The position numbers and the translations under genes are program-made. Of a stretch of DNA of 64,000 nucleotides, positions 1 through 64,000 are shown in pieces. Source of the DNA: an uncultured Candidatus Saccharibacteria bacterium. Lineage in GTDB: Bacteria > Patescibacteriota > Minisyncoccia > UBA6257 > WO2-44-18. Position 1 is the first letter of the stretch. Each line of letters starts with the position of its first letter. Below the pieces are notes generated by a model. It saw only the letters and a program-made list of their open reading frames with translations, was not told the DNA's origin and did not search any database. Location of the stretch: positions 18,824 through 82,823 of the forward strand of contig CAZWVU010000002.1 in assembly GCA_964637575.1 (NCBI GenBank), given 5' to 3'.

Positions 1-1
1 C

Positions 2-520
2 GCGCGCGATCTCGGGCGGCTCACTCTCAATCCGTTCAAACATCTGGATCTTTTCGGTTCAATCATTCTTCCCCTCACGCTCTTCATTCTTTCCCACGGC
101 GCCTTTGTCATCGGCTGGGCGAAGCCCGTGCCGTATAATCCCTATCATTTAAAAAATCCCCGGCGGGCGGCGGGTCTCATCGGGCTGGCCGGCCCGTTGA
201 GCAATCTGGCGATCGCCGGCGTGTTTGGCCTGGTTATCCGCGGGTTTTCCGGCGCTTCGCCGGAACTCGGAATGGCCCTTTCCTATATTGTATTCATCAA
301 CATCCTGCTGGCGGTGTTCAACCTTGTGCCGCTGCCGCCCCTGGACGGTTCCAATATTTTTTTTGCCCTTCTGCCGCGGAGCTGGTATGGAATCCAGCAG
401 GCATTGTCCCGTTACGGTTTCTGGCTGCTGATCATTTTTATTTTCTTCGGTTTTCAGCTGATTCTTCCCATAGTTGAAACGGTATTCCGCGCCTTTACCG
501 GAATGCCGGTTGCGTTCTAG
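2..520 (+). CDS. site-2 protease (peptidase M50) family membrane protein, C-terminal part; 5' end outside window
   Basis: Frame open from window edge; translation ...NPFKHLDLFGSIILP...GWAKPVPYNPYHLKNPRRAAGLIGLAGPLSNL... resembles conserved C-terminal region of RseP/SpoIVFB-type M50 proteases; hydrophobic. Confidence 0.5.
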   Translation, partial: ARDLGRLTLNPFKHLDLFGSIILPLTLFILSHGAFVIGWAKPVPYNPYHLKNPRRAAGLIGLAGPLSNLAIAGVFGLVIRGFSGASPELGMALSYIVFINILLAVFNLVPLPPLDGSNIFFALLPRSWYGIQQALSRYGFWLLIIFIFFGFQLILPIVETVFRAFTGMPVAF

Positions 521-529
521 CGCAAGGGT

Positions 530-559
530 TTGACTTGCGCCGCGGCTTTTTGCTATAGT
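530..559 (+). promoter_or_regulatory. candidate sigma70 promoter of the str operon (TTGACT-18 nt-TATAGT)
   Basis: -35-like TTGACT at 530-535 and -10-like TATAGT at 554-559, 17 nt upstream of rpsL ATG; overlaps a short hairpin gcgcaag...cttgcgc after the upstream stop. Confidence 0.35.
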
Positions 560-576
560 GTCTTCTACATATTGTT

Positions 577-996
577 ATGCCGACGATTCGACAGCTTGTC
601 CGCAAAGGACGCAAGAAAATCAATTATAAATCGAAAGCGCCCGCGATGACGCGGTATTTTAATTTTCTGAAGAACCGCCCGATGGAAGTGGCGGCGCCTT
701 TCAAACGCGGCGTCTGCGTGAAGGTTTTCACCACGACCCCGAAGAAGCCGAACTCAGCTTTGCGCAAAGTCGCCCGTGTGCGCCTTACCAACGGCATGGA
801 AATCACTGCGTATATTCCGGGCGAGGGACATAATCTCCAGGAACACTCCATCGTGATGGTGCGGGGCGGCCGCGTGAAAGACCTTCCGGGCGTGCGGTAT
901 CATATCGTCCGCGGCGTGCTGGACACGTCCGGTGTCAATGAACGCCATCAGCAGCGGTCAAAATACGGTGCGAAGAAACAGAAAGCGGCGCAATAA
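577..996 (+). CDS. rpsL: 30S ribosomal protein S12
   Basis: Translation [14 protein letters not shown]...[68 protein letters not shown] is near-identical to universal S12. Confidence 0.97.
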
Positions 997-1002
997 ACCA
1001 CA

Positions 1003-1470
1003 ATGAGAAAGAAACAAAACTATAAGAGAGAGAAAAAGCCGGATTTGAAACATGGCAGCGTGGTCATCGGCCGGTTTATTAACTATCTGATGCAGGACGG
1101 CAAGAAAGCGACCGCCGAGAAGATCATGTACAACACCTTTGAGAAAATCCAGAAGGATACGAAGGAGGATCCGGTGAAATTATTTGAAAAAGCGATGGAG
1201 AACGCCGCCCCGGCGGTGGAAACCGCGACCCGGCGCGTCGGCGGCGCCAACTATCAGGTGCCGGTGGAAGTCCGCCCGGACCGGCGTTTTATTCTCGCCG
1301 CCCGCTGGATTATTTCCGCCGCCCGCGCGAAGAAAGGAAAGCCGATGGCCTCCAAACTCGCGGAAGAATTCATCCTGGCCTCCAAGAACGAAGGCGCTGC
1401 GATCAAAAAGAAACAGGATATGCACCGCATGGCCGAAGCGAACAGAGCATTTGCCCACTTTTCGTGGTAA
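1003..1470 (+). CDS. rpsG: 30S ribosomal protein S7
   Basis: 155 aa, typical S7 sequence and position after rpsL. Confidence 0.95.
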   Translation: MRKKQNYKREKKPDLKHGSVVIGRFINYLMQDGKKATAEKIMYNTFEKIQKDTKEDPVKLFEKAMENAAPAVETATRRVGGANYQVPVEVRPDRRFILAARWIISAARAKKGKPMASKLAEEFILASKNEGAAIKKKQDMHRMAEANRAFAHFSW

Positions 1471-1472
1471 AC

Positions 1473-1508
1473 CTATAGGACGTACAAGTCCTATAGGACG
1501 TACAAGTC
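1473..1508 (+). repeat. tandem duplication of an 18-bp hairpin (CTATAGGAC-GTACAA-GTCCTATAG type) between rpsG and fusA
   Basis: ctataggacgtacaagtc occurs twice back to back (1473-1490, 1491-1508); each unit is an imperfect palindrome TAGGAC..GTCCTA; fusA ATG follows 4 nt later. Confidence 0.8.
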
Positions 1509-1512
1509 CTAT

Positions 1513-3618
1513 ATGCCCCGATTATATCCATTAGACAGAATCCGTGACTTTGGCATTATCGCCCACATTGACGCGGGCAAGACCACTGTGTCCGAACGCG
1601 TGCTTTTTTATACCGGCGTATCCCACAAGATTGGCGAAGTACACACCGGTGACACCGTGATGGACTGGATGGAACAGGAACGTGAGCGCGGCATCACCAT
1701 CACCGCCGCTGCGACGACCGCGTTCTGGATCCCGACCTACGCGCACGGCGACAAGAACAAAGAAATCCGCTTCAACCTGATCGACACTCCCGGCCACATC
1801 GACTTTACTGTTGAAGTAAAGCGTTCTCTCCGCGTGCTCGACGGCGCGGTGGTGGTCTTTGACGGCGTATCCGGCGTGGAACCGCAATCCGAAACCAACT
1901 GGCGCTACGCCGACGACTACGGCGTGCCGCGCATCTGCTTTATCAATAAAATGGACCGTATGGGCGCCGACTTTGTCGCCGATGTGAAGTCTATCCAGGA
2001 GCGGCTCAACCCGCACGCGATTCCGGTGCAGATCCCGATGGGCGCCGAATCCAATTTCGAAGGCGTGATCGATCTGATGCGGATGAAGGCCTACTATTTT
2101 GAAGGAGAGAAGGGCGAAAAAATCATTGAAAAAGATATTCCTGAAAAATGGCACGAGGAAGCCAAAAAGTACCGCCACGCGCTGATGGAGAAAATCGTGG
2201 AGCAGGACGAAAAAGTGATGAGCGACTACCTGGATGGCAAGGAGCCGGATCTTGCCACTCTGAAGAGTTTGCTTCGCGCCGCCTGCCTGAAAGTGCAGAT
2301 CATCCCGATTTTTTGCGGTTCCGCGCTCAAGAATAAGGGTGTCCAGCTGGTGCTCGACGGTGTGGTGGACTATCTCCCGTCGCCGCTCGATATCAAACCG
2401 ACCAAAGCCATTGACGTGAATACGGGCGCCGAGCTCGGCCGCAAAGCGTCCGACGCCGAACCGTTTACCGCGCTCGCGTTCAAGATCGCGACCGATCCGT
2501 TCGTCGGTTCGCTCACATTCTTCCGCGTGTATTCCGGTGTACTGAAAAAAGGAAGCTATATTCTGAACTCGTCCAAAGGAAAGACCGAGCGGGTCAGCCG
2601 CATCGTGAAGATGCACGCCAACCAGCGCGAGGAAATCGACGAAATTTACGCGGGAGAGATTGGCGCGCTTGTCGGACTGAAGGACACCACCACCGGTGAC
2701 ACGCTTTGCGATCCTGATCATCCGGTAACACTCGAGAAGATCAAGTTTCCGGAACCGGTTATCGGCATCCGCATTGAGCCGAAAACGAAAGCCGACCAGG
2801 AAAAAATGGGACTGGCGCTCCGGCGTCTGGCCGACGAAGACCCGACTTTCCGGGTCACCGGTGACTTGGAAACAGGGGAGACGATCATTTCCGGCATGGG
2901 CGAACTGCACTTGGATATCATTGTCGACCGCATGAAACGCGAATTCGGCGTGGAGTCCAACGTCGGGCGTCCGCAGGTTGCGTATAAAGAAACAATTCAG
3001 GGTGAGGCCGAAGGCGAAGGTAAATACATCAAGCAGTCCGGCGGTAAGGGTCAGTATGGCCACGCCTGGGTGAAGATTGAACCGATGGAACGCGGCAAGG
3101 GTTTCGAATTCCTCAACGAGATCAAGGGCGGTTCGGTGCCGAAAGAATTTATTGCTCCGATTGAAAAAGGCGTGAAGGAAGCCATCACGAAGGGCGTCGT
3201 CGCCGGATATCCGATGATCGACGTGAGAGTGACGCTCTTTGACGGATCGTTCCATGAAGTGGACTCGTCCGAAGCGGCGTTTAAAATCGCCGGCTCCATG
3301 GCATTTAAAGATGCCGCCAACAAGGCGAAGCCGGTCATTCTTGAACCGATCATGAAGATCCAGGTCATTGCTCCAGCCGACTATCTCGGCGATGTAACCG
3401 GCGACTTGAGTTCCAAGCGCGGCCGTATTGAAGAGATGAGCGACCGGCTCGGCGGTCTGAAAGTAGTGGACGCGATGGTGCCGCTTTCCGAAATGTTCGG
3501 CTACGCGACCAAGCTCCGCTCCATGTCCCAGGGCCGCGGTAACTTCACGATGGAATTCGATCACTACGAGCCGGTGCCACAGAATGTTGCCGCTTTGATC
3601 AAAGAAGGGAAAAAATAA
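1513..3618 (+). CDS. fusA: translation elongation factor G
   Basis: 701 aa; [10 protein letters not shown]1 motif, DTPGHIDF, full EF-G domain order; canonical position after rpsG. Confidence 0.97.
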
Positions 3619-3620
3619 AA

Positions 3621-3649
3621 GCCGCTGGACAAATCCGGCGGTTTTTATT
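3621..3649 (+). terminator. rho-independent terminator after fusA
   Basis: hairpin gccgctgg-acaaat-ccggcgg followed by TTTTTATT. Confidence 0.6.
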
Positions 3650-3683
3650 ATTGTGAATCCAGTTTTTTTGAAAGGGGATCTGT

Positions 3684-4586
3684 ATGCTGTTCGCGAGAAT
3701 AATCCTGGCGCTGATCGCGGTGGGCGCGGGCGCTGCGGACTGGCTGCTCTGGGACGCGGTGAAGGATAACTCCGGCAATCCAACTTTGGGAAGGATGTTT
3801 ATCGTCTGGGCCAGCGCGCTGTTCGCGCTTCCGGCGATCGCCGTATTCCTTCTGTCGTTCCTGAAAGGCACCATAAAAGACGGGAAGATTCTGGTTGGCA
3901 AAGACCATTCGATAATTAAATTCGCCACGTTCTGGTGCGACAGAGAAGCAGAAAAAGATGACAGCATCCTGAAGAAGTTGAATGTCTGCGGATTGTTCTG
4001 GCTCACGTGGTTCAGTCTCTCGGTCAGCTTCGGGGTCATCGCAATGGCGGCCGGAGCGGTTTTCTGCGGCATCGCTGTTATAAAAAGTATCGCAGGCGAT
4101 GCGCCGCTTCATTTCCGAAATGGAATACAGCATCCCTGGATCGCGCTCTGCTCAATTATTGTGTGTATCGGAAGTTTTACCGGGGCATTCGTTGCAGGCG
4201 TGAAAACTCAAAGCAAGGCGGGAAAATGGTTTTTCTTTGGATTGAGCGGCGCGATCCTTGTCGGATTTGGCGGATTCTGCGCCCCAATGCTGGAATTTAC
4301 CGAGCAGATGCCTTTTTCGGAAGCGCTGTCGGCGTACTGGGCGGCATTGCAAAAGAACGGATTGATGTACGCCGGGATCATACTCGGATTTATTGTCGGG
4401 ATCGCGCTGGTGCTCGGAATGATCTTCGGCATGTTTGTCGGGATCAAGTCGCTCCGCACCACGGTCATCGGAAAAATTCTTTCTGAAGGCTGGAAGGCGT
4501 TCAAGACGAGAACGTGCCCGGTCGTTTCAGTGATCGGAATTGAGAAAGGGCCCGTAAAGGAGACCGCCAATGGAAACGCTGGCTAG
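3684..4586 (+). CDS. hypothetical polytopic membrane protein inserted between fusA and tuf
   Basis: 300-aa ORF with good RBS (aaggggatctgtATG), multiple long hydrophobic segments; no recognisable family. Confidence 0.65.
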   Translation: MLFARIILALIAVGAGAADWLLWDAVKDNSGNPTLGRMFIVWASALFALPAIAVFLLSFLKGTIKDGKILVGKDHSIIKFATFWCDREAEKDDSILKKLNVCGLFWLTWFSLSVSFGVIAMAAGAVFCGIAVIKSIAGDAPLHFRNGIQHPWIALCSIIVCIGSFTGAFVAGVKTQSKAGKWFFFGLSGAILVGFGGFCAPMLEFTEQMPFSEALSAYWAALQKNGLMYAGIILGFIVGIALVLGMIFGMFVGIKSLRTTVIGKILSEGWKAFKTRTCPVVSVIGIEKGPVKETANGNAG

Positions 4587-4830
4587 CGGATCTGATACGC
4601 GGAAGATCAAGATCCGGCTGGAGAAGCTGCTTTGGCAGATCAGGCGTGCGGAAACCAAGCAGCAAAAAACAAAAAATCGCGCGGAAAAAATTCAGCGGGA
4701 AATCGAAGCGGGGACCGTTTTGTTGGTCAATCTGGCCTGCGCCATCAAAACGACCGTCGCGGAGCTGGATGCCGCCGGCTGGAACCGCGCCGCATTTGAA
4801 AAGCGCACCGGCTTGAAGCTTCCCAGTTAG
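4570..4830 (+). CDS. hypothetical small charged coiled-coil protein
   Basis: 86 aa; AGGAG RBS 7 nt upstream; overlaps preceding membrane-protein gene by 17 nt (coupled); KR/E-rich helix-like composition. Confidence 0.5.
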   Translation: METLASGSDTRKIKIRLEKLLWQIRRAETKQQKTKNRAEKIQREIEAGTVLLVNLACAIKTTVAELDAAGWNRAAFEKRTGLKLPS

Positions 4831-4839
4831 CAAAATAAA

Positions 4840-4866
4840 ACACCCCACACTTGGGGTGTTTTCATT
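4840..4866 (+). terminator. rho-independent terminator
   Basis: acaccccacac-ttggggtgt hairpin followed by TTTCATT. Confidence 0.65.
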
Positions 4867-4943
4867 CCGCGCTGCTCAAACCAAACCACCACCTCAAAAA
4901 ATCGCGAAAGAAAGAGCTACCGCCCTGCTCCACGGGGAGCGTT

Positions 4944-5013
4944 TCGGAGCCGATTCGGCTGGCCTGACGCATGGTTGCGTCAGAGCCGTCAGACGCCTTG
5001 CGAATCGGCGAGA
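4944..5013 (+). repeat. structured repeat family 2, copy A (core), inside a ~220-bp ORF-less region upstream of the tuf promoter
   Basis: tcggagcCGATTCGGCTGGCCTGACGCATGGTTGCGTCAGAGCC...GCCTTGCGAATCGGCGAGA; near-identical core at 39887-39955; perfect 8-bp hairpin ctgacgca/tgcgtcag; GATTCG pairs with CGAATC. Confidence 0.6.
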
Positions 5014-5091
5014 ACCAGGCGACTTTTGCCGCGGGAGCAAAAGGACGCCGTGCTCCCGAGGAGCTGGGGTGGCAGCTTATCCCTCCACCCC

Positions 5092-5120
5092 TTGACACTA
5101 AAGCTACTTCTTATATACAA
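5092..5120 (+). promoter_or_regulatory. candidate promoter for tuf (TTGACA -35, TATACA/ATACAA -10)
   Basis: TTGACA at 5092-5097, A/T-rich -10 candidates 16-17 nt downstream; follows terminator and structured region, 65 nt upstream of tuf. Confidence 0.35.
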
Positions 5121-5188
5121 TCTCTGTATTGTTAATTATTAGAAAAAGTCGCGAATTTTTATTACAAAAATATAAACGTTAGAAGATT

Positions 5189-6391
5189 ATGGCAGAAAAG
5201 GAGAAATTTCAGAGGACTAAACCTCACGTAAACGTCGGAACTATCGGTCACGTCGACCACGGGAAAACCACGCTCAGCGCGGCGATTACCCATGTCGCGT
5301 CTTTGCTCGGTCGGGGTAAGGAAAAAGCGTACGCAGATATCGCCAAAGGCGGTACCGTCCGCGATGACAGCAAAATCGTCACCATCGCGGTGTCGCACTT
5401 GGAATACGAATCCGAGAAGCGCCACTATGCGCACATCGACTGCCCCGGGCACGCCGATTACATTAAAAACATGATCACGGGTGCCGCGCAGATGGACGGC
5501 GCCATTCTGGTGGTGTCCGCTGTGGACGGCCCGATGCCTCAGACCCGCGAGCACATTCTTTTGGCCCGTCAGGTCGGCGTTCCTTCCATTGTAGTGTTCC
5601 TGAACAAGGTTGACCTCGTTTCTGACAAGGAACTTGTTGACCTCGTGGAAGCCGAAGTCCGCGAACTTTTGAAGAAGTACGAGTATCCGGGCGATACGAC
5701 CCCGATTATCCGCGGTTCCGCGTTGGCGGCGCTGAATGCCAAGTCCGCCACGGATGAGGGCGCGAAGCCGATCCTTGATTTGATGAAAGCGCTGGATGAA
5801 TTCATTCCGGAACCGGTCCGCGATACCGCCAAGCCGTTCCTGATGGCGATCGAAGATATCTTCTCGATTGAAGGCCGTGGCACCGTAGTCACCGGCAAGA
5901 TTGAGCGTGGCATGTGCAAACTGAACGAAGAAGTGGAAATTATCGGTCTTCGTCCGAATATGAAGTCGGTAATCACCGGCATCGAAATGTTCAACAAACT
6001 GATGGATGAAGGACGTGCTGGCGACAATGTCGGTCTCTTGATGCGCGGTTTGAAGAAAGAAGATGTGGAGCGCGGCCAGGTAGTTGCCAAGCCGGGTTCC
6101 GTGGTTCCGCACACCGAATTCGAAGCGGAAGTCTACATTTTGAGCAAAGACGAAGGTGGCCGCCATACTCCGTTTTTCAAGGGATACAAGCCGCAGTTCT
6201 ATATCCGCACGACCGATGTTACCGGCGAGGTAACCTTGCCGGCGGGAATGGAAATGGTAATGCCGGGTGATACCATTCAGTTTGCTGTGAAACTGATCGC
6301 GCCGGTAGCGCTGGAAGATAAGCAGCGCTTCGCCATCCGCGAAGGCGGCAAGACCGTCGGTGCCGGTGTCGTTACCAAAATTACGAAATAA
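5189..6391 (+). CDS. tuf: translation elongation factor Tu
   Basis: 400 aa; [41 protein letters not shown] motifs. Confidence 0.98.
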
Positions 6392-6416
6392 TAATCTCAG
6401 AACACCGCTCTTTACT

Positions 6417-6743
6417 ATGGCCAAACAAAAGGAAGAACAGGAGAAGCTTCGCCTGCGCATCAAAGCGTATGACAGCAAGCTGATCGATAATTCCGCGAAG
6501 CAGATCGTGGACACCGCGAAGCGGCACGATGCCGAGGTAATCGGCCCGATTCCGCTTCCGACGGAGATGAAGAAGTACACGGTCAACCGTTCCACCTTCG
6601 TGCACAAGAATTCCCGGGAGCAGTTTGAACTCCGGGTGCATAAGCGTCTGATCGACATTCTTAATCCCAACCAGGGATTGATCGAGTCCCTTTCGCACCT
6701 GAATCTTCCTTCCGGTGTGGACATAGAAATCAAGATGGTCTAA
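6417..6743 (+). CDS. rpsJ: 30S ribosomal protein S10
   Basis: Start chosen at [19 protein letters not shown] (ATG 6417) just after tuf stop; S10 fold sequence; the longer 6360 ORF overlaps tuf. Confidence 0.9.
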
Positions 6744-6756
6744 CCGATGATACAGC

Positions 6757-6782
6757 AAGAGCCCCGCATCCGCGGGGCTCTT
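6757..6782 (+). promoter_or_regulatory. perfect 11-bp stem/4-nt loop hairpin between rpsJ and rplC (not followed by U-tract)
   Basis: aagagccccgc-atcc-gcggggctctt; 107-nt gap between S10 and L3 is unusually long for this operon. Confidence 0.5.
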
Positions 6783-6850
6783 GCGTTATAAGCGGCGTTT
6801 GTGTAGAATAGTAATCACTGTGTTTATTTTATTTCCACTTCAGGGAACAC

Positions 6851-7270
6851 ATGGAAAAACTTATTGGAAAAAAGTTAAAAATGGATCAGGTATTTGTGGG
6901 CGACAAAGTTTTCGGCGTAACCCCGGTAAAAATCGAAACGGGTAATTTTGAGTCCGTGAAGGCAGGCGATCTCGTCGAAGTCAGCGGCATCAACAAGGGC
7001 CGGGGATTTCAGGGCGTCGTTAAGCGTCACGGTTTTCACGGCGGACCGCGCACACACGGTCAGAAAAACCGCCATCGGGCGCCGGGTTCCATCGGCAACA
7101 CTACTCCTCAGCGCGTCATTCCCGGACGGCGCATGGCCGGTCACATGGGTATGGAGCGGATTACCAGCAAGAATATCAAGGTGGTGGAAATCAACGCGGA
7201 AAATAAAATTTTGTTTCTCAACGGCGCGGTTCCGGGATACAAAGGAAATAAAGTTGAGATTTATAAATAA
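6851..7270 (+). CDS. rplC: 50S ribosomal protein L3 (short form, 139 aa)
   Basis: N- and C-terminal L3 blocks ([10 protein letters not shown]..., [15 protein letters not shown]..., [23 protein letters not shown]) present; ~70 central residues of typical L3 absent. Confidence 0.9.
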
Positions 7271-7276
7271 ACTCCG

Positions 7277-7882
7277 ATGAAAGCCCAGGTCTACAATTTA
7301 AAAGGCGACGTGGTGGGGGATATTGAACTCTCCGACAAAATTTTCGCCCGCGAGTGGAATGCCGACCTGGTGCATCAGATCGCGCTGTCGCAGGCGGCCA
7401 ACCGCCGGCTTCCCTGGGCGCATTCTAAAAACCGCGGCGAAGTGCGCGGTGGCGGCGTGAAGCCGTGGAAACAGAAACATACCGGCCGCGCCCGTCACGG
7501 CTCCATCCGTTCTCCTATCTGGAAAGGCGGCGGTGTTACCCATGGACCGGTTGTTGAGCGCGATTACTCCAAGAAAGTGAATAAAAAAATGCTTCGGGTA
7601 GCGATCCATTCCGTGCTCTCCAAGAAATTGGCCGAGGGCCAGTTGCGGATCGTGGATTCCCTGCAAATTGAAGCTCCGAAAACGAAGCTCATGTTCAACG
7701 CGGTCAAAAGCCTTCTGCCGGCGCTGCTCGTTCCGGAAACCAAGCATTCCCAGATGGTGGGCCGCGCGTCCCGCAACATCCCGAAAGCGAAGTCACTGAA
7801 CGGCGCGTCCATTAACGTTGAGGATCTGTTGCGCTATAAAAATATCCTGCTCGAAAAAAACGCGGTGGCGGAAATTAAATAA
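7277..7882 (+). CDS. rplD: 50S ribosomal protein L4
   Basis: 201 aa; L4 sequence and position. Confidence 0.93.
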   Translation: MKAQVYNLKGDVVGDIELSDKIFAREWNADLVHQIALSQAANRRLPWAHSKNRGEVRGGGVKPWKQKHTGRARHGSIRSPIWKGGGVTHGPVVERDYSKKVNKKMLRVAIHSVLSKKLAEGQLRIVDSLQIEAPKTKLMFNAVKSLLPALLVPETKHSQMVGRASRNIPKAKSLNGASINVEDLLRYKNILLEKNAVAEIK

Positions 7883-7883
7883 T

Positions 7884-8165
7884 ATGGACAAGACCATCAT
7901 CAAGAACCCGATCATCACTGAAAAAGCCACGATGCTCAGCGCCGACCGCAAGTACGTGTTTTTGGTTGCCAACCATGCCACCAAGCCGGAAATCAAAAAA
8001 GCGCTTCAACATATCTATAAGGTGAATGTGGAAAACGTCCAGGTAGTAAATACCCGTCCGAAACCCCGGCGCATGGGCGCTCACACGAACCTGAAGCCGG
8101 GATACCGGAAGGCGATCGTCACCCTGAAAGAAGGTCAGAAATTGGATGTCCTGCCGCACGCATAA
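7884..8165 (+). CDS. rplW: 50S ribosomal protein L23
   Basis: Start at MDKTIIKNPIITEKA (ATG 7884) right after L4 stop; L23 sequence. Confidence 0.9.
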   Translation: MDKTIIKNPIITEKATMLSADRKYVFLVANHATKPEIKKALQHIYKVNVENVQVVNTRPKPRRMGAHTNLKPGYRKAIVTLKEGQKLDVLPHA

Positions 8166-8179
8166 TATCCACTAATTTT

Positions 8180-9013
8180 ATGAAGCAATTTAAACCCACA
8201 AGTCCGTCACGGCGCCAGATGACCACCGTTCCTTACCGGGAGCTGATCACGACCCGCGAGCCGCACAAGCAGCTGACGATGCGTCTCCGCACCAACGCCG
8301 GCCGCAATAACCGCGGTGTCATTACCACGCGTCATCAGGGCGGCGGCAACAAAAAAATATACCGTGTCGTGGATTTTCTTCAGAATAAAGTAGGTATTCC
8401 GGGCCGGGTGGAAACCGTTGAGTATGATCCGTACCGCAGCGCCTTCATCGCGTTAATTTCCTACAAAGACGGGGAGCGCCGCTATATTCTGGCGCCGAAG
8501 GATCTTAAAGTGGGAGACATGATCGTGACCGCGGAGCAGGCTGAACTGAAACCAGGCAACCGGCTGAAGATCAAAAATGTTCCGGTCGGCTACCAGGTCC
8601 ATAATGTGGAAATCCGCGCGGGAGGCGGCGCCCGCCTGGCCCGCTCCGCCGGCGCCTATGCCGAAGTGCTCGCCCATGAAGGCGGCCTTACCGACCTCCG
8701 TCTTGGCTCCAAAGAAATCCGCAAGGTTTCTTCCGAAGGCTGGGCTTCCATTGGACAAGTTTCCAATCCTGATTATAATCTTACGAATATCGGAAAAGCC
8801 GGCCGTTCCCGCTGGCTGGGCATCCGCCCGACTGTGCGAGGCACGGTCATGAATCCGGTAGATCATCCGTACGGTGGCGGTGAAGGCAAACAGCCGCGTG
8901 GCACCAAGCGTCCGAAGACAATGTGGGGCAAGATTACCGGCGGCCGGAAGACCCGTCACGCGAAAAAGTGGTCGTCCAAATGGATCGTCCAGCGGCGTCC
9001 GAAAGTCCGCTAA
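8180..9013 (+). CDS. rplB: 50S ribosomal protein L2
   Basis: 277 aa; ...NPVDHPYGGGEGK... hallmark. Confidence 0.97.
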   Translation: MKQFKPTSPSRRQMTTVPYRELITTREPHKQLTMRLRTNAGRNNRGVITTRHQGGGNKKIYRVVDFLQNKVGIPGRVETVEYDPYRSAFIALISYKDGERRYILAPKDLKVGDMIVTAEQAELKPGNRLKIKNVPVGYQVHNVEIRAGGGARLARSAGAYAEVLAHEGGLTDLRLGSKEIRKVSSEGWASIGQVSNPDYNLTNIGKAGRSRWLGIRPTVRGTVMNPVDHPYGGGEGKQPRGTKRPKTMWGKITGGRKTRHAKKWSSKWIVQRRPKVR

Positions 9014-9022
9014 TAAAATAAT

Positions 9023-9364
9023 ATGTCACGCTCAAGCAAAAAAGGTCCTTTCGTGGATCCAAAATTAATGAAGAAGATCTCCAGGCTGAAGACCGGCGAC
9101 AAGACGGTTATTAAGACGTGGTCGCGTGATTCGGAGATCGCGCCGGAAATGGTGGGCTTCACCATCGGGGTACACAACGGCAAATCCCACATCGAAGTGC
9201 TGATTAAGGAAGAGATGGTCGGTCACCGTCTGGGTGAGTTTTCTCCGACGCGCAAATTCGTAAAACATGGAGGTAAGATGCAGCGTGAATTGGAGGTCGC
9301 CGCGCAGGCCGCGGAAGCGCAGAAAGCCGCCGCCGCGAAAACCGCGCCTGAAGCCAAGAAATAA
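9023..9364 (+). CDS. rpsS: 30S ribosomal protein S19 with ~20-aa Ala/Lys-rich C-terminal extension
   Basis: [15 protein letters not shown]...GHRLGEF typical S19; extra tail ...[22 protein letters not shown]. Confidence 0.95.
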
Positions 9365-9375
9365 ATATATCGAGT

Positions 9376-9870
9376 ATGGCAATGCAAACCGCAAAACTTA
9401 ATTATCTGAAAATCGCCCCGCGTAAAGTACGGCTTATTGCCAATACCTTGAAGGGACTCTCGGTCAAGGAAGCGGAGGCCCAGCTGGTGCTCCGCATTCA
9501 GCGTTCCTCGGAGCCGCTGTTGAAACTGCTCCGTTCCGCGGTTGCCAATGCGAAAAATAATAAGCTGGATACCAGCAAACTTTTCATCAGCTCAATCCTC
9601 GTAAATCAGGGACCGATGCTCAAGCGGTTTATGCCGCGCGCCCAGGGCCGCGCCACTCCGATCCACAAGAAAATGAGCCACGTCGTCCTGACACTGTCCG
9701 AACAGGAACACGCATTCGTTGACCGCTTCGTGATCAATCCTCCCGCGAAAAAAGTGAAAGAAACCAAAGAACGGGCCAAACCGAAGGCCGAAGAAGTTAA
9801 GAAGGAAACCGCGACCGGAACCAAGAAGCCGGGACTCTTAAAGCGGATGTTCCGCCGGACGGCTGTATAA
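9376..9870 (+). CDS. rplV: 50S ribosomal protein L22 with basic C-terminal extension
   Basis: 164 aa; L22 core then KKVKETKERAKPKAEEVKKE... tail. Confidence 0.93.
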   Translation: MAMQTAKLNYLKIAPRKVRLIANTLKGLSVKEAEAQLVLRIQRSSEPLLKLLRSAVANAKNNKLDTSKLFISSILVNQGPMLKRFMPRAQGRATPIHKKMSHVVLTLSEQEHAFVDRFVINPPAKKVKETKERAKPKAEEVKKETATGTKKPGLLKRMFRRTAV

Positions 9871-9879
9871 CACACCAAT

Positions 9880-10578
9880 ATGGGAAATAAAACACGACCA
9901 TTTTCATACCGACTCGGCATTATCCACAACTGGAACTCCCGCTGGATGCCGAAAAATCTTAAATTCAAATCCCATCTTGAGGAGGATGTTTTGATCCGTG
10001 ACATCGTGAATGAAAAAATCGGCCTGGCCGGCATCGTCCGGATCGAGATCGAACGTTCCGCCGACAATTCCTTCCGCGTGAGCATCAAGGCCGCCCGTCC
10101 GGGTTTGGTGATCGGCCGTGGAGGCAAGGGCATCGAAGATCTGACCGCCGCGGTCCGCGCTCAATTAGAGAAACTGTTCCACAAGCGCAGCGGTACCACG
10201 AAGCCTGCAAAATTCGGCTTGAGCATCAATGTTGAAGAGCTGAAGCGGACGGACATTTCGGCCCAGTATGTCGCGCAATCCATTGCCTGGGATCTGGAGA
10301 AGCGTCTCCCGTTCCGCCGCACGATAAAGAGATACATTGAAAGCTCCCTTCAGAACCGCGAGGTGCAGGGCGTGAAAATCAAGCTTTCCGGCCGCTTGGA
10401 CGGCAATGAAATCGCCCGCCGCGAATGGCTTGCGAAAGGGAAACTCCCGCTGCAGACGCTCCGCGCCAACATTGATTACGGGGAAGCCACATCCTTTAAC
10501 AGCTACGGCACCGTCGGCGTGAAGGTCTGGCTTTACAAAGGCGAGGTGTTCGACAAGGACAATAAAAAGTCTGTATAA
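9880..10578 (+). CDS. rpsC: 30S ribosomal protein S3
   Basis: 232 aa; KH-domain S3 sequence, position. Confidence 0.95.
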   Translation: MGNKTRPFSYRLGIIHNWNSRWMPKNLKFKSHLEEDVLIRDIVNEKIGLAGIVRIEIERSADNSFRVSIKAARPGLVIGRGGKGIEDLTAAVRAQLEKLFHKRSGTTKPAKFGLSINVEELKRTDISAQYVAQSIAWDLEKRLPFRRTIKRYIESSLQNREVQGVKIKLSGRLDGNEIARREWLAKGKLPLQTLRANIDYGEATSFNSYGTVGVKVWLYKGEVFDKDNKKSV

Positions 10579-10583
10579 CAACC

Positions 10584-11003
10584 ATGCTTGTACCCAAAAA
10601 AGTAAAACACCGGAAATGGATGAAGGGCCGCTCCCGCTGGAGTCCCACTGAAACCCGCGGCACGAAATTGTCGTTCGGCAGTTTTGGTTTGAAGGCGGAG
10701 AGTATGGCCTGGGTAAATTCCCGTCAGATTGAAGCCGCCCGGCGCACCATCAGCAATTTCATTAAGCGCGAGGGAAAAGTCTGGATCCGCATCTTTCCCG
10801 ACAAACCGATTACGAAACGTCCGCCGGAACTTACAATGGGCGGCGGCAAGGGATCGGTGGATCACTACGTTTTTGCGGTAAAGCCGGGACGGGTTCTTTT
10901 TGAAATGGACGGAGTAAAGCCGGAAGTCGCCAAGCAGGCGCTCCGTCTGGCCGGGTTCAAACTGCCGTGCCGCACAAGAATAGTTGAAAAAGCAGCCCAC
11001 TAA
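10584..11003 (+). CDS. rplP: 50S ribosomal protein L16
   Basis: 139 aa; [16 protein letters not shown]... L16. Confidence 0.95.
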
Positions 11004-11004
11004 T

Positions 11005-11202
11005 ATGAAGAAAAAAGAACTGGAACAATTAAAAAGCAAACCGAAAGCGGAATGGGAAAAGAGTCTTGCGGAAAGCCGGGAGAAGCTTTGGGCCTTGCGC
11101 ACTGACCTCGCCGCGGGTAAGGTAAAGAACGTTAAAGAAATCAAGGAGGTCAGAAAAATGATTGCCCGCCTTCTCACCTTCATTAATCACACCAATGGAT
11201 AA
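11005..11202 (+). CDS. rpmC: 50S ribosomal protein L29
   Basis: Start at MKKKELEQLKSK (ATG 11005) directly after L16 stop; short helical L29. Confidence 0.85.
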   Translation: MKKKELEQLKSKPKAEWEKSLAESREKLWALRTDLAAGKVKNVKEIKEVRKMIARLLTFINHTNG

Positions 11203-11452
11203 GCAAATCGCCCAGGTTAAAAAGCGCACCCTTCAGGGAACCGTCGTTTCCGACAAAATGCAAAAGACGGTGGTGGTTTCGGTTACTCACGAAAAGAAAC
11301 ATCCCAAATACCTTAAGTATTACAAAGTTACCAACCGCTTTAAGGCCCATGATGAAAACAAGGAATATAAAGTGGGAGATAAAGTAACTATCGAAGAAAC
11401 CCGGCCGATGTCGAAAGACAAGCGGTGGAAAGTGATCGCTAAAATTTCGTAA
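11195..11452 (+). CDS. rpsQ: 30S ribosomal protein S17
   Basis: Start MDKQIAQVKKRTLQGTVVSDKM (ATG 11195, 8-nt overlap with L29); S17 sequence. Confidence 0.88.
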   Translation: MDKQIAQVKKRTLQGTVVSDKMQKTVVVSVTHEKKHPKYLKYYKVTNRFKAHDENKEYKVGDKVTIEETRPMSKDKRWKVIAKIS

Positions 11453-11461
11453 ACCAATTAT

Positions 11462-11830
11462 ATGATCCAGGAACGAGCCATCTTAAAAGTTGCCGACAAC
11501 ACCGGAGCCAAAACGGTCCGCTGTTTCCGCGTGCTCGGCGGCAGCCGCCGGCGCTACGCGGAAGTGGGGGATGTGATCATTGCCTCCGTGCAGACTGCCG
11601 AGCCGCGCAAGGCGATTAAGAAAAAAGACGTGGTCAAGGCGGTAATTGTCCGCCAGCGCAAAGCCATGCGCCGCGCCGACGGTTCATATATCCGTTTTGA
11701 CGACAACGCCGTGGTCATTATTGATGACAAGAAGGAGCCGAAAGGCACCCGCCTGTTCGGACCGCTGCCCCGCGAAGTCAAAGAGCGGGGATATGACTCC
11801 ATCGCTTCGATGGCCGAAGAAATTCTCTAA
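11462..11830 (+). CDS. rplN: 50S ribosomal protein L14
   Basis: 122 aa; [17 protein letters not shown]... L14. Confidence 0.96.
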
Positions 11831-11838
11831 CCATTACA

Positions 11839-12150
11839 ATGAAAATCCATAAAGGAGACACGGTGCAATTATTGAGCGGACGCGATGCCGGAAAGAACGG
11901 CAAAGTTTTGCGTATCGACGGCAAAAGCGGCATGGTGGTAGTCGAAGGACTCCAGCTCGTAAAGCGGCATGCGAAGCCGAAAAAGCAGGGCGAAAAGGGC
12001 CAGGTCATTTCGGTCCCTTCCTCTTTTAATGCTTCTAAAGTTATGCTACTCTGCCCTAGCTGCAAACAGCCGACGCGGGTGGGATACCGTTTCGATAAAA
12101 ATGGCGAAGCCAAAATCCGCTACTGCAAAAAGTGCAACAGCGCGATCTAA
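11839..12150 (+). CDS. rplX: 50S ribosomal protein L24, variant with C-terminal CxxC...CxxC (putative Zn-ribbon)
   Basis: MKIHKGDTVQLLSGRDAGKNGKV KOW region; tail MLLCPSCKQPTRVGYRFDKNGEAKIRYCKKCNSAI has CPSC and CKKC where canonical L24 has none. Confidence 0.9.
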   Translation: MKIHKGDTVQLLSGRDAGKNGKVLRIDGKSGMVVVEGLQLVKRHAKPKKQGEKGQVISVPSSFNASKVMLLCPSCKQPTRVGYRFDKNGEAKIRYCKKCNSAI

Positions 12151-12154
12151 AATA

Positions 12155-12664
12155 ATGGAGAAGAACGTCTATAAAAATTTCGAAAAAGTGGTGGTGAACA
12201 GCGGACTCGGCAAGATTTCCCAATTGCCGAATTTTGGCGATAAAGTGCTGCCGGTGATCGAAAAAGATTTTGCGAGCATTACCGGGCAGAAACCTTCCGA
12301 GCGTCCGGCCACCAAGTCAATTTCCGGATTCAAGCTCCGGCAGGGACAGGTCATAGGTCTGAAGGCAACGCTCCGCCACAAGCGGATGGAGCAGTTTCTG
12401 GAGAAGGTGATGAAAATCGTCCTGCCGCGCGTCCGCGACTTCCGCGGCCTGCCGCAGCGCAACGTGGATACTCATGGCAGTCTGAATTTCGGAATCAAAG
12501 ATGCTTCAGTATTCCCGGAGCTCGTGCAGGATGCCACCAAAGTCAGCTTTGGCGTGGAGATCACCGTGGTTCCGAAAGTGAGCAAAGACCGCGTTCAGAT
12601 GCTGGAGATATATAAGGGGATCGGCGTGCCCTTCAGCAAAGAAGAAATCAAGAAGAAAAAATAA
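12155..12664 (+). CDS. rplE: 50S ribosomal protein L5
   Basis: Start [20 protein letters not shown] (ATG 12155) 4 nt after L24 stop; the longer 11969 ORF runs inside rplX. Confidence 0.92.
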
Positions 12665-12666
12665 TT

Positions 12667-12852
12667 ATGGCCAAGAAATCAGTTGTCGCCCGAGCGTTAA
12701 AAAAGCCCAAGTTCTCAACCCGGATTGTCCGGCGCTGTTTTCGCTGCGGCCGTCGCCACGGATATATGCGGACATTCGGCGTATGCCGCATCTGTTTCCG
12801 GGAACTTGCGGGCCGCGGTGAAATTCCGGGTGTAAAAAAATCTTCCTGGTAA
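12667..12852 (+). CDS. rpsN: 30S ribosomal protein S14, zinc-binding type Z (61 aa)
   Basis: [24 protein letters not shown]: four Cys, short-form S14. Confidence 0.95.
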
Positions 12853-12859
12853 TACCAAT

Positions 12860-13243
12860 ATGGTCTACGATCTCTTAACAAAAATTAAAAACGCCCAGAA
12901 GGCCCGGAAAGAATCACTGAAAGCGCCTTACTCCAACCTCGACTATGCCGTCGCAGAAGTTTTGGCGAAAAATAATTACGTTGAAAGCGTGGCGAAAAAA
13001 GGACGTATGCCCAAGAGAATCATGGAAATCAAACTGAAATACGGAGCTGATAGCCGGGGCGCCATCAACGGAGTCCGGATTTTAAGCACCCCGTCCCGCC
13101 GGCTGTACACCGGTTACGAAAAAATCCACCCCGTGAAGCAGGGTTACGGACTGGTCGTGCTCTCCACCTCAAAAGGATTAATGAGCGGCCAGGAAGCGCG
13201 CAAGTCAAAAATGGGAGGCCAGCTTTTATTCGAAATTTGGTAA
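12860..13243 (+). CDS. rpsH: 30S ribosomal protein S8
   Basis: 127 aa S8 sequence, position. Confidence 0.95.
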   Translation: MVYDLLTKIKNAQKARKESLKAPYSNLDYAVAEVLAKNNYVESVAKKGRMPKRIMEIKLKYGADSRGAINGVRILSTPSRRLYTGYEKIHPVKQGYGLVVLSTSKGLMSGQEARKSKMGGQLLFEIW

Positions 13244-13252
13244 ATAAAAAAC

Positions 13253-13804
13253 ATGTCTAAACTCGCAAAGAAACCGTTGATAATTCCCGAAGGCGTCACC
13301 GTGAAAATGGCTGATGGCATGTTGGAATTTTCCGGAAAGGAGGGCAAGCTGACGCTCAAGGTACTGCCGTTTATCAATATTGAAATTGCCAATGGCCAGA
13401 TGACCTTCAAAACTGCGGAGCAGACAAAACAGGGCCGCGCCAATCTCGGCACTATGGCATCTCTTTGCAAAAACGCGGTTGCCGGCGTGAGTGGAGGCTA
13501 CATGAAAGTGCTGGAAATCGACGGCATCGGTTACAAGGCTGCGATGGAAAAAAACGATATCGTATTCAACGTGGGATTGACCCATCCGGTTCGCTTTACT
13601 CCGCCGGGAGGCGTAAAAGTGGTGCTGGAAAAGAACATGATCAAAGTTTCCGGCGTGGACAAGTTCCTTGTAGGCGAGGTGGCAGCGAAGATCCGCAAAG
13701 TTTCTCCTCCGGAGCCATATAAAGGAAAGGGGATCCACTATCAGGGTGAGGTCATCCGCCGCAAGGCCGGCAAAAAAGTCGCGGGCGCCGGTGCCGCTGC
13801 ATAA
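13253..13804 (+). CDS. rplF: 50S ribosomal protein L6
   Basis: 183 aa L6. Confidence 0.95.
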
Positions 13805-13812
13805 CCACTGCC

Positions 13813-14166
13813 ATGAATAAAATCGCAAAACTCAATTTGAACAGAAATATGCGACAGCGCCGCGTGCGGGCGAAGATTTTCGGTACCACGGGAAAGCCGC
13901 GTCTGGCCATCTTCCGGAGTAATAAATACACCTACGTCCAGCTTATTGATGACACAAAAGGACAGACGCTTGCTTCCGCCTCCACGCTTGAACTGAACAA
14001 GAAAGGCAAGAAGACCGAGCTTGCCAAAGAACTGGGCACTCTGATTGCCGAAAAAGCCAAGAAGGCCGGTGTGAAAATGGCGGTATTCAATCGTTCGAGC
14101 TATAAATATCACGGCCGTGTCAAAGCAGTTGCCGAAGCTGCGCGTGAAGCCGGTCTGAAAATATAA
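13813..14166 (+). CDS. rplR: 50S ribosomal protein L18
   Basis: 117 aa L18. Confidence 0.93.
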
Positions 14167-14169
14167 ACC

Positions 14170-14772
14170 ATGGAACAAACTACCCCAACAACTCAACAGA
14201 CTGAACAAAAACCCGCGGGAGCTGCCCCGGCAGCCGGCGGACGGCCAGGTTTCGGCCGGCCGGGAGCCGGAGGAAGACCCGGTTTTGGCGGGCGCCCGGG
14301 CGGTCCGCGGCGTTTTGGCGCGAAGCCGAAGGAGGTTTTGCCGATGGGACTGAAAGATAAAATGCTGGATCTGCGCCGCGTTACCCGCGTGGTTGCCGGC
14401 GGCAAGCGTTTCCGTTTCCGCGCGACGATCGTGCTCGGCAATGAAAAGGGCAAGCTGGGCATCGGCGTGGCCAAAGGATTGGACGTGCAGGCTGCGATCG
14501 CCAAGGCGAAGAACGCCGCGCTGAAGAACCTGATCGACATCAAACTCAAGGGCCGGACGATCCCGCACGAAGTGGAAGCGAAGTTCAGCGCCGCGCATGT
14601 CCGCATCAAGCCGGCGAGCGAAGGGCACGGTTTGAAGGCCGGCGGCGCGGTCCGTGTGGTCCTTTCCATGGCGGGCGTGAAGGATGTTACCGCCAAGTGC
14701 CTCGGCCGCACACCGAATAAACTGACCAACGCGCTCGCGACTGTGGAAGCGTTAAAAAACCTTAAGGTGTAG
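14170..14772 (+). CDS. rpsE: 30S ribosomal protein S5 with ~55-aa Gly/Arg/Pro-rich N-terminal low-complexity extension
   Basis: ...GGRPGFGRPGAGGRPGFGGRPGGPRRFG... (in-frame nucleotide repeats) then canonical S5 dsRBD and C-terminal domain. Confidence 0.93.
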   Translation: MEQTTPTTQQTEQKPAGAAPAAGGRPGFGRPGAGGRPGFGGRPGGPRRFGAKPKEVLPMGLKDKMLDLRRVTRVVAGGKRFRFRATIVLGNEKGKLGIGVAKGLDVQAAIAKAKNAALKNLIDIKLKGRTIPHEVEAKFSAAHVRIKPASEGHGLKAGGAVRVVLSMAGVKDVTAKCLGRTPNKLTNALATVEALKNLKV

Positions 14773-14782
14773 AATTAAAACC

Positions 14783-15178
14783 ATGCAATTACACGAACTC
14801 AAACCAGCCCATCCCTTAAAGGACAAGAAGCCGCGCGTCGGCCGCAGCGGCAAGCGTGGCACGACTTCCGGCAAGGGGCAAAAAGGACAAAAAGCGCGCG
14901 CGGGCCGCAAGATGCGTCCGGCAGAGCGTGATTTTTATATGCGCCTTCCGAAATTGCGCGGCGTGAAGAATAAGCCGAAGGAAGCTCCGTTAGAGGTTAT
15001 CAGCGTTGGCAATCTGGATCATTTCGCGAAGGACGGCGTGGTCAGCGAAAAAATACTTGGCCGCAAAGTGAAGGTTCTCGGTGACGGTGAAATCAAAACG
15101 AAAATTACCGTGGAAGGTCTTCCTGTTTCCGAGTCGGCGAAACAAAAAATAGAAGCCGCGGGCGGAAATGTTAAGTAA
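14783..15178 (+). CDS. rplO: 50S ribosomal protein L15 (follows S5 directly; no L30 gene)
   Basis: 131 aa L15; only 10 nt separate it from rpsE so rpmD is absent at its usual locus. Confidence 0.93.
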   Translation: MQLHELKPAHPLKDKKPRVGRSGKRGTTSGKGQKGQKARAGRKMRPAERDFYMRLPKLRGVKNKPKEAPLEVISVGNLDHFAKDGVVSEKILGRKVKVLGDGEIKTKITVEGLPVSESAKQKIEAAGGNVK

Positions 15179-16442
15179 ACTTCTTCAGGTTTTCCGGGTT
15201 CCGGATCTCCGTAAAAAAGTGCTGTACGTGATTTTGGGTTTGGTCGCGTTCCGGATCCTCGGAACCATCCCGATTCCGGGAATTGACTCCGCCCGTCTGG
15301 CCCAATTTTTGAACTCCAACCAGATTTTCGGCTTTTTGAATATTTTTTCCGGCGGCGGGCTTTCCCGGCTTTCCATCGTCATGCTTGGCGTCGGCCCGTA
15401 TATCACCTCGACGATTATCATGCAGCTCCTGACCATGATTTTCCCGAATCTCAAGCAGATGTATTACGAGGAAGGCGCTGCGGGAAAGGCGAAGTTCAAC
15501 CGGTATTCCCGGTTTATTACGGTGCCGTTGGCAGTCTTACAGGCCTATGGATTCCTTAATCTTTTGAAAAGCCAGGGCGTTATCGGCTCGCTGAGTTCAC
15601 TGGCACTTCTGCAGAACGTGCTGGTCATCACCACCGGCAGCTTGATTTTGATGTGGATCGGCGAGTTGATCACCGAGCAAAAGATTGGCAATGGCATTTC
15701 GCTGATTATATTCGCGGGCATCGTGGATCGCATTCCGATCGCGGTACGCACCGCGGTAGCCTCATTCGACCCGTCCAATCTCCCAACCTATATCGCGTTC
15801 GTCATTTTGAGCGTGTTGATTATCGCCGGCGTGGTGGTGGTCAACCAGGGTGAGCGGAAAGTGCCGATTGCATACTCCCGCCGCATCCGCGGCAATAAGG
15901 TCTACGGCGGCGTGGCGAGTTATCTGCCGATGAAAATCAACCAGGCGGGTGTGATCCCGATTATTTTCGCGATCTCTATCCTGCTCTTCCCGCAGTTCTT
16001 CGGCCAGATTCTCGCGATCTTTTCACCGGCGCTTTCCGTGAAAATTCAGACCGCGGTCAACGGATTTTTGAGCAACCAGCTTATCTACAGCGGACTCTAC
16101 TTCGTGCTCGTGGTCGCATTTACCTATTTCTATACCGCGATTACCTTTGATCCGAATGAAATCGCCAAGAACCTCCAGCAGAGCGGGGGATTCGTGCCGG
16201 GCATCCGGCCGGGAGAATCCACCGGCGACTTTATCGGCAAGCTGACCAAGCGCATCACGCTCTTCGGAGCGCTCTTTCTCGGCATCATCGCAGTTCTGCC
16301 GAATCTGGTTCAGTTACTTACCGGTATCCAGGCGCTCACTATCGGCGGCACGGCGCTCCTGATTGTCGTCTCCGTGGCACTGGAAACGATCAGCCAACTT
16401 GACTCGGAATTGACTCTTAGGCAGTACGAAGGTTTGCAGTAA
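15168..16442 (+). CDS. secY: preprotein translocase subunit SecY
   Basis: 424 aa, 10 TM pattern, SecY sequence; overlaps rplO end. Confidence 0.96.
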   Translation: MLSKLLQVFRVPDLRKKVLYVILGLVAFRILGTIPIPGIDSARLAQFLNSNQIFGFLNIFSGGGLSRLSIVMLGVGPYITSTIIMQLLTMIFPNLKQMYYEEGAAGKAKFNRYSRFITVPLAVLQAYGFLNLLKSQGVIGSLSSLALLQNVLVITTGSLILMWIGELITEQKIGNGISLIIFAGIVDRIPIAVRTAVASFDPSNLPTYIAFVILSVLIIAGVVVVNQGERKVPIAYSRRIRGNKVYGGVASYLPMKINQAGVIPIIFAISILLFPQFFGQILAIFSPALSVKIQTAVNGFLSNQLIYSGLYFVLVVAFTYFYTAITFDPNEIAKNLQQSGGFVPGIRPGESTGDFIGKLTKRITLFGALFLGIIAVLPNLVQLLTGIQALTIGGTALLIVVSVALETISQLDSELTLRQYEGLQ

Positions 16443-16564
16443 GTTGGTTTTGTGTCGGTTGCGCTTTTGACCAGCTCCTCCTTCTCCTCGGCAGGACGTC
16501 GGGCTACAATCCTGCCTGTGGGAAAGAGGAGCTGGCCTTAACTTAACCCTTTCACAAAACCAAC
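16443..16564 (+). repeat. structured repeat family 1, copy 1 (core 16471-16535), nested in a 12-bp outer inverted repeat
   Basis: GTTGGTTTTGTG...CCAGCTCCTC-CTTCTCCTCGGCAGGACGTCGGGCTACAATCCTGCCTGTGGGAAAGA-GAGGAGCTGG...CACAAAACCAAC; begins 1 nt after secY stop. Confidence 0.8.
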
Positions 16565-16585
16565 CGTGTTTGATTAGTTTTTATG

Positions 16586-16626
16586 AAAATCAAAACACTC
16601 CGATTTTGTCGGAGTGTTTTGATTTT
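16586..16626. terminator. 18-bp perfect-stem hairpin, bidirectional terminator between secY(+) and a minus-strand small gene
   Basis: AAAATCAAAACACTCCGA-ttttg-TCGGAGTGTTTTGATTTT; A/T runs on both sides. Confidence 0.7.
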
Positions 16627-16790
16627 CAGATTTCCAGCTTTTTGCGGGTGACAAGCTGGCCATCGTTCAATTGGACAATCAACTCGTAACCCGCGTCCTT
16701 AAATTCTACGCACGTGATGTACAACTCCAGGGCTTTCTTGATGTCCTCTGCGTGGCTCTTGCTCCCCATAAGCTTTTGGAGTTTTTGCAT
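16626..16790 (-). CDS. hypothetical small protein (54 aa) antisense-inserted between secY and adk
   Basis: MQKLQKLMGSKSHAEDIKKALELYITCVEFKDAGYELIVQLNDGQLVTRKKLEI; start chosen at internal ATG preceded by GGAGGAAA RBS (ORF track gives longer 16626..16883 version). Confidence 0.4.
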   Translation of the reverse strand: MQKLQKLMGSKSHAEDIKKALELYITCVEFKDAGYELIVQLNDGQLVTRKKLEI

Positions 16791-16957
16791 TTTCCTCCAC
16801 GCTGGTTCTGCAAAATCCAACTCGATCCTGTGGCAGTTTGACCTTGGGCGTGGCGTGCGTGCGCGGTCGGTTTCCATATGCATCCCTTCTTGAGAACTGC
16901 TGATACATTATCATAATGTTCACAGGAGTCAAATTACTGAAGTTTTTATCAGTTGTG

Positions 16958-16966
16958 TGCTAGAAT
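16958..16966 (+). promoter_or_regulatory. extended -10 promoter (TGcTAGAAT) 7 nt upstream of adk ATG; candidate leaderless transcript
   Basis: tgtgcTAGAATttttgttATG; no SD between -10 and start codon. Confidence 0.45.
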
Positions 16967-16973
16967 TTTTGTT

Positions 16974-17666
16974 ATGGCGAAAAAAGCGGTGATTATTTAC
17001 GGTCCGCCGGGGGCGGGGAAGGGGACGCAGGCGAATCTATTGGCCTGGACGAAAGGGTTCGTTCATTTTGATACGGGAAAATTCCTGGATATTCTGGTGC
17101 ACGACAAAGATAAACAAAGCGATCCAGCGATCGCTGAAGCGCGGCGGCAGATGGATTCCGGCGAATTGGTGACCCCGGAATTCGTGCTGAAGATCACCGC
17201 GGAGGAGGCAAAGAAAATTGGCGAATCCAATTTCAGCATCGTCTTCAGCGGTTCACCACGGACAATGTTTGAAGCGTGGGGCGACGATAACAATAAAGGC
17301 CTGATCGCGGTACTGGAAGAAACCTACGGCAAAGAAAATATCTATCCTGCACATCTGGTGATCGATCCAAAAAAAGCGATTAAGCGCAACGCGAACCGAA
17401 AGATCTGCTCGATCTGCTACACGGCAATCCTGTACAATGAAGAAAAAGGACACCTCCATACGACCTGCCCGCTCTGCGGCGGCGCGCTCCGGACCCGCAG
17501 CGTTGATAATCCGGCCGTGTTTGAGACACGCATTAAGGAATATGAAGAGCGTACCGCGCCAATTCTGGCCGAGCTCAAAAAACATGGCTACAAGGTGTAT
17601 GAAGTGGACGGCAATCCATTGCCGTTTGACGTTTTTGCCGATTTGAAACAAAAGCTGGGTTTGTAA
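16974..17666 (+). CDS. adk: adenylate kinase (Zn-binding lid, CxxC...CxxC)
   Basis: MAKKAVIIYGPPGAGKGTQ P-loop; lid CSICYTAIL...CPLCGG; start at 16974 rather than 16953. Confidence 0.92.
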   Translation: MAKKAVIIYGPPGAGKGTQANLLAWTKGFVHFDTGKFLDILVHDKDKQSDPAIAEARRQMDSGELVTPEFVLKITAEEAKKIGESNFSIVFSGSPRTMFEAWGDDNNKGLIAVLEETYGKENIYPAHLVIDPKKAIKRNANRKICSICYTAILYNEEKGHLHTTCPLCGGALRTRSVDNPAVFETRIKEYEERTAPILAELKKHGYKVYEVDGNPLPFDVFADLKQKLGL

Positions 17667-17680
17667 TACACTTACAAACC

Positions 17681-18436
17681 ATGATTAAACAGCCAGCAGA
17701 TATAGAAAAGATCCGTAAGGCCGGAAAAATTTTGGCGGGCGTCGCTAAGACCATTCTTGCCAATGCCCGGGAAGGCGTCCGCTTGAGCGAGTTGGATGCC
17801 ATGGCTAAGAATCTCATTAAAAAAGCCGGAGGCACGCCGGCATTTTTAGGATATCGGCCTTATGGCGCCGACCGGCCATATCCGGCTTCAATCTGCACCT
17901 CTTTAAATGACGTGGTAGTGCATGGCGTGCCGACGCGTTACGTTTTAAAATCCGGCGATCTTTTGAAATTGGATTTCGGCGTGATCTATGAGGGCTGGTA
18001 TGCCGATGCGGCCTGGACAATTGGTATTGGTGCGATCAGCGATGAAGCGCAAAAGCTTATCAAGGTCACCGAGCAGGCGCTTTTTGACGGCATTAAGCAG
18101 ATGAAATCCGGCTGTCATCTCGGCGACATCGGCTGGGCGATCAGCAAGACAGTCCATAAATACGGCTTCAATGTAGTGGATGGATTAACCGGCCATGGCG
18201 TCGGTCGGGAACTTCACGAGGATCCGAGCGTATTTAACGAGGGTAAAAAGGGGAGTGGTATTGCGCTGCGGCCAGGCATGGTTCTTGCGATTGAGCCGAT
18301 GGTGAGCGCCGGTTCGCCGCGCATCGTCCAATTGGATGACGAAAGTTACGCCACTGAAGATAAAAGTTTATCCGCGCACTTTGAACACACAGTAGTCATA
18401 ACTGATAAGGGACCGGAGATACTCACGTTGATTTAG
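17681..18436 (+). CDS. map: type I methionine aminopeptidase
   Basis: 251 aa; typical MetAP metal-ligand pattern (D..D..H..E..E) and position after adk. Confidence 0.92.
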   Translation: MIKQPADIEKIRKAGKILAGVAKTILANAREGVRLSELDAMAKNLIKKAGGTPAFLGYRPYGADRPYPASICTSLNDVVVHGVPTRYVLKSGDLLKLDFGVIYEGWYADAAWTIGIGAISDEAQKLIKVTEQALFDGIKQMKSGCHLGDIGWAISKTVHKYGFNVVDGLTGHGVGRELHEDPSVFNEGKKGSGIALRPGMVLAIEPMVSAGSPRIVQLDDESYATEDKSLSAHFEHTVVITDKGPEILTLI

Positions 18437-18545
18437 CCAGCACCGCCCAATGGTGGCTTTCATTTTGCGACACTAGAGCTGCGCGCTGTATGACAAGGCA
18501 GGATTTCCACAGCCCTGTTCTTTATTTATTTTTTAATTTGATATA

Positions 18546-18986
18546 ATGAAAACTATGCCAAACAAATCTAAAAAATTATGGGTCTGGATAGTAGTGGTCG
18601 CAGTTATTCTTATCGCGGTGGGCGCATTTTTGTGGCGGAACGGGTGGAAGCTGCCGACGTGGAGCGCGGGTGGTAATTACCAAGCCATTTTCTTGAGCAA
18701 CGGCCAGGTATACTTTGGTAAGGCGGCGCATCTCCGGGAGCAATATGTTACCCTTACCGACGTCTACTACTTGCAAGTAAATCAGGTTTTACAGCCTGTC
18801 CAGGGTAAGAAAGAGCCCCAGCCGACACAGGCCATCAGCCTGGCGAAGCTTGGCGCCAGCGAAATCCATAAGCCGACTGACGAGATGATGATCAACCGGG
18901 ACCAGATCTTATTCATCGAAACCATGAGCGATGATTCCCAGGTAGTGAAGGCGATCACTTCATATAAAGAAAGCCTGAAGAAATAA
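18546..18986 (+). CDS. hypothetical N-terminally membrane-anchored protein
   Basis: 146 aa; KKLWVWIVVVAVILIAVGAFLW signal-anchor then soluble domain; no family recognised. Confidence 0.55.
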   Translation: MKTMPNKSKKLWVWIVVVAVILIAVGAFLWRNGWKLPTWSAGGNYQAIFLSNGQVYFGKAAHLREQYVTLTDVYYLQVNQVLQPVQGKKEPQPTQAISLAKLGASEIHKPTDEMMINRDQILFIETMSDDSQVVKAITSYKESLKK

Positions 18987-18999
18987 CAGTAAACCAGTA

Positions 19000-19023
19000 A
19001 AACCCGCAAAGTGCGGGTTTTTG
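19000..19023 (+). terminator. rho-independent terminator
   Basis: aacccgcaaagtgcgggtt + TTTTT. Confidence 0.7.
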
Positions 19024-19189
19024 GTTAGGACCGTACACACACGAGACCAGGTGGACGAGCTTTTGCGATAGCCGCTTTAGCTGACGTTGCAAAAGCTCGT
19101 CAATATTTCCCGGGCAGGTTTCCCTGAATACCTGTCGCTAAATATACCTTGTGCGACAGAAGATAGAGTTCGACCGACCACTCCCCTCT

Positions 19190-19217
19190 AATAAAAAACC
19201 ACCGCGTTTGGCGGTGG
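19190..19217 (-). terminator. rho-independent terminator for the minus-strand two-gene operon
   Basis: ccaccgc-gtttg-gcggtgg with T-run on minus strand (AAAAAA on plus at 19192-19198). Confidence 0.65.
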
Positions 19218-19225
19218 CGTTTTGT

Positions 19226-19654
19226 TTACTTAAGCCCCTTTAGAATCTTCTTTGCGGCCTTGTTTTGTTCACGATCGTACTTATTTGCTTCCTTTTGCCG
19301 CCGGCGCTCTTCCTGGCGCCGCTTTTTATTTTCCGCCTCCTCTTCGGCTTTCCGCTTTTTGTCGCATAGGATGTCGTATAACTTTCTCCCGCCGCCGAGC
19401 TGTACAGATTCTCCGTTCCTGTACACCTTCACGTAGTAGTCCTTCACCCACGGTGACATCTCGTACATCCGCAGGAGATCGTCCTCTCGCTCGGTATAGC
19501 CGATAACAAAAGTTATCTTCTGCCCCCTGGTCGTCTTTTCAAGCTCCCAGTCCCCGCTCCTGAGCTGCTTCCATCCCCCAAGGCCGGCCGGTTTCGTCAC
19601 CAGCGCCTCAACCTTACTCGCCAATTTCTGAAGGTTTGTCGACTTCTCAGTCAT
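19226..19654 (-). CDS. hypothetical protein with ~100-aa N-terminal domain and Lys/Arg/Glu-rich C-terminal tail
   Basis: 142 aa; AAGGAGAG RBS; tail DKKRKAEEEAENKKRRQEERRRQKEANKYDREQNKAAKK. Confidence 0.6.
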   Translation of the reverse strand: MTEKSTNLQKLASKVEALVTKPAGLGGWKQLRSGDWELEKTTRGQKITFVIGYTEREDDLLRMYEMSPWVKDYYVKVYRNGESVQLGGGRKLYDILCDKKRKAEEEAENKKRRQEERRRQKEANKYDREQNKAAKKILKGLK

Positions 19655-19679
19655 TGCGCTCTCCTTTCAAAAATGCGGC

Positions 19680-20099
19680 TCAGATCGATGAAAGAATTCT
19701 CTTCAGAGTTTCCAAGAGCGAAAATTCCTTTTGGGGGTTCGGGATCATCTGCTTTTTGATTTTTTCCAGCCGAGGCTGGTCAATTGCCTCAAAGAGCTCC
19801 CCTGCCCGGTACGTAGTTTCAAAGACCAGTGGCCCGGCGCACACGCCATACCGAAGCATCGATTCAGATATGGTGCTCGCGTCGCACACATTGATCCGGT
19901 ATGTGAAGTGCTTTTCTGTTCCGATCCATTTTTCAAATTCCTGCCAGACGGTCACGCCGAAACGCTGTCCGCCGGCGTTGAAAGTGCTCATGAAGCAGAT
20001 GCCAACTCCGCCTCCGAACGTCCACTTCGTGCGCCTTCGCCGCGCAATGATACGGTCAACGATCTGCTTCTGCAGGGCCTCCTCGCATCCGGTCGTCAT
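19680..20099 (-). CDS. hypothetical protein (139 aa), first gene of minus-strand pair divergent from murC
   Basis: AAGGAAG RBS; no family recognised (TFGGGVGICFMSTFNAGG..., HFTY). Confidence 0.6.
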   Translation of the reverse strand: MTTGCEEALQKQIVDRIIARRRRTKWTFGGGVGICFMSTFNAGGQRFGVTVWQEFEKWIGTEKHFTYRINVCDASTISESMLRYGVCAGPLVFETTYRAGELFEAIDQPRLEKIKKQMIPNPQKEFSLLETLKRILSSI

Positions 20100-20137
20100 T
20101 CTTTCTTCCTTAAAGAGCTGGTAGAATAGTAAGCAAT

Positions 20138-21394
20138 ATGAAGCGTCGGGTCAACCAGGTGTATTTCATCGGCATTGGCGGGATCGGGATGTCCGCGCTG
20201 GCGCGGTACTTTTTATCCGAGGGTTGGAAGGTTTCCGGATCCGATATTGCCCGCTCCTCTACCACTGACGAACTCAAAAAAGAAGGCGTGGCGATTTACA
20301 TTGGCAAACAATCTGCAAACAATCTCCGGAGGAGCCATCCGTCGCTGGTGGTCTATAATAATGCGATCCAGAAAGATAATCCGGAGTTTACCGAAGCGAA
20401 AAAACTTGGCGTCGCGCTCCGCTCCTACCCGGAAGTTGTCGGCGAGCTGACCAAGAAGTATAAAACGATCGCGCTTGCCGGTTCACACGGTAAAAGCACC
20501 ACCACGGCCATGACCGCACTTATTTTAATGGAGGCCGGTTATGACCCAACCGTCATCATTGGCACAAAACTCAAAGAACTCGGCGGCAAGAACTTCCGGA
20601 GGGGTCGGCTGGGTTGGCTGGTCCTGGAAGCTGACGAATGGAAGGCGGCATTCCTTAACTACTCTCCTTATGTTGCGACCATCACCAATATCGATAAAGA
20701 GCACCTGGATTTTTATAAGAATTTCGCCAACGTCAAAAAAACTTTTGAGGAATTCAAAGCGCGGTGCGAGAAGGTTGTGGAACGGCCGAACAATCCGAAA
20801 CTGGCCGCCGAGATCCGGCGCATCTTGAAAATCCCCGGCGACCATAACGTTCTGAATGCGCTCAATGCCTACGCAGTGGCCGAATACGTCGGCATTTCGA
20901 AGCCGGTCATCTTAAAAGCGCTTTCAAAATATCAGGGCGCCTGGCGGCGGATGGAATACCGGGGCAAATTGAACATTAAAAATGTGAACCTTGAAATTGA
21001 CGTATTCGATGACTACGCCCACCATCCTTCCGAGGTCAGAGCCACGCTCGCCGCATTCAAACAGAAATGGCCCCGGCATCCGCTGATCTGCATATTTCAG
21101 GCACATCAGGCGCACCGACTCAAAGCGCTCTTTAAAGAGTTCAAGGACGCATTCCGGTCTGCCGATAAGGTCATTCTCTTTCCTACGTATATTGTTGCCG
21201 GCCGGGAACGGGAGTTGGATGCCACAAAGAATTCCGAAACGCTCTCAAACATTATCGGCGCGGACTATCTTCGCAATCCAAAGGATCTAAAAAAAGTAGT
21301 GGCCACGGCGATTGAAAGTTTCGGCAACCGGCCGGCAATTATCGTGATGATGGGCGCCGGGGACATTGTGAACTATACTGAATCATTACTCTAA
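20138..21394 (+). CDS. murC: UDP-N-acetylmuramate--L-alanine ligase
   Basis: YFIGIGGIGMSALA N-terminal Rossmann motif, GSHGKSTTT, Mur ligase middle/C-terminal domains. Confidence 0.93.
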   Translation: MKRRVNQVYFIGIGGIGMSALARYFLSEGWKVSGSDIARSSTTDELKKEGVAIYIGKQSANNLRRSHPSLVVYNNAIQKDNPEFTEAKKLGVALRSYPEVVGELTKKYKTIALAGSHGKSTTTAMTALILMEAGYDPTVIIGTKLKELGGKNFRRGRLGWLVLEADEWKAAFLNYSPYVATITNIDKEHLDFYKNFANVKKTFEEFKARCEKVVERPNNPKLAAEIRRILKIPGDHNVLNALNAYAVAEYVGISKPVILKALSKYQGAWRRMEYRGKLNIKNVNLEIDVFDDYAHHPSEVRATLAAFKQKWPRHPLICIFQAHQAHRLKALFKEFKDAFRSADKVILFPTYIVAGRERELDATKNSETLSNIIGADYLRNPKDLKKVVATAIESFGNRPAIIVMMGAGDIVNYTESLL

Positions 21395-22176
21395 TGTTTG
21401 ATTTTAAGAACGCCGAAGAGTTCATTGAAAAGTGCGGCTATGTCATTGACGGCATTTGGTATCCGCGCGTCACAAAAATCGTGGAAATAAAGTCCAAGCC
21501 GGCGCTCTACCGCTACTATGGCGACGCGCCAAGCTATGCCAAGGCGCAGGCAATGACCGAGCAGTCCGCCAAAGAAGGCACGATGGTACACGAAGCGGTT
21601 GAGGCAATCCTGGTCGGCAAGGATCCCGTGGTGGATCCCCTGATCGCTCCCGCTGTGGAAGCCTTCCGGAAATTCCTTGAAACTAACAGCGTAGTGGTGG
21701 AACCCGCCCATGTGGAAAAACGCATCTGGAATCCGGTGCACCGCTACGCCGGCACCATCGACACACTGGCGCTCATTGACGGCAAATTCGGCGTCCTGGA
21801 TATCAAGACTTCCGCCGGCATTTACCGCGACTATAATCTTCAGCTTTCCGCGTATATGGACGCGTTGACGCGCGATCCGGTGATGGCCGGGCTTTCCACC
21901 CGCTGGATTCTCCGGATAGACCAGAACCAGACCTGCGTGCGCTGCGCGGCTACCATGCGCAGCAAAGGCGGCCGGGAAAAGATCAAGCGTCCGTATCGCA
22001 GCAATGGAACGAAAGTGTGTCCCGAAGACGGGCACGAATGGGGGCCGATGAAAGGAATCATTGAGATAAAAGAGTTCCCCTACTGGCAGCAGGACTTTGA
22101 GGCCTTTCTTGGCGCTAAAAAACTCTGGGAATGGGAGCAGGAGTATTGGCTTAAGAAGATAGGCTATCTAAAATAG
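21394..22176 (+). CDS. PD-(D/E)XK nuclease superfamily protein, Cas4/RecB-nuclease-like with CxxC...C Cys cluster
   Basis: ATG overlaps murC stop (taATGt); motifs GTIDTLALIDG, LDIKTS (D-x-K), YNLQLSAYM (QxxxY); Cys at 14 and CVRC...VCPEDGH. Confidence 0.65.
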   Translation: MFDFKNAEEFIEKCGYVIDGIWYPRVTKIVEIKSKPALYRYYGDAPSYAKAQAMTEQSAKEGTMVHEAVEAILVGKDPVVDPLIAPAVEAFRKFLETNSVVVEPAHVEKRIWNPVHRYAGTIDTLALIDGKFGVLDIKTSAGIYRDYNLQLSAYMDALTRDPVMAGLSTRWILRIDQNQTCVRCAATMRSKGGREKIKRPYRSNGTKVCPEDGHEWGPMKGIIEIKEFPYWQQDFEAFLGAKKLWEWEQEYWLKKIGYLK

Positions 22177-22185
22177 TTCGGGCGT

Positions 22186-22212
22186 TGGAATAAAAAACCG
22201 CCAGCAATGGCG
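22186..22212. terminator. bidirectional terminator between convergent genes
   Basis: aaccgccagcaatggcggtt flanked by A-run/T-run. Confidence 0.6.
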
Positions 22213-22213
22213 G

Positions 22214-22639
22214 TTATGCGCTTTGTTTTTCTCCAAGCGTCGGGGCGATTTCTTCCACCCAGCGGGTAATGGCCTTCCGTTCGCCAAGCGAACCGATGGA
22301 TCCCCAGGACTTGCGCCATTCCGGCTCGATCCCTTTTTCCACGAACATACGGGAAAGAACGTTCAGGCGGTCAATCAGCGCGTCGTGCGCAATCTTGCGC
22401 AAATGATCTGATTCTTCAGCTTCCTGCGGGCCCAGACGCTCACCTTCCGGTTTCTGCCGGTGCGCCTGCGACTGTACTCTTTCGAAATAGTTTTTCACCG
22501 ACTGCAGCATGTCGTTATACGCTTCCTGCAGCTGCGGGTCGCTTTTGACTCCTTTTTCAATTCTGTCCAGAATCCGGAACGCTTCGGAACGCTCTTCTTC
22601 TTCGCGCTTTTCCATCATCCTCTCCATCATTAGCGACAT
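22214..22639 (-). CDS. hypothetical acidic helical protein, last gene of ATPase operon
   Basis: 141 aa, highly charged; 35 nt downstream of the ATPase gene. Confidence 0.55.
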   Translation of the reverse strand: MSLMMERMMEKREEEERSEAFRILDRIEKGVKSDPQLQEAYNDMLQSVKNYFERVQSQAHRQKPEGERLGPQEAEESDHLRKIAHDALIDRLNVLSRMFVEKGIEPEWRKSWGSIGSLGERKAITRWVEEIAPTLGEKQSA

Positions 22640-22674
22640 GGGATAGATTAATAAAAACTTATTGTTTAGTCAAG

Positions 22675-25014
22675 TTAGCCGCGGAGGCGCTTGAGAATAT
22701 CCGCCTCGACTTCCTGGCGGTTGCGGCCATAGATCTGCCGGGACTGCTCTTTTAATTTCGATGCGAGTCCCTCGATAAACCGCGGCGAGCGCAATATCAA
22801 TTTCATGTTAAATGGCCGCGAAGTCTGGCCGTTGATCAGCAACTTCACTAGCGCGTTCAGATTGTCGATATTCACGAGATCATTCTCGGTGAACACCGGC
22901 TCAAACTGTTTGATAAGAAATTTCGCATCGTCGGCGCCCACCCGGAAGACGACCTGTGAGCCGACGTTACCGAAGACCGCGTCGCGGATTTTTTCAGCAA
23001 GTTGGGCGATGAACTGATGCGCCACCACCAGATTGAGCCGGTATTTGCGCGCCTCGGAAAGGATCGTCGCAATCGAATCGGTCGTGAAATTCTGGAACTC
23101 ATCGATGTATAGATTAAAATCCTTGCGCTGTTCCTGGGGGACGTCCACCCGTGACAGCGCGGCAAGCAAAACTTTCCCTACTACTACCATCCCGAGAAGT
23201 CCCGCATTGATATCCCCTATTTTGCCCTTGGAAAGGTTTACCAAAAGAATTTTCCCCTCGTCCATGATAGTCCGGAAATTCAACGAGGAGATAGGTTGGC
23301 CGATAATCGGGCGCATGTAATCGTTGGCGATAAAGTTGTTGAACTTGGAGGTGATGTACGGCGTCATATTGGCGAGCGAAGCGTCACCGCCGGCTTTGGC
23401 TGCCTCCTTGCTCCAAAAGTCGATCACGGTCGGGTTGGTCGCCTTTTCCAGCAAGCGCTTCCGGAATTCTGGATCGGTAAAGATTCGCGGCACCTCCATG
23501 AGCGTGGCGCGTTCGCCGGCATCATCCATTAACAGCAAAAGCGCGTTCCGCATGTACTGCTCAAACATCGGCCCCATGGTTTCGGCCGTAAAAAGTTTAT
23601 TAAAAATGCTTTGCATTTCGTTCACGATGAACGTCTTCTGTTCCGGCCGGGCTGGATCGTATTCCAGCATGTTCAGCCCGAACGGTTTCTCGATGTCTCC
23701 CGGGTCAAACACGATCACATCCTTGAACCGGTCCGCGGGAATATTGCCCAGCACCTCCTCGATGAGCTCTCCATGCGGATCCACTACCGCCGCGCCTTTA
23801 CCGCTTTTAATATCCGAAATAACCATATTGGAAAGCAAGGTGGATTTACCGGTGCCGGTCTGTCCGACTATATACACATGCCTCCGGCGGTCGTCGTCGG
23901 TAATATACACCGGCTTGGTTTCGCCGCGGAATGAGCTCTCTCCTATCAGGGTGCCGCTTGCCGGTAACACCGTCGGCGGCGGGGCTTCATGGGCCTTCAC
24001 CCATTTGATTTTGGGTATTTCCGTGCCGGCGGTGGGAAGATGCCAGATTCCGGCAAGCTCGTCAGCTCCGAGAATCATGGATTGCGCCGGGTCGAACTCC
24101 CGGAATACATACTGAAAGATCAGCTTTTGCGGGTTCTTCGCCTCCACCACCTTGAATTCATTATGGCCGGGTGCGGTGAACTGATTGAAGGAGCCGGTGA
24201 GATTATACAACAATTCTTCCGCGCGGTACGGCGACACAGCTGAGCTCACGAGACGGATATTCACATCAAATAACGGCTTGGAAGCTTTCTGGGTGAGAAG
24301 TTTGGCCGCCTCTTCATCAACGATCACCGGCTCCATGGATTCTCCCGGCTTAGGCTTTTTCGGCGAGAACTGCTTTCCTGCCAGCGCGTCCATCAGCTTC
24401 GCGCCGCGCTTCAGATTATAGATAATCTTCGCGATGTTTTTCCCCGTTGAAGGCTGGGCCGGTTTCGCAGTGATCTGCAACGAGAGTCCTTCACCCGTTT
24501 GCTCCACTTTAGAGAAGTTGTTAAGGATCGGCAGAAAGGTGTCTATGCCCGCCTCGATGCATGACCGCACCGGCAGGGCGTAATGCAGTTTTTGTTTTAA
24601 AAACGCCGCCCGCGACGCTCCTTCCGAATTGAATATGGTGTAGTCCTCGGCCGGCGTTACCTGCGCGTCGTGCCACAATCCCTGGATCTGCCGCGCCGCA
24701 AAATCGAGCGCGGTTTCCGGGACCGCCAGGTAAAAATGAATGTCCTCGCCAACGTTATGCACCGAGACTTCCAGTGAAAAGGGAATTTTCAGATTGGAAA
24801 GCAGGCCAAAAAGCTGGCTTGAAAAATTAATCTCTTCCAGTGGTTTTTGCTCGGCGGCCGGTTTTTGGGAAAGACGGATGGAAAGGAGCTTCAGTTTCAA
24901 GAGATTCGCAAACCGCCGGCGGCTTCGGCTGACCGCAATAACAATACTCGCGACCGCCACCACTATCAACACCGGAACTCCGAATGAAACGGCAAGCGCA
25001 ATGATATTCTGCAT
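22675..25014 (-). CDS. membrane-anchored FtsK/HerA-superfamily ATPase, type IV coupling protein (VirD4/TraG/TraD)-like
   Basis: 779 aa; one N-terminal TM (positive residues after it); Walker A YIVGQTGTGKSTLL; Walker B NLYIDEFQNF; ARKYRLNLVVAHQFIAQL resembles coupling-protein QxxxQL block. Confidence 0.7.
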   Translation of the reverse strand: MQNIIALAVSFGVPVLIVVAVASIVIAVSRSRRRFANLLKLKLLSIRLSQKPAAEQKPLEEINFSSQLFGLLSNLKIPFSLEVSVHNVGEDIHFYLAVPETALDFAARQIQGLWHDAQVTPAEDYTIFNSEGASRAAFLKQKLHYALPVRSCIEAGIDTFLPILNNFSKVEQTGEGLSLQITAKPAQPSTGKNIAKIIYNLKRGAKLMDALAGKQFSPKKPKPGESMEPVIVDEEAAKLLTQKASKPLFDVNIRLVSSAVSPYRAEELLYNLTGSFNQFTAPGHNEFKVVEAKNPQKLIFQYVFREFDPAQSMILGADELAGIWHLPTAGTEIPKIKWVKAHEAPPPTVLPASGTLIGESSFRGETKPVYITDDDRRRHVYIVGQTGTGKSTLLSNMVISDIKSGKGAAVVDPHGELIEEVLGNIPADRFKDVIVFDPGDIEKPFGLNMLEYDPARPEQKTFIVNEMQSIFNKLFTAETMGPMFEQYMRNALLLLMDDAGERATLMEVPRIFTDPEFRKRLLEKATNPTVIDFWSKEAAKAGGDASLANMTPYITSKFNNFIANDYMRPIIGQPISSLNFRTIMDEGKILLVNLSKGKIGDINAGLLGMVVVGKVLLAALSRVDVPQEQRKDFNLYIDEFQNFTTDSIATILSEARKYRLNLVVAHQFIAQLAEKIRDAVFGNVGSQVVFRVGADDAKFLIKQFEPVFTENDLVNIDNLNALVKLLINGQTSRPFNMKLILRSPRFIEGLASKLKEQSRQIYGRNRQEVEADILKRLRG

Positions 25015-25398
25015 TTATTGTAATAACCCTCGCGTTTTCAATTCCGCATAAAGCTTGTCGGTAAGCGCGTCATGAAAGGCGTCCATTTCTATCGGACTCA
25101 TCTTCCGTGCCTCGTCCGCCGCACGCTTGATGCCGTGATGAAGTGCGAGATCCAGAAGTTTTTCTACTTTCATTTTTATCTGGGGAGACTCCTTGGCAAA
25201 GTATCCCGGGAGATGAGAGGCGTCGTCTGACGCGGGAGCGCCCGGCGCGGGAACCGGGGCAGAAGACACGGGAAACTTCTCCTGAATCAGGGTTTTGACC
25301 GCCTGCTTCCCCTTCTCCGCCAATCCCCGCTCTTTGATTTCCAGGGAGAGGTTTTTAATCTCCTGCTCCAGTGTGGAATGCTCGAATGACTGTTTCAT
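25015..25398 (-). CDS. hypothetical protein (127 aa), first gene of ATPase operon
   Basis: MKQSFEHSTLEQEIKNLSLEIKERG...; stop abuts ATPase start; the ORF-track 5' extension to 25824 overlaps the divergent GT39 gene and is discarded. Confidence 0.5.
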   Translation of the reverse strand: MKQSFEHSTLEQEIKNLSLEIKERGLAEKGKQAVKTLIQEKFPVSSAPVPAPGAPASDDASHLPGYFAKESPQIKMKVEKLLDLALHHGIKRAADEARKMSPIEMDAFHDALTDKLYAELKTRGLLQ

Positions 25399-25413
25399 AA
25401 TATACTGTATGCA

Positions 25414-26898
25414 ATGGCTAAAAAATATTTCAGCGGTGTCAATTACTGGCTGCTGATTATCATAATTATAGCAACCTTCCTCCGCTTCTACCAAATAACG
25501 GTTATTCCGCCTGGTTTGTACCCGGATGAAGCAATGAATGGGAATAATGCGCTGGAGGCGTTGAGCACAAGAGATTTCAAGGTTTTTTACCCGGAAAATA
25601 ACGGTCGCGAGGGACTTTTGATCAATATGCAGGCAATCCTGATGGGCGCTTTGCACCGGCTTAACCTGGTCAGCCCCGTGAATCAGCCGTGGGTACTGCG
25701 CCTGCCCAGCGCCTTTTTCGGCGTGCTTACTATAGTGGGCCTCTATTTTCTGACGCGGGAACTTTCCGGAAGTAAAAAACTGGCGCTGTTCGCCGCGTTT
25801 CTTATGGCGACGGGATTCTGGCATATTAATTTTTCCCGCATCGGCTTCCGGGCGATCCTCTCGCCGTTTTTCCTTGTCTGGACGGTGTATCTCTTGTTGC
25901 TTTCATACCAGAAACTTTCCGAAGGCAGGCGAAGACTTGGAGTCGCGCTTCCGCTTCTCGCGGGCGCGCTCTATGGCCTCGGCTTCTATACCTATATTGC
26001 CTACAGGGCGACGCCAATCCTTCTCGCGATCTTCATTCTGGCCTGGCTGAAAAAATTCCGCGGCACCAAAGAAAAATTGCGAGATTTTTGGCATGCGACC
26101 GGTCACTTTCTCTTTGCCGCCATCCTGGTAGCGCTTCCCATCGGCATATACTTCCTTCATCACCCCTCCGACTTCTTCGGACGTAGCAGTGAAATTTCCA
26201 TCTTTAATTCCGCCACCCCGCTTCAGGATCTGGGACTGAACATCCTGAAAACGCTTGGGCAGTTCAATATTTCCGGCGATGGAAATTGGCGGCACAATAT
26301 CGCCGGCCAACCCCTCCTTTTTTGGCCGGTAGGAATTATGTTTCTTGTGGGATTCGCGGTGGCTATTAAAAGATTCCGCTTCCCGGTATGGTGGTTTCTT
26401 ATTGCCGGCCTGCCCGTCGTAATTTCCGACGAAGGGATTCCTCACGCGCTCCGCTCTATTCTCATGGCGCCGGCGGTGTATATGCTTGCCGCAATTGGCG
26501 GACTCTGGCTCTACGAACTGATGCGCGCGAGCAAAATCTTCAGAAGCCCCATGATGCTGATAATGTTTGTTGCCGCCCTTCTCGGCCTGCTGACCCTTGA
26601 GGCGTATGCCAGCTACTTCATTATCTGGGGACACAACAAAGAAGTGCAGGGCGCTTTCGCGCAGAATTACGTGGATATCGCCCGGGATCTCAACGCTATT
26701 CCCCACGCGGTTCCGAAGTACGTCATGGTGCAGGCCGGCGGCGTGGCCGTGCGCGGCATCCCCGTGCCCGCGCAGACCGTAATGTTTCTCACCAATACCT
26801 TCCTCCCCGCCAACCAGCAGGCCAAGAATATTCATTACGTTTTGCCGACTGATTCCATACTCATTCCGCCGCGTTCCTACGTTGCAGTCATCAAATAA
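25414..26898 (+). CDS. GT-C glycosyltransferase, family 39 (PMT/ArnT-like)
   Basis: 494 aa; many TM segments; N-terminal loop ...IPPGLYPDEAMNGNNA... (DE motif) typical of ArnT/PMT. Confidence 0.7.
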   Translation: MAKKYFSGVNYWLLIIIIIATFLRFYQITVIPPGLYPDEAMNGNNALEALSTRDFKVFYPENNGREGLLINMQAILMGALHRLNLVSPVNQPWVLRLPSAFFGVLTIVGLYFLTRELSGSKKLALFAAFLMATGFWHINFSRIGFRAILSPFFLVWTVYLLLLSYQKLSEGRRRLGVALPLLAGALYGLGFYTYIAYRATPILLAIFILAWLKKFRGTKEKLRDFWHATGHFLFAAILVALPIGIYFLHHPSDFFGRSSEISIFNSATPLQDLGLNILKTLGQFNISGDGNWRHNIAGQPLLFWPVGIMFLVGFAVAIKRFRFPVWWFLIAGLPVVISDEGIPHALRSILMAPAVYMLAAIGGLWLYELMRASKIFRSPMMLIMFVAALLGLLTLEAYASYFIIWGHNKEVQGAFAQNYVDIARDLNAIPHAVPKYVMVQAGGVAVRGIPVPAQTVMFLTNTFLPANQQAKNIHYVLPTDSILIPPRSYVAVIK

Positions 26899-26936
26899 CC
26901 TGATAAGATAAGTTTAGCACTTAAGGAGAAGACTGG

Positions 26937-27341
26937 ATGAACGAACATCTGGCGTGGCAGCTTGCGATCACGCGTCCGTTGATCATGTTGGCCGCGGTGG
27001 TTCTCGCCGGACTTTTACTGAACGGCGTAGCCGGGGTCTGGAAAAAAGACGCCGCGCAATATCAGAGCAAGGCCTGGTGGTCGGTTGTCTTCGTGCTTTT
27101 GGCGGGCGGACATATCGCCGCTTTCATGCATCACCACGATTTCCCGGACTGGGCGCTTAATGCAGCCTGGGGTTTCTGGGTGGGTATCATGAGCACCGGA
27201 CTCCTCTATATCGGCGCGTACCACTTCCTTCACGTGAAGCTTGTCCGCGCATATACGCTTCTCGCCTCCGTTCTCTTCGCTGTCGTCGCCAACGCAACGC
27301 CGCTGGAGAACATGATGATCGAGTGGATCAAGAAGCTTTAA
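26937..27341 (+). CDS. hypothetical membrane protein (4 TM, His-rich loop)
   Basis: 134 aa; RBS aaggagaag; hydrophobic segments. Confidence 0.5.
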   Translation: MNEHLAWQLAITRPLIMLAAVVLAGLLLNGVAGVWKKDAAQYQSKAWWSVVFVLLAGGHIAAFMHHHDFPDWALNAAWGFWVGIMSTGLLYIGAYHFLHVKLVRAYTLLASVLFAVVANATPLENMMIEWIKKL

Positions 27342-27349
27342 AAATAAAA

Positions 27350-27378
27350 CCCCCGATTTTCGTCGGGGGATTTTTTAT
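27350..27378. terminator. bidirectional rho-independent terminator
   Basis: cccccga-ttttcg-tcggggg + ATTTTTTAT; minus-strand transporter gene ends at 27375. Confidence 0.7.
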
Positions 27379-28592
27379 ATGCTGAAATCTTCCAATGATT
27401 TTTGGAGCGATCCCAGTATTGCAAAACAGATGAACGCTGCTAGGAGCGCCTGAAGAATCGGAATGCCGAAAGGGATGAACGCGACGCTGCAGCCGACCAG
27501 CCAGGCGCACAGCGCGGGGATGCACACCCGCAGCCTGGAAAAATCAGCTTTCACAAAGTACTGATTGGCCAGCACCACGCCGATGATCGGCGAGAAAACC
27601 GTACCGAGGATCATCAGCCAGCTGTCCAGCTTGCCGACAATGCCGAGCATGGCCAGGAAAACCGATACCATCCCAAAGCCAATGGTGTAGGGTTTCCGTT
27701 TTATCTCCAGCGTCTGTTCCGTATCTTTGGGCAGAGCGGAAATAGCGGCGAAACCGGTACCCACCGGGAAGACCGCCTGGGCGCCGCAGAGATTGTCCAC
27801 GGTCAAAAGTGCATAGACCAGCACCGGGCCGCTCATCAGTTTCAGCGTCGCCAGCACATCGTAACTCTTGCCGGCGATCGCGAAGGCGGCTCCGAATCCG
27901 CCGACCAGAATGGCCGTCGGCACCATTCCCCAGAACGCGGCGAGGAACACTTTTTTCTTACTGCCGAGATCGTGGAGAAAGTCCGGGATCACCACCGCAG
28001 CGGAGATGAACGAGGCGATCAGTAGGTGTATGCCGGCGGGAAACCCGCCGCCCGCTTCGCTCTCCGGCTGATACGCCAGAAGACGCAGCGTGCCGACCTT
28101 TTTGAAGATCGCGCTCGCTCCCCAGAGCAGGAACAGGAGCATCGCCGGGATGGACACCCAGCTTAACTTCGCCATCCGTTTCAATCCACCTACCGCGAAC
28201 CACATGGTCAGGAGGCCATAGACGGCCAGCGTGACGTGGAAGGACGATGTGCCCTTCCGGAATCCGAGTACGGTCGCGAGCGCCGTGCCGCCGATCTCCA
28301 CCACCACCGCGTACCAGCCGATCTGTGAAAGCGTCGGCAGGAGCAGGATAAATTTCCCGCCGCCCGAACCGAATGCCTCACCAAACAAGACATCTTTTGG
28401 CTTTCCGCCGCCGGCGTAGAACGCGAAGATGATAGCAAATATGACATTCGCCACCGCGATCGCTCCCAGCGCTTCCGGGAACGTCAGCGTCTTCGTGAGC
28501 AATCCGCCGATGTAAAGATACCAGGCCGAGAAGATCCAAAACGAAAGCAAAACCGCCCTGCTCATCCAGCTTTTCATCCTTTGTCCTTTCAA
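27375..28592 (-). CDS. membrane transporter, purine-cytosine permease (NCS1)-like
   Basis: 405 aa, ~12 TM; overall resemblance to CodB-type permeases; family assignment is tentative. Confidence 0.45.
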   Translation of the reverse strand: MKGQRMKSWMSRAVLLSFWIFSAWYLYIGGLLTKTLTFPEALGAIAVANVIFAIIFAFYAGGGKPKDVLFGEAFGSGGGKFILLLPTLSQIGWYAVVVEIGGTALATVLGFRKGTSSFHVTLAVYGLLTMWFAVGGLKRMAKLSWVSIPAMLLFLLWGASAIFKKVGTLRLLAYQPESEAGGGFPAGIHLLIASFISAAVVIPDFLHDLGSKKKVFLAAFWGMVPTAILVGGFGAAFAIAGKSYDVLATLKLMSGPVLVYALLTVDNLCGAQAVFPVGTGFAAISALPKDTEQTLEIKRKPYTIGFGMVSVFLAMLGIVGKLDSWLMILGTVFSPIIGVVLANQYFVKADFSRLRVCIPALCAWLVGCSVAFIPFGIPILQALLAAFICFAILGSLQKSLEDFSI

Positions 28593-28651
28593 AGCGAACT
28601 GCCTCCAAAATACCCCTTTTAAATAGCCCGGTCAATTGCTATCATCTTGTT

Positions 28652-29080
28652 ATGATTCGAATTGCGAAAGCGAAAGTTTCCGAATCACAGGAAGTCCGGC
28701 TGCTTGAAAAAAGAGTGTGGCGCGAAGAGGTCACGAATAAATATGACATTCCGATGCTTGTCCGTTTTGGCTACGCGTACGTGGCAAAAGATAACGGCAC
28801 AATTATCGGCGCCATATTGGGATTCGCGGCACAAAATCAGGAAGTGTACATTTGCGATCTGGTGATCGATCCGAACTACCGGCGAATGGGCGTCGGCGAG
28901 AAGCTTTATAAAAAGTTTCTGGCGCGCACCAAAGGAAGAAACATCGTTTCATTCATTGACCCGGATAATACCGCATCTATTGCGCTCAACCTGAAGCTTG
29001 GCGCGAAAATTGTCCGCAAAATAAAAAATCCCTACGATCTTGGCAGGGGTTACCAATTATTCGTCAGGTTAAAAAACTAA
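28652..29080 (+). CDS. GNAT family N-acetyltransferase
   Basis: 142 aa; acetyl-CoA motif ...YRRMGVGEKLYKKFL... Confidence 0.75.
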   Translation: MIRIAKAKVSESQEVRLLEKRVWREEVTNKYDIPMLVRFGYAYVAKDNGTIIGAILGFAAQNQEVYICDLVIDPNYRRMGVGEKLYKKFLARTKGRNIVSFIDPDNTASIALNLKLGAKIVRKIKNPYDLGRGYQLFVRLKN

Positions 29081-29106
29081 CCGCCGCTGCCGGCGGTTTT
29101 TATTTA
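29081..29106 (+). terminator. rho-independent terminator
   Basis: ccgccg-ctgc-cggcgg + TTTTTA. Confidence 0.65.
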
Positions 29107-29183
29107 TATGATGGAAAATGCGAGGTTGCGTGTTTTGAGGGAATATCTCGGAGCTTTCTTCTTTTAAAAATAAGAGCGAAGTT

Positions 29184-29243
29184 TTCTGCTTCTTCCCGCA
29201 GACAGGATTGTAGCCCGACGTCCTGTCGAGGAGAAGAACAGAA
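29184..29243 (-). repeat. structured repeat family 1, copy 2 (reverse orientation)
   Basis: reverse complement reads TTCTGTTCTTC-TCCTCGACAGGACGTCGGGCTACAATCCTGTCTGCGGGAAG-AAGCAGAA; between convergent GNAT and ychF genes. Confidence 0.8.
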
Positions 29244-29256
29244 GACGAGCGAATCC

Positions 29257-30267
29257 TTATCCGTGGCGGATCTCCATAACATCACCGTCGGCGACAACAT
29301 AATCCTTGCCTTCCAGGCGGAGCCAACCCTTCTGTTTGGCGGCGGACCAGGAGCCGGCCTCAAGTAACTTCTGCCAGTTGATGACTTCGGCGCGGATGAA
29401 CTTCTTTTCAAAATCGGTGTGAATAGCTCCGGCGGCCTGCGGCGCTTTGGAACCCTGCTTGATCGTCCAGGCGCGCGTCTCGTCCTCGCCCGTCGTGAAG
29501 AAACTGATCAAACCTAAAATTTCGTAGGCCTTTTTTACCAGCTCCGGCACATTTTCTGAAGCAGAAAGATCCGCCACCACATAATCCGCGCCGATCTCGG
29601 CAATTTTCTTTTTCAGCACATCGGAAACATCGGCGGGAGTACCGTTCAGGAAATATACCTGCTTCTTACTCATCAGCAGATTCATCTCGCGGATCTTCGG
29701 ATTATCAAGAGCCGCGGCGAACGCCGGCGCGTTGATCGGTTTGCCGGCTTCCAGTACCGGCTTGAGTACCTTAATCGCCTCCATCGCTTTGACGGCGTCC
29801 TTAATGCCGGACTTCGCCTCCCCTTCCAGTTTTTTTGCCGTACGCTCCACGCTTTCCAGATCTTTCAAGGCAAGTTCCATATTGATGATGTCCATATCGC
29901 GGACCGGATCCACGGAATTTTCCACGTGAATAATCTCTTCGCCGCCGAAGACTCTTAGCACCATCACCACCGCGTCAGTCTCGCGGATGTGGGTAAGAAA
30001 CTGGTTGCCAAGTCCCTCGCCTTTGTTGGCACCCTTTACCAGGCCGGCGATATCGTAAAACTCCACGATCGCGGGGATCACTTTTTTGGACTTGGACATC
30101 GCCGCCAGCTTGTCCAGCCGCTCGTCGGGTACGCTGACCACGCCCACGTTCGGATCGATCGTCGCAAACGGATAATTGGCAATATTCACGTCGTTTTTCG
30201 TGAGCGCTTTGAACAGCGTGGATTTGCCGACGTTGGGCAGACCGACGATCCCGATGGAGAGTTTCAT
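29257..30267 (-). CDS. ychF: ribosome-binding ATPase YchF (Obg-like GTPase family)
   Basis: MKLSIGIVGLPNVGKSTLFKALT, NYPFATIDPNVG, TGS C-terminal domain; start at internal ATG 30267. Confidence 0.9.
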   Translation of the reverse strand: MKLSIGIVGLPNVGKSTLFKALTKNDVNIANYPFATIDPNVGVVSVPDERLDKLAAMSKSKKVIPAIVEFYDIAGLVKGANKGEGLGNQFLTHIRETDAVVMVLRVFGGEEIIHVENSVDPVRDMDIINMELALKDLESVERTAKKLEGEAKSGIKDAVKAMEAIKVLKPVLEAGKPINAPAFAAALDNPKIREMNLLMSKKQVYFLNGTPADVSDVLKKKIAEIGADYVVADLSASENVPELVKKAYEILGLISFFTTGEDETRAWTIKQGSKAPQAAGAIHTDFEKKFIRAEVINWQKLLEAGSWSAAKQKGWLRLEGKDYVVADGDVMEIRHG

Positions 30268-30310
30268 ATTGAACCAATCATAAATAAAAAAGGCGCTTTT
30301 GGAAAGCGCC

Positions 30311-30469
30311 CTACTGCGCATACTCCACGGCTGCGCTCAAGTGATGCTGGTGCAACAGATGGACGAATCCCAATGTAATTATCGCAACCAGCGCGACCAC
30401 CAGAGCGAATGCCGTGATTACCAAGATGACCTTCCCGGCCAGGTAGCACCACTCAAGCATCGGATTCAT
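30311..30469 (-). CDS. possible small hydrophobic peptide (52 aa) upstream of ychF
   Basis: Own translation: MNPMLEWCYLAGKVILVITAFALVVALVAIITLGFVHLLHQHHLSAAVEYAQ; below the 60-aa cutoff of the ORF track; no clear RBS. Confidence 0.2.
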   Translation of the reverse strand: MNPMLEWCYLAGKVILVITAFALVVALVAIITLGFVHLLHQHHLSAAVEYAQ

Positions 30470-30543
30470 ATACCGCCCTCAGAACTTGTTAAATCCTATA
30501 TTTTTTAACATAATTTGTCCAGGACATTAAAAGGAGAACTGGG

Positions 30544-31680
30544 ATGGAAATACACAGAATCGCGCTCGCGGGCAGTGACTGCAGCGGGAAATCCTCGGCG
30601 GAACCGTTCCTGCGCGAAGCGCTGAAAAAGCTTGGCTACTACGTAGTATTCGTGCCGGAAGGCGCCACGCGGGTCATTCTTCAGTACGGCTTGAACCCCG
30701 GAGAAATGCGGCGGCTGGATCCGGCGCGCTATTACCAATTTCAGAAACTGATCGTGCAGACTCATCTCCGCGAGGAGCAGCTGGCGATCGAACACGCCCA
30801 GCGCTTCGCGGACTGCGACAAGATTGTCGTCATCTACGACCGCGGCGTGATGGACGCCAAAGCCTACATGGACACGGAAGATTTCCACCGGCTGGTGCAT
30901 GAGCTCGGGCACACCGTCATGGGAGTACGCGACGGACTCTACGACCTCGTCTGCCATCTGGTGACTGCCGCGGATGGAGCGTTGGAGGCCTATGAAAAGG
31001 CCGTCCGGAATAATCCGGCAAGGAGAGGACGTTCGGCGGCTGACGCGATTCAGATCGACCGGCTGATCAAACATGCCTGGCTCGGCCATCCGCACTACCG
31101 CATCATCGATAACTCCAGCGATTTTGACGGCAAGATGCAACGTCTGCTTGAGGTAATAAAGAAAGAACTGGGTGTCCCGGAGCGGATTGAAATGGAACGG
31201 AAATTTCTTGTACATGCCCCGCCGGATATTTCCCGCGTTCCCGTGCCGCGCGTTCCGATCGGCATCTTTCAGTCGTATATTCTCGGTGAAGAGCGGATGC
31301 GGGCGCGTATGTGCAGTCAGGACGGGGAGGGAATGCTCTACTACCAGACACGCAAGATTCCCACCGCCTCCCCCATTTCCGCGGTGGAGCTGGAGGACCG
31401 GATTACCGCCGGGGAATACTGGCGGCTGATCCGGAACCGCGACCCGGAACTGGAAGAAATCTGCAAAACGCGCCATTATTTCATCCACGAAAACCAGTAC
31501 TTTGAACTCGACGAATTCCTGTATCCCGAGCGGCTGAAGGGACTCTGGATTCTGGAAATTGAACTCACCAACGAAACCGACCCGGTAATACTCCCCGGCT
31601 GGCTCGGCCCGATGACCGAAGTTTCCACCGATAAGCGGTACAAGAACCGCGTGCTCGCGAGAAAACCGAACACCGCCTAA
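30544..31680 (+). CDS. fusion protein: N-terminal P-loop NTPase/kinase domain + C-terminal CYTH (triphosphate tunnel metalloenzyme) domain
   Basis: IALAGSDCSGKSS Walker A; C-terminal half opens ...RIEMERKFLV... (ExExK CYTH signature); RBS aaggagaactggg. Confidence 0.65.
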   Translation: MEIHRIALAGSDCSGKSSAEPFLREALKKLGYYVVFVPEGATRVILQYGLNPGEMRRLDPARYYQFQKLIVQTHLREEQLAIEHAQRFADCDKIVVIYDRGVMDAKAYMDTEDFHRLVHELGHTVMGVRDGLYDLVCHLVTAADGALEAYEKAVRNNPARRGRSAADAIQIDRLIKHAWLGHPHYRIIDNSSDFDGKMQRLLEVIKKELGVPERIEMERKFLVHAPPDISRVPVPRVPIGIFQSYILGEERMRARMCSQDGEGMLYYQTRKIPTASPISAVELEDRITAGEYWRLIRNRDPELEEICKTRHYFIHENQYFELDEFLYPERLKGLWILEIELTNETDPVILPGWLGPMTEVSTDKRYKNRVLARKPNTA

Positions 31681-31693
31681 GGCGGTGTTTTTT
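31670..31693 (+). terminator. rho-independent terminator (stop codon in loop) followed by conserved promoter-like motif
   Basis: caccgcc-taa-ggcggtg + TTTTTT; then ...ttttttAGTACTCTAAGCTCGG. Confidence 0.65.
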
Positions 31694-31752
31694 AGTTGCC
31701 AAAACCGCAATTTTTTAGTACTCTAAGCTCGGTTCGTTAAGAAAGGATTGCT

Positions 31753-33039
31753 ATGAAGCAGGCAGTGCTCGTCGATGGCGTGCGGACGCCGTTTATCAAA
31801 GCGGGTTCGTCCACAAAGCTGAGAGCGAAATGGTTTGGCTCTCTTCCCGTGCTCGAGCTGATGGAGCGTTATGACGCGCTCCGCACCAGCATTGATTCGG
31901 TGGTCGGCGCCAACATCGGCAACCAGATACTTCCGCCCGACGGCTCCAACATTGCGCGCATCATCGCGATTTGTTGCAACATTCCCCAGGAAGTGGATGC
32001 GCGGACGCTCAATATCAACTGCGGGAGCGGCCTTGAGGCCGTGATCGACGCCGCGATGCGCGTGGAGGTCGGCATGGCGAAGTGCGTGCTCGTGACCGCG
32101 GTGGAAGTGATGTCCGATTACACGGCCGCGTACGGACGCGAACAGCGGCAAAAGTTTGCCGAACTGAACACGCTCGCCCGCGCAAAGACGCCAATGTGGA
32201 GGAAAGGTCCCGGACTCGCCCTGAAAGCCGCGGGCGTCCGGGCAATGAAGCACGATCCGCAGTGGCTGATCAAGCTCGGCCTGACCGACCCGATGTCCGG
32301 CCTCGGCATGGACAAGATCGCCGACGCCATCGCCAAAGAATTCCAGATTTCCCGCAAGGAACTGGATCTCTACGCGCTGGAATCCCAGCGGCGGGCAACC
32401 CAAGCCCAAAAGTCGGGACGTTTGGCGAAAGAGATGCTGCATGCAAGCATCTGCACGGAACTGCACCTGCCGGAGCATGACAATGGCATCCGCGATGGCC
32501 AGACGCTGGAACAGCTCGCGAAACTCCGGCCGCTCAATGAAGGCGGTGTGACCACTCCCGGAAATTCTTCACAGGTTTCCGACGGCGCGGTCGCGCTCAT
32601 CATCGCGGATGAAGAGTTCGCCAAAGCCCAGGGATGGCCGGCGCTTGCCCGGGTAGGTTCGGCGCGGTCGGCCGTGGCCGGATGCGAGCCGTCCATGATG
32701 GGACTTGGTCCCGTCGCGGCGATCAAGAAATTGCTCTGCAAATTCGGCCGGACACCCCTGACTGCCTTTGACGTCATTGAAACCAATGAAGCATTCGCGT
32801 CAGTCGTGCTCGCTCAGAGCCGGCTTTTGGAAAAAGAAGGGATCGGTCCCCTCCCGATGGAGCAGACCAACGTCAACGGCGGCGCCATCGCCATCGGCCA
32901 CCCGGTCGGTGCCAGCGGCGCCCGCCTGGCGCTTACGGCGGCGCGGGAGCTCAAGGAGCGCAATAAGAAGTTCGCACTTGTGACGCTCTGCGTCGGCGGC
33001 GGCCAGGGCGTCGCCGCGATCCTCGAAAACGTCAGTTAA
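31753..33039 (+). CDS. acetyl-CoA C-acyltransferase (thiolase)
   Basis: 428 aa; NINCGSGLEAV (active-site Cys region), C-terminal GHPVGASGARL / LCVGGGQG thiolase signatures. Confidence 0.88.
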   Translation: MKQAVLVDGVRTPFIKAGSSTKLRAKWFGSLPVLELMERYDALRTSIDSVVGANIGNQILPPDGSNIARIIAICCNIPQEVDARTLNINCGSGLEAVIDAAMRVEVGMAKCVLVTAVEVMSDYTAAYGREQRQKFAELNTLARAKTPMWRKGPGLALKAAGVRAMKHDPQWLIKLGLTDPMSGLGMDKIADAIAKEFQISRKELDLYALESQRRATQAQKSGRLAKEMLHASICTELHLPEHDNGIRDGQTLEQLAKLRPLNEGGVTTPGNSSQVSDGAVALIIADEEFAKAQGWPALARVGSARSAVAGCEPSMMGLGPVAAIKKLLCKFGRTPLTAFDVIETNEAFASVVLAQSRLLEKEGIGPLPMEQTNVNGGAIAIGHPVGASGARLALTAARELKERNKKFALVTLCVGGGQGVAAILENVS

Positions 33040-33051
33040 ATTCATCCAAAA

Positions 33052-33077
33052 CCAGTGGACAACCCACTGGTTTTTTT
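33052..33077 (+). terminator. rho-independent terminator after thiolase
   Basis: ccagtgg-acaa-cccactgg + TTTTTTT. Confidence 0.7.
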
Positions 33078-33092
33078 GTACTATATCGGCGG
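33071..33092 (+). promoter_or_regulatory. conserved promoter/operator-like motif TTTTTTTGTACTATATCGGCGG
   Basis: Near-identical motif at 35229-35250 (TTTTTTTGTACTATAGCGTCGG), related one at 31688-31709; each directly after a terminator and ~30-45 nt before a beta-oxidation gene. Confidence 0.5.
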
Positions 33093-33110
33093 TACATTCA
33101 GAGGAGATTT

Positions 33111-35199
33111 TATGAAATTCTGGAAGGCGGAGATCGACAACGCGGAGCACGCGGTGCTCACGCTGGACCTCGGTCCGGAGGAAAAGCAGAACAAGCTGCG
33201 GGTGGGAGCGATCGAGGAGCTTGATGAATTTCTCAAGTCCAACATCCTGAATTCGCTCGTGATCTGCTCGGCCAAGCCGGACAGTTTCTGTGCCGGCGCC
33301 GACATCGAGGAAATCCGGGAAGCATTCCGGCACCCCGAAGAAGTCAACGCGCTTTTTGCCCGGATTGACAGTATCGCCGATCGTCTTCTCAACGCCCCGT
33401 TCCCTTCTGTCGCCGCGATCAGCGGTGCCACATTGGGAGGCGGCCTTGAACTGGCGATGATGTGCACCGAGCGGATCGCCGTGGATACGCCGAAGACGGT
33501 TTTCGGCCTGCCCGAGACGTCGCTCGGCATCATTCCCGGATTCGGCGGCACGCAAACCTTGCCCCGGATCGTGGGGCTGCGGAAAGCTGCGGAAATTATT
33601 CTCGGCGGGGCTTTCAAAAAGCTTTCGGCCAAGGATGCATTGAAATGCGGCCTGATCTCAAAGATCGTCAACTTCCCCAGCACGTTGCTGGAAAGCGCCA
33701 GGGAACGCGTCCGGCATCTCGGATCGTCCGGGTATCGAAATGGCGCAAGACATACCCCCGGCATTGAAAAGATTCCCTTCTTCGGCCGCCGGATGATTCT
33801 GAAAGGTGCCAAAACGCAGACGCTCCGCCTGACAAAAGGCGTCTATCCGGCGCCGTTGAAAGCGATTGAGGCGATGCGCAAAAGTGCCTGCAGTTTCAGT
33901 ACTGGACTGGCCAACGAACACCGGCTTTTCAAGGAATGCCTGAGAACGGATGAGGCGAAAAGCCTGATCAGTCTCTACTTCCTTCGGGAAGAAGCGCGGT
34001 CAAAGAAATGGGTGGATGCACCGCCGCAGGCTCCGCCGAAACGGCTGGGCGTGATCGGCGCCGGAAACAAAGGTCAGGGCATGGGCAAAGGAATCGCCTA
34101 TGCCGCAATCTCGGCCGGCATCCCGACCCTCCTTCACGACGTGAGCCCTGACAATCTCCATGATGCCGTCGTGCTTATTGGAAAATCGTTGATGGCCGAA
34201 GTGAAGAAGGGCAAACTGACGGCAGATCAGGCGAATGCGCGGCTCGGACTCCTCTCCTGGAGCTATGGCACGCGCTACGAAAGTTTCCCCGGCTGCGATT
34301 TCGTGATCGAGGCGATCACCGAAAACCTGCAGTGGAAACATGATCTGCTCGGAACGCTCGGGCTTATGCTTCCGGAGTCAACGGTGGTTGTCACCAACAC
34401 CTCTTCCCTGCTTCCGAGCGAAGTGGGCAAGTCGTTCCCGTGGAAAGAGAGTTTCGCGGCGATGCATTTCTTCAATCCGGCAGAGAAGATGGAGCTGGTG
34501 GAAATCGCCGGCACGCCGGACACGAAACCGGAGACGATCGCAAGAGCGCTGACGCTTACCAGAATGCTCGGCAAGACCCCGGTCGTCCTGGACAAGGAAT
34601 GCGCGGGACTCGTGGTCAACCGGATCCTGCTCCGCGGCGTCGGCCGTGCATTCACGGAAACCTTCCGCCACGGCGTGAATCCCTGGCTGATCGACGAAGC
34701 ACTGGAACATACCGGCTGCGCGATGGGCCCGTTCAAAACATCGGACCAGGTCGGATTCGACACGGCCGCCCACGTCCTGAAGATCATGTCCGAATGCTAT
34801 CCGGCAAACTATCCGGAAACGATCAAGGACCTGAACCTGGCCGGCAATAAAAACGTGCTGGGCAAAAAGACCGGCCGCGGGTTCTACTTTTGGAAGGACG
34901 ACAAAGTCCTCAAACCGAACGCCGACATTTTCTCCGACCTCCAGATACCCTTCGACCGGCAGAACATCGAGGCCACTGCTGCGTTTGCCGCAACCGAAGT
35001 GATGGTTGAAATGCGGCGGGAAGCGCTCGACCTGATCAGCGAAGGCGTCCTGAAATCCGGCGATATGATCGATCTCGCGATGATCCTCGGCGCCGGCATC
35101 TGTCCGAACCACCGCGGCATCCTCGGCCTGCGGGAAAAAGTGGAACTGCCGAAGCTCTCCGAATCCGAGGAGCTCGACCTCCGCAAGCTCTCACCATAA
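33111..35199 (+). CDS. bifunctional enoyl-CoA hydratase / 3-hydroxyacyl-CoA dehydrogenase (FadB/FadJ-like)
   Basis: Crotonase motifs (CAGADI, GGGLELAM, GLPETSLGIIPGFGGTQ) then NAD-binding GVIGAGNKGQGMG; start at MKFWKAE (ATG 33111, RBS ggagga). Confidence 0.85.
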
Positions 35200-35207
35200 A
35201 ACCCAAA

Positions 35208-35235
35208 CCGCACTTTACATAAGTGCGGTTTTTTT
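35208..35235 (+). terminator. rho-independent terminator after fadB-like gene
   Basis: ccgcactt-tacat-aagtgcgg + TTTTTTT, immediately followed by GTACTATAGCGTCGG motif. Confidence 0.7.
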
Positions 35236-35281
35236 GTACTATAGCGTCGGAACTTTCACATCTCATTTTTGGAGGAAATGT

Positions 35282-37363
35282 ATGGGACTCGATGTCGGAA
35301 AGCAGTTGGGTGCCGGCGCCGCGATTGCCGAGGAAACCCGTGGTAATGAGCGGTTGTCCGGTCTGATGGCCAAACTCTTCAAGGGAAAACTGGATATGAA
35401 CCAGCTTTTCCGATGGAAAGAAAGGGAACGACCGGAAAATCCGAATGTCGCGAAGATGTGCGCGAAGCTCGCGCAGTTTCTGATCCACGATGTGGACGCG
35501 GAATTGATCGAGCGGACGCACGCGATTCCACCCCCGGTGGTGAAGTGGCTCTGTGACAACAACTATTTCGGCCTCAAAATTCCGGAAGAGTACGGCGGCA
35601 TGGGATTCGCCCAGTCGGAGTATATGAAAGTGCTCCAGCTCGCCGCTACCTACTCGGGAGCCATCGTGGCGCTCCTTTCGGCGTCGAATACGATCGGCGC
35701 CGGCTGGCCGGTGATGGCCTATGGATCGCCGAAACAAAAAAATAAGTGGCTGCCCATGCTCGCGAAGTGTCCGTCGGCGTTCGCCTTTACCGAGGAGAAG
35801 GCCGGCTCGGATCCTTCTGCGATGGAGACGGTGGCAATCCGGGTCTACGAGGATCCAAAAGCCCCTGAGCCGTATGAGTGGGAAATGGAAAGGCCAAGGG
35901 CCATTGGCTATCGCCTTTACGGCCGGAAGTGGTGGACCACCAACGGTCCTTCCAGCGCCGCCGCCTTCATCTCGCCGGTGATCATTGTGATCGCGAAGAT
36001 CGTGAACGAACCGGACGAGCTGAAGATGAACGCCGGAAACAAGGATTACAAACCCTGCTTCGGCGCCTTCATCGTCCCGACCAATGCCGAAGGAATCAAG
36101 ATTGTTCAACGCTGCGAGTTCGCCGGGCTTCATGGCATCTACAATGGCATCACTGATTTCGAGAACTGCTACGTTCCGCGTGAGCAGCTGCTCGGCAAGA
36201 AGGTGGTGCGGCTTCATGAAGATGCCAGCGCATACCTAAACGCCCGGCAAAAGTTGGGTTACGAGCCCGATGCCGACGATGAAGTCGAAATGTTCTGCGA
36301 AGAAGGTTCGGGCTTCAAGATCGCGCTGGAAGCGCTGAACAGCGGGCGGATCACGCTCGCCGGTTCCTGCGTGGCGATGGCGAAGAACTGCGTCTCCGCC
36401 GGCAAGTGGTGGGGCAACACGCGATTCCAGTGGGGCAAACTCATCGGTCAGCATGAGGCGGTCGGCAGCGGCATTCTCGTGAATGACCTCGCCACCACCT
36501 TCGCGCTGGAAGCGATGATCTGGTACGCCGCTCTGCAAGCGGATGAGCACCGTGATTGCCGCATGGAAGCCGCCACCTGCAAGGTCCTGGCGTCCGAACG
36601 CGCCTATCAAATCGCCGACAATTTCCTGCAGATGCGCGGCGGACGCGGCTACGAAACCGCCGCATCGCTGGCACAGCGCGGCGAAGCGCCGCTGCCGGCG
36701 GAACGCTGGTGGCGCGACGCGCGCATCAACCGCATCTTTGAGGGAGAGTCCGGCACCCTGCTCCGCATGTTCGTCGTCCGCGAAGGGCTGAACGACTATA
36801 TGGAGCGCGGCAAGATCTTTTTTGAAAAGGATCACCGCTGGCAGAAATTGAAAACGGCCGCCGGATTCGGCATGGACCTCATGTCCAACCGGATCCCGGG
36901 TTCACTGGGCGCCATGCCTCATGTGCACACCCTGCTCAAGCCGCACCTCCGGTTCATTGAGAAGAGCGCCCGCCGGCTCGCCAACGCGATCATTCTCGCG
37001 TCGGGAAAGCACCGGCACAAGCTGCCCAACAAACAGCTGACGCTCCGCCGGATCTTCGAGATCGCCGCCGAGCTGTACGCCATGGCAACCGCCTGCTCGT
37101 ACGTCGCCTGGCTGAAGGAACACTTCGACCACGTGAACGAACACAATGCGGGGCTTTGGAATAACCGCTTCGCGCAGCTCGCGAATCTCTATTGCCTGGA
37201 AGCCCGGAAACGGGTTGAGCAGGAATTCGCGGCGCTTGCCTCCAACAGTGATGCCGAAGCCCGCGGGGTCGCGAAGGACCTTCTCGGGGGCGGCATGGAC
37301 GCCTGGGTCAAGGACAATATCGTTCCGACCGTGGACACCCTCGGCCTCGAAAGGAAAGAGTAA
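35282..37363 (+). CDS. acyl-CoA dehydrogenase (long form)
   Basis: 693 aa; ACAD N/middle/C domains (…GMGFAQSEYMKV…FAFTEEKAGSDPSAM…FEGESGTLLR…); start at MGLDVGKQ (ATG 35282, RBS ggagga). Confidence 0.85.
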   Translation: MGLDVGKQLGAGAAIAEETRGNERLSGLMAKLFKGKLDMNQLFRWKERERPENPNVAKMCAKLAQFLIHDVDAELIERTHAIPPPVVKWLCDNNYFGLKIPEEYGGMGFAQSEYMKVLQLAATYSGAIVALLSASNTIGAGWPVMAYGSPKQKNKWLPMLAKCPSAFAFTEEKAGSDPSAMETVAIRVYEDPKAPEPYEWEMERPRAIGYRLYGRKWWTTNGPSSAAAFISPVIIVIAKIVNEPDELKMNAGNKDYKPCFGAFIVPTNAEGIKIVQRCEFAGLHGIYNGITDFENCYVPREQLLGKKVVRLHEDASAYLNARQKLGYEPDADDEVEMFCEEGSGFKIALEALNSGRITLAGSCVAMAKNCVSAGKWWGNTRFQWGKLIGQHEAVGSGILVNDLATTFALEAMIWYAALQADEHRDCRMEAATCKVLASERAYQIADNFLQMRGGRGYETAASLAQRGEAPLPAERWWRDARINRIFEGESGTLLRMFVVREGLNDYMERGKIFFEKDHRWQKLKTAAGFGMDLMSNRIPGSLGAMPHVHTLLKPHLRFIEKSARRLANAIILASGKHRHKLPNKQLTLRRIFEIAAELYAMATACSYVAWLKEHFDHVNEHNAGLWNNRFAQLANLYCLEARKRVEQEFAALASNSDAEARGVAKDLLGGGMDAWVKDNIVPTVDTLGLERKE

Positions 37364-37370
37364 TACCCAA

Positions 37371-37398
37371 AGGACTGGTTAAAACCAGTCCTTTTTTA
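37371..37398. terminator. bidirectional terminator
   Basis: aggactggtt-aaa-accagtcct + TTTTTT; minus gene 37379..37741 ends within it. Confidence 0.65.
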
Positions 37399-37741
37399 AT
37401 TGTTCAAGAATATCATCCGGAATTGGTATCTGCTTGCCCGGTTTCGATTTTCCCGGATAGCGCCAGGCGGAGATCATGATCTTTTTCGGTCCGCCGAAGC
37501 GCGGCGTAATGCGGGCGCCCTCTTCCGTGGTTGCGTACATTACCCATATTTCTTCTTTACGTTTCGGCGTATCGTTCCGCTTCATCGCCGCGAGCGTGCT
37601 CGGCGCGACGCCCTCCTCTTTCCGGTCGGGAGTCTTCAGGATTGTCTTAATTTTCTGTTCGGAAATACGGTAAAACAGCATTTTGTTCTTAATGTGCGAC
37701 GTCCAGCGGTACTGGGAATCATTTTTAGGGAATTTGATCAC
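37379..37741 (-). CDS. hypothetical protein (120 aa)
   Basis: ORF with basic composition, no family recognised. Confidence 0.45.
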   Translation of the reverse strand: MIKFPKNDSQYRWTSHIKNKMLFYRISEQKIKTILKTPDRKEEGVAPSTLAAMKRNDTPKRKEEIWVMYATTEEGARITPRFGGPKKIMISAWRYPGKSKPGKQIPIPDDILEQLKKDWF

Positions 37742-37762
37742 GATTGAAGTATACTATAAATA

Positions 37763-39667
37763 ATGCAATTTCTGGTGCGTTTTTTTAATCGCCTTCGGCA
37801 TGTTCTTATCTGGGGAATTCTCGGAATTATAGCACTTGCATCGGCGCTTTTTATGTTTACCGCGTCGCACGGCGACGCGCCGATCGTTGACGAACAGCCG
37901 CATATTGCCGCGGGATACAGTTATCTCCGTTATTTTGATGCCCGGCTCAATCCGGAGCATCCTCCGCTGGTGAAAATGCTTGCCGGATTTCCCCTCCTTT
38001 TTCAGGGACTGAATTTCCCGGTTGCCGGCGATGCCTGGCGGAATGGAATCAATGAACAGTGGACGCTCGGTTCGGATTTCCTCTATGACAGCGGCAATAA
38101 CCCGGATGCAGTGGTTGGTTGGGCACGCCTCGGTCCGATGCTGCTGACGCTGATCCTTATCATCGCCGTCTACGCCTGGTCGAAAGAACTGCTGGGCCGC
38201 TGGTGGGCCCTGCTTCCTTCATTTCTGATTGCCTTCTCGCCCACGTTTCTCGCCCACGGGCATTATGTCACGACCGATGTCGGCGCCACCCTCGGGATCT
38301 TTCTCGCGACCGCCGCCTTCCTGAATTTCCTTTTCAGTCCTTCGCGAAAGCATCTGATCTGGGCCGGCCTTGCCTTCGGTCTGGCGCAATTGGTGAAATT
38401 TTCGGCCTTTCTCCTCGTTCCTTATTTCATACTCCTGATGACGGTTTTTTATGCAGTAAGCGTGGCGCGCGACTGGAAGATGACCGATCCACAGCGCGGA
38501 CGCCTCCGCCGCTTTGCCATGCGCTTCTGGAAATACTTCCGTTCGCTTTTTATTATATTCCTGATCGGATTCGCGATGGTCTATATTGTCTACTTTTTCC
38601 TCGTCTGGAATTATCCGCGTGACAAACAGGTTGCCGACACCGGCGCCATTCTGGCATCTTTCAGCCCGCGCACCTTGCCCGCGGTCACCCTCTGGCTCGC
38701 CAATGTTCCGGTGCTCAGGCCGATCGCGCAGTATCTGCTGGGGCTTTTGATGGTTTTGCAGCGTTCCAGCGGCGGGAACACGATTTATTTCCTCGGCAAT
38801 GTCTCCGGCGGCGGATCGCCGCTGTATTTTCCGCTGGTGTTTCTCATGAAAGAACCGGTCGCGTCATTGATTATGATCTTCTTTGCGATCGGTTATTCAA
38901 TCTACGGATTGGTCCGCAGTTCCGCTTCGGCGATCGCGCGCCGCTCATTCCGGATTGCCGAATACCTCACCACAAACTTCGCCGAATTCGCCCTCCTGCT
39001 CTTCGTGGGTATCTATTGGACGTCGAGCGTTTCCAGCCACCTGAACATCGGCATCCGGCATATCCTCCCCACGCTGCCATTCATCTACATTCTCACGGCG
39101 GGCGCGATCAAACGCTGGTTCAGCATCAAAAATCTGGATGCGGTACAGAATTTTGCCCTGAAAATTTTTATTGTCTACCGGGAACTGATCAGCGTTTCTC
39201 TGAAATCGGCGGCGCTGGTCGTTTTGATTGTCTGGTATGTGCTTTCCGCGTGCGTCACGGCGCCTTATTTCCTTTCTTATTTTAACTTCCTCGCGGGGGG
39301 CACACACTACGGGTACCAGTATGTCACCGACTCCAACTACGACTGGGGGCAGGATTTGAGACGGCTGGCCTCATGGGCTGATCAGAATCTTCCGCCCGGA
39401 GAAAAAATCGCCGTGGATTACTTTGGCGGCGGCCGGCCGGGTTATCATCTCGGCAACCGCGAGGTGGACTGGTGGTCGTCAAAAGGCAGTCCGGCGAATG
39501 AAAATATCCGGTGGCTTGCCGTTTCTATCAACACTATCCAGCAGGCCAAGGGCACGCTCGCACCCGACCAGCCCCGAAAACCCGAAGACGAATACCGCTG
39601 GCTCACCGACCCGTATCATCCTTTCGCCCGCGCCGGCACCTCCATCTTTATTTATAAACTTCAGTAA
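37763..39667 (+). CDS. GT-C glycosyltransferase, family 39 (PMT/ArnT-like), second paralog
   Basis: 634 aa, polytopic; ...GDAPIVDEQPHIAAGYSYL...EHPPLVKMLAG... characteristic first periplasmic loop of PMT_2/ArnT enzymes. Confidence 0.7.
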   Translation: MQFLVRFFNRLRHVLIWGILGIIALASALFMFTASHGDAPIVDEQPHIAAGYSYLRYFDARLNPEHPPLVKMLAGFPLLFQGLNFPVAGDAWRNGINEQWTLGSDFLYDSGNNPDAVVGWARLGPMLLTLILIIAVYAWSKELLGRWWALLPSFLIAFSPTFLAHGHYVTTDVGATLGIFLATAAFLNFLFSPSRKHLIWAGLAFGLAQLVKFSAFLLVPYFILLMTVFYAVSVARDWKMTDPQRGRLRRFAMRFWKYFRSLFIIFLIGFAMVYIVYFFLVWNYPRDKQVADTGAILASFSPRTLPAVTLWLANVPVLRPIAQYLLGLLMVLQRSSGGNTIYFLGNVSGGGSPLYFPLVFLMKEPVASLIMIFFAIGYSIYGLVRSSASAIARRSFRIAEYLTTNFAEFALLLFVGIYWTSSVSSHLNIGIRHILPTLPFIYILTAGAIKRWFSIKNLDAVQNFALKIFIVYRELISVSLKSAALVVLIVWYVLSACVTAPYFLSYFNFLAGGTHYGYQYVTDSNYDWGQDLRRLASWADQNLPPGEKIAVDYFGGGRPGYHLGNREVDWWSSKGSPANENIRWLAVSINTIQQAKGTLAPDQPRKPEDEYRWLTDPYHPFARAGTSIFIYKLQ

Positions 39668-39862
39668 TTTTCCCGCCCTCTCCCCGAAGCTCTTCTCTTA
39701 CCCGCTCGCTACCGGCCTCGCTCGCTTACGCGATTTTTCCACATACGGATATATAACTAAAGGTTAATGATCCCGAAAAAATCGCTGCTCGCTTCTGGGT
39801 AACGCTCGGGGATGCGTTCAGAGCTTCGGGGAGGGGCTGACGCTCCATGCTACTGAGGCTAT

Positions 39863-40015
39863 CCAGGAAATTCCGTAGGGAATATCTCGGAGCTGATGCG
39901 GCTGGCCTGACACATGGTTGCGTCAGAGCCAAGGGTGCCTTGCGCATCGGCGAGAGCTAAGTGGTGCGCGAGGCCGCTGAAGCCGAGCGACACCCGGTTC
40001 CCGGGAATTTCCTGG
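39863..40015 (+). repeat. structured repeat family 2, copy B, bounded by 12-bp inverted repeat CCAGGAAATTCC / GGAATTTCCTGG
   Basis: Core 39887-39955 tcggagcTGATGCGGCTGGCCTGACACATGGTTGCGTCAGAGCC...GCCTTGCGCATCGGCGAGA matches 4944-5013 with compensatory change (GATTCG/CGAATC vs GATGCG/CGCATC); lies in 364-bp gap between convergent genes. Confidence 0.65.
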
Positions 40016-40031
40016 GTGGCCTGCAGGTAAG

Positions 40032-40763
40032 CTATTTCAGATATATCCGGTTCTCCACGGTGAAGTCGGCGTATGAAGAGGCGCTGATTTTCCCGCTCGC
40101 GATGAGATTAGCAAGCGAAGAAAATACCTTTTTGTTCGGAATAAATCGGACGCTGAACATAAGCTGGGCGCCGCGCGCCGGCGTTATCACAATCTCCTGA
40201 AAGGTATCCTTGTACGCATAGTCGCTCAATGTCAGTGGCACGCCGGCCAGGCCATCCAATAGCGCGGCCACTGCGGCAAAACGGTCCGGAGGCAGTACTT
40301 CCCGGCCAATCATGGGCGTAAATTGCCGGCTGTCATTGATTTTCACGATCGTGGACCCTTCGGTGTCCGGCGCCTCGGCGACCGCCAAGCCCTGGCGGTT
40401 CACCCAGAAACAGTCTTTGGCGCACCAAATCGCGAAACGGTCGGCGTTCGGTCCTGTCAGCGTCAGGATTCCTTTTCCGTAGTTTTTTTCAACAGTAACA
40501 CCGCGTATTTCATCCGGCCAGGAAAGAAAGTTGCTCAAGCCCAAAAGACGCGCTTCCGGATTTGCCAGTACTAACGGCCGGAGATCTTCCAGAGTAACCA
40601 CGCCCGAAACCGCAATGGACTTTATCTTCAAAAATGAAAGATGCAGCACGCCGTACAGCGCCCCGGCGGCGGCAAAAATAATTACCGCGATGAGACCATA
40701 GAATCTCATCCGAACATGCTGCTGATAGCGCCGCTTTTCCGATTTGGATAACAGTTGCTTCAT
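40032..40763 (-). CDS. cell division protein FtsQ/DivIB-like (POTRA domain)
   Basis: 243 aa; N-terminal TM then ...FLKIKSIAVSGVVTLEDL... POTRA-like start; directly downstream of alr. Confidence 0.5.
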   Translation of the reverse strand: MKQLLSKSEKRRYQQHVRMRFYGLIAVIIFAAAGALYGVLHLSFLKIKSIAVSGVVTLEDLRPLVLANPEARLLGLSNFLSWPDEIRGVTVEKNYGKGILTLTGPNADRFAIWCAKDCFWVNRQGLAVAEAPDTEGSTIVKINDSRQFTPMIGREVLPPDRFAAVAALLDGLAGVPLTLSDYAYKDTFQEIVITPARGAQLMFSVRFIPNKKVFSSLANLIASGKISASSYADFTVENRIYLK

Positions 40764-41884
40764 TACGCTACAATCCTTTCAATTAAAGGATTGATTCTTG
40801 TGATGATCTCGTAATGGCTGGCACCCAGCTTGCGGGCGAGATCGTATGCGCTTACTTCTTCATTTCCCTGACGGCCGATCAGCGTCGCTTTCATTCCCCG
40901 CCCTGTTTTCACCCCGGCAACGTCCGCCACGATCATGTCCATGGAAACGCGCCCGAAAACGCGGCATTTTTTACCGCCGATCAGCACCTCGCCGATACTG
41001 GAAAGCGCCCTCGGATACCCATGCCAATATCCGATCGGAAGCACCGCGATTTTTCCGGGCTTTTCCATCCGCTCGGTCAGGTCATACCCCACATAGTCGC
41101 CCGGCCCGATTTTTTTGACCTCACTTACCAGCGTATGCCAGGAAAGCGCCGGCTTCAGCCGGATCTTCGGCAGTTGCATCATCAGCTCCCCGGACGGCCA
41201 GAGGCCGTAGAGTCCGATGCCGATCCGCACCGCGTCCAGATGGTATTTCTGGTTCATCAGGGTGCCGCCGCTCGCCGCCGCGTGCCTCACAAGATTTTTA
41301 TAGCCGGCGGCCTCGATATGCTTTACCGCCTTCTGAAATTCTTTGAACTGCATGTCGGTGATTGTCGGATAATTAAGTTCTTTGGCCGACGCGAAATGGG
41401 TATAGATGCCTTTCAATGCATGTGAAATTTTAAATTTAGAATTTGAAATTATCCGGATTGCTTTTGGCAATTCGGAATAATAAAATCCCTGCCGGTGCAT
41501 GCCCGTATCCATCTTCAGGTGGAATTCCGGTTTATATTTTGACGCGGCCAGTTCCGCAAGCCCTTCAAGGCTGGAAACGGTAATGGTGATTTTATTTTTC
41601 GCAGCCGTTTCCAGAAAATTCCTGAACGTCGAGCCAAGAACGAGTACCGGCTTTTTAATCCCTTCTTTGCGGAGTTTTTCGCCCTCCACCACGCTGTCCA
41701 CGCAAAAACCGTCCACGCCGAACTGGTCGGCGAGACGGGAAAAGGAAGCCAGCCCGTGTCCGTAGGCGTTGGATTTTACCACTGCGAACAGTTTCGTCTT
41801 CGGGGCGAGTAGCTGGCGGAATGTTTTTATATTATGCTGAACTGCCGCCTTGCTGACGTTTACAAATACTTTATTTTGCGCCAT
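40763..41884 (-). CDS. alr: alanine racemase
   Basis: 373 aa; PLP-lysine motif AVVKSNAYGHG. Confidence 0.92.
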   Translation of the reverse strand: MAQNKVFVNVSKAAVQHNIKTFRQLLAPKTKLFAVVKSNAYGHGLASFSRLADQFGVDGFCVDSVVEGEKLRKEGIKKPVLVLGSTFRNFLETAAKNKITITVSSLEGLAELAASKYKPEFHLKMDTGMHRQGFYYSELPKAIRIISNSKFKISHALKGIYTHFASAKELNYPTITDMQFKEFQKAVKHIEAAGYKNLVRHAAASGGTLMNQKYHLDAVRIGIGLYGLWPSGELMMQLPKIRLKPALSWHTLVSEVKKIGPGDYVGYDLTERMEKPGKIAVLPIGYWHGYPRALSSIGEVLIGGKKCRVFGRVSMDMIVADVAGVKTGRGMKATLIGRQGNEEVSAYDLARKLGASHYEIITRINPLIERIVA

Positions 41885-41942
41885 AGTGGTGCTAAGTTCC
41901 TTTATTTAAACACAAAAACAGGCTTTTGAGAAGGAGGCGCAC

Positions 41943-42467
41943 ATGACTCTTCAAGAGTCACGGGAGCGGCTCCGCAGGCTGCACCCGATCGTGAAAGGAA
42001 TCATATTCACCCTGCTGGCCGGCATTACGTTCTTCATCGAAATCTGGCTGGTCAGGAACATGCGCGATTTTCACCGGGAAGCGATCCGTGCCTATGCCGC
42101 CTATGATCTCGACAGAATTGGCGGAGTCGTCAATCTCGTGATCCAGGCGCCTTTTCAGGAAGAGCTGATATATCGCGGACCGGTGTGGCTTCTGGCTGTT
42201 CTGACAGGCTGGGCTATCAGGAAACATCCCGGAAAAAAATCTGTGGAATACGCGGCCCATGCGCTCTGCGCCTTGCTGCTTCTTCCACTCAACTACGTCT
42301 GGGCGTTCAGCCATTGCCGCTACTCTTACACCATCTTTGCCTTTGGTCTCGTCTGGGGACTCTGCGTCATCCTCACCCGCCGGCTGCATTACTCGATGAT
42401 TCTCCACGCGGGATCCAACGCCTGCGCCGTTATCGGCATCTCTGTAATTCATTATTTTTCAAGTTAA
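41943..42467 (+). CDS. CPBP family intramembrane metalloprotease (CAAX protease-like)
   Basis: 174 aa; EELIYRG (EExxxR), FSHCRY, HAGSNA motifs. Confidence 0.7.
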   Translation: MTLQESRERLRRLHPIVKGIIFTLLAGITFFIEIWLVRNMRDFHREAIRAYAAYDLDRIGGVVNLVIQAPFQEELIYRGPVWLLAVLTGWAIRKHPGKKSVEYAAHALCALLLLPLNYVWAFSHCRYSYTIFAFGLVWGLCVILTRRLHYSMILHAGSNACAVIGISVIHYFSS

Positions 42468-42508
42468 AATCGCCCTCGGCAACACCGGGACGATTTTTTT
42501 TGCGAACG

Positions 42509-43807
42509 CTAACGAGTAATTTCTTTGAGACCCGCGTACTTCTGTAAAATCTTCGGCACCTTCACCGTCCCCTTCTCGGTCTGATAATTCTCAATAATTG
42601 CGATAAGAATGCGCCCGATGGCAAAGGTCGTCGCGTCGTTCATATGCGCGAGTACCGTCGTGCCGTCTTTGCGTTTCGCCCGCGTGCCGAGCCGCCGCGC
42701 CTGGTAGTCAGTCATCAGATCGGAGGTATGCGTCTCGCGATAGCGGTTTTGTCCGGGTAGCCAGGTTTCAATATCAATTTGCCGCGCATCCGGGCCGCCC
42801 ATATCCCCGGTACAGACCGCGACCACCTGATACGGAAGTTCAAGTTTTTGCAAAAGATATTCCTGAAGCGCCACGATAAAATCCTGTTCGGTGCGGGAAT
42901 GCTCCGGCAGAGTGAATGATTCGATTTCCAGCTTGTCGAACTGATGCACCCGTAAAATACCTTTCACGTCTTTCCCATACGATCCGGACTCGCGGCGGAA
43001 GCTGGAAGAAAACCCGATATACCGCAGCGGAAACTGTTCCTCGGGAATGGTCTCATCCATATGGATCGGGCCAAGGGTATGCTCGGCGCTCCCCACCAGA
43101 TAGAGGTCATCCTTCGGGAGATAATAGCGCTCTTCTTCCTGCCCGGGATCGAGCCGCGCCATCCGGCGGAACACCTCCGGCTTGATCATGACCGGCGGAA
43201 TCACCGGCACAAATGGTGTGGAAGCGTATCCCTTGGCAACGGAACCCGCGATCTTCTTAATAAGCTTTTCATCTCCCAGCGTTTCAAACACCCACTGAAC
43301 GATTGCATACTCCAGCAAGGCCGCGCCTCCTTTAAGATACGTGAAGCGCGCCCCGGAGACTTTCGCGGCGGTTTCCGTATCAATAATCCCCAGCGCCTCG
43401 CCGAGTGTCATATGATCTTTCGGCTGAAAATCGAACGTTGTCGGCTCGCCCCATTTCCGGATCACCTTGTTGCCACTTTCATCTTTTCCAACCGGGACAT
43501 CCTCAAACGGAAGGTTGGGCAGGCGCATCCAGGCAAAACCCCGCTCTTTTTCCAGCGCCAGAAGCCGTTCTTCCAGCACCTTGATCTCCTCTTTGTTTTT
43601 CTTCGCTTCCTGAATTTCCTCCGGGCCTGGTTTCTTGGCGCTCATTTTTTTCTGCGCCGCCCGCTTCCCGTCTATCGCCTGCACCGTTTCCCGCCAGGCC
43701 TGGTCAATTTCCAAAAACTGATCCACCAGCAGCGGATCGGCGTTTTTCTTGGCGATTCCTTCTTTTACTCTTTGCGGTTCCTTGCGGATCAGTTCAACAT
43801 CAAGCAT
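42509..43807 (-). CDS. serS: seryl-tRNA synthetase
   Basis: Start at MLDVELIRKEPQRVKEGIAKK (N-terminal coiled coil), class II aaRS motifs; the 5' ORF extension to 43975 uses a GTG and lacks similarity. Confidence 0.9.
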   Translation of the reverse strand: MLDVELIRKEPQRVKEGIAKKNADPLLVDQFLEIDQAWRETVQAIDGKRAAQKKMSAKKPGPEEIQEAKKNKEEIKVLEERLLALEKERGFAWMRLPNLPFEDVPVGKDESGNKVIRKWGEPTTFDFQPKDHMTLGEALGIIDTETAAKVSGARFTYLKGGAALLEYAIVQWVFETLGDEKLIKKIAGSVAKGYASTPFVPVIPPVMIKPEVFRRMARLDPGQEEERYYLPKDDLYLVGSAEHTLGPIHMDETIPEEQFPLRYIGFSSSFRRESGSYGKDVKGILRVHQFDKLEIESFTLPEHSRTEQDFIVALQEYLLQKLELPYQVVAVCTGDMGGPDARQIDIETWLPGQNRYRETHTSDLMTDYQARRLGTRAKRKDGTTVLAHMNDATTFAIGRILIAIIENYQTEKGTVKVPKILQKYAGLKEITR

Positions 43808-43841
43808 GACCTTAATTATAAACGCACCCTTGTGGGTGCGT

Positions 43842-44111
43842 CTAGTTGAGATCGTGGGGATGATACGCGATGCCGGTCGGAATCTGAAGAAGTTCTCGGC
43901 AGTGCGGACAGTACCAGGCTTTGCCATCACCTTCAAAATAAGGGAGAAAGCAGGCGCCGCAAAAACCTTTACCACACTTCGGACAATCGAAATCGTTATT
44001 CACGACCGGCGAAGAGATCACATCCTGCCAATCCTCCGAAATAACCGTGATGGTTTTCCTGATGGCACAGTTCGGACACTTTCTCGGAACCGCAAATCTG
44101 GCTTCACGCAT
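43842..44111 (-). CDS. hypothetical Cys-rich zinc-ribbon protein (89 aa)
   Basis: MREARFAVPRKCPNC...CPKCGKGFCGAC...CPHC; start at internal ATG with AGGAG RBS 6 nt upstream. Confidence 0.5.
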   Translation of the reverse strand: MREARFAVPRKCPNCAIRKTITVISEDWQDVISSPVVNNDFDCPKCGKGFCGACFLPYFEGDGKAWYCPHCRELLQIPTGIAYHPHDLN

Positions 44112-44160
44112 GCAAACTCCTGATTGAGTATGTTCTGGCAACACTATGCCACAGGCGGGA

Positions 44161-44565
44161 CTATTTGTTAAGAAGGCTGCTTTTATAGATATGCGGCTCA
44201 AAAGATTTCAGGTGAACAATTTCCGGAACATAGCCAAGCCGATCCAGATTCTTTTCCAATGCCGCGCCAAGAATCGTCTGGTCGTAACCGATCGCGATGA
44301 CGTCCGGCCGCTCCTTCCTTACTATTTCCCAGACGCCCAGCTCTTTGTCGCCGACCAAAACTCTGTCCACGCCATCCTGCGCGCTCAACTCCTCCATTCG
44401 CTTCATCAGATTAAATTTTGGCGAGTGTCCTTTGAGTTGTTGGACGATATGGTCCCGCGCGACTACCACGGTCAAAAAATCGCCATGCGCCCTTGCTTGC
44501 TTCAGCATGGCTTTGTGGCCTTCGTGAATTCCATCAAACGTCCCGAACACTATTACCGTCCTCAT
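44161..44565 (-). CDS. cytidylyltransferase-like nucleotidyltransferase (HxGH family)
   Basis: 134 aa; VIVFGTFDGIHEGH signature of the CTP/ATP transferase fold (FAD synthase / glycerol-3-P cytidylyltransferase-like). Confidence 0.7.
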   Translation of the reverse strand: MRTVIVFGTFDGIHEGHKAMLKQARAHGDFLTVVVARDHIVQQLKGHSPKFNLMKRMEELSAQDGVDRVLVGDKELGVWEIVRKERPDVIAIGYDQTILGAALEKNLDRLGYVPEIVHLKSFEPHIYKSSLLNK

Positions 44566-44587
44566 ACATTCAATATATCAAACAAAG

Positions 44588-45925
44588 TTAGTCCTTCGGG
44601 CGGAGGGTCGGGAAAGCGATGATCTCCTTCACCGAATGCGCTTTGGTGACAAGCGCTACCAAGCGGTCAATGCCCAGACCGAGACCGGCGGCCGGCGGCA
44701 TGCCATATTCAAGCGCCTCCAGAAAATCCTCATCCATCCTGAAAGCCTCCTCATCGCCGGCTTTGCGCGCCTCCTCCTGATCCAGCATCTGCGCCCGCTG
44801 AGCCACCGGGTCATTCAGCTCGGAAAATCCTTTGATAATCTCGGCACCATCCACGATCAGCTGGAAGCTTTCGGTGAGCGATTTATTTTTCTGATCAAAT
44901 TTGGCGAGCGCGATCACCGAAGCCGGATAGTCGGTAACCAGCGTCGGCTTAATGATCTTTGGCCGGACTTCTTTCTTGAAAAACTCATCCAGCTGGGCCG
45001 GATCGATGGAATGATAATCCTTGCCGGAATATTTTTTGAACGCGTCGGCATACGTGATCCGCTCCCATGCGCCGGGGATGAGCTTCTTCAGGAGTTTTTT
45101 GGTAAATTTCATCAGACCTTCGTAATCCTGATACGCCCAGTAAAGCTCCAGCATGGTGAATTCCGGATTGTGTGCGCGGTCTATGCCTTCATTCCGGAAG
45201 TTGCGGCCGATCTCAAAGATCTTTTCCAAGCCGCCGACCAAGAGGCGCTTTAAATATAATTCCGGCGCGATGCGGAGATAGAAATCCGCATCCAGCGCGT
45301 TGTGGTGCGTCTTGAACGGCCGGGCCTTGGTCCCTCCGGGAATCGGCTGGAGCATCGGGGTTTCGATTTCCAAAAACCCCTCTTTGGTAAGCGCTTCCCG
45401 CAGATATTCCACGATCTTGGATCGCTCAATCAGTTTATTTTTTACTTCGGGATTCAGCAGAAGATCCAGATATCGTTTCCGGTAGCGTTCTTCCACATCC
45501 TGCAGGCCGTGCCAAACTGAAGGCAAAGGACGGAGCGACTTCACCACGATGCGGGCCGACCTGGCTTCAATCGTCTTCTCGCCGGCTTTGGTTTTGAAAA
45601 ATGTCCCGCCTACTTCCAGAAAATCGCCGATGTCCAGATTGTTTTTAAGCGCGGCGAAGTCGCCGAGATTATCCTTCTTCAGGAACACCTGTACTTTTCC
45701 GCTGGAATCCTGAACGTCCGCGAAACCGATGGCGCCCTGCAGACGGAGGCCCATTACCCGCCCTACCACAAAAATTTTTGACTTCTTCTTCGCCAGCGTC
45801 TGAAAACCGGCCACCGCCTCACCGATTGAATGAGTTCTTTTTACCCGCGCTGGATATGGTTCATAACCAAGCTTTTCCAGCTCGCCTTTTTTCTTAAGAC
45901 GTTCTTTGAGGATGTCCTCGAGCAT
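44588..45925 (-). CDS. lysS: lysyl-tRNA synthetase (class II)
   Basis: 445 aa; OB-fold N-domain, ...FRNEGIDRAHNPEFTMLELYWAY... motif 2 region. Confidence 0.93.
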   Translation of the reverse strand: MLEDILKERLKKKGELEKLGYEPYPARVKRTHSIGEAVAGFQTLAKKKSKIFVVGRVMGLRLQGAIGFADVQDSSGKVQVFLKKDNLGDFAALKNNLDIGDFLEVGGTFFKTKAGEKTIEARSARIVVKSLRPLPSVWHGLQDVEERYRKRYLDLLLNPEVKNKLIERSKIVEYLREALTKEGFLEIETPMLQPIPGGTKARPFKTHHNALDADFYLRIAPELYLKRLLVGGLEKIFEIGRNFRNEGIDRAHNPEFTMLELYWAYQDYEGLMKFTKKLLKKLIPGAWERITYADAFKKYSGKDYHSIDPAQLDEFFKKEVRPKIIKPTLVTDYPASVIALAKFDQKNKSLTESFQLIVDGAEIIKGFSELNDPVAQRAQMLDQEEARKAGDEEAFRMDEDFLEALEYGMPPAAGLGLGIDRLVALVTKAHSVKEIIAFPTLRPKD

Positions 45926-46377
45926 TATTTGACGCTCAAAAGTTTATAGGTCGTCTGGCCCGCCGGAGTTTTTACCTGGACCATGTCGCCCACGGTCTTG
46001 CCCAGAAATGCCTTTCCAAGCGGAGATTCGTTGGAGATTTTGCCGGCAATCGGATCGGCTTCGTTCGGACCGACAATGCTGTAGGCCATTTTTTTGCCGT
46101 CCCGCTCCACCTCGATCGTCGAACCAATCTGCACTTTGCTGCCATTGGAATGTCTGATGACGGACGCGTTCTTGATCATGTCTTCAAGTTCGACAATCCG
46201 GGTTTCCACCTGGGTCTGCTCTTCCCTAGCTTCCATGTACTCGGCATTTTCGGAAAGATCGCCGAGTTCTTTCGCCCGCTTCAGACGTTCAGCGACTTCG
46301 GCGCGTCGGACGGTTTTTAATTCTTCAAGTTCTTTGCGTAATTCCTCAAGACGCTCGGGGGTTAAGTAATGTTCCAT
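45925..46377 (-). CDS. greA: transcription elongation factor GreA
   Basis: 150 aa; N-terminal coiled coil with acidic tip ...LSENAEY..., C-terminal FKBP-like domain. Confidence 0.9.
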   Translation of the reverse strand: MEHYLTPERLEELRKELEELKTVRRAEVAERLKRAKELGDLSENAEYMEAREEQTQVETRIVELEDMIKNASVIRHSNGSKVQIGSTIEVERDGKKMAYSIVGPNEADPIAGKISNESPLGKAFLGKTVGDMVQVKTPAGQTTYKLLSVK

Positions 46378-46409
46378 AATTTTAAAATTCTATCAGATCA
46401 AGGAGTTGA

Positions 46410-47138
46410 TTACAACTTGTATTCTTTCCGCCAAAGCCACCAGCGGATTTTCACCGTTTCGGCAAGCACCTGCAGATACGCCCTGGAGGATACGTGCGTG
46501 CGGGCATCGTTTACCCAGTGCACCGGCATTTCTTTCACTTCATAGCCAAGCGCCCGGGCGAGCGCCAGCGCTTCGATATCAAAGCCCCACCGGTTGATTT
46601 TTACCAGAGGAAACACGCGCTCGGCGGCCTCTTCCGAAAAACATTTAAAACCGCACTGGCTGTCTTTGATGCCCCGTAACGCCATAAGTTGTATGAAAAT
46701 ATTTCCCGCCCGTCCCATTATGCGCTTCTGGATCGGCTGGGGTGGATTCATTTTCGCGCCCTTCACGTACCGCGATCCGATCACCACTTCGTATCCCTGA
46801 TCGAGATAGGGCATCATTTTATTGAATTCGACGATCGTGGTGGAATTATCCGCGTCCATAAACACCCGCCAGTTGCCCTTGGCGGCGAGCATTCCCTGCC
46901 GCACCACCGCGCCTTTGCCGCGGTTTTCTTTATTATCGATCAGTTTCAGATTTTCAATCAGCGGCCGGAAACGGTTGACAATCTCAGCGGTGGCGTCGGT
47001 CGAGCCGTCGTTCACGACGATAATTTCATAGGAATACTCCTGCTGGGAAAGATGCTTGTCCACGTCGATCAGAGTCAACGGAAGACGCTTGGCTTCGTTA
47101 TAGGCGGGTATTATTACGGAGAGATACGGCTTGGCCAT
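46410..47138 (-). CDS. family 2 glycosyltransferase, polyprenyl-phosphate sugar synthase (DPM1/GtrB-like)
   Basis: 242 aa; LSVIIPAYNEAKRL, VVNDGSTD, DADNS motifs. Confidence 0.8.
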   Translation of the reverse strand: MAKPYLSVIIPAYNEAKRLPLTLIDVDKHLSQQEYSYEIIVVNDGSTDATAEIVNRFRPLIENLKLIDNKENRGKGAVVRQGMLAAKGNWRVFMDADNSTTIVEFNKMMPYLDQGYEVVIGSRYVKGAKMNPPQPIQKRIMGRAGNIFIQLMALRGIKDSQCGFKCFSEEAAERVFPLVKINRWGFDIEALALARALGYEVKEMPVHWVNDARTHVSSRAYLQVLAETVKIRWWLWRKEYKL

Positions 47139-47176
47139 CTATTAAAAGTATAGCATTTGATTCCTTTTCTTTTTTA

Positions 47177-47243
47177 GCCAGTGCCTTCTTCTCCTCGCCA
47201 GGACGTCGGGCTACAATCCTGTCTGCGGGAAGAAGGCACTGGC
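47177..47243 (+). repeat. structured repeat family 1, copy 3
   Basis: GCCAGTGCCTTCTTC-TCCTCGCCAGGACGTCGGGCTACAATCCTGTCTGCGG-GAAGAAGGCACTGGC (15-bp perfect outer stem). Confidence 0.8.
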
Positions 47244-47566
47244 TTCACGACAAGACTATTTTGCAAACGTAATCTTGGGAGGTTACGGGTTGAAGCAGCG
47301 CGGTTGGTATTTAAAAAAGCCCCGGCAGGGTGTTCCGGACACCGCAGGGATTTCCCCGCGCAGCCCAGAACCCCAACCGGAGCGTAATATGTTTTTTACT
47401 ACTTTTAATCGTACCACAAAAAATCCCCTCCGCGGGCTACGAAGCCGCACGGAGGGTGTGAACGAGGTCTTGAAAAACTATCCCGAAGTAAGAGCCGAAA
47501 GCGCTTGTTCAAGGACGACCTTTGTCTCTTACTTCGGTGCGGAAAATATACCTAAATTTTTTATTA

Positions 47567-47608
47567 TTGTCAAGGATTCTTGACAAATAACTGCACGCAA
47601 GCTATATT
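47567..47608 (+). promoter_or_regulatory. near-consensus sigma70 promoter (TTGACA-17-TATATT) overlapped by perfect palindrome TTGTCAAG-GATT-CTTGACAA
   Basis: -35 TTGACA 47580-47585 is the right half of the 8-4-8 palindrome 47567-47586; -10 TATATT 47603-47608. Confidence 0.6.
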
Positions 47609-47614
47609 GTGGAG

Positions 47615-47808
47615 GCACTTTGATCGCTGGCCGCCGGCTTCCCGCCGCTACGGCCGGATACTCTGACTGCGGTCTGACGACCGCGCTCGCGCTAAGCCCC
47701 TCGCCCTCGGCTACGCGCGCTCTACGTTCTACGGGCGTTGCCGCTTCGGGTTGTTGACCCGCTGGCGGTAAAATTTCAAGCCCCGGGTGCGCACCCGGGG
47801 CTTTTTTA
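47615..47808 (+). ncRNA. candidate small non-coding RNA (~190 nt) between promoter and terminator, no credible ORF
   Basis: GC-rich, multiple internal hairpins (gcggtc-tgac-gaccgc etc.), CCGCCGGC near 5' end pairs with GCUGGCGG near 3' end; bounded by promoter above and terminator 47780-47810; only a 48-codon TTG-initiated low-complexity ORF possible. Confidence 0.35.
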
Positions 47809-47810
47809 TT
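47780..47810 (+). terminator. rho-independent terminator
   Basis: gccccgggtgcgcacccggggc + TTTTTTATTT. Confidence 0.75.
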
Positions 47811-48135
47811 TGCTGAAGATCAAGCTCTCTAATCCATTGGCGATCGCGTGGAACATCCAGACAAAAATACTTCCCACGCCTTTGAAAAGAATAAGCAGTA
47901 CGGACCAGATCGCATCGAGGAAGGTGCTGATCGGCTTGCCGGCTCCGGGAAGATTACTGCTGATAGTCTGGCTGTTCGATCCGAAATTAAAATCCTGCAG
48001 CATATTGAAGAAATTTTTCACCGGCGCCGGAATTACCGACCGGAGCTCCTGCAAGGTTGGAAGTGCCGCAAACGCGCGTGCGCCCAAGGCGAGCGTCCCG
48101 ATTAAAATACATGCCAGAATCAGATGTCGTTTCAC
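47806..48135 (-). CDS. hypothetical small secreted/membrane protein
   Basis: 109 aa; N-terminal signal peptide LILACILIGTLALGARAFA; 21 nt downstream of the M23 peptidase gene. Confidence 0.5.
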   Translation of the reverse strand: MKRHLILACILIGTLALGARAFAALPTLQELRSVIPAPVKNFFNMLQDFNFGSNSQTISSNLPGAGKPISTFLDAIWSVLLILFKGVGSIFVWMFHAIANGLESLIFSK

Positions 48136-48156
48136 TGTTTCAGTATAGCAGGGGCG

Positions 48157-49431
48157 TTAGCGGGTCGGGAAATAATCCTCGGGATTGATCGTAACGCCGA
48201 TCGGCACGAGGCCGGACACGCCGTCGAGTTTTTCCAGCTGGACGCCTTTGCCAAGCGACTGATCATCCCAGTAAAGGCCGAAGTGCAGGTGGGCGCCGTT
48301 GCCGCTGGAGCTGCTCTTCACAAATCCGGTGTTCCCGCTGTAGCCGATCAGCTGGCCTCGTTTTACCGTATCCCCCACGCTGACAATGGTATTCTTTGAA
48401 AGATGCGCGTACAGCGTCGCGAGATTATTGCCGAGGTGGATCAGGACATATTTCCCGTATTCAATGCGGCCGTTGTTGTCCACCGCGGTAACGGTGCCGT
48501 CGGCGACGGCGTACACCGGAGTTCCGATCACCGCGCCGAAGTCCACGCCGTTATGCGGCTTGCAGTGGTAGTACAGACATGAATAAGGCGTGAGGCCATA
48601 ATGCTGGGTAATGTAGGGATTCTGAAGCGGCCAGGCGATCATCCCGGGCTGCTTGGGAGGCAGCAGCGATTGGTTGAATGATTGCCGGAGCTCGGTTTCA
48701 ATCGCGTCGATCTCGTCGTTGATCTCCAGCTGCTTTTTCTGGAGATCGCTGATCTGCTGTTCATACACGCGCTCCTGATCCTGCGTTTGCGCGAGCAGAG
48801 TCTGCCGGTCGCTTTTCTGGTCCTGAATGATCGCTTTGCGGGCCTTGAGATTCAGTGCTTCTTCGGACATTTTCTGCTTTTTGTCAGTAGTTTCCGCCAA
48901 CTTTTCATTAAGCTGGCTGTTCAGGGTTTTTAAGTTCTGGAGCTCCAGCGCCAGCCCGCTGTTCAGTGTTTTGATATTTTCTCCTTCCTGGAAACCCGCC
49001 GCCAGGCTTTTGGTTTTAAGGAGAAGCATGAGAAGGCTTTCGTGATCTTTCTGATACAACTCCCGGACAAGTTCAATGACGGCGGTTTTCTTGGTCGTGA
49101 TCGCCGCGGTGATATCGTTGATATCCAGCTGGGTGGCCTGCAGCTCCAGGCCGAGTTTATCAATGTTGATCTGGCTGGATTTAATCCCCAGGTTCAACTG
49201 ACTGATGCTGTAATCAATGCTTTTTAATTGTTGTGTAAGGGAATTTTTCTGCCCCTGCGCCGCCTCCAATTGCTTGGAAATCGTGAGGATCTGGCTGTTA
49301 ATTTCGCTCAATCCTTTCGCCTTATCCGCAATCGCCTGTTTCAGTTCTTCCGCCGTGGCGGCTGAAGCAGTGATCGGAAGCGCGCCGGCCAGAAAAATAA
49401 AAAGCAGGATGCCGACGTTAATCTTCCTCAT
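48157..49431 (-). CDS. M23 family peptidase with N-terminal coiled coil (EnvC-like)
   Basis: 424 aa; signal peptide, long coiled-coil, C-terminal HxxxD...NTGFV...GAHLHFGLY M23 motifs. Confidence 0.85.
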   Translation of the reverse strand: MRKINVGILLFIFLAGALPITASAATAEELKQAIADKAKGLSEINSQILTISKQLEAAQGQKNSLTQQLKSIDYSISQLNLGIKSSQINIDKLGLELQATQLDINDITAAITTKKTAVIELVRELYQKDHESLLMLLLKTKSLAAGFQEGENIKTLNSGLALELQNLKTLNSQLNEKLAETTDKKQKMSEEALNLKARKAIIQDQKSDRQTLLAQTQDQERVYEQQISDLQKKQLEINDEIDAIETELRQSFNQSLLPPKQPGMIAWPLQNPYITQHYGLTPYSCLYYHCKPHNGVDFGAVIGTPVYAVADGTVTAVDNNGRIEYGKYVLIHLGNNLATLYAHLSKNTIVSVGDTVKRGQLIGYSGNTGFVKSSSSGNGAHLHFGLYWDDQSLGKGVQLEKLDGVSGLVPIGVTINPEDYFPTR

Positions 49432-50827
49432 GCGTGGTGAGTTTATCTATCGCAATCTGAATGCGGCGGATCGATTCCTTTTTCCCGAGCGCATCCATGA
49501 TTTCAAACGGACCGGGCGATGCCTCCTGTCCGGACACGGCGACCCGGAGCGGCCAGAGCACGTCGCCCTTTCCCCGTGCTTCGGCAAGCGGCAGCACTAC
49601 CGCCTCGATATCCGGCTTTGAAAATACGGAATCCTTCATGGCGCCGACTTTTTTTTCTATTTCCTGCAGATTTTCCCGCGCGGACTGGCGCGTGGACTTT
49701 TTCCAGATCAGCGTCTTGGCTTCATAATCCGGAAGTTCATAAAAGAAACCTGCCAGTTCTTTGAACTCGCCCAGCCGCCGCATCCGCTCTTTCGTCAATT
49801 CCACGATTTTCAAATTTTCTTCACTGATCTTCAGGCCAAGTAATTTTGCCAGTTCTTTCGCGCCCCGCTGTTTGATGTATTGCGCGTTGAACCAGTCCAG
49901 CTTGTCGGTATCAAAGACTGCGCCGGCCTTCTGGACCCGGGCCAGATCAAATTCTTTCGCCAACTCTTCGCGCGTAAGTATCTCCCGATCGCCTTGCGGG
50001 TGCCAGCCCAGAAGGGCGGTAAAATTCACAAGTGCCTCGGATAAATAGCCCTGCTCCCGGTATTCCTGAATGGCCGTGGCGGAAAAACGCTTGGACATTT
50101 TGCTCCGGTCGGGATTCAGGATCAGCGGCAGATGAGCATACGCGGGACGCGTAAATTGGAGCGCCTCCTGAATGCAAATCTGGCGCGGCGTATTCGCGAG
50201 ATGTTCTTCGCCGCGGATTACGTGGGAGATTTTCATATCCTCATCGTCTACCACCACTGCAAAATTATAGAGGGGCGAGCGCTCGTCTTTCGCGATGACG
50301 ATATCCCCGATCAGCGTTCCGTCGAAAGAAACTTCGCCGCGGATGATGTCCTGGAAGGAGATTTTCTCCTGCGGGATGCGGAAGCGGATTACGGATGCCC
50401 CGCCGGATTTCTTTTTCGCCGCCGCCTCTTCCTGCGAACGCGCACCGCACTTCCCGCTGTAACGCGGCGCCACTCCTTCTTTCTGCTGACGCTCCCGTTC
50501 GGCATCAAGCTCTTCTTTCGTGCAGAAACAATAATATGCTTTTCCCGAGGAAAGCAGGGCCCGGAGATGTTTTTCATATACGTCGAGCCGGTCGGTCTGA
50601 CGGATCGGACCCTCATCCCAGTCGAGGCCGAGCCATTTCAGGCCTTCGATAATATTTTCTTCAAAACGTTTTTCGGATCGTTCAAGATCAGTATCTTCAA
50701 TGCGAAGAATGAATTTTCCGCCATGGTGGCGGGCGAACAGCCAGTTAAAAAGCGCCGTGCGGGCGGTGCCGACGTGGAGATACCCGGTGGGGCTGGGGGC
50801 GATGCGTACTCGTACTTCTTGTTTCAT
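49418..50827 (-). CDS. gltX: glutamyl-tRNA synthetase
   Basis: RIAPSPTGYLHVGTARTA (HIGH), KMSKR (KMSKS). Confidence 0.93.
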   Translation of the reverse strand: MKQEVRVRIAPSPTGYLHVGTARTALFNWLFARHHGGKFILRIEDTDLERSEKRFEENIIEGLKWLGLDWDEGPIRQTDRLDVYEKHLRALLSSGKAYYCFCTKEELDAERERQQKEGVAPRYSGKCGARSQEEAAAKKKSGGASVIRFRIPQEKISFQDIIRGEVSFDGTLIGDIVIAKDERSPLYNFAVVVDDEDMKISHVIRGEEHLANTPRQICIQEALQFTRPAYAHLPLILNPDRSKMSKRFSATAIQEYREQGYLSEALVNFTALLGWHPQGDREILTREELAKEFDLARVQKAGAVFDTDKLDWFNAQYIKQRGAKELAKLLGLKISEENLKIVELTKERMRRLGEFKELAGFFYELPDYEAKTLIWKKSTRQSARENLQEIEKKVGAMKDSVFSKPDIEAVVLPLAEARGKGDVLWPLRVAVSGQEASPGPFEIMDALGKKESIRRIQIAIDKLTTHEED

Positions 50828-50836
50828 AAGGGTGGC

Positions 50837-51973
50837 TTATGCCTGCCACAAGGATAATATATCCGAGGCTATTTTGTCAGCTGCCCCGGGTGTGGCGAAA
50901 TCCCCGGCGGCACCCGCCATTTTTTTCCACACCCCGGCGCTGCCGAGAATTTTTTCAATCTGGGTCAGGAAAATGCTCGGAAGGAGGTTTTCCTGCTCGA
51001 TCACGACCGCGGCGCCGGTCTCGGCATAGGCATAGGCGTTGGATTTCTGGTGGTCGGCCGCCGCTTCCGGAAACGGCACGATAATTGACGGCTTACCCTT
51101 GGCCGCTATTTCAAAAATGGCGCCGGCGCCGCCGCGCGACACGATCAGGTCCGCGGCATCCATCGCCCGGCTGACGTCATCCAGGTATTCTGAAAACACG
51201 TAATTTTTCTTGAGAATCGGTGAGAAATTTTTGGTAATAAAATCGTACTGCGCCTTATACTCCCTGAATTTTTCTTTTCCCACGGAATGGATTACCTGAA
51301 ACTTCAGAAGCAGAGATTCAAGATTACCGATGACAAAATCATTCATCCGGTTTGAACCCTGCGAGCCGGCAAGAAACAACACCACCGGCTTCTCCGGATC
51401 AAGGCCGAATGTGCGTTTGGCCTCCTCGCTGGAAACGCGCGTAAGAAATTCCTGGCGAACAGGATTGCCTACAATCACCAGCCGGCCGCCGGGTTTTTTG
51501 AAGTACGGCACCGCCGAACTGAACGCGACATCGATCACCTTCGCGAACCGCGCGGAAATAGAATTGCTCAGCCCCGGAACGGTGTCGGATTCGTGGATGG
51601 CCAGCGGTATGAAATAAAAACGGGATGCCAGCACGATCGAGAGGGCGCCGGGGCCGCCTTTGGAAAACACCACGTCGGGCATGAACCAATATAATTTCCA
51701 AAGACCCTGAAAAAAACCGGCAAAGAATTTGAAAAAATCAACAATGTTCAGCAGGGAAAAATACCGCCGCAACTTGCTGCTGGGGATGTGGGAAATCCGG
51801 ATCTCCTGCGCGGCCAGCATTCCGGCGTAGCTTCCCGGCTGGCCGAAATACCGGAAATCGGCCTGAAAACCGTTCCGAAGCGCCCATTCCCGGAGCTTTG
51901 CCGCAACCGCAAGAATCGGATATATGTGTCCGCCCGTTCCCCCGCCGGTAAATAAAATGCGAAGCTTCTTCAT
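50837..51973 (-). CDS. murG: undecaprenyl-PP-MurNAc-pentapeptide N-acetylglucosamine transferase
   Basis: Start at MKKLRILFTGGGTGGHIYP (GT28 N-terminal G-loop); 5' ORF extension discarded. Confidence 0.9.
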   Translation of the reverse strand: MKKLRILFTGGGTGGHIYPILAVAAKLREWALRNGFQADFRYFGQPGSYAGMLAAQEIRISHIPSSKLRRYFSLLNIVDFFKFFAGFFQGLWKLYWFMPDVVFSKGGPGALSIVLASRFYFIPLAIHESDTVPGLSNSISARFAKVIDVAFSSAVPYFKKPGGRLVIVGNPVRQEFLTRVSSEEAKRTFGLDPEKPVVLFLAGSQGSNRMNDFVIGNLESLLLKFQVIHSVGKEKFREYKAQYDFITKNFSPILKKNYVFSEYLDDVSRAMDAADLIVSRGGAGAIFEIAAKGKPSIIVPFPEAAADHQKSNAYAYAETGAAVVIEQENLLPSIFLTQIEKILGSAGVWKKMAGAAGDFATPGAADKIASDILSLWQA

Positions 51974-52011
51974 AACGGATAATAATGAAATTATAACACA
52001 ACAAAGCCCGA

Positions 52012-52476
52012 CTACGGTCGGGCTTGCATGGTATCGGCGCGCCATACGGTCGCCTCCATGATAACTTTTTTTGATTGCGCGAGCTCTTTGACGAGGACGC
52101 GTGCGCCGATGATGAGCGCGGGGTCCGGCCGGGGAGCAATGGCGCTGATCGCCGGTTCGTATTCCTTCCGTGCGAAAGACTTCCAGCGCTGTTCCGCATA
52201 CACCGCGAAAAAGGCGTAATGCGGTTCACCTTTCAATCCCCAGAATTTCAAGATTCTGTGTCTGCCGAAAAATGCAAACTCCTGGCCGGCGAGCACTCCT
52301 TTGCCGTCTTCGTAAATATCGATATAGCCAAGCCAGTTGGCACGGCCCTCATGTCCTTTTTGAAACGGCAGGTGGCGAAACTGATCCACGCCAATCGCCC
52401 GGAACACGGAATCGCGCCGCGCGGGCGGCCATGTAGAAAAGTCCGGAGGCGTTGTTTTCCAGTCGAACATAGCCAA
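52012..52476 (-). CDS. hypothetical protein (154 aa) inserted between ftsW and murG
   Basis: No family recognised (…LGYIDIYEDGKGVLAGQEFAFFGRHRILKFWGLKGEPHYAFFAVY…). Confidence 0.5.
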   Translation of the reverse strand: MAMFDWKTTPPDFSTWPPARRDSVFRAIGVDQFRHLPFQKGHEGRANWLGYIDIYEDGKGVLAGQEFAFFGRHRILKFWGLKGEPHYAFFAVYAEQRWKSFARKEYEPAISAIAPRPDPALIIGARVLVKELAQSKKVIMEATVWRADTMQARP

Positions 52477-52504
52477 CCTCTTACAAACTGCTTGCTTCAG
52501 TATA

Positions 52505-53587
52505 TCAGGAATATCTGGATATGTTACTAACTATGCCACCGATCGTCATAAACACGGCGAGCGCGGTGCCGCCATAGCTGATGAATGGCAGGGGCACGCC
52601 GGTCAGCGGCAGAATCCCGGAAATGGCCCCGATGTTCACGAACACCTGGAGACTGATAAGCGACCCGTATCCCACCAGAAGCAGTTTCCCGAATTTGTCG
52701 CTGGTTTTCCGTGCTAGCAGGAAAATCCGCATAACGAGGATGCCGAACAGCGTGATGAGCGATATGGATCCGATAAAGCCGAATTCCTCCGCCAGGACCG
52801 CAAAGATGGAATCGCCGATCGGCTCCGGCAACGCGCTGATTTTTGTCGTCGATTGGCCGTATCCCACTCCGGCAATGCCGCCGGCGCCGATCGCATTCAA
52901 TGCCTGATTAAGATGGTATCCGCCCGCAAGCGGATCGGCGTTGGGTTTCAGGAAATTGGTGATCCGCTGCATGCGGTACGGCGTGGCCACGATCAGCGCC
53001 GCGATGATGGCTCCCATCACCGCGCAAAAAATTCCAATATGCCAGAGCCGCGCACCGCTCACAAAATACACGATCATCGCGGACAGGAAGAGAATCACCA
53101 CGGTAGATGTCGCCGGCTGTTTGAGTAAAAGTCCGCATACCAGCAATAAAAGCGCCATCATCGGAACGGTCCCCTGCCAGAAATTATTGGTGCGGCGGCG
53201 CTGGCCGGAAAGCCAGGCGGCGAGATACAGGATCACTGTCAGCTTCGCGAATTCCGCCGGCTGGAAAGTAACCGGTCCGAGTCGCACCCAGCGCTCGGCT
53301 CCGCCCGCCTGGAATCCCAAAGGTGTAAATACCAGCGTAAGGAAGACGATGCTGATCAGGAGCAGCGGCACCGCGAATTTCTGATAGCGGCGGTAATGCA
53401 TTTTGTAGGCAATGAAAAATCCGAGGATGCCGAAACTTAACCCGTAATAAATCTGGTGTTTCAGATAATAAAAACTGTCTCCAAACTTGCTCTCGCCGAG
53501 ATTGGAAGAGGCGCTATTGAGGACGACTAGCCCCAGCAGCACCAAGAATGCCAGGCAGGCCAGTATTACATAATCGGGCTTATGCAT
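52505..53587 (-). CDS. ftsW: SEDS family protein FtsW/RodA
   Basis: 360 aa, ~10 TM, FtsW/RodA conserved periplasmic loop; dcw context with murG. Confidence 0.88.
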   Translation of the reverse strand: MHKPDYVILACLAFLVLLGLVVLNSASSNLGESKFGDSFYYLKHQIYYGLSFGILGFFIAYKMHYRRYQKFAVPLLLISIVFLTLVFTPLGFQAGGAERWVRLGPVTFQPAEFAKLTVILYLAAWLSGQRRRTNNFWQGTVPMMALLLLVCGLLLKQPATSTVVILFLSAMIVYFVSGARLWHIGIFCAVMGAIIAALIVATPYRMQRITNFLKPNADPLAGGYHLNQALNAIGAGGIAGVGYGQSTTKISALPEPIGDSIFAVLAEEFGFIGSISLITLFGILVMRIFLLARKTSDKFGKLLLVGYGSLISLQVFVNIGAISGILPLTGVPLPFISYGGTALAVFMTIGGIVSNISRYS

Positions 53588-53591
53588 TTTC

Positions 53592-55100
53592 CTAACTCTT
53601 TTTCAGAATTTTTCCCGCCATGACGGGCAGAAGCGTTCCTTCCTGTACCGCCGGTTTGCCGTTGACCAGCACATGGGCAACGGAAACCACTCCGGATTTG
53701 ATGGAAATGAGATTGCAGTCAGCGGCGTATCCCTCGGCGATCCGGCCCCGATCCTTCAGGCCGAATATCCGGGCCGGCACGTCGGTGATTTTTTCGATCG
53801 CCTGCGGCAGGGAAAGCGTTTTCGCGCGCAATACGATTTCCAGAAACTTCGGGAATGTTTTCAAAAAACGGTCGTGTTTGATTGCTTTCGCACGCCCCGG
53901 CAAACTGGCGCCGTTGGAAGCGATCAGCACCTGGTCACGTTCCAGATTCTGGGTCAGCACGTCCAGGTTGATATTGCGGTAAAACACCGTGGCGCGGAGA
54001 CCGGTTACTTTCATCACCCGGAGCAGCGCTTCGGCGGCGCTCACCTCCTGCGAGTCGGCGATCTGATGAATCGTCTTGCCAAGCAGGTACTCCCGGCCTG
54101 GCGCCTGGGAAATCCTGATGTCGTCGCCCTTATGCCGGGCCAGATCCTTCAGCAGCCGCGCTCTGGTTTCCGGATTTTCAATATAGGAACCCATGGTTTC
54201 CAGAGTGCCGACCTTCGCCCATGCCGGCAGAAGCGTATAGATAGGAACGACTGTTTCTCCGAACGGATAACAATCGACGTAGATATCGGCTTCCCGTGCC
54301 CGCTGATGGATCAGCTCCAGCGCTTTCCGGTAATCATGTTCGAAACCGATAAGGGGTTTGAAGTGACTGATCAGAGCCTGCACGCCGGTTTCTTCCGCCA
54401 GTTGGATTGTTTCCGCGACGGAAGCCGCCACCCCCTCTTCCTCATTGCGAAGATGCGTCGCGTACACGCCGCCGCGCTTCGCCACCACGGCCGCGAGTTC
54501 TTTCAGTTCCGAATACGGAATCCGACCGCCGTGCGCATACCCAAGCCCGGTGGACAATCCGAACGCTCCCTCTTTCATCGCCTGCTCAACCACGTACTTG
54601 AAACTTTGCAGCTCCGGCATAGTAAGATCGCGCGCGTCCTCCCCAACCATCGCCCGGCGGATCGTGGAATGCCCGATCAGTGTCCCGAAATTCACGCCGA
54701 GCGGCCGCCGGTCCAGCACTTTTAAAAATTCCGCCATAGTATGCCAGTTGATGTTGACCTGGCTGGTATCCGTCCACTTGCGGATCGATTCCAGACTTCC
54801 ATACAAAAGCGGCGCCAGCGACGAGCCGCAATGGCCGCCGAAAATCGTCGTGACCCCCTGCAGCAAAAAATCCTGCTGTTCCGGATCGGTAAACAGCGAA
54901 AGTTGGTGGTCGGAATCGGTATTGACGTCAATAAATCCCGGCGTGAGGTAGAGGCCGAGACCGTCAATCACCACGTCCGCTTTTTTGCCGGGAAATTTCC
55001 CGATCGCGGAAATTTTGCCGTCCGAAATCAAAACATCGGCCGCGTACGGCGTCTTTTTCCCGGTGCCATCCACAACCTTGGCTCCTTTGATAAGGACCAT
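53592..55100 (-). CDS. amidohydrolase-superfamily enzyme, D-aminoacylase (N-acyl-D-amino-acid deacylase)-like
   Basis: 502 aa; MVLIKGAKVVDGTG...GFIDVNTDSDHQ... metal-binding start typical of D-aminoacylases. Confidence 0.7.
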   Translation of the reverse strand: MVLIKGAKVVDGTGKKTPYAADVLISDGKISAIGKFPGKKADVVIDGLGLYLTPGFIDVNTDSDHQLSLFTDPEQQDFLLQGVTTIFGGHCGSSLAPLLYGSLESIRKWTDTSQVNINWHTMAEFLKVLDRRPLGVNFGTLIGHSTIRRAMVGEDARDLTMPELQSFKYVVEQAMKEGAFGLSTGLGYAHGGRIPYSELKELAAVVAKRGGVYATHLRNEEEGVAASVAETIQLAEETGVQALISHFKPLIGFEHDYRKALELIHQRAREADIYVDCYPFGETVVPIYTLLPAWAKVGTLETMGSYIENPETRARLLKDLARHKGDDIRISQAPGREYLLGKTIHQIADSQEVSAAEALLRVMKVTGLRATVFYRNINLDVLTQNLERDQVLIASNGASLPGRAKAIKHDRFLKTFPKFLEIVLRAKTLSLPQAIEKITDVPARIFGLKDRGRIAEGYAADCNLISIKSGVVSVAHVLVNGKPAVQEGTLLPVMAGKILKKS

Positions 55101-55196
55101 CTTACTAAAAGTATATCATACGGCTTGCCTGTCCCGGCCGCCGCCAACCTCTCGTCGGACTCGGACATCCGGGAATTTCCTCGGGCTGACTCGCCC

Positions 55197-55255
55197 CTGC
55201 CTCCTTCTCCTCGCCAGGACGTCGGGCTACAATCCTGCCTGCGGGAAGGAGGCAG
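55197..55255 (+). repeat. structured repeat family 1, copy 4
   Basis: CTGCCTCCTTC-TCCTCGCCAGGACGTCGGGCTACAATCCTGCCTGCGG-GAAGGAGGCAG. Confidence 0.8.
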
Positions 55256-55323
55256 GAGCTTCCAACTTTTCTAACCGCGGAATTTCTTTGGTTACCTCGC
55301 TGGATTTCTTTCTGTCATTGCGA

Positions 55324-55351
55324 TCCCTCACATAGAATCCTATGTGAGGGA
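55324..55351. other. perfect 12-bp stem hairpin (TCCCTCACATAG-aatc-CTATGTGAGGGA)
   Basis: palindrome in 327-bp intergenic region between amidohydrolase and Zn-ribbon gene. Confidence 0.6.
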
Positions 55352-55427
55352 GAAGCAATCTTACATTTAAATGTTCTTATCGGCGTCGCGTTTTTTTAAA
55401 TAAAGGAAAACCGACCATCATGGTCGG

Positions 55428-55712
55428 TTATAAGAGTTTGATTCCACAGTCGGGACAGTAGCCGTAGGGAGATGTTCCGCCGCGTTCTTTTCTCTCGAGC
55501 GCGATGATCGCCCGGAGGAAGTCATGGTGGCAGGAGTTGCAGGTGCCGCCAAAAAATTCTTGATCTTCTTCCCGGCGCTTCGCCATTTCTATAATGCTGT
55601 CAGCGTCAAGGCGAACCGGCATTTTGGCGCCGCAGGAATTGCAAAATCTCGCAATTTTTCCGAGTTTTCTCGGACATCCCGGGCACTGAATAAGTCCGGT
55701 GGCGTTACTCAT
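55428..55712 (-). CDS. hypothetical double zinc-ribbon protein (94 aa)
   Basis: CPGC...CNSC and CNSC...CPDC; start at internal ATG with AGGAG RBS. Confidence 0.5.
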   Translation of the reverse strand: MSNATGLIQCPGCPRKLGKIARFCNSCGAKMPVRLDADSIIEMAKRREEDQEFFGGTCNSCHHDFLRAIIALERKERGGTSPYGYCPDCGIKLL

Positions 55713-55811
55713 TCGCCGCTCCTTTCGGACACAAAGGGCAATCGGCGCGCGTACGTCCCGCCGGCGCTTCCAGGGGAAAATTCTGCCGGCGCACTGCGGC
55801 ATCGCGGCGCC

Positions 55812-56072
55812 TTAGAACCATCCGACATACCAATCCTCCAAGACGTGCGAGGCAATAGCCGCCGACAAGGCAAGCCAGAACAAATAGGGGCGCATGCGCA
55901 ACTCGTCCGTCTTTGTGGCCGAAAAAAAGCGTAATATGATCCAGATCGATTGCAACAGCAACCACGCCGCCGCATACGCAAGCAAGAAATGTAAAAACGG
56001 AGCGCGGAGCATGTACGACCAGTTTATGATAGGCCAATGAAGCTCGATTCCATCCAGTGCGCACATCGGCAC
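55812..56072 (-). CDS. hypothetical small membrane protein (2 TM)
   Basis: 86 aa, hydrophobic; downstream of mraY. Confidence 0.4.
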   Translation of the reverse strand: MPMCALDGIELHWPIINWSYMLRAPFLHFLLAYAAAWLLLQSIWIILRFFSATKTDELRMRPYLFWLALSAAIASHVLEDWYVGWF

Positions 56073-56105
56073 CTCGTGTTAAGCAGCTAAAAAAATAATA
56101 CGACT

Positions 56106-57149
56106 CTAGAGGTATTGGGTCAAGGCGAAAATCGCTAGTCCGAGCGCTGAAAAAATCACGGAAATAATCCAGAACCGCATCGTGACTTTCGATTCCGGCC
56201 AGCCGAGCGCTTCAAAATGATGGTGAATCGGGGTCGAAATAAAAATCTTCTTGCCGCGGAACTTTTTGCTGATGAGCTGAATGATGACTGAAAATGACTC
56301 AATTACCAGAATCGGCGCGAACAACGGCAGAAGAAGGGTGGTGTTGGTAAGCATGGAGATTACTCCCATGGTGATGCCGAGCGACATGGAGCCGGTGTCC
56401 CCCATAAAAAACCGGGCCGGATAAATGTTGAACCATAAGAAGGCCAGCATCGCCCCGATCGTCACCCCGCCGAACGTGGCGAGATGATAGCGGTGCAGGA
56501 CAAAGGCCACCACCGTAAGCGCGATGTAGGCAAAAAGCATCACGCCGCCGAGCAGCCCGTCGAGGCCGTCGGTTTCATTCGCGGAAAAGGCGCTCGCGAC
56601 GATGATGAAAATAAACAGCGGAATGTACCACCAGCCGATCGTCACGTTGCCCACGAAAGGCACGGAGAGCACGTCCCACTGAAGCCGGTAATAAAACCAG
56701 AAGGCCGCGATCACCGCAAATAAAAGATACATCACCAGCTTCTGACTTATCCGCAGTCCGCCGCCATTGGGACCGATCCGCAACACTCCCAGAAAGTCGT
56801 CGGCCAGGCCGAGCAGGGCGGCGAGCAGCATCGCCGCGAGCGGCAGATAGGTCTGGGCGCGGTCAAGAAAGCTCAGGTAGCCCCAGAACCCGTCGAAGAG
56901 CCAGCTCAAAAGTGCGAGGAGGAGCGCGATGCCGATGACCGTCGCCCAGATGATGATGCCGCCCATCGTGGGCGTGCCTTCTTTTTTCGCGTGCAACTGA
57001 GAAAACACCGGCGCCGAATCGCTGGTGCGGATCTGTTTTTTTATGCCGAACCGGAATAAAAGTTTCGTGACCAGCGGCGTAATAAAAATCGCCGTGGAAA
57101 AGGCAATAATAGAAAGCCCGATGATTCTAACGGCCTGTAAAACGATCAT
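56106..57149 (-). CDS. mraY: phospho-N-acetylmuramoyl-pentapeptide transferase
   Basis: 347 aa; DGLDGL and MGDTGSMSLG motifs. Confidence 0.93.
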   Translation of the reverse strand: MIVLQAVRIIGLSIIAFSTAIFITPLVTKLLFRFGIKKQIRTSDSAPVFSQLHAKKEGTPTMGGIIIWATVIGIALLLALLSWLFDGFWGYLSFLDRAQTYLPLAAMLLAALLGLADDFLGVLRIGPNGGGLRISQKLVMYLLFAVIAAFWFYYRLQWDVLSVPFVGNVTIGWWYIPLFIFIIVASAFSANETDGLDGLLGGVMLFAYIALTVVAFVLHRYHLATFGGVTIGAMLAFLWFNIYPARFFMGDTGSMSLGITMGVISMLTNTTLLLPLFAPILVIESFSVIIQLISKKFRGKKIFISTPIHHHFEALGWPESKVTMRFWIISVIFSALGLAIFALTQYL

Positions 57150-58017
57150 AAAGAAGCTTGGTGTCTTTGGCCCGGTCGTCGCTGCCGAGCACGATAATCA
57201 AAAGCGGCCGGTTCTGGTAACGAAATAATGATATCAGATTGCCGCTTGCCTCATCAATAAAACCGGTCTTGCCGCCGATGAAATTCTCCTGTTTCGCGAA
57301 TGGATGGATGTTGCCTTCGCGCTCGCGCGTGATCGCGAAAATGTCGGGATGATGATTGAAAATGTAGATCACCAGTTTTTCCAGATCGCTCGCCATCGAC
57401 TGATTGAGCGCGGAAAGCCCGCTCGGGTCAAAGTAGCGCGTATTGTACATGCCCAGCGACACCGCTTTCTGATTCATCATTTCAATGAATTCTTCCCGTC
57501 CCCCGTATTCCGCGAGCGCTTCGGCCGCGTCATTGCTGGAAACTTTGAGGAGCGCATGCAGCAGTTCGTCCCGGCTGTAGATTTTTCCCGCCACCAGATT
57601 TCCCGCGGCACCTTCGGTGTCCACCGCGCGCTGGCTGACCCGGATGCTGCCGTGCTCGTTGATCGTTTCCGCCGCGATCACCGCGGTCATTAATTTTGTC
57701 AGCGAGGCGACCGGCCACTGCTGATTGGGATTATTCGAAAAAAGCGTTTCGTTGTTGTCGATATAAAGAACCGCCGCGGACGACGCGGTGATTGCCGGCG
57801 GCGTTTCCGGTAAGGAAGCCTCGCCGGCCGGCTTCCCGACAACCGGCGCGATCTCCGCGAGCTGGCGGACCTGGGCGCTCGCGACAATACTCGTCTGCTC
57901 GGGCCGGTCGGTATAGACAACTTCATCGGAACTTCCTCGCCGCGCGTTGCCAATTAAAACCGAAACCAGCACGACCAGCGAAAAAACCAGGCTGTATACT
58001 TTATTCTGGTCGAACAT
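57127..58017 (-). CDS. D-alanyl-D-alanine carboxypeptidase (serine-type, PBP5/S11-like)
   Basis: 296 aa; signal peptide; SLTK (SxxK) active-site motif. Confidence 0.75.
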   Translation of the reverse strand: MFDQNKVYSLVFSLVVLVSVLIGNARRGSSDEVVYTDRPEQTSIVASAQVRQLAEIAPVVGKPAGEASLPETPPAITASSAAVLYIDNNETLFSNNPNQQWPVASLTKLMTAVIAAETINEHGSIRVSQRAVDTEGAAGNLVAGKIYSRDELLHALLKVSSNDAAEALAEYGGREEFIEMMNQKAVSLGMYNTRYFDPSGLSALNQSMASDLEKLVIYIFNHHPDIFAITREREGNIHPFAKQENFIGGKTGFIDEASGNLISLFRYQNRPLLIIVLGSDDRAKDTKLLYDRFTGR

Positions 58018-58552
58018 CGGTGGGATTCCTTAATTGCTCGATAAGCTGGCGGAATTTTTCATATTCCGGCAGGACTTCCACATTAGCGATACCGAGATGC
58101 CGGACCAGATCCATGCTGGCGGTATACACGAACGCGTTGGCCCGCTTGGAATCCTGCGTCCGCTCAACCAATCCGCGGATGAGAAGATTCCGGAGCGTGA
58201 AACTGGAATTCACGCCGCGGATATATTCGATTTCGGCGCGGGAAATCGGTCCCGCATAGGTGACGATGGCGAGCGTTTCCAGCGCCGCCGGAGTGAGCGA
58301 TTCGTGGACCTCTTCCTTAATCACGGATTCCAGCAATCCCGAAAAGTCCGGCTTCGTGGTGAGCTGGATGCGGCCCTTGTCTTCGACAAGCGCCAGCCCC
58401 CGGTCTTCGCGCTTCAGCCGCTCGGAAAGCACCTTGACCGCCTCGTGGATTTCCGTCTCCCCCGCCTGTAAGGTCTTGGCGAGCTTCTTATAATCCATCG
58501 GCTCTCCATATATATAGAGGAGCGCCTCCAGCTTTCCGATAAGGTTATCCAT
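58001..58552 (-). CDS. scpB: segregation and condensation protein B
   Basis: Start MDNLIGKLEALLYIYGEP; winged-helix ScpB sequence; overlaps scpA end. Confidence 0.85.
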   Translation of the reverse strand: MDNLIGKLEALLYIYGEPMDYKKLAKTLQAGETEIHEAVKVLSERLKREDRGLALVEDKGRIQLTTKPDFSGLLESVIKEEVHESLTPAALETLAIVTYAGPISRAEIEYIRGVNSSFTLRNLLIRGLVERTQDSKRANAFVYTASMDLVRHLGIANVEVLPEYEKFRQLIEQLRNPTDVRPE

Positions 58553-59267
58553 TGTTGGTTGTTGATTGTTCCACGGTAATGTCGCTGAACTGTTCGCCCT
58601 GATGCACATGCACCACCCGGTCTTTCAAAAGATGGAGAATGGCGAGGAAGAGCACGATCACTTCCTGACGGGATTTTTGCTGGGCCAGCGTGCGGAAACT
58701 GTGCTGGCCGGCGTCTTTAAATCTATTTAATAACTCTTCCATCTTTTCTTCAATAGAGACGACTGCCCGCTTCACTGTCTGGGTTTCCGGAATCAGCGCC
58801 TGCAGCGCCGCGGCAAGATTGTTGACCGCCCTTACCAGATCGCTCACCTTCAACTCCTTGGGCGGATAGAACACCGCCGAATCTCCCAACGAGGAAAGCA
58901 GTTGGCGGCCGTAGGAAATGCTGCTCTTATCCCAGATTTTTTTGAGATATTCGGCCGCTGTTTTGAATTCCCGGTAGATTTTCAGACGCCCCTCCAGGTC
59001 TTTGATGTCCTCCTCTTCTTCTTTCGTCAGCTCGAGCATCGGCAGAAGCACTTTTGATTTGATGAGCACGAGCTTCGCCGCCACCACAAGAAAATCTGCC
59101 ACCACTCCCGGCTCGCTCCGCTCCCCCATCTCCTTCACATACCGGAGAAAATCGCCGGTCACTTCGGCAAGACTGATCTGGGTAATTTCCAGCTTTTTCT
59201 CCTCGATCAGTTCGAGCAATTTTCCGAGTGGACCGGTAAATTTTTCTGTTTTGACTTCGTAGGCCAT
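58545..59267 (-). CDS. scpA: segregation and condensation protein A
   Basis: 240 aa; MAYEVKTEKFTGPLGKLLELIEEKKLEITQISLAEVT typical ScpA N-terminus. Confidence 0.88.
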   Translation of the reverse strand: MAYEVKTEKFTGPLGKLLELIEEKKLEITQISLAEVTGDFLRYVKEMGERSEPGVVADFLVVAAKLVLIKSKVLLPMLELTKEEEEDIKDLEGRLKIYREFKTAAEYLKKIWDKSSISYGRQLLSSLGDSAVFYPPKELKVSDLVRAVNNLAAALQALIPETQTVKRAVVSIEEKMEELLNRFKDAGQHSFRTLAQQKSRQEVIVLFLAILHLLKDRVVHVHQGEQFSDITVEQSTTNNG

Positions 59268-59268
59268 A

Positions 59269-60507
59269 TTATTGCTGCGCAGCGGGTTCCGGCTTCAGCG
59301 CGTCTTTGGTGTACACGTTGGAAGGATTCCAGATCATCCAGCCGCCGTAAAATTCCGGAGTATTCGAGGCGGCGTCATCCCACGCCTGGATTTCCGCCCG
59401 GACCTTGGCAGCATCGTACGTCGCGCCCAGACTAAAATCCTGAATCCACGGCCGGAGCTTCGCCATGGGAGTGGTGGACGCGATAATACTCAACTGTTTT
59501 TCCCGAGCCACCGCGTGATCCATTGAATACCGGATCACTTGATAAGGCGCCAGCGCCGGGTTCTGGTAACCGATAAATCCCGCCGCGTAATGCGATGGGT
59601 AGACCATCGGCGCCACCGCGTCGAAATTCGGCAGGGCGTATTCAAGTTCCTGGCCGATCCCTAACCCGTCGTGGTTCACGGTGGTAAGTCCGAAGATATC
59701 GGCAGAAATTTTCCCATCCGGAACCTGGCGGCGGAGATACGACCAGAAATCCCGGATGATGCTCACCTTCAGTGTTTTCTCGTCCCAGAGGGGAAATCTG
59801 ATATCGGTCAATTTCCCGTCGGAAGCGAACCGGACATAATCAAAATTCGCCTCATCGAATCCCCGCGCGAGAATTTCTTTCGCGACCGAAATATTGTAAT
59901 TCCAGACTTCCGGAGACGAAGGATCCATCCACATCAGTCCTTTCTGGTCTTTCCAGGTTTTGCCCGTCGAAGACGCGATCAGGGCAAGGTCCGGACGCGC
60001 GAGCGCCAGACGCGTATCCTGGAATGTGGAAATGCGGCCGATCACGTAAATATTGTTGTCATGCAGCCGCTTGATGAGCGCGTTCAATTTGGGAATGCGC
60101 AGCTCCACCGCGTTATACTTTTTCGGCAACTCCAGATCGGTGTTGTAGGCAATATAGCCGGAGTAATCTTTGACGTCGATCACGATGGCATTGAGCTCGG
60201 TATCATTGATGAGCTTGATTAAATACCCCAGTTTCTTTTCGCTGCTCACCGCCCAGCTCGTCGCGTAGATCGCCTTGATCACTGTGGGCGGGTTGGCCAG
60301 ATGCGGCTGGGGCGGAAGATCGGCATTGACGGGAAGCGCCGCCGCGACAGTATTGGTGGCGTTTCCCGCATGGTTGATGACAATCGAATTTTGCGCGAAC
60401 AAAAAAATTCCCGCGCCTACGGATGCCAGACCCAGAAATAACAAAGAAACTTTAAACCCCATTCGCTTCAATTCTTTTATGGTACGACTAATATGTGTTT
60501 TCTCCAA
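59269..60507 (-). CDS. putative secreted glycoside-hydrolase-like TIM-barrel protein (DUF4015-like)
   Basis: 412 aa; signal-anchor; resemblance to putative glycosyl hydrolase domain family is from memory only. Confidence 0.4.
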   Translation of the reverse strand: MEKTHISRTIKELKRMGFKVSLLFLGLASVGAGIFLFAQNSIVINHAGNATNTVAAALPVNADLPPQPHLANPPTVIKAIYATSWAVSSEKKLGYLIKLINDTELNAIVIDVKDYSGYIAYNTDLELPKKYNAVELRIPKLNALIKRLHDNNIYVIGRISTFQDTRLALARPDLALIASSTGKTWKDQKGLMWMDPSSPEVWNYNISVAKEILARGFDEANFDYVRFASDGKLTDIRFPLWDEKTLKVSIIRDFWSYLRRQVPDGKISADIFGLTTVNHDGLGIGQELEYALPNFDAVAPMVYPSHYAAGFIGYQNPALAPYQVIRYSMDHAVAREKQLSIIASTTPMAKLRPWIQDFSLGATYDAAKVRAEIQAWDDAASNTPEFYGGWMIWNPSNVYTKDALKPEPAAQQ

Positions 60508-60634
60508 GACATCCGGGAACGATCCATTGACTTTTAGACTTATTTATCTTAATATTCAGGCAGAACTTTTTCGCAAACTCTGGGAAGAGAGGCCAGAGAG
60601 AAAATAAAGGTGGGTAAGAGCAGAGGGTTCGCAT

Positions 60635-61120
60635 ATGAGCCGCACCGTGAGAATTCGCGCGACCAGGAAAAACGGCGAGGGATTGGACTGCGTGCTCCTG
60701 GTGTTGGAAACCGGCGAGCACAAAACGATCAATCCAAACTTCAGTTTCGACAAGGGCGCGGGCTGGGGTCTTCCCGGCGGACGAGTCCAGCCCGGAGAAG
60801 ACATCTGGAATGCCGCGATCCGGGAATTCAAGGAAGAAACGGGATTGCCAGGAGAAACGATTATTCCTCCCGACCCGGCGGCGCGCATCAAGCACACGGA
60901 AAGCCATGTCATCCTGCTTTTCGAAGCCAAGGATCCGGATGGCGCGCTTCTCCCCCAGGATCCGGCGATCGTCCGCGCGGAATGGGTTCCGCTGGCGTAT
61001 CTGATTCCCGACGAGGACGGCAGAATCCAGCCGATCCCCCACAACGGGAAAGAGTATCCGGTGTATGCGATGCACCAGCCGATGATCCTTCTCAATTTTT
61101 CAAACGTGACCCTGGTCTGA
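60635..61120 (+). CDS. NUDIX hydrolase
   Basis: Nudix box GGRVQPGEDIWNAAIREFKEETGL. Confidence 0.88.
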   Translation: MSRTVRIRATRKNGEGLDCVLLVLETGEHKTINPNFSFDKGAGWGLPGGRVQPGEDIWNAAIREFKEETGLPGETIIPPDPAARIKHTESHVILLFEAKDPDGALLPQDPAIVRAEWVPLAYLIPDEDGRIQPIPHNGKEYPVYAMHQPMILLNFSNVTLV

Positions 61121-61135
61121 CCAGGGTCTTTTTTA
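61108..61135 (+). terminator. rho-independent terminator (stop codon in loop)
   Basis: gaccctgg-tctga-ccagggtc + TTTTTT. Confidence 0.65.
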
Positions 61136-61153
61136 TGCTAGAATACTATTTAT

Positions 61154-62254
61154 ATGAGTCTGGCACTTTACCGGAAATACCGGCCGAAAAGCTTTGAAGA
61201 GCTGATCGGACAGGAAGAAATTTCCCGCGTGCTCCGCAATGCTGCCAAGCTCGGCAAGCTCGCGCACGCGTATCTCTTTTTCGGCCCACGCGGCACCGGC
61301 AAAACAACGATCGCCCGTCTGGTAGCGAAAGTCGCCAATTGCCTGAAGCCTAAGAACGGCGAGCCCTGCAATGCCTGCGCTCACTGCGAAGAAATCGACG
61401 CCGGCCGGGCGCTCGACGTGGTGGAAATCGACGCAGCCTCCAACCGCGGCATTGATGATGTCCGCGCACTCCGCGAAGGCGCCCGCGTCGCCCCGTCGTC
61501 CTATCCCTACAAGATATTTATCCTGGATGAAGCGCACATGCTTTCCCGCGACGCGGCCAACGCGCTGCTGAAGACACTGGAAGAACCGCCGGCCCACGCG
61601 ATTCTGATCCTTGCCACCACGGAACTGGAAAAAATCCCGGCCACCATCACGTCCCGCTGCCAGCGTTTCCGTTTCAAAAAAATCGCCATTGACGCCATTG
61701 TCAAAAAACTGGAGACGGTAGCCGTCGCGGAAAAAATAAAAATCAGCGGGGACGCCCTGGAATTGATCGCCGCCTCAGCCGACGGCAGCGTGCGCGACGC
61801 CGAATCGCTCCTCGGCCAGATCACCTCCCTTGCCGGCGCGGTAACTATTGAAAGCGTGGAAAAAATCATCGGCAAGGTCGGCCAGGCCCGCACCGCCGAA
61901 TTTTCCGGACTCCTGCTCGCGGGTGATCTGAGCGCATCGCTGAAATATCTTTCCGAGCTGGAAACCGGCGGCCACAATCTCGTGGATTTCAACAAAGAAC
62001 TGATCCACTACTGGCGGCGCCTGCTGTCGCTCAAATTTGATCCCACGCTGGAAAAAATTTACACCGCCGAACTCACTAAAAAGGAACTGGAGACGATGAA
62101 ACAACAGGGCGCGCTCGTGGATCCCAAAAAACATCTCAATCTCGTGAAGTCCCTCATCCGTGCGTACAGCGAAATGCGCTACTCCCCCTTCGCCATCGTT
62201 CCGCTTGAAGTGGCGATCATTGAGAATCTCCAACCCGAAGAAAAAAGGAAGTAA
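61154..62254 (+). CDS. dnaX: DNA polymerase III subunit gamma/tau (short form)
   Basis: GPRGTGKTT Walker A, CxxC..C zinc module NGEPCNACAHCEE, DEAHMLS Walker B, SRCQRF sensor. Confidence 0.92.
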   Translation: MSLALYRKYRPKSFEELIGQEEISRVLRNAAKLGKLAHAYLFFGPRGTGKTTIARLVAKVANCLKPKNGEPCNACAHCEEIDAGRALDVVEIDAASNRGIDDVRALREGARVAPSSYPYKIFILDEAHMLSRDAANALLKTLEEPPAHAILILATTELEKIPATITSRCQRFRFKKIAIDAIVKKLETVAVAEKIKISGDALELIAASADGSVRDAESLLGQITSLAGAVTIESVEKIIGKVGQARTAEFSGLLLAGDLSASLKYLSELETGGHNLVDFNKELIHYWRRLLSLKFDPTLEKIYTAELTKKELETMKQQGALVDPKKHLNLVKSLIRAYSEMRYSPFAIVPLEVAIIENLQPEEKRK

Positions 62255-63153
62255 TGGCGCTTTTCTTATTCGCACTTCTAAACCCGATTTTCCATTCCTG
62301 GGCGAATGTGGTGGATAATTATCTCAGCAACCGTCTGTTCCGCAATATCAGCTCAGTAATTTTTTACGGCATCATCATTGGCCCGTTCCTTCTGCCAGTG
62401 CTGTTTTTGTTTGAAATTCCGTCCCTGCCCCCGGTATGGATCTGGCCGGCGTTTCTCATCGTCGGCCTCACGGAGATTGGCTATCTGTTCCCTTATTACA
62501 AAGCGCTCCAATATGAGGACACCGCGGTGGTCAGTTCGCTTTTCTCTATCGGCAAAATATTTATTCCGGTACTCGCTCACTTTGTCGTCGGCGAAACACT
62601 CAGCGCCACGCGATACATCGGTTTTTTCACCATCGTCTTAAGCAGTACGCTGGTCTCGCTGAACGGCCGCCGGGGGAGGCTCCGTCTGAACAAATCGTTT
62701 TTCTATATGGTAGTCGCTTCACTCATCGGCACCGTGGACTGGGTAGCGTACAAATATCTCCTCAATACCGTCAGTTGGTCGACGGCATATATCGGCACAT
62801 CACTTGCTACCGTCATCCTTCTGCTCGTATTCGTCTTCCTTTTCTCCACCGTGAGAAAAAATATTGCCGCCGATTTCCCTGCCTTCCGGAAAAATTTCTG
62901 GTGGCTCAGCTTGGAAGATGTTCTGTCCATGGCGGGATCGGTCGTTGCTATCTACGCCCTGTCCAGGGCGCCGGTCACGCTGATCACCGGAATTGTTTCC
63001 ATCCAGCCAATCTTTGTCCTTCTCAACGCGGTTCTCTTTTCGAAACTTTCACCGAATGGTATGTTTCACGAAAAAATTGATGGCGTCAGTATTTTTAAGA
63101 AGACACTGCTCTTCGCGCTCACCGGTTTTGGTCTGTACTTAGTAATGAGATAG
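62254..63153 (+). CDS. DMT superfamily (EamA-like) membrane transporter
   Basis: 299 aa, ~10 TM in two similar halves; ATG overlaps dnaX stop. Confidence 0.5.
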   Translation: MALFLFALLNPIFHSWANVVDNYLSNRLFRNISSVIFYGIIIGPFLLPVLFLFEIPSLPPVWIWPAFLIVGLTEIGYLFPYYKALQYEDTAVVSSLFSIGKIFIPVLAHFVVGETLSATRYIGFFTIVLSSTLVSLNGRRGRLRLNKSFFYMVVASLIGTVDWVAYKYLLNTVSWSTAYIGTSLATVILLLVFVFLFSTVRKNIAADFPAFRKNFWWLSLEDVLSMAGSVVAIYALSRAPVTLITGIVSIQPIFVLLNAVLFSKLSPNGMFHEKIDGVSIFKKTLLFALTGFGLYLVMR

Positions 63154-63168
63154 TGATACTATTTTTCA

Positions 63169-64000
63169 TATGAAAACTTCAAAATATTTAGGTTCGGTCC
63201 TGCTTTCGGTCGCGTTATTGTCGTTCAACTTAGGCACTCCAATCGTCCTCGCGGATAACGGCGGTCATGCCGCAGTCTGCGCGCCGGGCAATAAAGATGA
63301 AGCGCACTGCCACGCACGCGTCGTTACCGACAAAGGCGGCGGCCCGGCGGTTTCTTCCGTGCCGAGCGGCTTTTCGCCGGCACAGCTGCATAACGCGTAC
63401 GCTTCAGCGGTCAATGCTCCGGTCAATCAGGTCATTGCCATCGTCGATGCCTATGATCACCTGAGTATTTTGAGCGATCTCAATACCTATAGTTCTACCT
63501 ATGGCATTCCGGGCTTGCCGGCCTGCTCCGGCCCCGCCGCCTCTTCCCCGACGCCCTGCTTCCAGAAAGTAAATCAACTGGGCGGCACGAGCTATCCTTC
63601 CGCCAACGCCGGCTGGGCGCTGGAAATCGCGCTGGACGTGGAAGTCGCGCACGCGATGTGCCAGAACTGCAGTATTCTTCTCGTGGAAGCAAATTCCAAC
63701 TCCTTTGGCGATCTCATGGCGGCGGAAGACCGGGCCGTGACGCTCGGAGCGAATGAAATTTCCAATTCCTACGGCGCCTCCGAGTTCTCCGGCGAAACCG
63801 GCTACGACGCGCATTTCAATCATCCGGGCGTGGCCATCACCGCGAGCTCCGGCGACAGCGGCTACGGCCCGCAGTACCCGGCGGCATCGCAATACGTGAC
63901 GGCAGTCGGCGGCACCAGCTTGTATCTCAACGCTGACAACTCTTATAACCACGAAAACGCCTGGGGCGGCGCCGGCAGCGGTTGCAGTTCGTTTGAAATC
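63169..64000 (+). CDS. secreted subtilisin-like (S8/S53) serine peptidase, N-terminal part; runs off window end
   Basis: Own translation from ATG 63169: MKTSKYLGSVLLSVALLSFNLGTPIVLA (signal) ...IAIVDAYDH...SSGDSGYG...AVGGTS; no stop before 64000. Confidence 0.5.

Follow-up and report, generated by a model that had tools for sequence, protein, structure and literature searches.

A candidate family of modular, structure-selected intergenic repeats in a patescibacterial genome

Two structured sequences, A and B, of the window (the whole stretch of 64,000 nucleotides analysed here) are, in the reading that we favour with moderate confidence, real copies of a new modular, structure-selected intergenic repeat family of the REP/BIME or BOX kind. 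Matched base changes keep their fold and the elements come and go between relatives, which together points to a structure-dependent genomic repeat rather than to an ordinary RNA gene. Searches for a known identity gave no Rfam match at gathering thresholds (only sub-threshold noise up to E = 10), no tRNA or tmRNA, and no match in plasmid, phage, or viral collections. The element is not listed in any library searched and the family is previously uncatalogued.

The first-pass annotation described two copies of a structured repeat, and the cores at 4935-4987 and 39878-39930 are indeed direct repeats with 87% identity over 53 nt. The 31-mer GGCTGGCCTGACGCATGGTTGCGTCAGAGCC is found without mismatch at 4957 and with one mismatch at 39900 (0.00 occurrences expected by chance). 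The repeat is structured as proposed, but its unit is a three-way junction of ~165-175 nt rather than a 70-nt core, and the count of two was too low, since the organism holds at least three copies of this type (family 2). Full family-2 copies span ~150-175 nt, the junction being enclosed by a closing stem of ~17-26 bp whose sequence differs in each copy. The core arm runs through P1, an internal loop (5'-G(C/G)A opposite 3'-GA), P2, a GCUGG-type bulge, and an apical hairpin. The second arm, hairpin 2, has the loop C-G-Y-N-G-R-A in all six copies, repeating the junction motif. The parts of A and B are:

4914..5078, plus strand: copy A, whole element, a closing stem around a three-way junction
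4914..4941, plus strand: copy A closing stem, 5' arm, partner of 5052-5078 (fold-derived)
4943..5014, plus strand: copy A core domain, with P1, internal loop GGA/GA, P2, GCUGG bulge, and hairpin CUGACGCA-UGGU-UGCGUCAG
5018..5049, plus strand: copy A hairpin 2, loop CGCGGGA (conserved)
5052..5078, plus strand: copy A closing stem, 3' arm, from the fold
39853..40026, plus strand: copy B, whole element, inside a 364-bp convergent gap
39853..39883, plus strand: copy B closing stem, 5' arm, containing the previously noted CCAGGAAATTCC and the inner segment GGGAAU
39886..39955, plus strand: copy B core domain, with hairpin CUGACACA/UGCGUCAG and one A·C mismatch
39962..39994, plus strand: copy B hairpin 2, with loop CGCUGAA
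39997..40026, plus strand: copy B closing stem, 3' arm, GUUCCC followed by GGAAUUUCCUGG...

Single-sequence folds gave z = -4.2, -7.1, and -7.2, the first two being those of A (-93.6 kcal/mol over 4905-5095) and B (-99.6 kcal/mol), which score 128 and 112 bits with the full-length model R3. The hairpin CTGACGCA-tggt-TGCGTCAG, reported for both copies, is exact in A, whereas B reads CTGACACA, with an A·C mismatch on the plus strand. The 12-bp inverted repeat reported around B lies exactly at 39863-39874 and 40004-40015, but it is merely part of the ~22 bp closing stem. The closing stem of A is unrelated in sequence to those of B and of two further copies, C and D.

Four members were found beyond A and B: C, D, and the copies of two relatives, which have a different apical hairpin. 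Copy C comes from an unrelated metagenome contig of 45% GC, and the family-2 structure spans organisms of 45% and 54% GC. Copy D belongs to the organism of the window:

L017 6790-6942: copy D, same organism, just beyond the window end

Applied to the six copies, from four organisms, RNAalifold independently predicted the three-way junction, with 47 pairs. Double (compensatory) changes affect 32 of these, against 14 ± 2.5 in shuffles of the six sequences, and paired cells amount to 91%, against 73% when shuffled; 0 of 500 shuffles attain the observed values. When the partners were slid as a control, 6-11 double-change pairs and 36-49% paired cells resulted. The compensatory substitution from U-A to G-C noted in the flanking helix is present and is backed by the four further copies, with 100% of the cells of this helix paired and double changes at 7 of its 10 pairs. 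The claim that structure is kept by compensatory changes now extends to six copies.

Strong covariation with invariant unpaired nucleotides, in four organisms of differing GC, would also suit paralogous small structured RNAs, a possible explanation to which we give clearly less credence. Each would be cut from a carrier transcript, e.g. through RNase III cleavage of the long closing stem, and would serve in trans as a ribonucleoprotein scaffold, decoy, or catalytic RNA, with the internal loop, the bulge, and the hairpin-2 loop as functional or protein-binding sites. The near-perfect closing stems of ~17-26 bp do resemble processing stems, and of 11 elements, 10 give a better fold from the motif strand than from its complement. 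Conserved loops and covarying stems across organisms of 45% and 54% GC are a classic functional-RNA signature, and the better folding of the motif strand is a hint of a role tied to one strand, possibly at the RNA level; both observations run against the repeat reading. On the other hand, strand specificity is weak, since a tally of the alignment by hand gives 11 G·U pairs against about 7 A·C mismatches. A scan of the gaps of A and B predicted no σ70-type promoter to drive either copy, and in L003 and L005 (see below) the element is on the opposite strand within the fusA transcription unit, so that the only obvious transcript at this place carries its complement. Small RNAs also fit poorly with sites that the nearest relatives do not share, and with the copy number.

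A total of ~77 kb of the organism contain A, B, and D as full family-2 copies, five family-1 copies, one truncated family-2 remnant, and, where L017 ends, an F1-like variant. This amounts to roughly 8-10 copies, with truncated remnants in addition, in ~77 kb of a streamlined genome. Three Logan contigs of the organism terminate inside B, family-1 copy 3, and D. Family 1 carries on its opposite strand the same junction motif, CCCGCAG…CGAGG, i.e. UCCCGCAG-helix-CGAGGAG, and is a single-hairpin version of the family-2 motif, CCCGCAG-(inner hairpin)-CGAGGAG. The covariance model R2, made from family 2 only, matches family-1 copies in the motif orientation, with E = 1.9e-4 in L020 and E-values from 0.012 to 6.9 for the four copies of the window. 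The proposal that the two families have parts in common is thus borne out by both motif and model. The related elements of the window are:

16471..16535, minus strand: family-1 copy 1, a related single-hairpin member, UCCCACAG-GCAGGA-UUGUAGCCCGACG-UCCUGC-CGAGGAG
29138..29182, plus strand: truncated family-2 remnant, with the exact GGGAAUAUCUCGGAGC 5' part, a short AU hairpin, and AGCGAAG
29182..29245, plus strand: family-1 copy 2 (R2 E = 0.012)
47176..47244, minus strand: family-1 copy 3, within which Logan contig L012 of the same organism ends
55171..55193, plus strand: possible family-2 5' fragment (tentative), GGGAAUUUCCUCGGGCUGACUCG, abutting family-1 copy 4
55193..55259, minus strand: family-1 copy 4

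The remnant lies directly upstream of family-1 copy 2 and is matched by R2 (E = 0.0016) and weakly by R3 (E = 0.55). Within it lies a module already noted as common to B and to the flank of this copy, the 16-mer GGGAATATCTCGGAGC, which recurs exactly at 29139-29154. The module GGGAATTTCC, reported near family-1 copy 4, recurs as well, but at 55171-55180 instead of 55160 and as a weaker match. The tentative fragment at this place agrees with the 5' part of B in ~19 of 25 columns of a hand alignment without statistics, and is not significant with the covariance models. Truncated family-2 5' parts thus adjoin family-1 copies 2 and 4, the latter tentatively. Module identities are also incongruent between full copies: the apical domain, 80-88% identical across organisms, is in copy C 86-88% identical to those of A, B, and D, and its hairpin 2 is 91% identical to that of L002. 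This is the mosaic pattern that had been suggested. Copy C, from another organism, is as near to A, B, and D as these are to one another, so within-genome bursts are not evident; such similarity is expected of old paralogous RNAs under purifying selection.

The position given for A was correct, with a terminator before it (4837-4862) and the tuf promoter after it (5092-5121, matching the consensus at 11 of 12 positions). The scan of its gap gave only this promoter and two minus-strand terminator-like sites, one of which (4926-4913) overlaps the 5' closing arm of A. The gap of B is, as reported, 364 bp (39668-40031) between convergent genes, one encoding a glycosyltransferase of the PMT_2 family (Pfam PF13231) and the other a 243-aa protein without Pfam match; no terminator-like site was detected in it. 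The terminator-to-tuf-promoter gap is empty in the three nearest relatives, with EF-Tu 96%, 95%, and 94% identical, and carries a family-1 element in a relative with 91% identity. The site between the fusA stop codon and the terminator is empty in the window and occupied by a family-2-type element in L003 and by a family-1 element in L005. At these two sites, common to the genomes, one relative has a family-1 element where another genome carries family 2. The nearest genome that could be compared at the locus of B lacks this copy. Elements lie along the neighbouring genes (A, L005-s1, L020-F1, c4), against them (L002, L003, L005-s2), or in convergent gaps (B, C, D, and c2, i.e. family-1 copy 2).

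Some of these positions suggest a cis-acting 3'-end or insulator structure with incidental sequence motifs, working as a U-tract-independent terminator, a 3' exonuclease block, or a barrier between convergent transcription units. The convergent gaps, the lack of another terminator-like site detected around B, the very stable folds from both strands, and the location of the L003 and L005 elements in the fusA 3' UTR are consistent with it. We nevertheless regard it as unlikely. The native fusA terminator is retained beside the insertion, and for A, L005-s1, and the L020 family-1 copy a perfectly good intrinsic terminator precedes the element and the next promoter follows it, a position in which no mRNA needs it. 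Relatives with empty sites manage without the element, and a plain stabiliser hairpin requires neither invariant loops, nor a three-way junction, nor such apical identity.

A conventional IS-derived MITE, non-autonomous, with conserved terminal inverted repeats and a transposase encoded elsewhere, would explain small, non-coding, multi-copy intergenic elements with inverted-repeat ends that differ in presence between relatives. This seems very improbable to us, as the terminal inverted repeats are wholly different between copies of one genome, covarying instead of conserved, and no target-site duplication is visible at the single clean empty/filled site (fusA). No transposase gene was seen in the stretches of the organism with proteins scanned or precomputed annotations, and the plasmid, phage, and viral collections show no similarity.

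Of the two readings offered by the first-pass annotation, a mosaic BIME-type element fits better than a modular sRNA family, given the lack of a σ70-type promoter predicted to drive A or B, the absence of a fixed orientation relative to genes, the empty syntenic sites in relatives, and the decayed remnants. REP/BIME/REPIN elements of Proteobacteria are mobilised by RAYT, a Y1 HUH transposase. They are extragenic and multi-copy, oriented either way and combined as mosaics or side by side, with hairpins kept by compensatory change; their presence varies between related genomes, and they lack classical terminal inverted repeats or target duplications. The present family has all these properties. 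Yet its units are of 65-175 nt, against about 35 nt for REP, and are branched into a three-way junction, with long closing stems unique to each copy. They lack the conserved GTAG at the hairpin foot (a GUAG is present solely within the family-1 loop), the stretches scanned show no RAYT gene, and database occurrences of the family are few. BOX (boxA-boxB-boxC), RUP, and SPRITE of Streptococcus pneumoniae, ERIC, and Correia are modular intergenic repeats of about 100-200 nt, of uncertain function, that are found near genes in both orientations and form long stem-loops when transcribed. By description, they are alike in modularity, intergenic location, size, folding, and scatter, but their module sequences are conserved including the pairing arms, whereas the present family, hosted by a reduced-genome Patescibacterium, conserves just its loops and junctions and has covarying arms.

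Integron attC sites are recognised by structure rather than sequence and function in a strand-specific manner, with two short helices, a conserved unpaired spacer between them, and a variable terminal structure beyond. The layout is similar here, as the primacy of structure and the strand specificity would be, but no GTTRRRY/RYYYAAC boxes are evident by eye, there are no cassette arrays, orientations are mixed, the sites lie among housekeeping genes (tuf, fusA, secY), and there is no integrase among the proteins scanned or annotated. The long helix pairing the ends, the conserved nucleotides in junctions and loops, and the covarying helices recall 6S RNA, Y RNA, and three-way-junction self-cleaving ribozymes (hammerhead). 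Unlike these, the family has no Rfam match beyond noise even at E up to 10, is multi-copy with remnants, and has no σ70-type promoter predicted for A or B; inspection of the sequence shows no hammerhead core CUGANGA…GAAA.

The missing target-site duplication, the lack of evident within-genome bursts, and the absence of any mobilising gene from the window, whose scanned proteins and precomputed annotations are housekeeping only, count against the repeat reading, as do two further observations. No closing stem is common to any two copies, so no recent copy-and-paste event is documented. Scans gave 0 and 1 matches in 185,579 GTDB genomes and 1 in JGI metagenomes, a rarity that weighs against a mobile element, since a successful one would be expected to be commoner. 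The family belongs to a narrow clade of Patescibacteria (Paceibacteria-like MAGs). Under the structure-selected repeat that we favour, selection would act on the fold of one strand and on a few single-stranded motifs, probably the recognition site of a putative trans-acting protein, so that compensatory changes would let the stems diverge but the loops would remain the same. Modules may be exchanged or nested between copies, which would produce the mosaics. New copies would land, or be tolerated, only in transcriptionally harmless gaps, i.e. from stop codon to terminator, from terminator to the next promoter, or between convergent genes, and the elements would thereby spread and persist in these genomes as selfish or semi-selfish DNA repeats, like REP/BIME/REPIN or BOX.

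The repeat search of the window recovered the pair from which the first-pass annotation had proposed a second structured repeat family, at 4935-4987 and 39878-39930 (87% identical). Its central 31-mer occurs at only two sites, with 0 and 1 mismatches, where 0.00 are expected by chance. Much of the original description holds: the compensatory exchange from U-A to G-C in the flanking helix is indeed present between copies A (4914-5078) and B (39853-40026), B lies in a convergent gap of 364 bp, A has a terminator (4837-4862) on one side and the tuf promoter (5092-5121, TTGACA-18-TACAAT) on the other, and the 16-mer GGGAATATCTCGGAGC has an exact second occurrence at 29139-29154. Other points had to be amended. 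The core hairpin attributed to both copies is exact in A and has one A·C mismatch in B, and the 'GGGAATTTCC' module is present at 55171, not 55160, as a weaker match. The 12-bp inverted repeat said to enclose B exists (39863-39874/40004-40015) and is merely part of B's closing stem.

Folding of longer stretches reveals a family-2 unit of ~165-175 nt, a three-way junction in which a long closing stem surrounds a conserved core arm (helices P1 and P2) and a second hairpin (hairpin 2). The closing stem is CCGCCCUGCUCC…GGAGCUGGGGUGG in A and CCAGGAAAUUCC…GGAAUUUCCUGG in B, and its sequence is different in every copy. Folding gives A an energy of -93.6 kcal/mol (z = -4.2) and B one of -99.6 kcal/mol (z = -7.1). 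The family-2 element is real, and it is larger and more interesting than first described. Another hairpin lies just upstream of B's closing stem, at 39800-39845 (GGAUGCGUUCAGAGC…GGCUGACGCUCC). Its arms resemble the halves of the core hairpin of family 2, and it may be what remains of a further, decayed copy.

We identified four family-2 members beyond A and B, on the following contigs:

L001 874-1033, minus strand: copy C, the single match of the scan of JGI metagenomes with the family-2 hairpin pattern
L002 812-943, minus strand: member in a close relative, a weaker match of the core covariance model R1
L003 8491-8611, minus strand: member in a close relative, a weaker match of R1
L017 6790-6942: copy D, ~400 nt beyond the window end, between convergent genes

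Copy C, on a contig of 45% GC (54% for the window), is in the gap where lepA and an NYN-domain gene converge, and has a 26-bp closing stem and a fold z of -7.2. The L002 and L003 members share the scaffold of the family and have a different apical hairpin. Copy D was reached by extending the window with Logan contigs of the same organism; its hairpin CUGGCGCA/UGCGCCAG shows an A-U to G-C compensation, and its P2 also differs. Three Logan contigs end inside elements (B, family-1 copy 3, and D), as expected where long exact k-mers are repeated in the genome. The window belongs to a Patescibacteria MAG; its best EF-Tu matches are Patescibacteria, Harrisonbacteria, and Paceibacterota entries, one of them 100% identical. 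The hairpin pattern had no match in GTDB genomes, and the family-1 core was found there only in L005, at its two already seen sites. Hence, the family is narrow. Models R1, R2, and R3 (covariance models of family 2) found no members in L005-L008, L011, and L015.

The fold is backed by covariation. On an alignment of six sequences (A4), RNAalifold independently predicted the three-way junction, with 47 pairs. Standard pairs are formed in 91.1% of the cells, against 72.9 ± 1.8% in shuffled alignments and 36-49% with slid partners, and 32 pairs are changed on both sides, against 14.0 ± 2.5 and 6-11, respectively. None of 500 shuffles reached the observed value in any measure. P2 is paired in 100% of the cells, with double changes at 7 of its 10 pairs. 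Several unpaired features are invariant or nearly so: an internal loop between P1 and P2 (5'-G(C/G)A opposite 3'-GA), a bulge following P2 (GCUGG or GMUUGG), the strand that comes next to the core arm on its far side (CGARGGNRAAG, with departures in A and B), and the hairpin-2 loop C-G-Y-N-G-R-A. In the predicted folds, energy asymmetry alone favors the strand carrying these motifs: in 10 of 11 elements its fold is more stable than that of the complement. Wobble counts do not: neither G·U versus A·C in the alignment (11 vs about 7) nor G·U pairs in minimum-energy folds (31 sense, 26 antisense) are decisive for strand.

Family 1, the related single-hairpin repeat, reads on the opposite strand UUCCCGCAG-(A/G)CAGGA-UUGUAGCCCGACG-UCCUGN-CGAGGAGAAG, i.e. 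the family-2 junction motif around a small inner hairpin. Model R2, made from family-2 sequences alone with only P1 and P2 annotated, matched a family-1 copy in L020 (same organism; E = 1.9e-4) and the four window copies, in motif orientation, at E = 0.012, 0.61, 1.2, and 6.9. It also matched a truncated family-2 remnant (29138-29182, E = 0.0016) directly upstream of family-1 copy 2, with which it adjoins at 29138-29245. In total, ~77 kb of this organism hold three full family-2 copies, five family-1 copies, and the truncated remnant, all intergenic. The hairpin-2 loop, CCGCNG|GAG, resembles a family-1 junction that lacks the inner hairpin, and CGAGGAG is present at the inner end of the closing stem of A. 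These short motifs suggest a nested, recursive build of the elements. Module identities are incongruent among copies: in the apical domain, A, B, C, and D are 80-88% identical and the L002 and L003 members only 26-39% identical to them, while hairpin 2 of C is 91% identical to that of L002, that of D is 72-75% identical to those of C and L003, and those of A and B differ from the other copies. Nesting may be how the modules originated.

Two further observations concern family 1. At L017 14708-14926 (around 72.3-72.5 kb in window coordinates), the contig carries a tRNA-Gln, a terminator, and then a region with GGGAAU, CCGCAG, and GCGAGGGG motifs before it ends in …CCUGCAGGAAAUUUACUUGUAGCC; this region resembles a family-1 variant whose inner helix differs. 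Besides, a direct repeat GAGCG(A) occurs on both sides of several copies, at approximately 29169-29181 and 29245-29253 in the window, 2671-2677 and 2729-2735 in L020, and 9825-9832 and 9893-9899, and 8382-8389 and 8318-8326, in L005. Copies 1, 3, and 4 are not so flanked. The repeat could be a flank conserved within one subfamily, a target preference, or a short duplicated stretch.

Comparisons with relatives show sites that are empty in one genome and filled in another. The distance from the terminator to the -35 hexamer of tuf is about 15-20 nt in L008, L003, and L002 (EF-Tu 96%, 95%, and 94% identical), and the window has about 215 extra nt there, containing copy A. In L005 (EF-Tu 91%), a family-1 element is found at this place, in the same orientation. 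The flanks of these two elements are not more similar than shuffles (299 and 167 of 2000 reach the observed score), and we therefore make no claim of orthology. At fusA, the terminator directly follows the stop codon in the window, whereas the same gap holds a family-2-type element in L003 and a family-1 element in L005, both on the strand opposite fusA. No flanking duplication is visible between empty and filled fusA sites, where divergence could hide a very short one. The empty site in the window shows that the entire closing stem belongs to the insertion, which led us to reject an origin of closing stems from pre-existing terminator hairpins. For the locus of copy B a single related genome was available (neighboring protein 74% identical), and it lacks this copy. 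Mobility would account for this turnover. Immediately adjoining the insertion of A, the tuf promoter (5092-5121) differs from its relatives in spacer and -10 (…CTAAAGCTACTTCTTATA TACAAT); L003, L005, L008, and L002 all have the conserved GGTTTTGAG TATACT.

Elements occupy gaps between a terminator and a promoter (A, the L005 tuf-site element, and the L020 family-1 copy), between convergent genes (B, C, D, and family-1 copy 2), and in 3' UTRs (L003 and the L005 fusA-site element), and their orientation relative to neighboring genes is mixed. The latter two locations would suit a cis-acting structure at the 3' end of transcripts, which we consider improbable given the copies that lie past a terminator and in front of the next promoter. 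An intrinsic terminator was rejected, since the closing stem lacks the following U-tract that should come directly after a GC-rich hairpin. For A's gap, the scan listed, besides the tuf promoter, two terminator-like sites on the minus strand: the separate hairpin at 4837-4862, and 4926-4913, the latter of 5 pairs and overlapping A's 5' closing arm. Two such sites are within the shuffle range (mean 1.2), and neither of them comes after the closing stem of the element. There are no terminator-like sites in B's gap, and for neither A nor B was a driving σ70-type promoter predicted. The elements could still be a family of processed small RNAs, for which the covarying fold speaks and the missing promoter predictions do not; we regard this as unlikely, if less so than a 3'-end role.

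In the searches made here, copies A and B match neither a known RNA family nor an IS-derived MITE, either of which had been set beforehand as refuting. Searching the whole window against Rfam 15 at gathering thresholds (including 6S, SRP, tmRNA, riboswitches, and ribozymes) gave no match, and at E up to 10 the four elements searched (A, B, D, and family-1 copy 3) gave only far sub-threshold ones, to miRNA precursors and unrelated leader, riboswitch, viral, and lncRNA models. ARAGORN found no tRNA or tmRNA gene in the window, viral scans gave no matches, and a distant blastn of copy B against plasmid and phage sequences none either. The elements are not classical MITEs, because their terminal repeats vary from copy to copy (no sequence relationship links the closing stems of A, B, C, D, L002, and L003, which covary) and no target duplication is visible at the fusA site. 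No transposase was found in the scanned or annotated parts of the ~77 kb readable of the organism, nor any transposase, recombinase, or reverse transcriptase among the window genes scanned or annotated, which are housekeeping (ribosomal proteins, Mur ligase, FtsW, MraY, aminoacyl-tRNA synthetases, and a type IV coupling protein). By inspection, no R''/R' boxes (RYYYAAC…GTTRRRY) of integron attC sites are evident, and whereas attC sites form cassette arrays next to intI, these copies are solitary, in mixed orientation, and among housekeeping genes. On inspection, the junction strands, AU(A/G)UC, CGAGGGNRAAG, and CUG, do not correspond to a K-turn, a box C/D, or a hammerhead junction; the hammerhead core (CUGANGA … GAAA … UH) is absent, as is any Rfam hammerhead match.

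REP, BIME, and REPIN sequences come closer. Like them, the elements are extragenic, multi-copy, and hairpin-forming, and occur singly and in mosaics. However, a REP is a short palindrome of ~20-40 nt with a GTAG 5' foot, whereas these elements are branched and 65-175 nt long, and GUAG is present only inside the family-1 loop, unlike the REP foot. No RAYT (TnpA-REP) gene was found among the window proteins scanned.

Other repeats were observed in this organism. A third hairpin family (GUCAUUGCGAUCCC-stem-loop-GGGAGAAGCAAUCUUA) occurs at window 55313-55368 and L020 44-100, where 85-nt aligned stretches are 83% identical, with both compensatory and wobble changes in the stems (CCCUCACAUAG/CUAUGUGAGGG vs CCCACGCAUAG/CUAUAUGUGGG). 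A leader of ~43 nt (GGTTTTTTTGTACTATA…) at 31709-31751, 33069-33111, and 35227-35269 directly precedes three consecutive genes, for a thiolase, an enoyl-CoA hydratase/3-hydroxyacyl-CoA dehydrogenase, and an acyl-CoA dehydrogenase, and may be a common promoter or operator; such a β-oxidation gene set is unusual in a Patescibacterium. The S7-fusA gap holds an overlapping palindromic tandem (TATAGGACGTACAAGTCC…, 1474-1513), and since L020 ends inside it, it is probably also repeated in the genome. The N run at L015 7279-7377, in the related MAG GCA_964620435.1, stands between duplicated sequence (…catatcgtcacctcacgttcaaaaatctgactagatattacctaaatttacc on both sides) and is a scaffolding gap artefact.

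The best fit is a REP/BIME- or BOX-like repeat family selected for structure, whose conserved single-stranded motifs would serve a putative protein. We consider this reading about as probable as all others together, because the elements are multi-copy, strictly intergenic, in either orientation, missing from syntenic sites of relatives, accompanied by remnants and mosaics, and, for A and B, devoid of a predicted σ70-type promoter. A more speculative proposal, which we hold only tentatively, is a Patescibacteria-specific class of self-nesting genetic elements recognized by structure, or its RNA product. A basic hairpin module with loop motif CCGCNG|GAG would receive other hairpin modules into its loop, giving the single-hairpin family 1, the two-module three-way junction of family 2, and copies like A with CGAGGAG at the closing-stem junction. 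On one strand, a putative protein would read the conserved parts (internal loop, bulge, and hairpin loop), and propagation or function would depend on this protein; alternatively, the fold might be a new ribozyme or the RNA of a ribonucleoprotein.

Structured interspersed repeats are a known kind of element. What is new is the lineage, for which we found no description of such repeats in Patescibacteria in full-text literature searches or Rfam, and a family absent from the searched libraries. Patescibacteria (Candidate Phyla Radiation) have gene-dense genomes of roughly 1 Mb. These elements break short-read assemblies of such organisms, as in the three Logan contigs, and mark sites of genome plasticity beside the core genes tuf, fusA, and secY. 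If they are RNAs, they would form a new multi-copy structured class with unusually good covariation support for very few sequences. If they are mobile, they would be a repeat family selected for shape, not sequence, in a streamlined symbiont genome, and the protein that mobilizes them would be worth finding.

Follow-up and report, generated by a model that had tools for sequence, protein, structure and literature searches.

The window, a 64,000-nt stretch of DNA from an uncultured Patescibacteria (CPR) genome, carries four copies of a hairpin repeat with an invariant apex and a base that is free in sequence but kept paired. A covariance-model search, which the preliminary description had called for, added three copies beyond these four (n = 7): one in the same organism, 1.4 kb to the left of the window, and two in a related MAG (L001/L020). 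The explanation we favour, with a confidence that we would put at about even, is that the repeat is a lineage-restricted, non-autonomous, proliferating palindromic element, similar to REP/REPIN sequences or hairpin MITEs but of different architecture. It looks proliferating because orthologous spacers are filled in one genome and empty in others, its distribution is narrow, its copies are nearly identical across genomes, and none has its own promoter and terminator. The architecture would be new. The repeat belongs to no known RNA or repeat family among those searched, and is most likely a small REP/MITE-like element rather than a group of small-RNA genes.

The exact 23-nt core, CAGGACGTCGGGCTACAATCCTG, occurs four times in the window (16492+, 29203-, 47199+ and 55215+), as first reported, with no further match at up to three mismatches and none expected by chance in shuffled sequences. 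The invariant block is about 43 nt long rather than 23, and reads TTCTCCTCG-N-core-Y-CTGYGGGAA, both flanks being present in all four window copies; a final G had been added to the right-hand flank, which in copy 1 is an A. These apical 43 nt are made up of a 13-nt loop, the 5-bp stem that closes it and an asymmetric internal loop, below which lie 10-17 basal bp whose sequence is free and whose pairing is kept. The hairpin measures 60-70 nt, and the unit about 90 nt when the short constant GCGAG/GAGCG boxes beside it are included; overall the repeat can be put at 65-90 nt. The positions of the window copies, with their associated features, are as follows (F denotes the core orientation of the preliminary description, R its opposite).

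16443-16454 / 16553-16564: 12-bp perfect inverted repeat GTTGGTTTTGTG / CACAAAACCAAC around copy 1
16471..16535, + strand (F): copy 1 hairpin, arms 16471-16496 / 16510-16535, 89 bits; starts 29 nt after the secY stop codon (16440-16442)
16482-16524, + strand: copy 1 conserved block
16584..16628: perfect palindrome with 20-bp arms and A and T runs on its flanks (bidirectional terminator type), 49 nt from copy 1
29169..29253: imperfect direct repeat on the flanks of copy 2, AATAAGAGCGAA / AAGACGAGCGAA
29181..29246, - strand (F on -): copy 2 hairpin; 11 nt separate the ychF stop codon from its start, and the shared terminators 29079-29098 and 29132-29154 lie downstream
29193-29235: copy 2 conserved block
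47176..47244, + strand (F on +): copy 3 hairpin with a perfect 17-bp outer stem; set 38 nt ahead of the start (47138) of a leaderless - strand GT2 gene, and ~65 nt past a hairpin with T run on that strand
47189-47231: copy 3 conserved block
55193..55259, + strand (F on +): copy 4 hairpin; has on one side the DZR gene's - strand terminator (55429-55409) and on the other the TATACT-N9-ATG start (55100) of a 502-aa gene
55205-55247: copy 4 conserved block

The window copies are all intergenic, as originally stated, and this holds for all seven hairpins. Their neighbours are secY and adk (copy 1), a GNAT gene and ychF (copy 2), a GT2 gene and non-coding DNA (copy 3), and a 502-aa amidohydrolase-like gene and the DZR gene (copy 4). 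The long-range inverted repeat noted earlier around copy 1 is real, and with it the whole 122 nt (16443..16564) folds as one long quasi-palindrome. Four copies in the 64-kb window and one in the 4.1 kb to its left give a density of about 1 per 15 kb; the related MAG has two copies in 21 kb. Even with filters off, no decayed relic copies were found in the 64 kb. The false open reading frames mentioned before are also present, the peptide SPRQDVGLQSCL(R/W)E being encoded at all four window copies, trivially because the DNA is repeated.

The outer stems had been described as completely different between copies and perfectly complementary within each, and neither description holds. The segment CCTYC/GRAGG adjoining the core is common to all, and copies 1, 3 and 4 are alike at 7-8 of 11 outer positions, with CCAG..CTGG common to copies 1 and 3 and TGCCTYC to copies 3 and 4. 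This similarity decays outward, such that the outermost 6-10 bp differ among copies and conservation rises toward the centre; one arm is uniformly pyrimidine-rich. Only the stem of copy 3 is perfect: copies 1 and 4 each have a C×A mismatch, and copy 2 has both a 1-nt bulge and a C×A mismatch. The claim of compensatory change, by comparison, is borne out on the seven copies, in which ten pairs of the outer helix change on both sides (5.3±1.5 in shuffles), as do 20 cells (7.3±2.3 in shuffles), values that none of 500 shuffles reached; with both strands considered, the count is 9-10 co-varying pairs, equalled by 0-3 of 500 shuffles. Sliding the partner columns lowered pairing from 90% to 41-56%. 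The 12 inner pairs, invariant in all seven copies, give no evidence for or against structure because they never vary. The pair beside the inner stem does switch from G-C in copy 1 to A-T in copy 2, as had been noticed, and is C-G in the extra copy L008, but the position is unpaired in copies 3 (C/T) and 4 (C/C). In one MAG copy (L020:11389-11458) the 3' arm reads ATAAGC, complementary to the family's conserved 5' flank GCTCAT, which is unpaired in the sister copy; this 6-nt block change is better explained by templated copying of one arm than by point mutations.

A 19-mer search of 185,579 species genomes returned one true match; metagenome contigs yielded no match. Viral contigs scanned with three patterns gave none, and one copy, compared by BLAST with phage and plasmid records, likewise matched nothing. 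The proposed comparison with Rfam (release 15) yielded no match at gathering threshold across the whole window and L001/L003/L004, and a permissive scan of copy 3 returned generic miRNA-precursor hairpins alone (12-26 bits, against thresholds of 40-200). Of the two MAG copies (L020), one follows fusA immediately and the other immediately precedes the tuf promoter. The corresponding fusA-X and X-tuf spacers are empty in the window genome and in four relatives (L014, L015, L016 and L017), the latter having no copies throughout the 15-22 kb that is syntenic. Across the two genomes, whose fusA and tuf genes are 42-43% identical at fourfold sites, the 43-nt block shows at most a single base difference, in the loop. 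Of all pairs of copies, the one that shares the longest identical run (53 nt) consists of a window copy and one from the other genome; within the window the maximum is 37 nt. From this between-genus comparison of presence and absence we infer mobility. The preliminary description had read the covariation as selection on structure and not transposition. That contrast is not supported, since covariation is equally expected if only folding copies replicate or if template switching corrects the arms, and the spacer polymorphism and the 53-nt run are the behaviour of a proliferating element. The interruption of short-read assemblies inside the core (Logan contig L021 ends within copy 3) also counts in favour of this reading.

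Several observations count against proliferation. Direct repeats flank four of the seven copies, but always as the same GCGAG/GAGCG box (that of copy 2 also flanks copies in L008 and L020), the other three having none, and no target-site duplication of variable sequence was found at any of the seven. The terminal arms are not conserved among copies, unlike the inverted repeats of MITEs, and the lack of decayed relics in the 64 kb also counts here. Moreover, no RAYT (Y1 HUH) or other transposase or recombinase was found among the ~40 window ORFs scanned against Pfam, nor did the precomputed annotations shown for related loci (~170 kb) include one; coverage of this genome comprised the 64 kb plus about 13 kb.

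The orientation of the copies, first described as inconsistent, is so relative to genes, both directions being represented, but it is the same relative to terminators: in all seven, a terminator-type hairpin plus T run precedes the R orientation by ~30-70 nt on the same strand. The R strand also folds more stably in all seven (by 1.9-14.4 kcal/mol) and has the same architecture in every copy. All five outer-stem mismatches are C×A on F and G·U on R, and 94.6% of cells are paired on R compared with 89.8% on F. The strand tests gave p ~0.02-0.03; like the orientation tests, they are weak and were made post hoc, on seven copies of which several share ancestry. Taken together, strand-asymmetric folding and uniform orientation relative to terminators were counted in favour of an element that is read as a single strand.

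The favoured element would be read in folded single-stranded form, either as ssDNA during replication or as RNA, and the strand read would be R. A protein acting in trans would recognise the invariant loop and internal loop, the obvious candidate being an enzyme of the HUH/Y1 type (RAYT or IS200/IS605-like). New copies may settle where a compact genome tolerates them, at a few sites beside terminator hairpins, possibly by targeting. The covariation would arise either because only copies that still fold are copied, or because intra-strand template switching corrects one arm by the other. Secondarily, the copies may function in 3' UTRs or between operons as stable hairpins, and some may have been co-opted for a role as RNA. 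A hairpin read by a putative protein is still the best functional picture.

We consider it possible, though on balance doubtful, that the repeat is instead a cis-acting hairpin that serves the host, i.e., a very stable RNA stem-loop that would shield the 3' ends of mRNAs or keep read-through from reaching neighbouring transcription units. A host RNA-binding protein would then read the invariant loop, and the hairpin, spread by occasional duplication, would be kept by host selection. The settings of the copies are suggestive in this regard. Three of them begin 0-29 nt past a stop codon (secY, ychF and fusA), and must be in 3' UTRs because they precede the terminators of those genes; the other four, on the other strand, follow a terminator and precede the next promoter, a position in which they would be exposed to read-through. 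The perfectly conserved core, the resolution of every mismatch as G·U on one strand and the fold z-scores (-5.9 to -8.1) are consistent with such a role, and the lack of decayed relics would also fit purifying selection at the host level. The transcribed strand, however, is F for the 3' UTR copies and R for the terminator-promoter copies, so that a sequence-specific RNA reader cannot serve all of them, and at secY and fusA the better-folding R strand is antisense to everything. Furthermore, the orthologous sites are empty in relatives that have the same genes. Nor are the copies canonical intrinsic (Rho-independent) terminators, as no U tract directly follows any hairpin: no T run adjoins the stem on either strand of any copy, and separate canonical terminators stand beside each.

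It is unlikely that the mobile repeat carries an undescribed catalytic or protein-binding RNA module, such as a small self-cleaving ribozyme or a protein sponge, with the internal loop and 13-nt apical loop as active core and the variable basal helix as a generic P1 stem. Bacterial hammerhead, twister and similar motifs are multicopy, occur in either orientation in intergenic DNA, and combine conserved loops with a co-varying closing helix. The repeat shows a similar pattern and one strand that consistently folds better; having no Rfam match, such a module would be new. Its invariant 13-nt loop, unusual for a REP or MITE and typical of functional RNAs, was counted against the proliferating element. 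On the other hand, the inner helix is invariant and shows no covariation, inspection revealed no pseudoknot or loop-loop complementarity, the favoured strand is antisense to the only nearby transcription in two of the seven copies, and the family is known from just two genomes.

The preliminary description preferred independent, trans-acting small-RNA genes and argued against a cis leader. The latter argument is supported; the former option now seems very improbable, even though the copies are intergenic, structured and conserved, and in five the hairpin is followed on the F strand, 8-17 nt away, by a weak T-rich stretch. No promoter-like site was found upstream of the copies on either strand, none has a hairpin directly followed by a T run, and none has both a promoter and a terminator of its own: three abut stop codons, ahead of the terminator of the same gene, and four lie between a terminator and a promoter; one copy ends 11 nt before a -35 box. 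The paralogues also differ in stem bases alone, leaving no variable "seed" region. Finally, it is scarcely credible that a 43-nt core was inserted into the loops of unrelated, pre-existing terminator hairpins, which would make the outer stems host sequence and their covariation illusory: the stems do differ between sites, and copy 1 lies inside a further inverted repeat, but the idea is largely refuted by the shared, decaying similarity of the outer stems, their pyrimidine-rich arm and their length (10-17 bp) with no adjoining T run, unlike the real, separate terminators of the genome.

The genomes of CPR/Patescibacteria, at ~1 Mb, are usually said to carry few repeats and little mobile DNA. 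A repeat with roughly one copy in 15 kb would depart notably from that picture, particularly with copies immediately beside secY, fusA, tuf, ychF and the cell-wall (dcw) gene cluster. An invariant apex on a free but paired base inverts the plan of REPs and MITEs, and implies a reader protein that contacts both the apical and the internal loop of a single strand folded on itself. Candidates would be an HUH-type enzyme that has escaped recognition, or a factor that binds RNA, in a lineage with few such systems known. Since the copies are nearly identical across genomes with saturated synonymous sites, the repeat might also serve to trace horizontal exchange among uncultured CPR lineages. In practical terms, the element fragments short-read assemblies and creates false ORFs.

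Among known systems, the REP/BIME and REPIN sequences of Proteobacteria, mobilised by RAYT (HUH Y1) transposases, are likewise short, multicopy, extragenic imperfect palindromes, found near gene ends and terminators in either orientation. Their hairpin is kept across copies and presumably read single-stranded, with mismatches that tell the strands apart; all seven copies described here are extragenic, repeated, imperfect palindromes. REPs, however, are 20-40 nt long with conserved arms and a GTAG-type tetranucleotide at the 5' foot, whereas the present unit of 65-90 nt has a conserved apex and a variable foot, GTAG being present solely within the R-strand apical loop. Their hosts are Proteobacteria with a RAYT gene, often flanked by the repeat, as opposed to CPR/Patescibacteria in which the scanned ORFs and annotations contained none.

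Bacterial MITEs (Correia/NEMIS, ERIC, RUP, BOX, Nezha) are also small, intergenic, form long hairpins, can be co-opted as RNA and are gained and lost between genomes, as the fusA-X and X-tuf spacers illustrate, but they have conserved terminal inverted repeats and site-varying target-site duplications, and the repeat has neither. The ends of IS200/IS605 elements and their PATE derivatives follow a similar logic, with an imperfect hairpin recognised on one strand only, short constant flanking sequences that are not target-site duplications (comparable to cleavage and target sites) and insertion with no duplication; they have two different subterminal hairpins, compared to a single one here, where no TnpA or TnpB was seen. 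Integron attC sites are single-strand hairpins in which structure prevails over sequence and unpaired bases mark the active strand. Their base is conserved (R''/L'' and L'/R' boxes), their centre is variable and they form arrays next to intI; here this arrangement is reversed, and the copies are dispersed among housekeeping genes with no integron context. The Ripley model of quasipalindrome template-switch mutagenesis explains multi-base changes of an arm in one event, as at L020:11389-11458; it describes a mutational mechanism rather than a family of elements, and would act atop whatever spreads the repeat.

The 23-nt core that the preliminary description reported in four intergenic copies occurs exactly four times in the window (at 16492, 47199 and 55215 on the plus strand and 29203 on the minus strand), with no further match at up to three mismatches in the 64 kb and none in 100 shuffles. 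All four copies do lie between genes, and they share more than the core first recognized: their alignment gives a block of 43 nt, TTCTCCTCG-N-CAGGACGTCGGGCTACAATCCTG-Y-CTG-Y-GGGAA, in which 40 positions are invariant. Also confirmed were the 12-bp inverted repeat that encloses copy 1 and the recurring peptide encoded by element DNA. A covariance model built from the four window copies and one database match detected no fifth window copy, also when its filters were switched off, and recovered three copies outside the window, one in the same organism and two in a related MAG; these new copies differ in the loop by single transitions (CGTTGGG.., ..GGGTTAC..). The copies are:

16471-16535, plus strand: copy 1, 3' of secY
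29181-29246, minus strand: copy 2, between the convergent GNAT gene and ychF
47176-47244, plus strand: copy 3, upstream of a GT2-greA-aaRS operon
55193-55259, plus strand: copy 4, within the dcw cluster, flanked by the genes for a small zinc-ribbon protein and a 502-aa protein
1.4 kb left of the window: same-organism copy, present in two samples (Logan contigs L008 and L009)
11389 and 12902 on L020 (contig CAYSNI010000067 of MAG GCA_964432465.1, also L001): the two related-MAG copies

Several other candidates were considered. A supposed relic upstream of the tuf promoter of the window (about 5029-5070, GGGAGCA..TGCTCCC-GAGGAG) received no model score with filters off, and the single additional occurrence of the loop 8-mer GTAGCCCG, in a terminator loop at 47433-47440, equals the chance expectation; both were discarded. 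Some 8.5 kb beyond the right edge of the window, a contig (L005, 14830-14926) terminates after a tRNA gene with ...ACAAGCGAGGGGCGGGCTGCGAGAAATTTCCTGCAGGAAATTTACTTGTAGCC; this sequence carries the element flank box AAGCGAGG, breaks off at TTGTAGCC, with which the loop begins on the strand opposite to the core, and may be a diverged copy cut by the contig end. Examined for a strain-level empty site, the Logan short-read contig of the GT2 gene ends mid-loop of copy 3 (L021 1-26, equal to window 47188-47213); de Bruijn-graph assemblies of this organism are broken by the element.

In each of the seven copies, the strand opposite to the core orientation (R) is the more stable one, with a margin of 1.9-14.4 kcal/mol over the core strand (F), and its architecture is identical throughout, whereas the minimum-energy folds of F vary between copies. 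Read from base to apex, the R fold starts with a basal helix and a bulged A, continues through a CC/GG step and a small internal loop into a helix of 6-8 bp, one of whose pairs is U·G, and ends, past a bulged U and a GU/AC step, in the hexaloop AGCCCG. On R, 94.6% of cells are paired, and each of the five uncompensated mismatches of the basal helix, C×A on F, reads as G·U on R. These strand asymmetries (p about 0.02-0.03, from seven partly related copies) are suggestive rather than proof, and they fit RNA and single-stranded DNA alike. On inspection, no consistent register was found for a K-turn, a pseudoknot or loop-loop pairing, a CsrA-type GGA loop, or SD/anti-SD mimicry.

The outer stems had been described as completely different between copies and perfectly complementary within each. 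The former does not hold, for CCTYC/GRAGG stands beside the core in every copy and copies 1, 3 and 4 match at 7-8 of 11 further positions; the latter holds for part of the set only, copies 1 and 4 having one C×A mismatch each and copy 2 a bulge and a C×A. The claimed covariation is nevertheless real on seven copies, limited to the basal helix: 10 pairs (20 cells) show changes on both sides, compared to 5.3±1.5 pairs (7.3±2.3 cells) after shuffling, a level reached in 0 of 500 shuffles, and sliding the partner columns lowers pairing from 90% to 41-56%. The inner helix is uninformative in this respect, since its 12 pairs are invariant in all seven copies. In one MAG copy, a 6-nt block of the 3' arm has given way to a sequence complementary to the conserved 5' flank of the family, which looks like arm-to-arm templated correction.

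Orientation had been called inconsistent; it is indeed random-looking relative to genes, but not relative to terminators. Three copies (1, 2 and L020:11389) lie in F orientation between a stop codon and the gene's own terminator, those of secY, ychF and fusA, respectively; the other four (3, 4, the L008 copy and L020:12902) lie in R orientation between a terminator and the next promoter, the last ending 11 nt short of the tuf -35 box. The terminators of the first group are A/T-flanked palindromes, so that a single rule fits all seven copies: a same-strand hairpin with a T run lies approximately 30-70 nt upstream of the R orientation. At four or five copies, constant boxes accompany the element on R, GCGAG before and GAGCG after it. 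Because these boxes do not change from one site to the next, they either belong to the element or represent a strict target, and are not ordinary target-site duplications. The genes downstream of the element look leaderless (window 47138 and 55100, minus strand; L008 2754, plus strand), with a -10 box (TATACT or TGCTATAAT) just 6-9 nt before the ATG.

Near copy 3, the stretch 47300-47810 contains the following features:

47545-47608, both strands: back-to-back near-consensus promoters (TTGACA-17-TATATT)
about 47313-47345 and about 47428-47444, minus strand: hairpins with T runs
about 47781-47810, plus strand: strong terminator

The arrangement would imply two unannotated short transcripts of approximately 120-230 nt and 195 nt, in which neither a convincing ORF nor an Rfam family was found.

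For both genomes, the relatives identified through FusA are Patescibacteria/CPR MAGs, consistent with the earlier impression of a streamlined genome. Between the window's genome and the related MAG, FusA is 92% identical, compared to only 34% for the membrane protein encoded beside it; identity at the fourfold-degenerate sites of fusA and tuf is 42-43%, a value near saturation. No tRNA gene was found in the whole 64-kb window. The window also includes these gene groups:

31753-37363: thiolase, FadB-like enoyl-CoA hydratase/3-hydroxyacyl-CoA dehydrogenase and 709-aa acyl-CoA dehydrogenase, located together where the GC content of the window is highest (0.57-0.60 versus about 0.53)
22675-25014, minus strand: 779-aa VirD4/TraG-like type IV coupling ATPase
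25015-25824 and 25903-26835: the two ORFs that follow the ATPase gene, both lacking a Pfam match

The first is a beta-oxidation block, a surprise in a CPR genome and possibly a horizontal acquisition.

The distribution of the element is narrow. Among 185,579 species-representative genomes, the loop 19-mer retrieved one true copy (L001) and one chance match, and in metagenome contigs it retrieved no real copies; a 22-nt core match within a lipoprotein-like ORF (...NRTSGYNPLAK...; unrelated metagenome contigs L003 422-443 and L004 238-259) was judged to be chance, since the element flanks are missing. Viral contigs searched with three patterns (one with a free loop) and phage and plasmid records searched by BLAST with copy 3 gave zero matches, and five open translations of the element yielded 25 word-sharing candidates in a database of 5.8 billion proteins, none of which scored. 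A search for relatives through the neighbouring membrane protein returned only the protein itself. No Rfam family was matched at gathering thresholds in the 64 kb or the related loci, nor in a permissive scan of one copy, and the S10/spc operons gave no ribosomal-protein leader matches. No relevant literature was found on REP or MITE elements in CPR/Patescibacteria or on the sample accessions.

In four relatives whose FusA is 82-92% identical to that of L020, the 15-22 kb of synteny surrounding fusA contains zero copies. In the related MAG, the element occupies both spacers, between fusA and the membrane-protein gene and between this gene and tuf; in the window and in one relative (L014), an ordinary terminator and promoter are found instead. 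The longest identical run of any pair of copies, 53 nt, is shared by copy 3 and the MAG copy that precedes tuf, compared to 37 nt for the best pair inside the window. Taken together, these data suggest that the family is gained and lost faster than the genomes diverge. Either the centre of the element is under strong constraint or it has moved horizontally. The two MAG copies are mutually inverted (L020 11398-11468 and 12893-12963; 71 nt, 90% complementary) and flank the fast-evolving membrane-protein gene in a layout resembling a composite transposon; in the window and L014 this gene has no flanking elements. L014 also has a 33-nt inverted repeat (88% complementary) around a 69-aa ORF inserted between rpsH and rplF (19589-19855), which may be a different small insertion element.

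We consider the chances about evenly balanced that this is a proliferating, non-autonomous mobile hairpin element, on account of its presence and absence, its narrow distribution, the identity between genomes, and an orientation tied to terminator hairpins rather than genes. In the simplest reading, a protein would recognize the invariant apex on a folded single strand. Basal covariation could then arise in the absence of a host-level RNA function if only foldable copies replicate, or alternatively by arm-to-arm templated correction. Against mobility stand the lack of variable target-site duplications and conserved termini, the unusually invariant loop, the failure of the covariance model, filters off, to detect decayed copies in the window, and the failure to find a transposase in the reachable DNA. 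A co-opted role as a cis-acting RNA or insulator seems rather unlikely, and a new active RNA distinctly improbable. A single sequence-specific RNA function common to all copies is hard to reconcile with the data, as the transcribed strand would be F in three copies and R in four, and at secY and fusA all nearby genes run antisense to the strand that folds better. Independent small-RNA genes, as originally proposed, find no support: they would need their own promoter and terminator, whereas none of the seven copies has an adjoining U tract or its own promoter and some abut stop codons or promoters.

The element is real, new and oddly built, known from seven copies in two genomes, with a mechanism that we infer. 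It differs from Rfam families, attC sites and intrinsic terminators in the features that define them, from canonical REPs in foot tetranucleotide and size, and from MITEs in conserved terminal repeats and target-site duplications. Like the REP/RAYT and IS200/IS605 ends, it would be a hairpin read by a protein on a folded single strand, and in its behaviour it resembles REP and MITE repeats. We would class it with the intergenic palindromic repeats, as a variant in a phylum for which the literature searched gave no example of such elements.

Follow-up and report, generated by a model that had tools for sequence, protein, structure and literature searches.

Closest described systems

The linkage of adjacent operons through an overlap of terminator and promoter was documented in Salmonella, where it is referred to as 'operon concatenation' (PMC6735719). 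In this arrangement the upstream terminator overlaps a co-oriented downstream promoter, almost no neutral space is left between the units, the layout is evolutionarily conserved and a link in expression without any dedicated transcription factor was proposed. The locus described here resembles operon concatenation in these respects. It differs in that its units are single metabolic genes and not ribosomal or transcription operons, that the organism is a CPR bacterium and that the coupling is a predicted one. Its geometry is also regular, with the -35 hexamer in the hairpin loop and the 3' arm plus T-tract making up a 17-bp spacer. In a second related phenomenon, RNA polymerase slides after termination and reinitiates at promoters close by (Tenenbaum et al., bioRxiv 10.1101/2023.02.10.528045). 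The likeness lies in a terminator followed at very short distance by a sigma70 promoter on the same strand, the configuration predicted to favour reinitiation coupling the most. Between that system and a CPR polymerase and sigma factor, the parallel would be a mechanistic analogy only. To our knowledge, there is almost no experimental knowledge of transcription signals in CPR/Patescibacteria.

The same enzymatic trio, made up of a thiolase, a bifunctional hydratase/dehydrogenase and a FadE-type dehydrogenase, and the same question of coordinated control are found in the E. coli fad regulon (fadBA, fadIJ and fadE under FadR) and with Bacillus FadR(YsiA) and Pseudomonas PsrA. In these model organisms, a single operon encodes the thiolase and the alpha subunit, and palindromic operators are used. 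The trio described here, in contrast, forms three monocistronic units, there is no palindrome, no regulator was found in the window (the whole stretch of 64,000 nucleotides that was analysed) and none is conserved in the neighbourhoods of the cluster, and the motif is common to unrelated genes. [quoted passage not shown] 2017, PMC5220378). That genome encodes acyl-CoA dehydrogenases (ACADs) of the short-chain type (GDH, SBCAD), has its hydratase and dehydrogenase as separate genes, and carries an adjacent ETF and FeS oxidoreductase (PMC5220378), whereas the alpha subunit of the present locus is a FadB/J-type fusion and its long ACAD is VLCAD/ACAD9-like.

Genes and lineage

The thiolase, FadB/J-like and long ACAD genes are consecutive and co-oriented, as originally predicted; their coordinates and domain matches are given in Table 1. 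Judging by motifs and domains, the beta-oxidation trio is catalytically intact. The thiolase scores 339.6 bits against TIGR01930 (cutoff 240.55) and carries the catalytic Cys/His/Cys set in the motifs NINCGSG, GHP and CVGGGQG. The FadB/J-like protein contains the motifs GGGLE, PETSLG, NTS and HFFNP, and among solved structures it is closest to chains whose deposited name is 'fatty acid oxidation complex subunit alpha' (E 4e-93). The long ACAD has an extra C-terminal domain and the catalytic-base motif FEGE, and its nearest solved structures are ACAD9 and VLCAD.

Table 1. Genes, terminators and promoters of the beta-oxidation locus, with positions counted from the first nucleotide of the window.
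Feature	Position	Strand	Description	Evidence
AAA_28 (N-terminal) + CYTH-like (C-terminal) gene	30544-31680	+		Pfam AAA_28; CYTH from L009 ortholog
Terminator T1	31668-31690	+	after AAA_28/CYTH gene; 10-bp stem, loop TAA, T-run 31686-31693	-15.8 kcal/mol, z -4.1
Thiolase promoter	31696-31732	+	-35 TTGCCA (31696-31701), 17-nt spacer, -10 TACTCT (31719-31724), discriminator AAGCT; C(-1) G(+1) G(+2), predicted start; leader GGTTCGTTAAGAAAGGATTGCT; start codon 31753	PWM 22.6
Acetyl-CoA C-acyltransferase (thiolase, FadA/FadI-like)	31753-33039	+	428 aa	Thiolase_N/C; TIGR01930
Terminator T2	33048-33074	+	after thiolase; 11-bp stem, loop ACAAC	-15.9 kcal/mol, z -4.1
FadB promoter	33056-33092	+	-35 TGGACA (33056-33061), 17-nt spacer, -10 TACTAT (33079-33084), discriminator ATCGG; C(-1) G(+1) G(+2), predicted start; Shine-Dalgarno GAGGAG 33101-33106; start codon 33112	PWM 24.9
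Fatty-acid oxidation complex alpha subunit (FadB/FadJ-like enoyl-CoA hydratase / 3-hydroxyacyl-CoA dehydrogenase)	33112-35199	+	695 aa	ECH_1 + 3HCDH_N/C
Terminator T3	35205-35231	+	after FadB; 11-bp stem, loop TACAT	-15.7 kcal/mol, z -5.7
ACAD promoter	35214-35250	+	-35 TTTACA (35214-35219), 17-nt spacer, -10 TACTAT (35237-35242), discriminator AGCGT; C(-1) G(+1) G(+2), predicted start; Shine-Dalgarno GGAGGA 35271-35276; start codon 35282	PWM 25.0
Long acyl-CoA dehydrogenase (VLCAD/ACAD9-like)	35282-37363	+	693 aa	Acyl-CoA_dh_N/M/1 + ACAD9-ACADV_C
Terminator T4	37369-37394	+	closes cluster	-16.2 kcal/mol, z -5.0
Convergent small ORF	37379-37741	-	3' of ACAD	

The assignment to the CPR was confirmed by the best named matches of EF-Tu, which are Patescibacteria/Parcubacteria, and by the S5 gene being directly followed by L15 with no L30. 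Fatty-acid degradation had been regarded as unexpected in such a genome. The beta-oxidation trio is indeed rare for CPR, but beta-oxidation has a published precedent in a Parcubacterium (PMC5220378). Homologous loci were found in seven Parcubacteria MAGs (L001, L002, L004, L006, L007, L008 and L009) whose FadB proteins are 44-58% identical. The gene order YchF-(AAA_28/CYTH)-thiolase-FadB-ACAD-small ORF-PMT_2-Alr is kept in the relatives, with the AAA_28/CYTH gene conserved next to the trio on its upstream side (synteny in L001, L004, L006, L007 and L009). Since the trio is syntenic, it is vertically inherited in this subclade. The suggested horizontal acquisition, as a recent transfer, is rejected for the clade, synteny being held at this level of FadB identity. 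Homologs outside the clade (Bdellovibrio, Omnitrophica, Planctomycetes) are only ~35% identical. A vertically inherited trio of the long-chain type bears on the use of host or environmental lipids by Parcubacteria. No ETF/ETF-QO or acyl-CoA synthetase was detected among the ~50 window proteins, the gene calls of two flanking loci and the 16-kb loci of the relatives.

Terminators and promoters of the trio

An intrinsic terminator had been predicted in front of each gene. A hairpin followed by a T-tract was found before all three, and a fourth after the ACAD gene. The four hairpins are strong: their stems measure 10-11 bp, their folding energies lie between -15.7 and -16.2 kcal/mol, with z between -4.1 and -5.7, and at least five T follow each. 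The view of each gene as a terminator-bounded unit with its own promoter was likewise upheld: -35-like hexamers lie exactly 17 nt from TACTCT/TACTAT, an organisation kept in relatives. The hexamers TTGCCA, TGGACA and TTTACA each match TTGACA at 5/6 positions and the spacer measures 17 bp at 3/3 sites. Judged from its sequence, the repeated motif is an ordinary sigma70-type (housekeeping) promoter together with a predicted start site. Transcription would start at the G located 7 nt after the -10 hexamer (31731, 33091 and 35249); these start sites are predicted, as is terminator efficiency.

At the two internal junctions, terminator and promoter overlap (33048-33084 and 35205-35242), with the -35 hexamer inside the hairpin and the T-tract inside the spacer. 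TGGACA straddles the loop of T2 and the end of its 5' arm, and TTTACA the 5' arm and loop of T3; the FadB promoter spacer consists of the terminator 3' arm, seven T and one G. Site 1 is devoid of such an overlap, T1 ending 5 nt before the -35 hexamer. The U-tract had been described as running straight into the motif, which is correct for sites 2 and 3. It does not apply to site 1 because ~20 nt, including TTGCCA, lie between T1 and a second T-run, and it is this second run that adjoins the motif.

Several details of the original prediction were amended. Site 1 was placed at 31688, which is the terminator's own T-run; its true position is 31712-31732. The T-tract does not constitute an UP element, as it is found at ~-13 to -20, within the 17-nt spacer, and not at -40 to -60; the region -40 to -46 holds the hairpin 5' arm with only a short A-run. 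The 3' half nnCGnCGG reads GC instead of CG at site 1 (AAGCTCGG). The ribosome-binding site, reported ~30-45 nt after the motif, is a Shine-Dalgarno sequence 22-36 nt after the motif start, and it reads GGAGGA for one gene, AAAGGA and GAGGAG being found at the other two.

Within the window, the motif is unique to these three sites and statistically significant. GTACTMTA occurs exactly three times in the 64 kb (31718, 33078 and 35236; 0.39 expected; three occurrences reached in 0/100 shuffles), once upstream of each of the thiolase, FadB/J-like and VLCAD-like ACAD genes. A search with the 21-nt pattern TTTTTNGTACTATANCGNCGG that allowed as many as three mismatches recovers only these sites (0.06 expected). 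They were also retrieved independently by a repeat search, as a 43-nt family of three copies. A further ~13 kb of the same genome (L010, L011) contains no additional GTACTMTA and one more promoter of the generic class. Overall, ~77 kb of this genome and ~16 kb per relative were covered.

Conservation in relatives

The prediction could also be confronted with orthologous regions, and the corresponding junctions of the seven relatives again carry both terminators and promoters. Terminators are kept at 15/16 internal junctions. The layout of -10, N5 and CGG-WWC-NTT is kept at orthologous positions in all seven loci, with -10 hexamers TACAAT, TATAAT or TAAAAT. The orthologous thiolase sites of L001, L002, L007 and L009 retain CGGTTC(G/A)TT or CGGTTACTT. 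Across 22 aligned sites, orthologous or paralogous and drawn from eight genomes, the -10 hexamer TAnnAT is followed by a gap fixed at 5 nt in 19/22 sites, then by C (22/22), G (17/22), G (22/22), W, W, C (15/22), N and TT (21/22). A -35-like hexamer (at least 4/6 matches to TTGACA) is placed exactly 17 nt from the -10 in 16/19 beta-oxidation promoters across genomes (p ~1e-20). The design with the -35 in the terminator loop is found in L001 and L009 (TAGACA), L002 (TGTACA), and L006 and L007 (TTTTCA). The eight genomes share a clean, conserved template with the -35 in the terminator loop, a 17-bp spacer, TAnnAT, N5 and C(-1) R(+1) G(+2) WWC-N-TT. It could improve the annotation of promoters, start sites and 5'-UTRs in CPR/Patescibacteria genomes. 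In L008, the thiolase and FadB genes overlap, and their junction has neither a terminator nor a promoter; separate transcription units are therefore not obligatory. Within this genome, the FadB and ACAD cassettes are identical at 29/36 positions, versus 21-22/36 with the orthologous promoters of L001.

The template at unrelated genes

The template is not restricted to the trio. The promoter of the AAA_28/CYTH gene, CATAAT-N5-CAGGACATT at 30509-30532, fits it as well (PWM 10.9). Further sites combining -10, N5 and CRG-WWC precede, in the window, an NCS1 permease (27375-28592, minus strand), a NUDIX gene (60635) and gene 3684, besides AAA_28 at 30544, and, in other loci, the L002 permease ortholog, a kinase-like AAA_17 gene in L004, genes 1451 and 5117 in L008 and 1076 in L011. 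In total, 9 of ~32 other leadered promoters carry the template, mostly with CAG, against a chance rate of 1/32 (p ~4e-7). In a set of 76 upstream regions of genes outside beta-oxidation, the words AGTTC and GAACT are over-represented (z 4.9 and 3.9, respectively). The -35-in-loop design was also observed at non-beta-oxidation junctions after fusA (3619-3683), before dnaX (~61108) and in L011 (1039).

A motif general to all promoters was considered and discarded: neither the promoters of ribosomal-protein and EF-Tu genes (577, 5189 and 6851) nor the many leaderless-type promoters contain it. The template marks a subset of leadered genes, many other genes looking leaderless. A literature search for start sites or leaderless mRNAs in CPR returned nothing. 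The beta-oxidation promoters fit the template exactly in ~83% of cases versus ~28% for other leadered promoters. The ratio of CGG to CAG is 18:2 in the former and 2:7 in the latter (Fisher p = 7e-4, the orthologous sites not being independent). The beta-oxidation promoters may thus form a subclass with its own regulation, which is conceivable because of their more uniform fit and CGG preference.

Sequence anatomy, statistical significance, conservation across eight genomes and presence at unrelated genes were directly observed. On balance, the locus probably represents a lineage-wide template of leadered promoters set in overlapping terminator-promoter modules, each gene of the trio being its own unit, and not a pathway-specific operator. 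It is a well-supported refinement and not a new kind of system, and current ideas stand.

Alternative readings of the conserved element

The original prediction took nnCGnCGG for a likely binding site of a shared regulator. Under an operator reading, CGG-WWC-NTT would be the operator of a dedicated FadR-like, acyl-CoA-responsive repressor bound over +1, a location typical of repressors, and would co-regulate the trio and possibly the AAA_28/CYTH gene. The element is kept gene by gene across eight genomes despite the divergence of FadB, and the beta-oxidation sites vary less than others and favour CGG. Yet neither a dyad nor a direct repeat is seen in the aligned sites: the 22-site consensus CGG-WWC-N-TT-WA is asymmetric. 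A fixed spacing from the -10 is expected of a start-site or polymerase contact and not of an independent operator. Because it is fixed 5 nt from the -10, nnCGnCGG is read as the discriminator, C(-1) R(+1) G(+2) and the first ~10 transcribed nucleotides. The same template at permease, NUDIX, AAA_17 kinase-like, AAA_28/CYTH and hypothetical genes, and the enrichment of GTTC/GAAC k-mers upstream of non-beta-oxidation genes, also argue against pathway specificity. A TrmB-family HTH gene is located two genes upstream in L004, divergent from a CGGAAC-type promoter, but the expected FadR/TetR/IclR-type regulator did not emerge, with no HTH regulator among the ~50 window proteins and none conserved in the seven neighbourhoods. 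A dedicated repressor is unlikely. Two specific operator candidates were rejected: GTAC-N10-GTAC, a dyad or direct repeat dismissed as a general feature, occurs only at the FadB site of this genome and of L001 and is missing from the 22-site consensus, and reading of the aligned sites for a Cheo-box-like GAAC-N4-GTTC gave no second half-site.

Two readings place the function in the nucleotides of the transcript start itself. At rRNA promoters of B. subtilis and E. coli, the identity of the +1 nucleotide is established to be tied to NTP sensing. By the same logic, the GG start and the G+C-rich discriminator (C-S-K-C-G-G) would let beta-oxidation output track GTP or a stringent-type signal, as at Firmicutes +1G promoters. 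CGG is present in 18/20 beta-oxidation sites and CAG in 7/9 other template sites, although these statistics are inflated by shared ancestry, and CAG is found in two orthologous ACAD promoters. In this reading an A start would be usual for the lineage's remaining leadered or leaderless genes, and leaderless candidates begin at the A of ATG. Discriminators are G+C-rich in this genome, L001, L002 and L009, but A+T-rich (AAGTT, AGCTT) with the same CGG in the more distant L004, L006, L007 and L008. For CPR, GTP sensing would be a wholly inferential reading, and a distinctly improbable one. The conservation reaching ~10 nt into the predicted transcript would also suit a leader 5' end GGWWCNUU acting as RNA, either as a protein or sRNA site or by pairing with the Shine-Dalgarno region, and tuning translation or stability. 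Such pairing, through CCUU/CUUU, can form in a few leaders (L002_fadB, L007_acad, L004_thl) but is not conserved among orthologs. The folding of 23 leaders gave z values of -2.6 to +1.3 and no common structure, and no Rfam family matched in the window, making an RNA-level role very improbable. A riboswitch or other RNA element was discarded on the same folds, none significant or shared, and on the empty Rfam search of the window at gathering threshold. CsrA-type GGA pairs were likewise discarded, as they fit the ACAD leaders only, and neither the thiolase nor the FadB leaders.

Predicted coupling of the three units

Under the preferred promoter-template reading, an intrinsic terminator would end the upstream mRNA and a sigma70-type promoter would restart transcription within ~45 bp. 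At the thiolase-FadB and FadB-ACAD junctions the stop and restart signals physically overlap, the -35 lying in the terminator loop, the 3' arm and T-tract serving as the 17-bp spacer and the -10 TACTAT (core of 'GTACTATA') directly following the T-tract. The nnCGnCGG stretch would comprise a discriminator of 5-6 nt and the start site C(-1) G(+1) G(+2), and WWC-N-TT would open a short unstructured leader of ~20-35 nt ending in the Shine-Dalgarno sequence. We infer that the overlap couples the three units, through promoter occlusion or post-termination hand-over of RNA polymerase, leading to operon-like co-expression from separate mRNAs. With this locus, the arrangement of operon concatenation reaches from enterobacterial ribosomal operons to metabolic genes of an ultra-small genome.

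A bolder and rather unlikely version joins a hand-over of polymerase at hairpin-embedded promoters, as a deliberate device of a streamlined genome, with a GG-initiating CGG-WWC-NTT lipid-scavenging regulon, controlled via the start-site region by the level of GTP or by some other factor. If the hand-over is true, the trio would be co-expressed like an operon and yet keep separate, individually tunable mRNAs. If the regulon is true, host-dependent Parcubacteria would have a small regulon for lipid scavenging, recognisable by the CGG-WWC-NTT variant.

A terminator at the position of T4 is found in 8/8 genomes. In this genome, T4 could also serve the convergent small ORF, since an A-tract on its 5' side and a T-tract on its 3' side make bidirectional use possible.

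The beta-oxidation genes and their lineage

Three genes in the same orientation, coding for a thiolase, a FadB/FadJ-type hydratase/dehydrogenase (FadB) and a long acyl-CoA dehydrogenase (ACAD), occupy region 31665-37400 (Table). The catalytic motifs of all three are intact. Among solved structures, FadB is nearest to chains that carry the name fatty acid oxidation complex alpha subunit in their deposition (E 4e-93), and the ACAD is nearest to ACAD9/VLCAD (E ~1e-39 to 1e-33). Neither an ETF nor an acyl-CoA synthetase turned up among the scanned window proteins, the gene calls of the two loci flanking the window in the same genome (~13 kb) or the loci of the relatives. Beta-oxidation is usually described as missing in Patescibacteria (PMC11809585). 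It was reported in 'Ca. Parcunitrobacter nitroensis', whose gene set differs, however, being of a short-chain type with an adjoining ETF (PMC5220378). The trio is a documented case of a rare metabolic module in Parcubacteria.

The CPR assignment of the window stands. Its EF-Tu is 79-96% identical to Patescibacteria/Parcubacteria sequences, including those of Harrison-, Jorgensen-, Lipton- and Wolfebacteria and Gr01-1014_3/_19. Only 10 nt lie between the S5 gene and the L15 gene downstream of it, and L30 is missing there (14170-15178), consistent with CPR lacking bL30. Neither tRNA genes nor Rfam families at gathering threshold were detected in the 64-kb window. A 150-kb contig in the database encodes the identical FadB protein; the closest relatives of this FadB (39-58% identity) come from MAGs, some of them labelled Parcubacteria. 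In the orthologous loci of related Parcubacteria MAGs (n=7; L001, L002, L004 and L006-L009), the order YchF-(AAA_28/CYTH)-thiolase-FadB-ACAD-small ORF(-)-PMT_2-...-alanine racemase is kept in 7/7; the trio is therefore ancestral to the subclade and no recent import.

Table. Coordinates of features in the window
Feature	Position	Strand	Remarks
Thiolase	31753-33039	+	Domain matches; NINCGSG, GHP, CVGGGQG
FadB/FadJ-type hydratase/dehydrogenase	33112-35199	+	Domain matches; GGGLE, PETSLG, NTS, HFFNP
Acyl-CoA dehydrogenase	35282-37363	+	693 aa, ACAD9/VLCAD C-terminal domain; domain matches; FEGE
GTACT[AC]TA copies	31718, 33078, 35236		
Terminators (hairpin and T-tract)	31668-31690, 33048-33074, 35205-35231, 37369-37394	+	
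AAA_28/CYTH gene	30544-31680	+	NadR-kinase-like P-loop and CYTH-like fusion
Small ORF	37379-37741	-	~120 aa, convergent with ACAD gene
Large ATPase	22675-25014	-	~780 aa
Long intergenic hairpin	16468-16540	+	~70 nt
Long intergenic hairpin	29180-29250	-	~70 nt
Long intergenic hairpin	47172-47248	+	~70 nt
Long intergenic hairpin	55190-55264	+	~70 nt
Second intergenic repeat	4935-4987, 39878-39930		87% identity

Terminator-promoter junctions

The window has exactly three copies of the octamer GTACT[AC]TA, against 0.39 expected, and 0/100 shuffles reach three. Allowing up to three mismatches, the extended 21-mer matches only the three trio sites (0.06 expected in the window), which a separate repeat search of the window recovered as a 43-nt three-copy family. 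The conserved motif that the original prediction placed before each gene is thus real and statistically solid. Its placement holds in part: the U-tract runs straight into the motif at sites 2 and 3 (FadB and ACAD), whereas at site 1 (thiolase) the proposed coordinate, 31688, belongs to the T-run of the terminator itself and the motif lies at 31712-31732, behind a second T-run. The four terminators fold at about -16 kcal/mol each (z -4.1 to -5.7).

The -35-like hexamers TTGCCA, TGGACA and TTTACA, each with 5/6 positions of TTGACA, stand exactly 17 nt upstream of TACTCT, TACTAT and TACTAT, respectively, and GTACTATA is therefore a G followed by a -10 hexamer. As the T-tract fills the 3' half of the promoter spacer, the UP element proposed earlier has no place here. 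At sites 2 and 3 the upstream terminator contains the -35 within its loop and 5' arm; terminator and promoter thus overlap. The 'terminator-promoter cassette' already proposed is supported and refined. The trio junctions are overlapping terminator-promoter junctions of ordinary sigma70 promoters, an already known type of arrangement. The nnCGnCGG element starts directly after the -10 with five discriminator bases, followed by C-G-G. Sigma70 promoters have a defined geometry, with a core-recognition contact at +2G; by this standard geometry the three bases are predicted to be C at -1, G at +1 and G at +2. The leaders (22-34 nt) are unstructured upon folding and end in AAAGGA, GAGGAG or GGAGGA.

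Conservation across eight genomes

Alignment of 22 upstream sites from 8 genomes yielded a TAnnAT -10, with the 5-nt gap fixed in 19/22 sites and the other three offset by 1 nt. The start-site triplet (C 22/22, G 17/22, G 22/22) is followed by T/A, T/A, C (15/22), any base, T (21/22) and T (21/22), and the 3' end of the consensus is an A-rich stretch leading into the Shine-Dalgarno region. Gene-specific variants are kept: CGGTTCGTT for the thiolase (window, L001, L009), CGGCGGTACATT for FadB (window, L001) and C(G/A)GAAC(A/T)TTT for the ACAD (window, L001, L002, L009). Hexamers resembling a -35 (at least 4/6 matches) are found exactly 17 nt away in 16/19 promoters (p ~1e-20). Terminators occupy 15/16 internal junctions and are also found 3' of all ACAD genes; the exception is L008 (5730-9040), in which the thiolase stop codon and the FadB start codon overlap and neither terminator nor promoter separates the two genes. 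L009 (6145-6846) has an additional ORF of 135 aa inserted between thiolase and FadB, which carries a template-type promoter of its own.

The -35 again sits in the terminator loop in hairpins of unrelated sequence (TAGACA in L001 and L009, TGTACA in L002, TTTTCA in L006 and L007), a recurrence that speaks for selection acting on the overlap as such. Within the window, the FadB and ACAD cassettes match each other at 29/36 positions and the orthologous L001 promoters at only 21-22/36, a difference that suggests within-genome homogenisation. The same overlap was observed outside the trio, after fusA (3619-3683), before dnaX (~61108-61150) and before a hypothetical gene in the flanking locus L011 (~1000-1060); it thus seems that compact overlapping modules are used throughout the genome.

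Operator or general promoter template

The template (-10, 5-nt gap, C[AG]G-WWC-NTT and leader) was searched with a regular expression and with a PWM derived from the alignment of 22 sites. Its -10/N5/C[AG]G-WWC part was retrieved at an NCS1-type permease gene (27375-28592(-)) and its L002 ortholog, at the gene after fusA (3684), the AAA_28/CYTH gene (30544) and a NUDIX hydrolase gene (60635), and outside the window at an AAA_17 kinase-like gene (L004), hypothetical genes (L008) and one gene of L011, the leftward extension. CRG occupies the fixed position in ~9/32 other leadered promoters versus 1/32 by chance (p ~4e-7). In 76 non-beta-oxidation upstream regions, AGTTC (14 vs 4.1 expected) and GAACT (12 vs 4.3 expected) are the top enriched k-mers after Shine-Dalgarno words and some G+C-rich words. 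The 22-site consensus has no dyad or repeat symmetry, and no HTH regulator was found among the ~50 window proteins or as a conserved neighbour of the cluster; a TrmB-family gene is near it only in L004.

In many other genes of these genomes, only 6-9 nt separate TATAAT from the ATG, and their mRNAs are apparently leaderless. Such genes, with a TATAAT-like -10 and no Shine-Dalgarno, coexist with Shine-Dalgarno-led ones (upstream of 18546, 25414, 28652, 46410(-), 53592(-) and 61154; YchF in L006, L007 and L008). No literature on leaderless transcription in CPR was found. On these grounds, the motif appears to be the template that leadered genes of this lineage use for start site and leader; the shared regulator site once read into nnCGnCGG is not supported.

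The beta-oxidation promoters fit the template far more uniformly than those of other genes and carry CGG in 18 sites and CAG in 2, versus CAG in 7/9 other template sites (Fisher p = 7e-4, inflated by shared ancestry). This uniform, CGG-type character may reflect a factor acting at their +1, which we consider unlikely. Their predicted GG start, where others mostly have CAG, could also denote a G-initiating promoter subclass responding to GTP, a slightly more doubtful proposal. The general template recurs at genes of unrelated function.

Possible coupling of the three genes

Each trio gene would be terminated, then re-initiated, within ~45 bp. In Salmonella, overlapping terminator-promoter junctions connect neighbouring operons at the level of expression and restrict the order of genes (PMC6735719), and polymerase that has terminated can slide on and start again from a promoter close by (bioRxiv 10.1101/2023.02.10.528045). 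From these analogies we infer that the cassettes may couple the three units in an operon-like manner, via occlusion or hand-over, yet with separate mRNAs. The junctions offer a conserved template for CPR transcription signals.

Neighbouring genes and intergenic repeats

The AAA_28/CYTH gene lies directly upstream of the trio in 6/8 genomes and its promoter follows the same template (CAGGACATT). The small ORF beside the ACAD gene has no Pfam or NCBIfam match and is kept in place in seven relatives with gene calls (100-140 aa). The large ATPase resembles a type IV secretion coupling protein (TrwB/VirD4/DUF87, DUF8128) and has the same neighbourhood in relatives (left ends of L002, L007 and L008).

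The four long hairpins share the core CTTCTCCTCG.CAGGACGTCGGGCTACAATCCTG.CTG.GGGAAG, with an outer stem that varies among copies and is complementary within each. They fold at -26 to -40 kcal/mol (z -3.0 to -5.7), have no Rfam match and may represent either a REP/MITE-like element or a small structured RNA not described before. The second repeat (...TCGGAGC(C/T)GAT(T/G)CGGCTGGCCTGAC(G/A)CATGGTTGCGTCAGAGCC) has an inverted repeat within it (CTGACGCATGGTTGCGTCAG); of its two copies, one is located in the long stretch that precedes tuf, the other after the PMT_2 gene.
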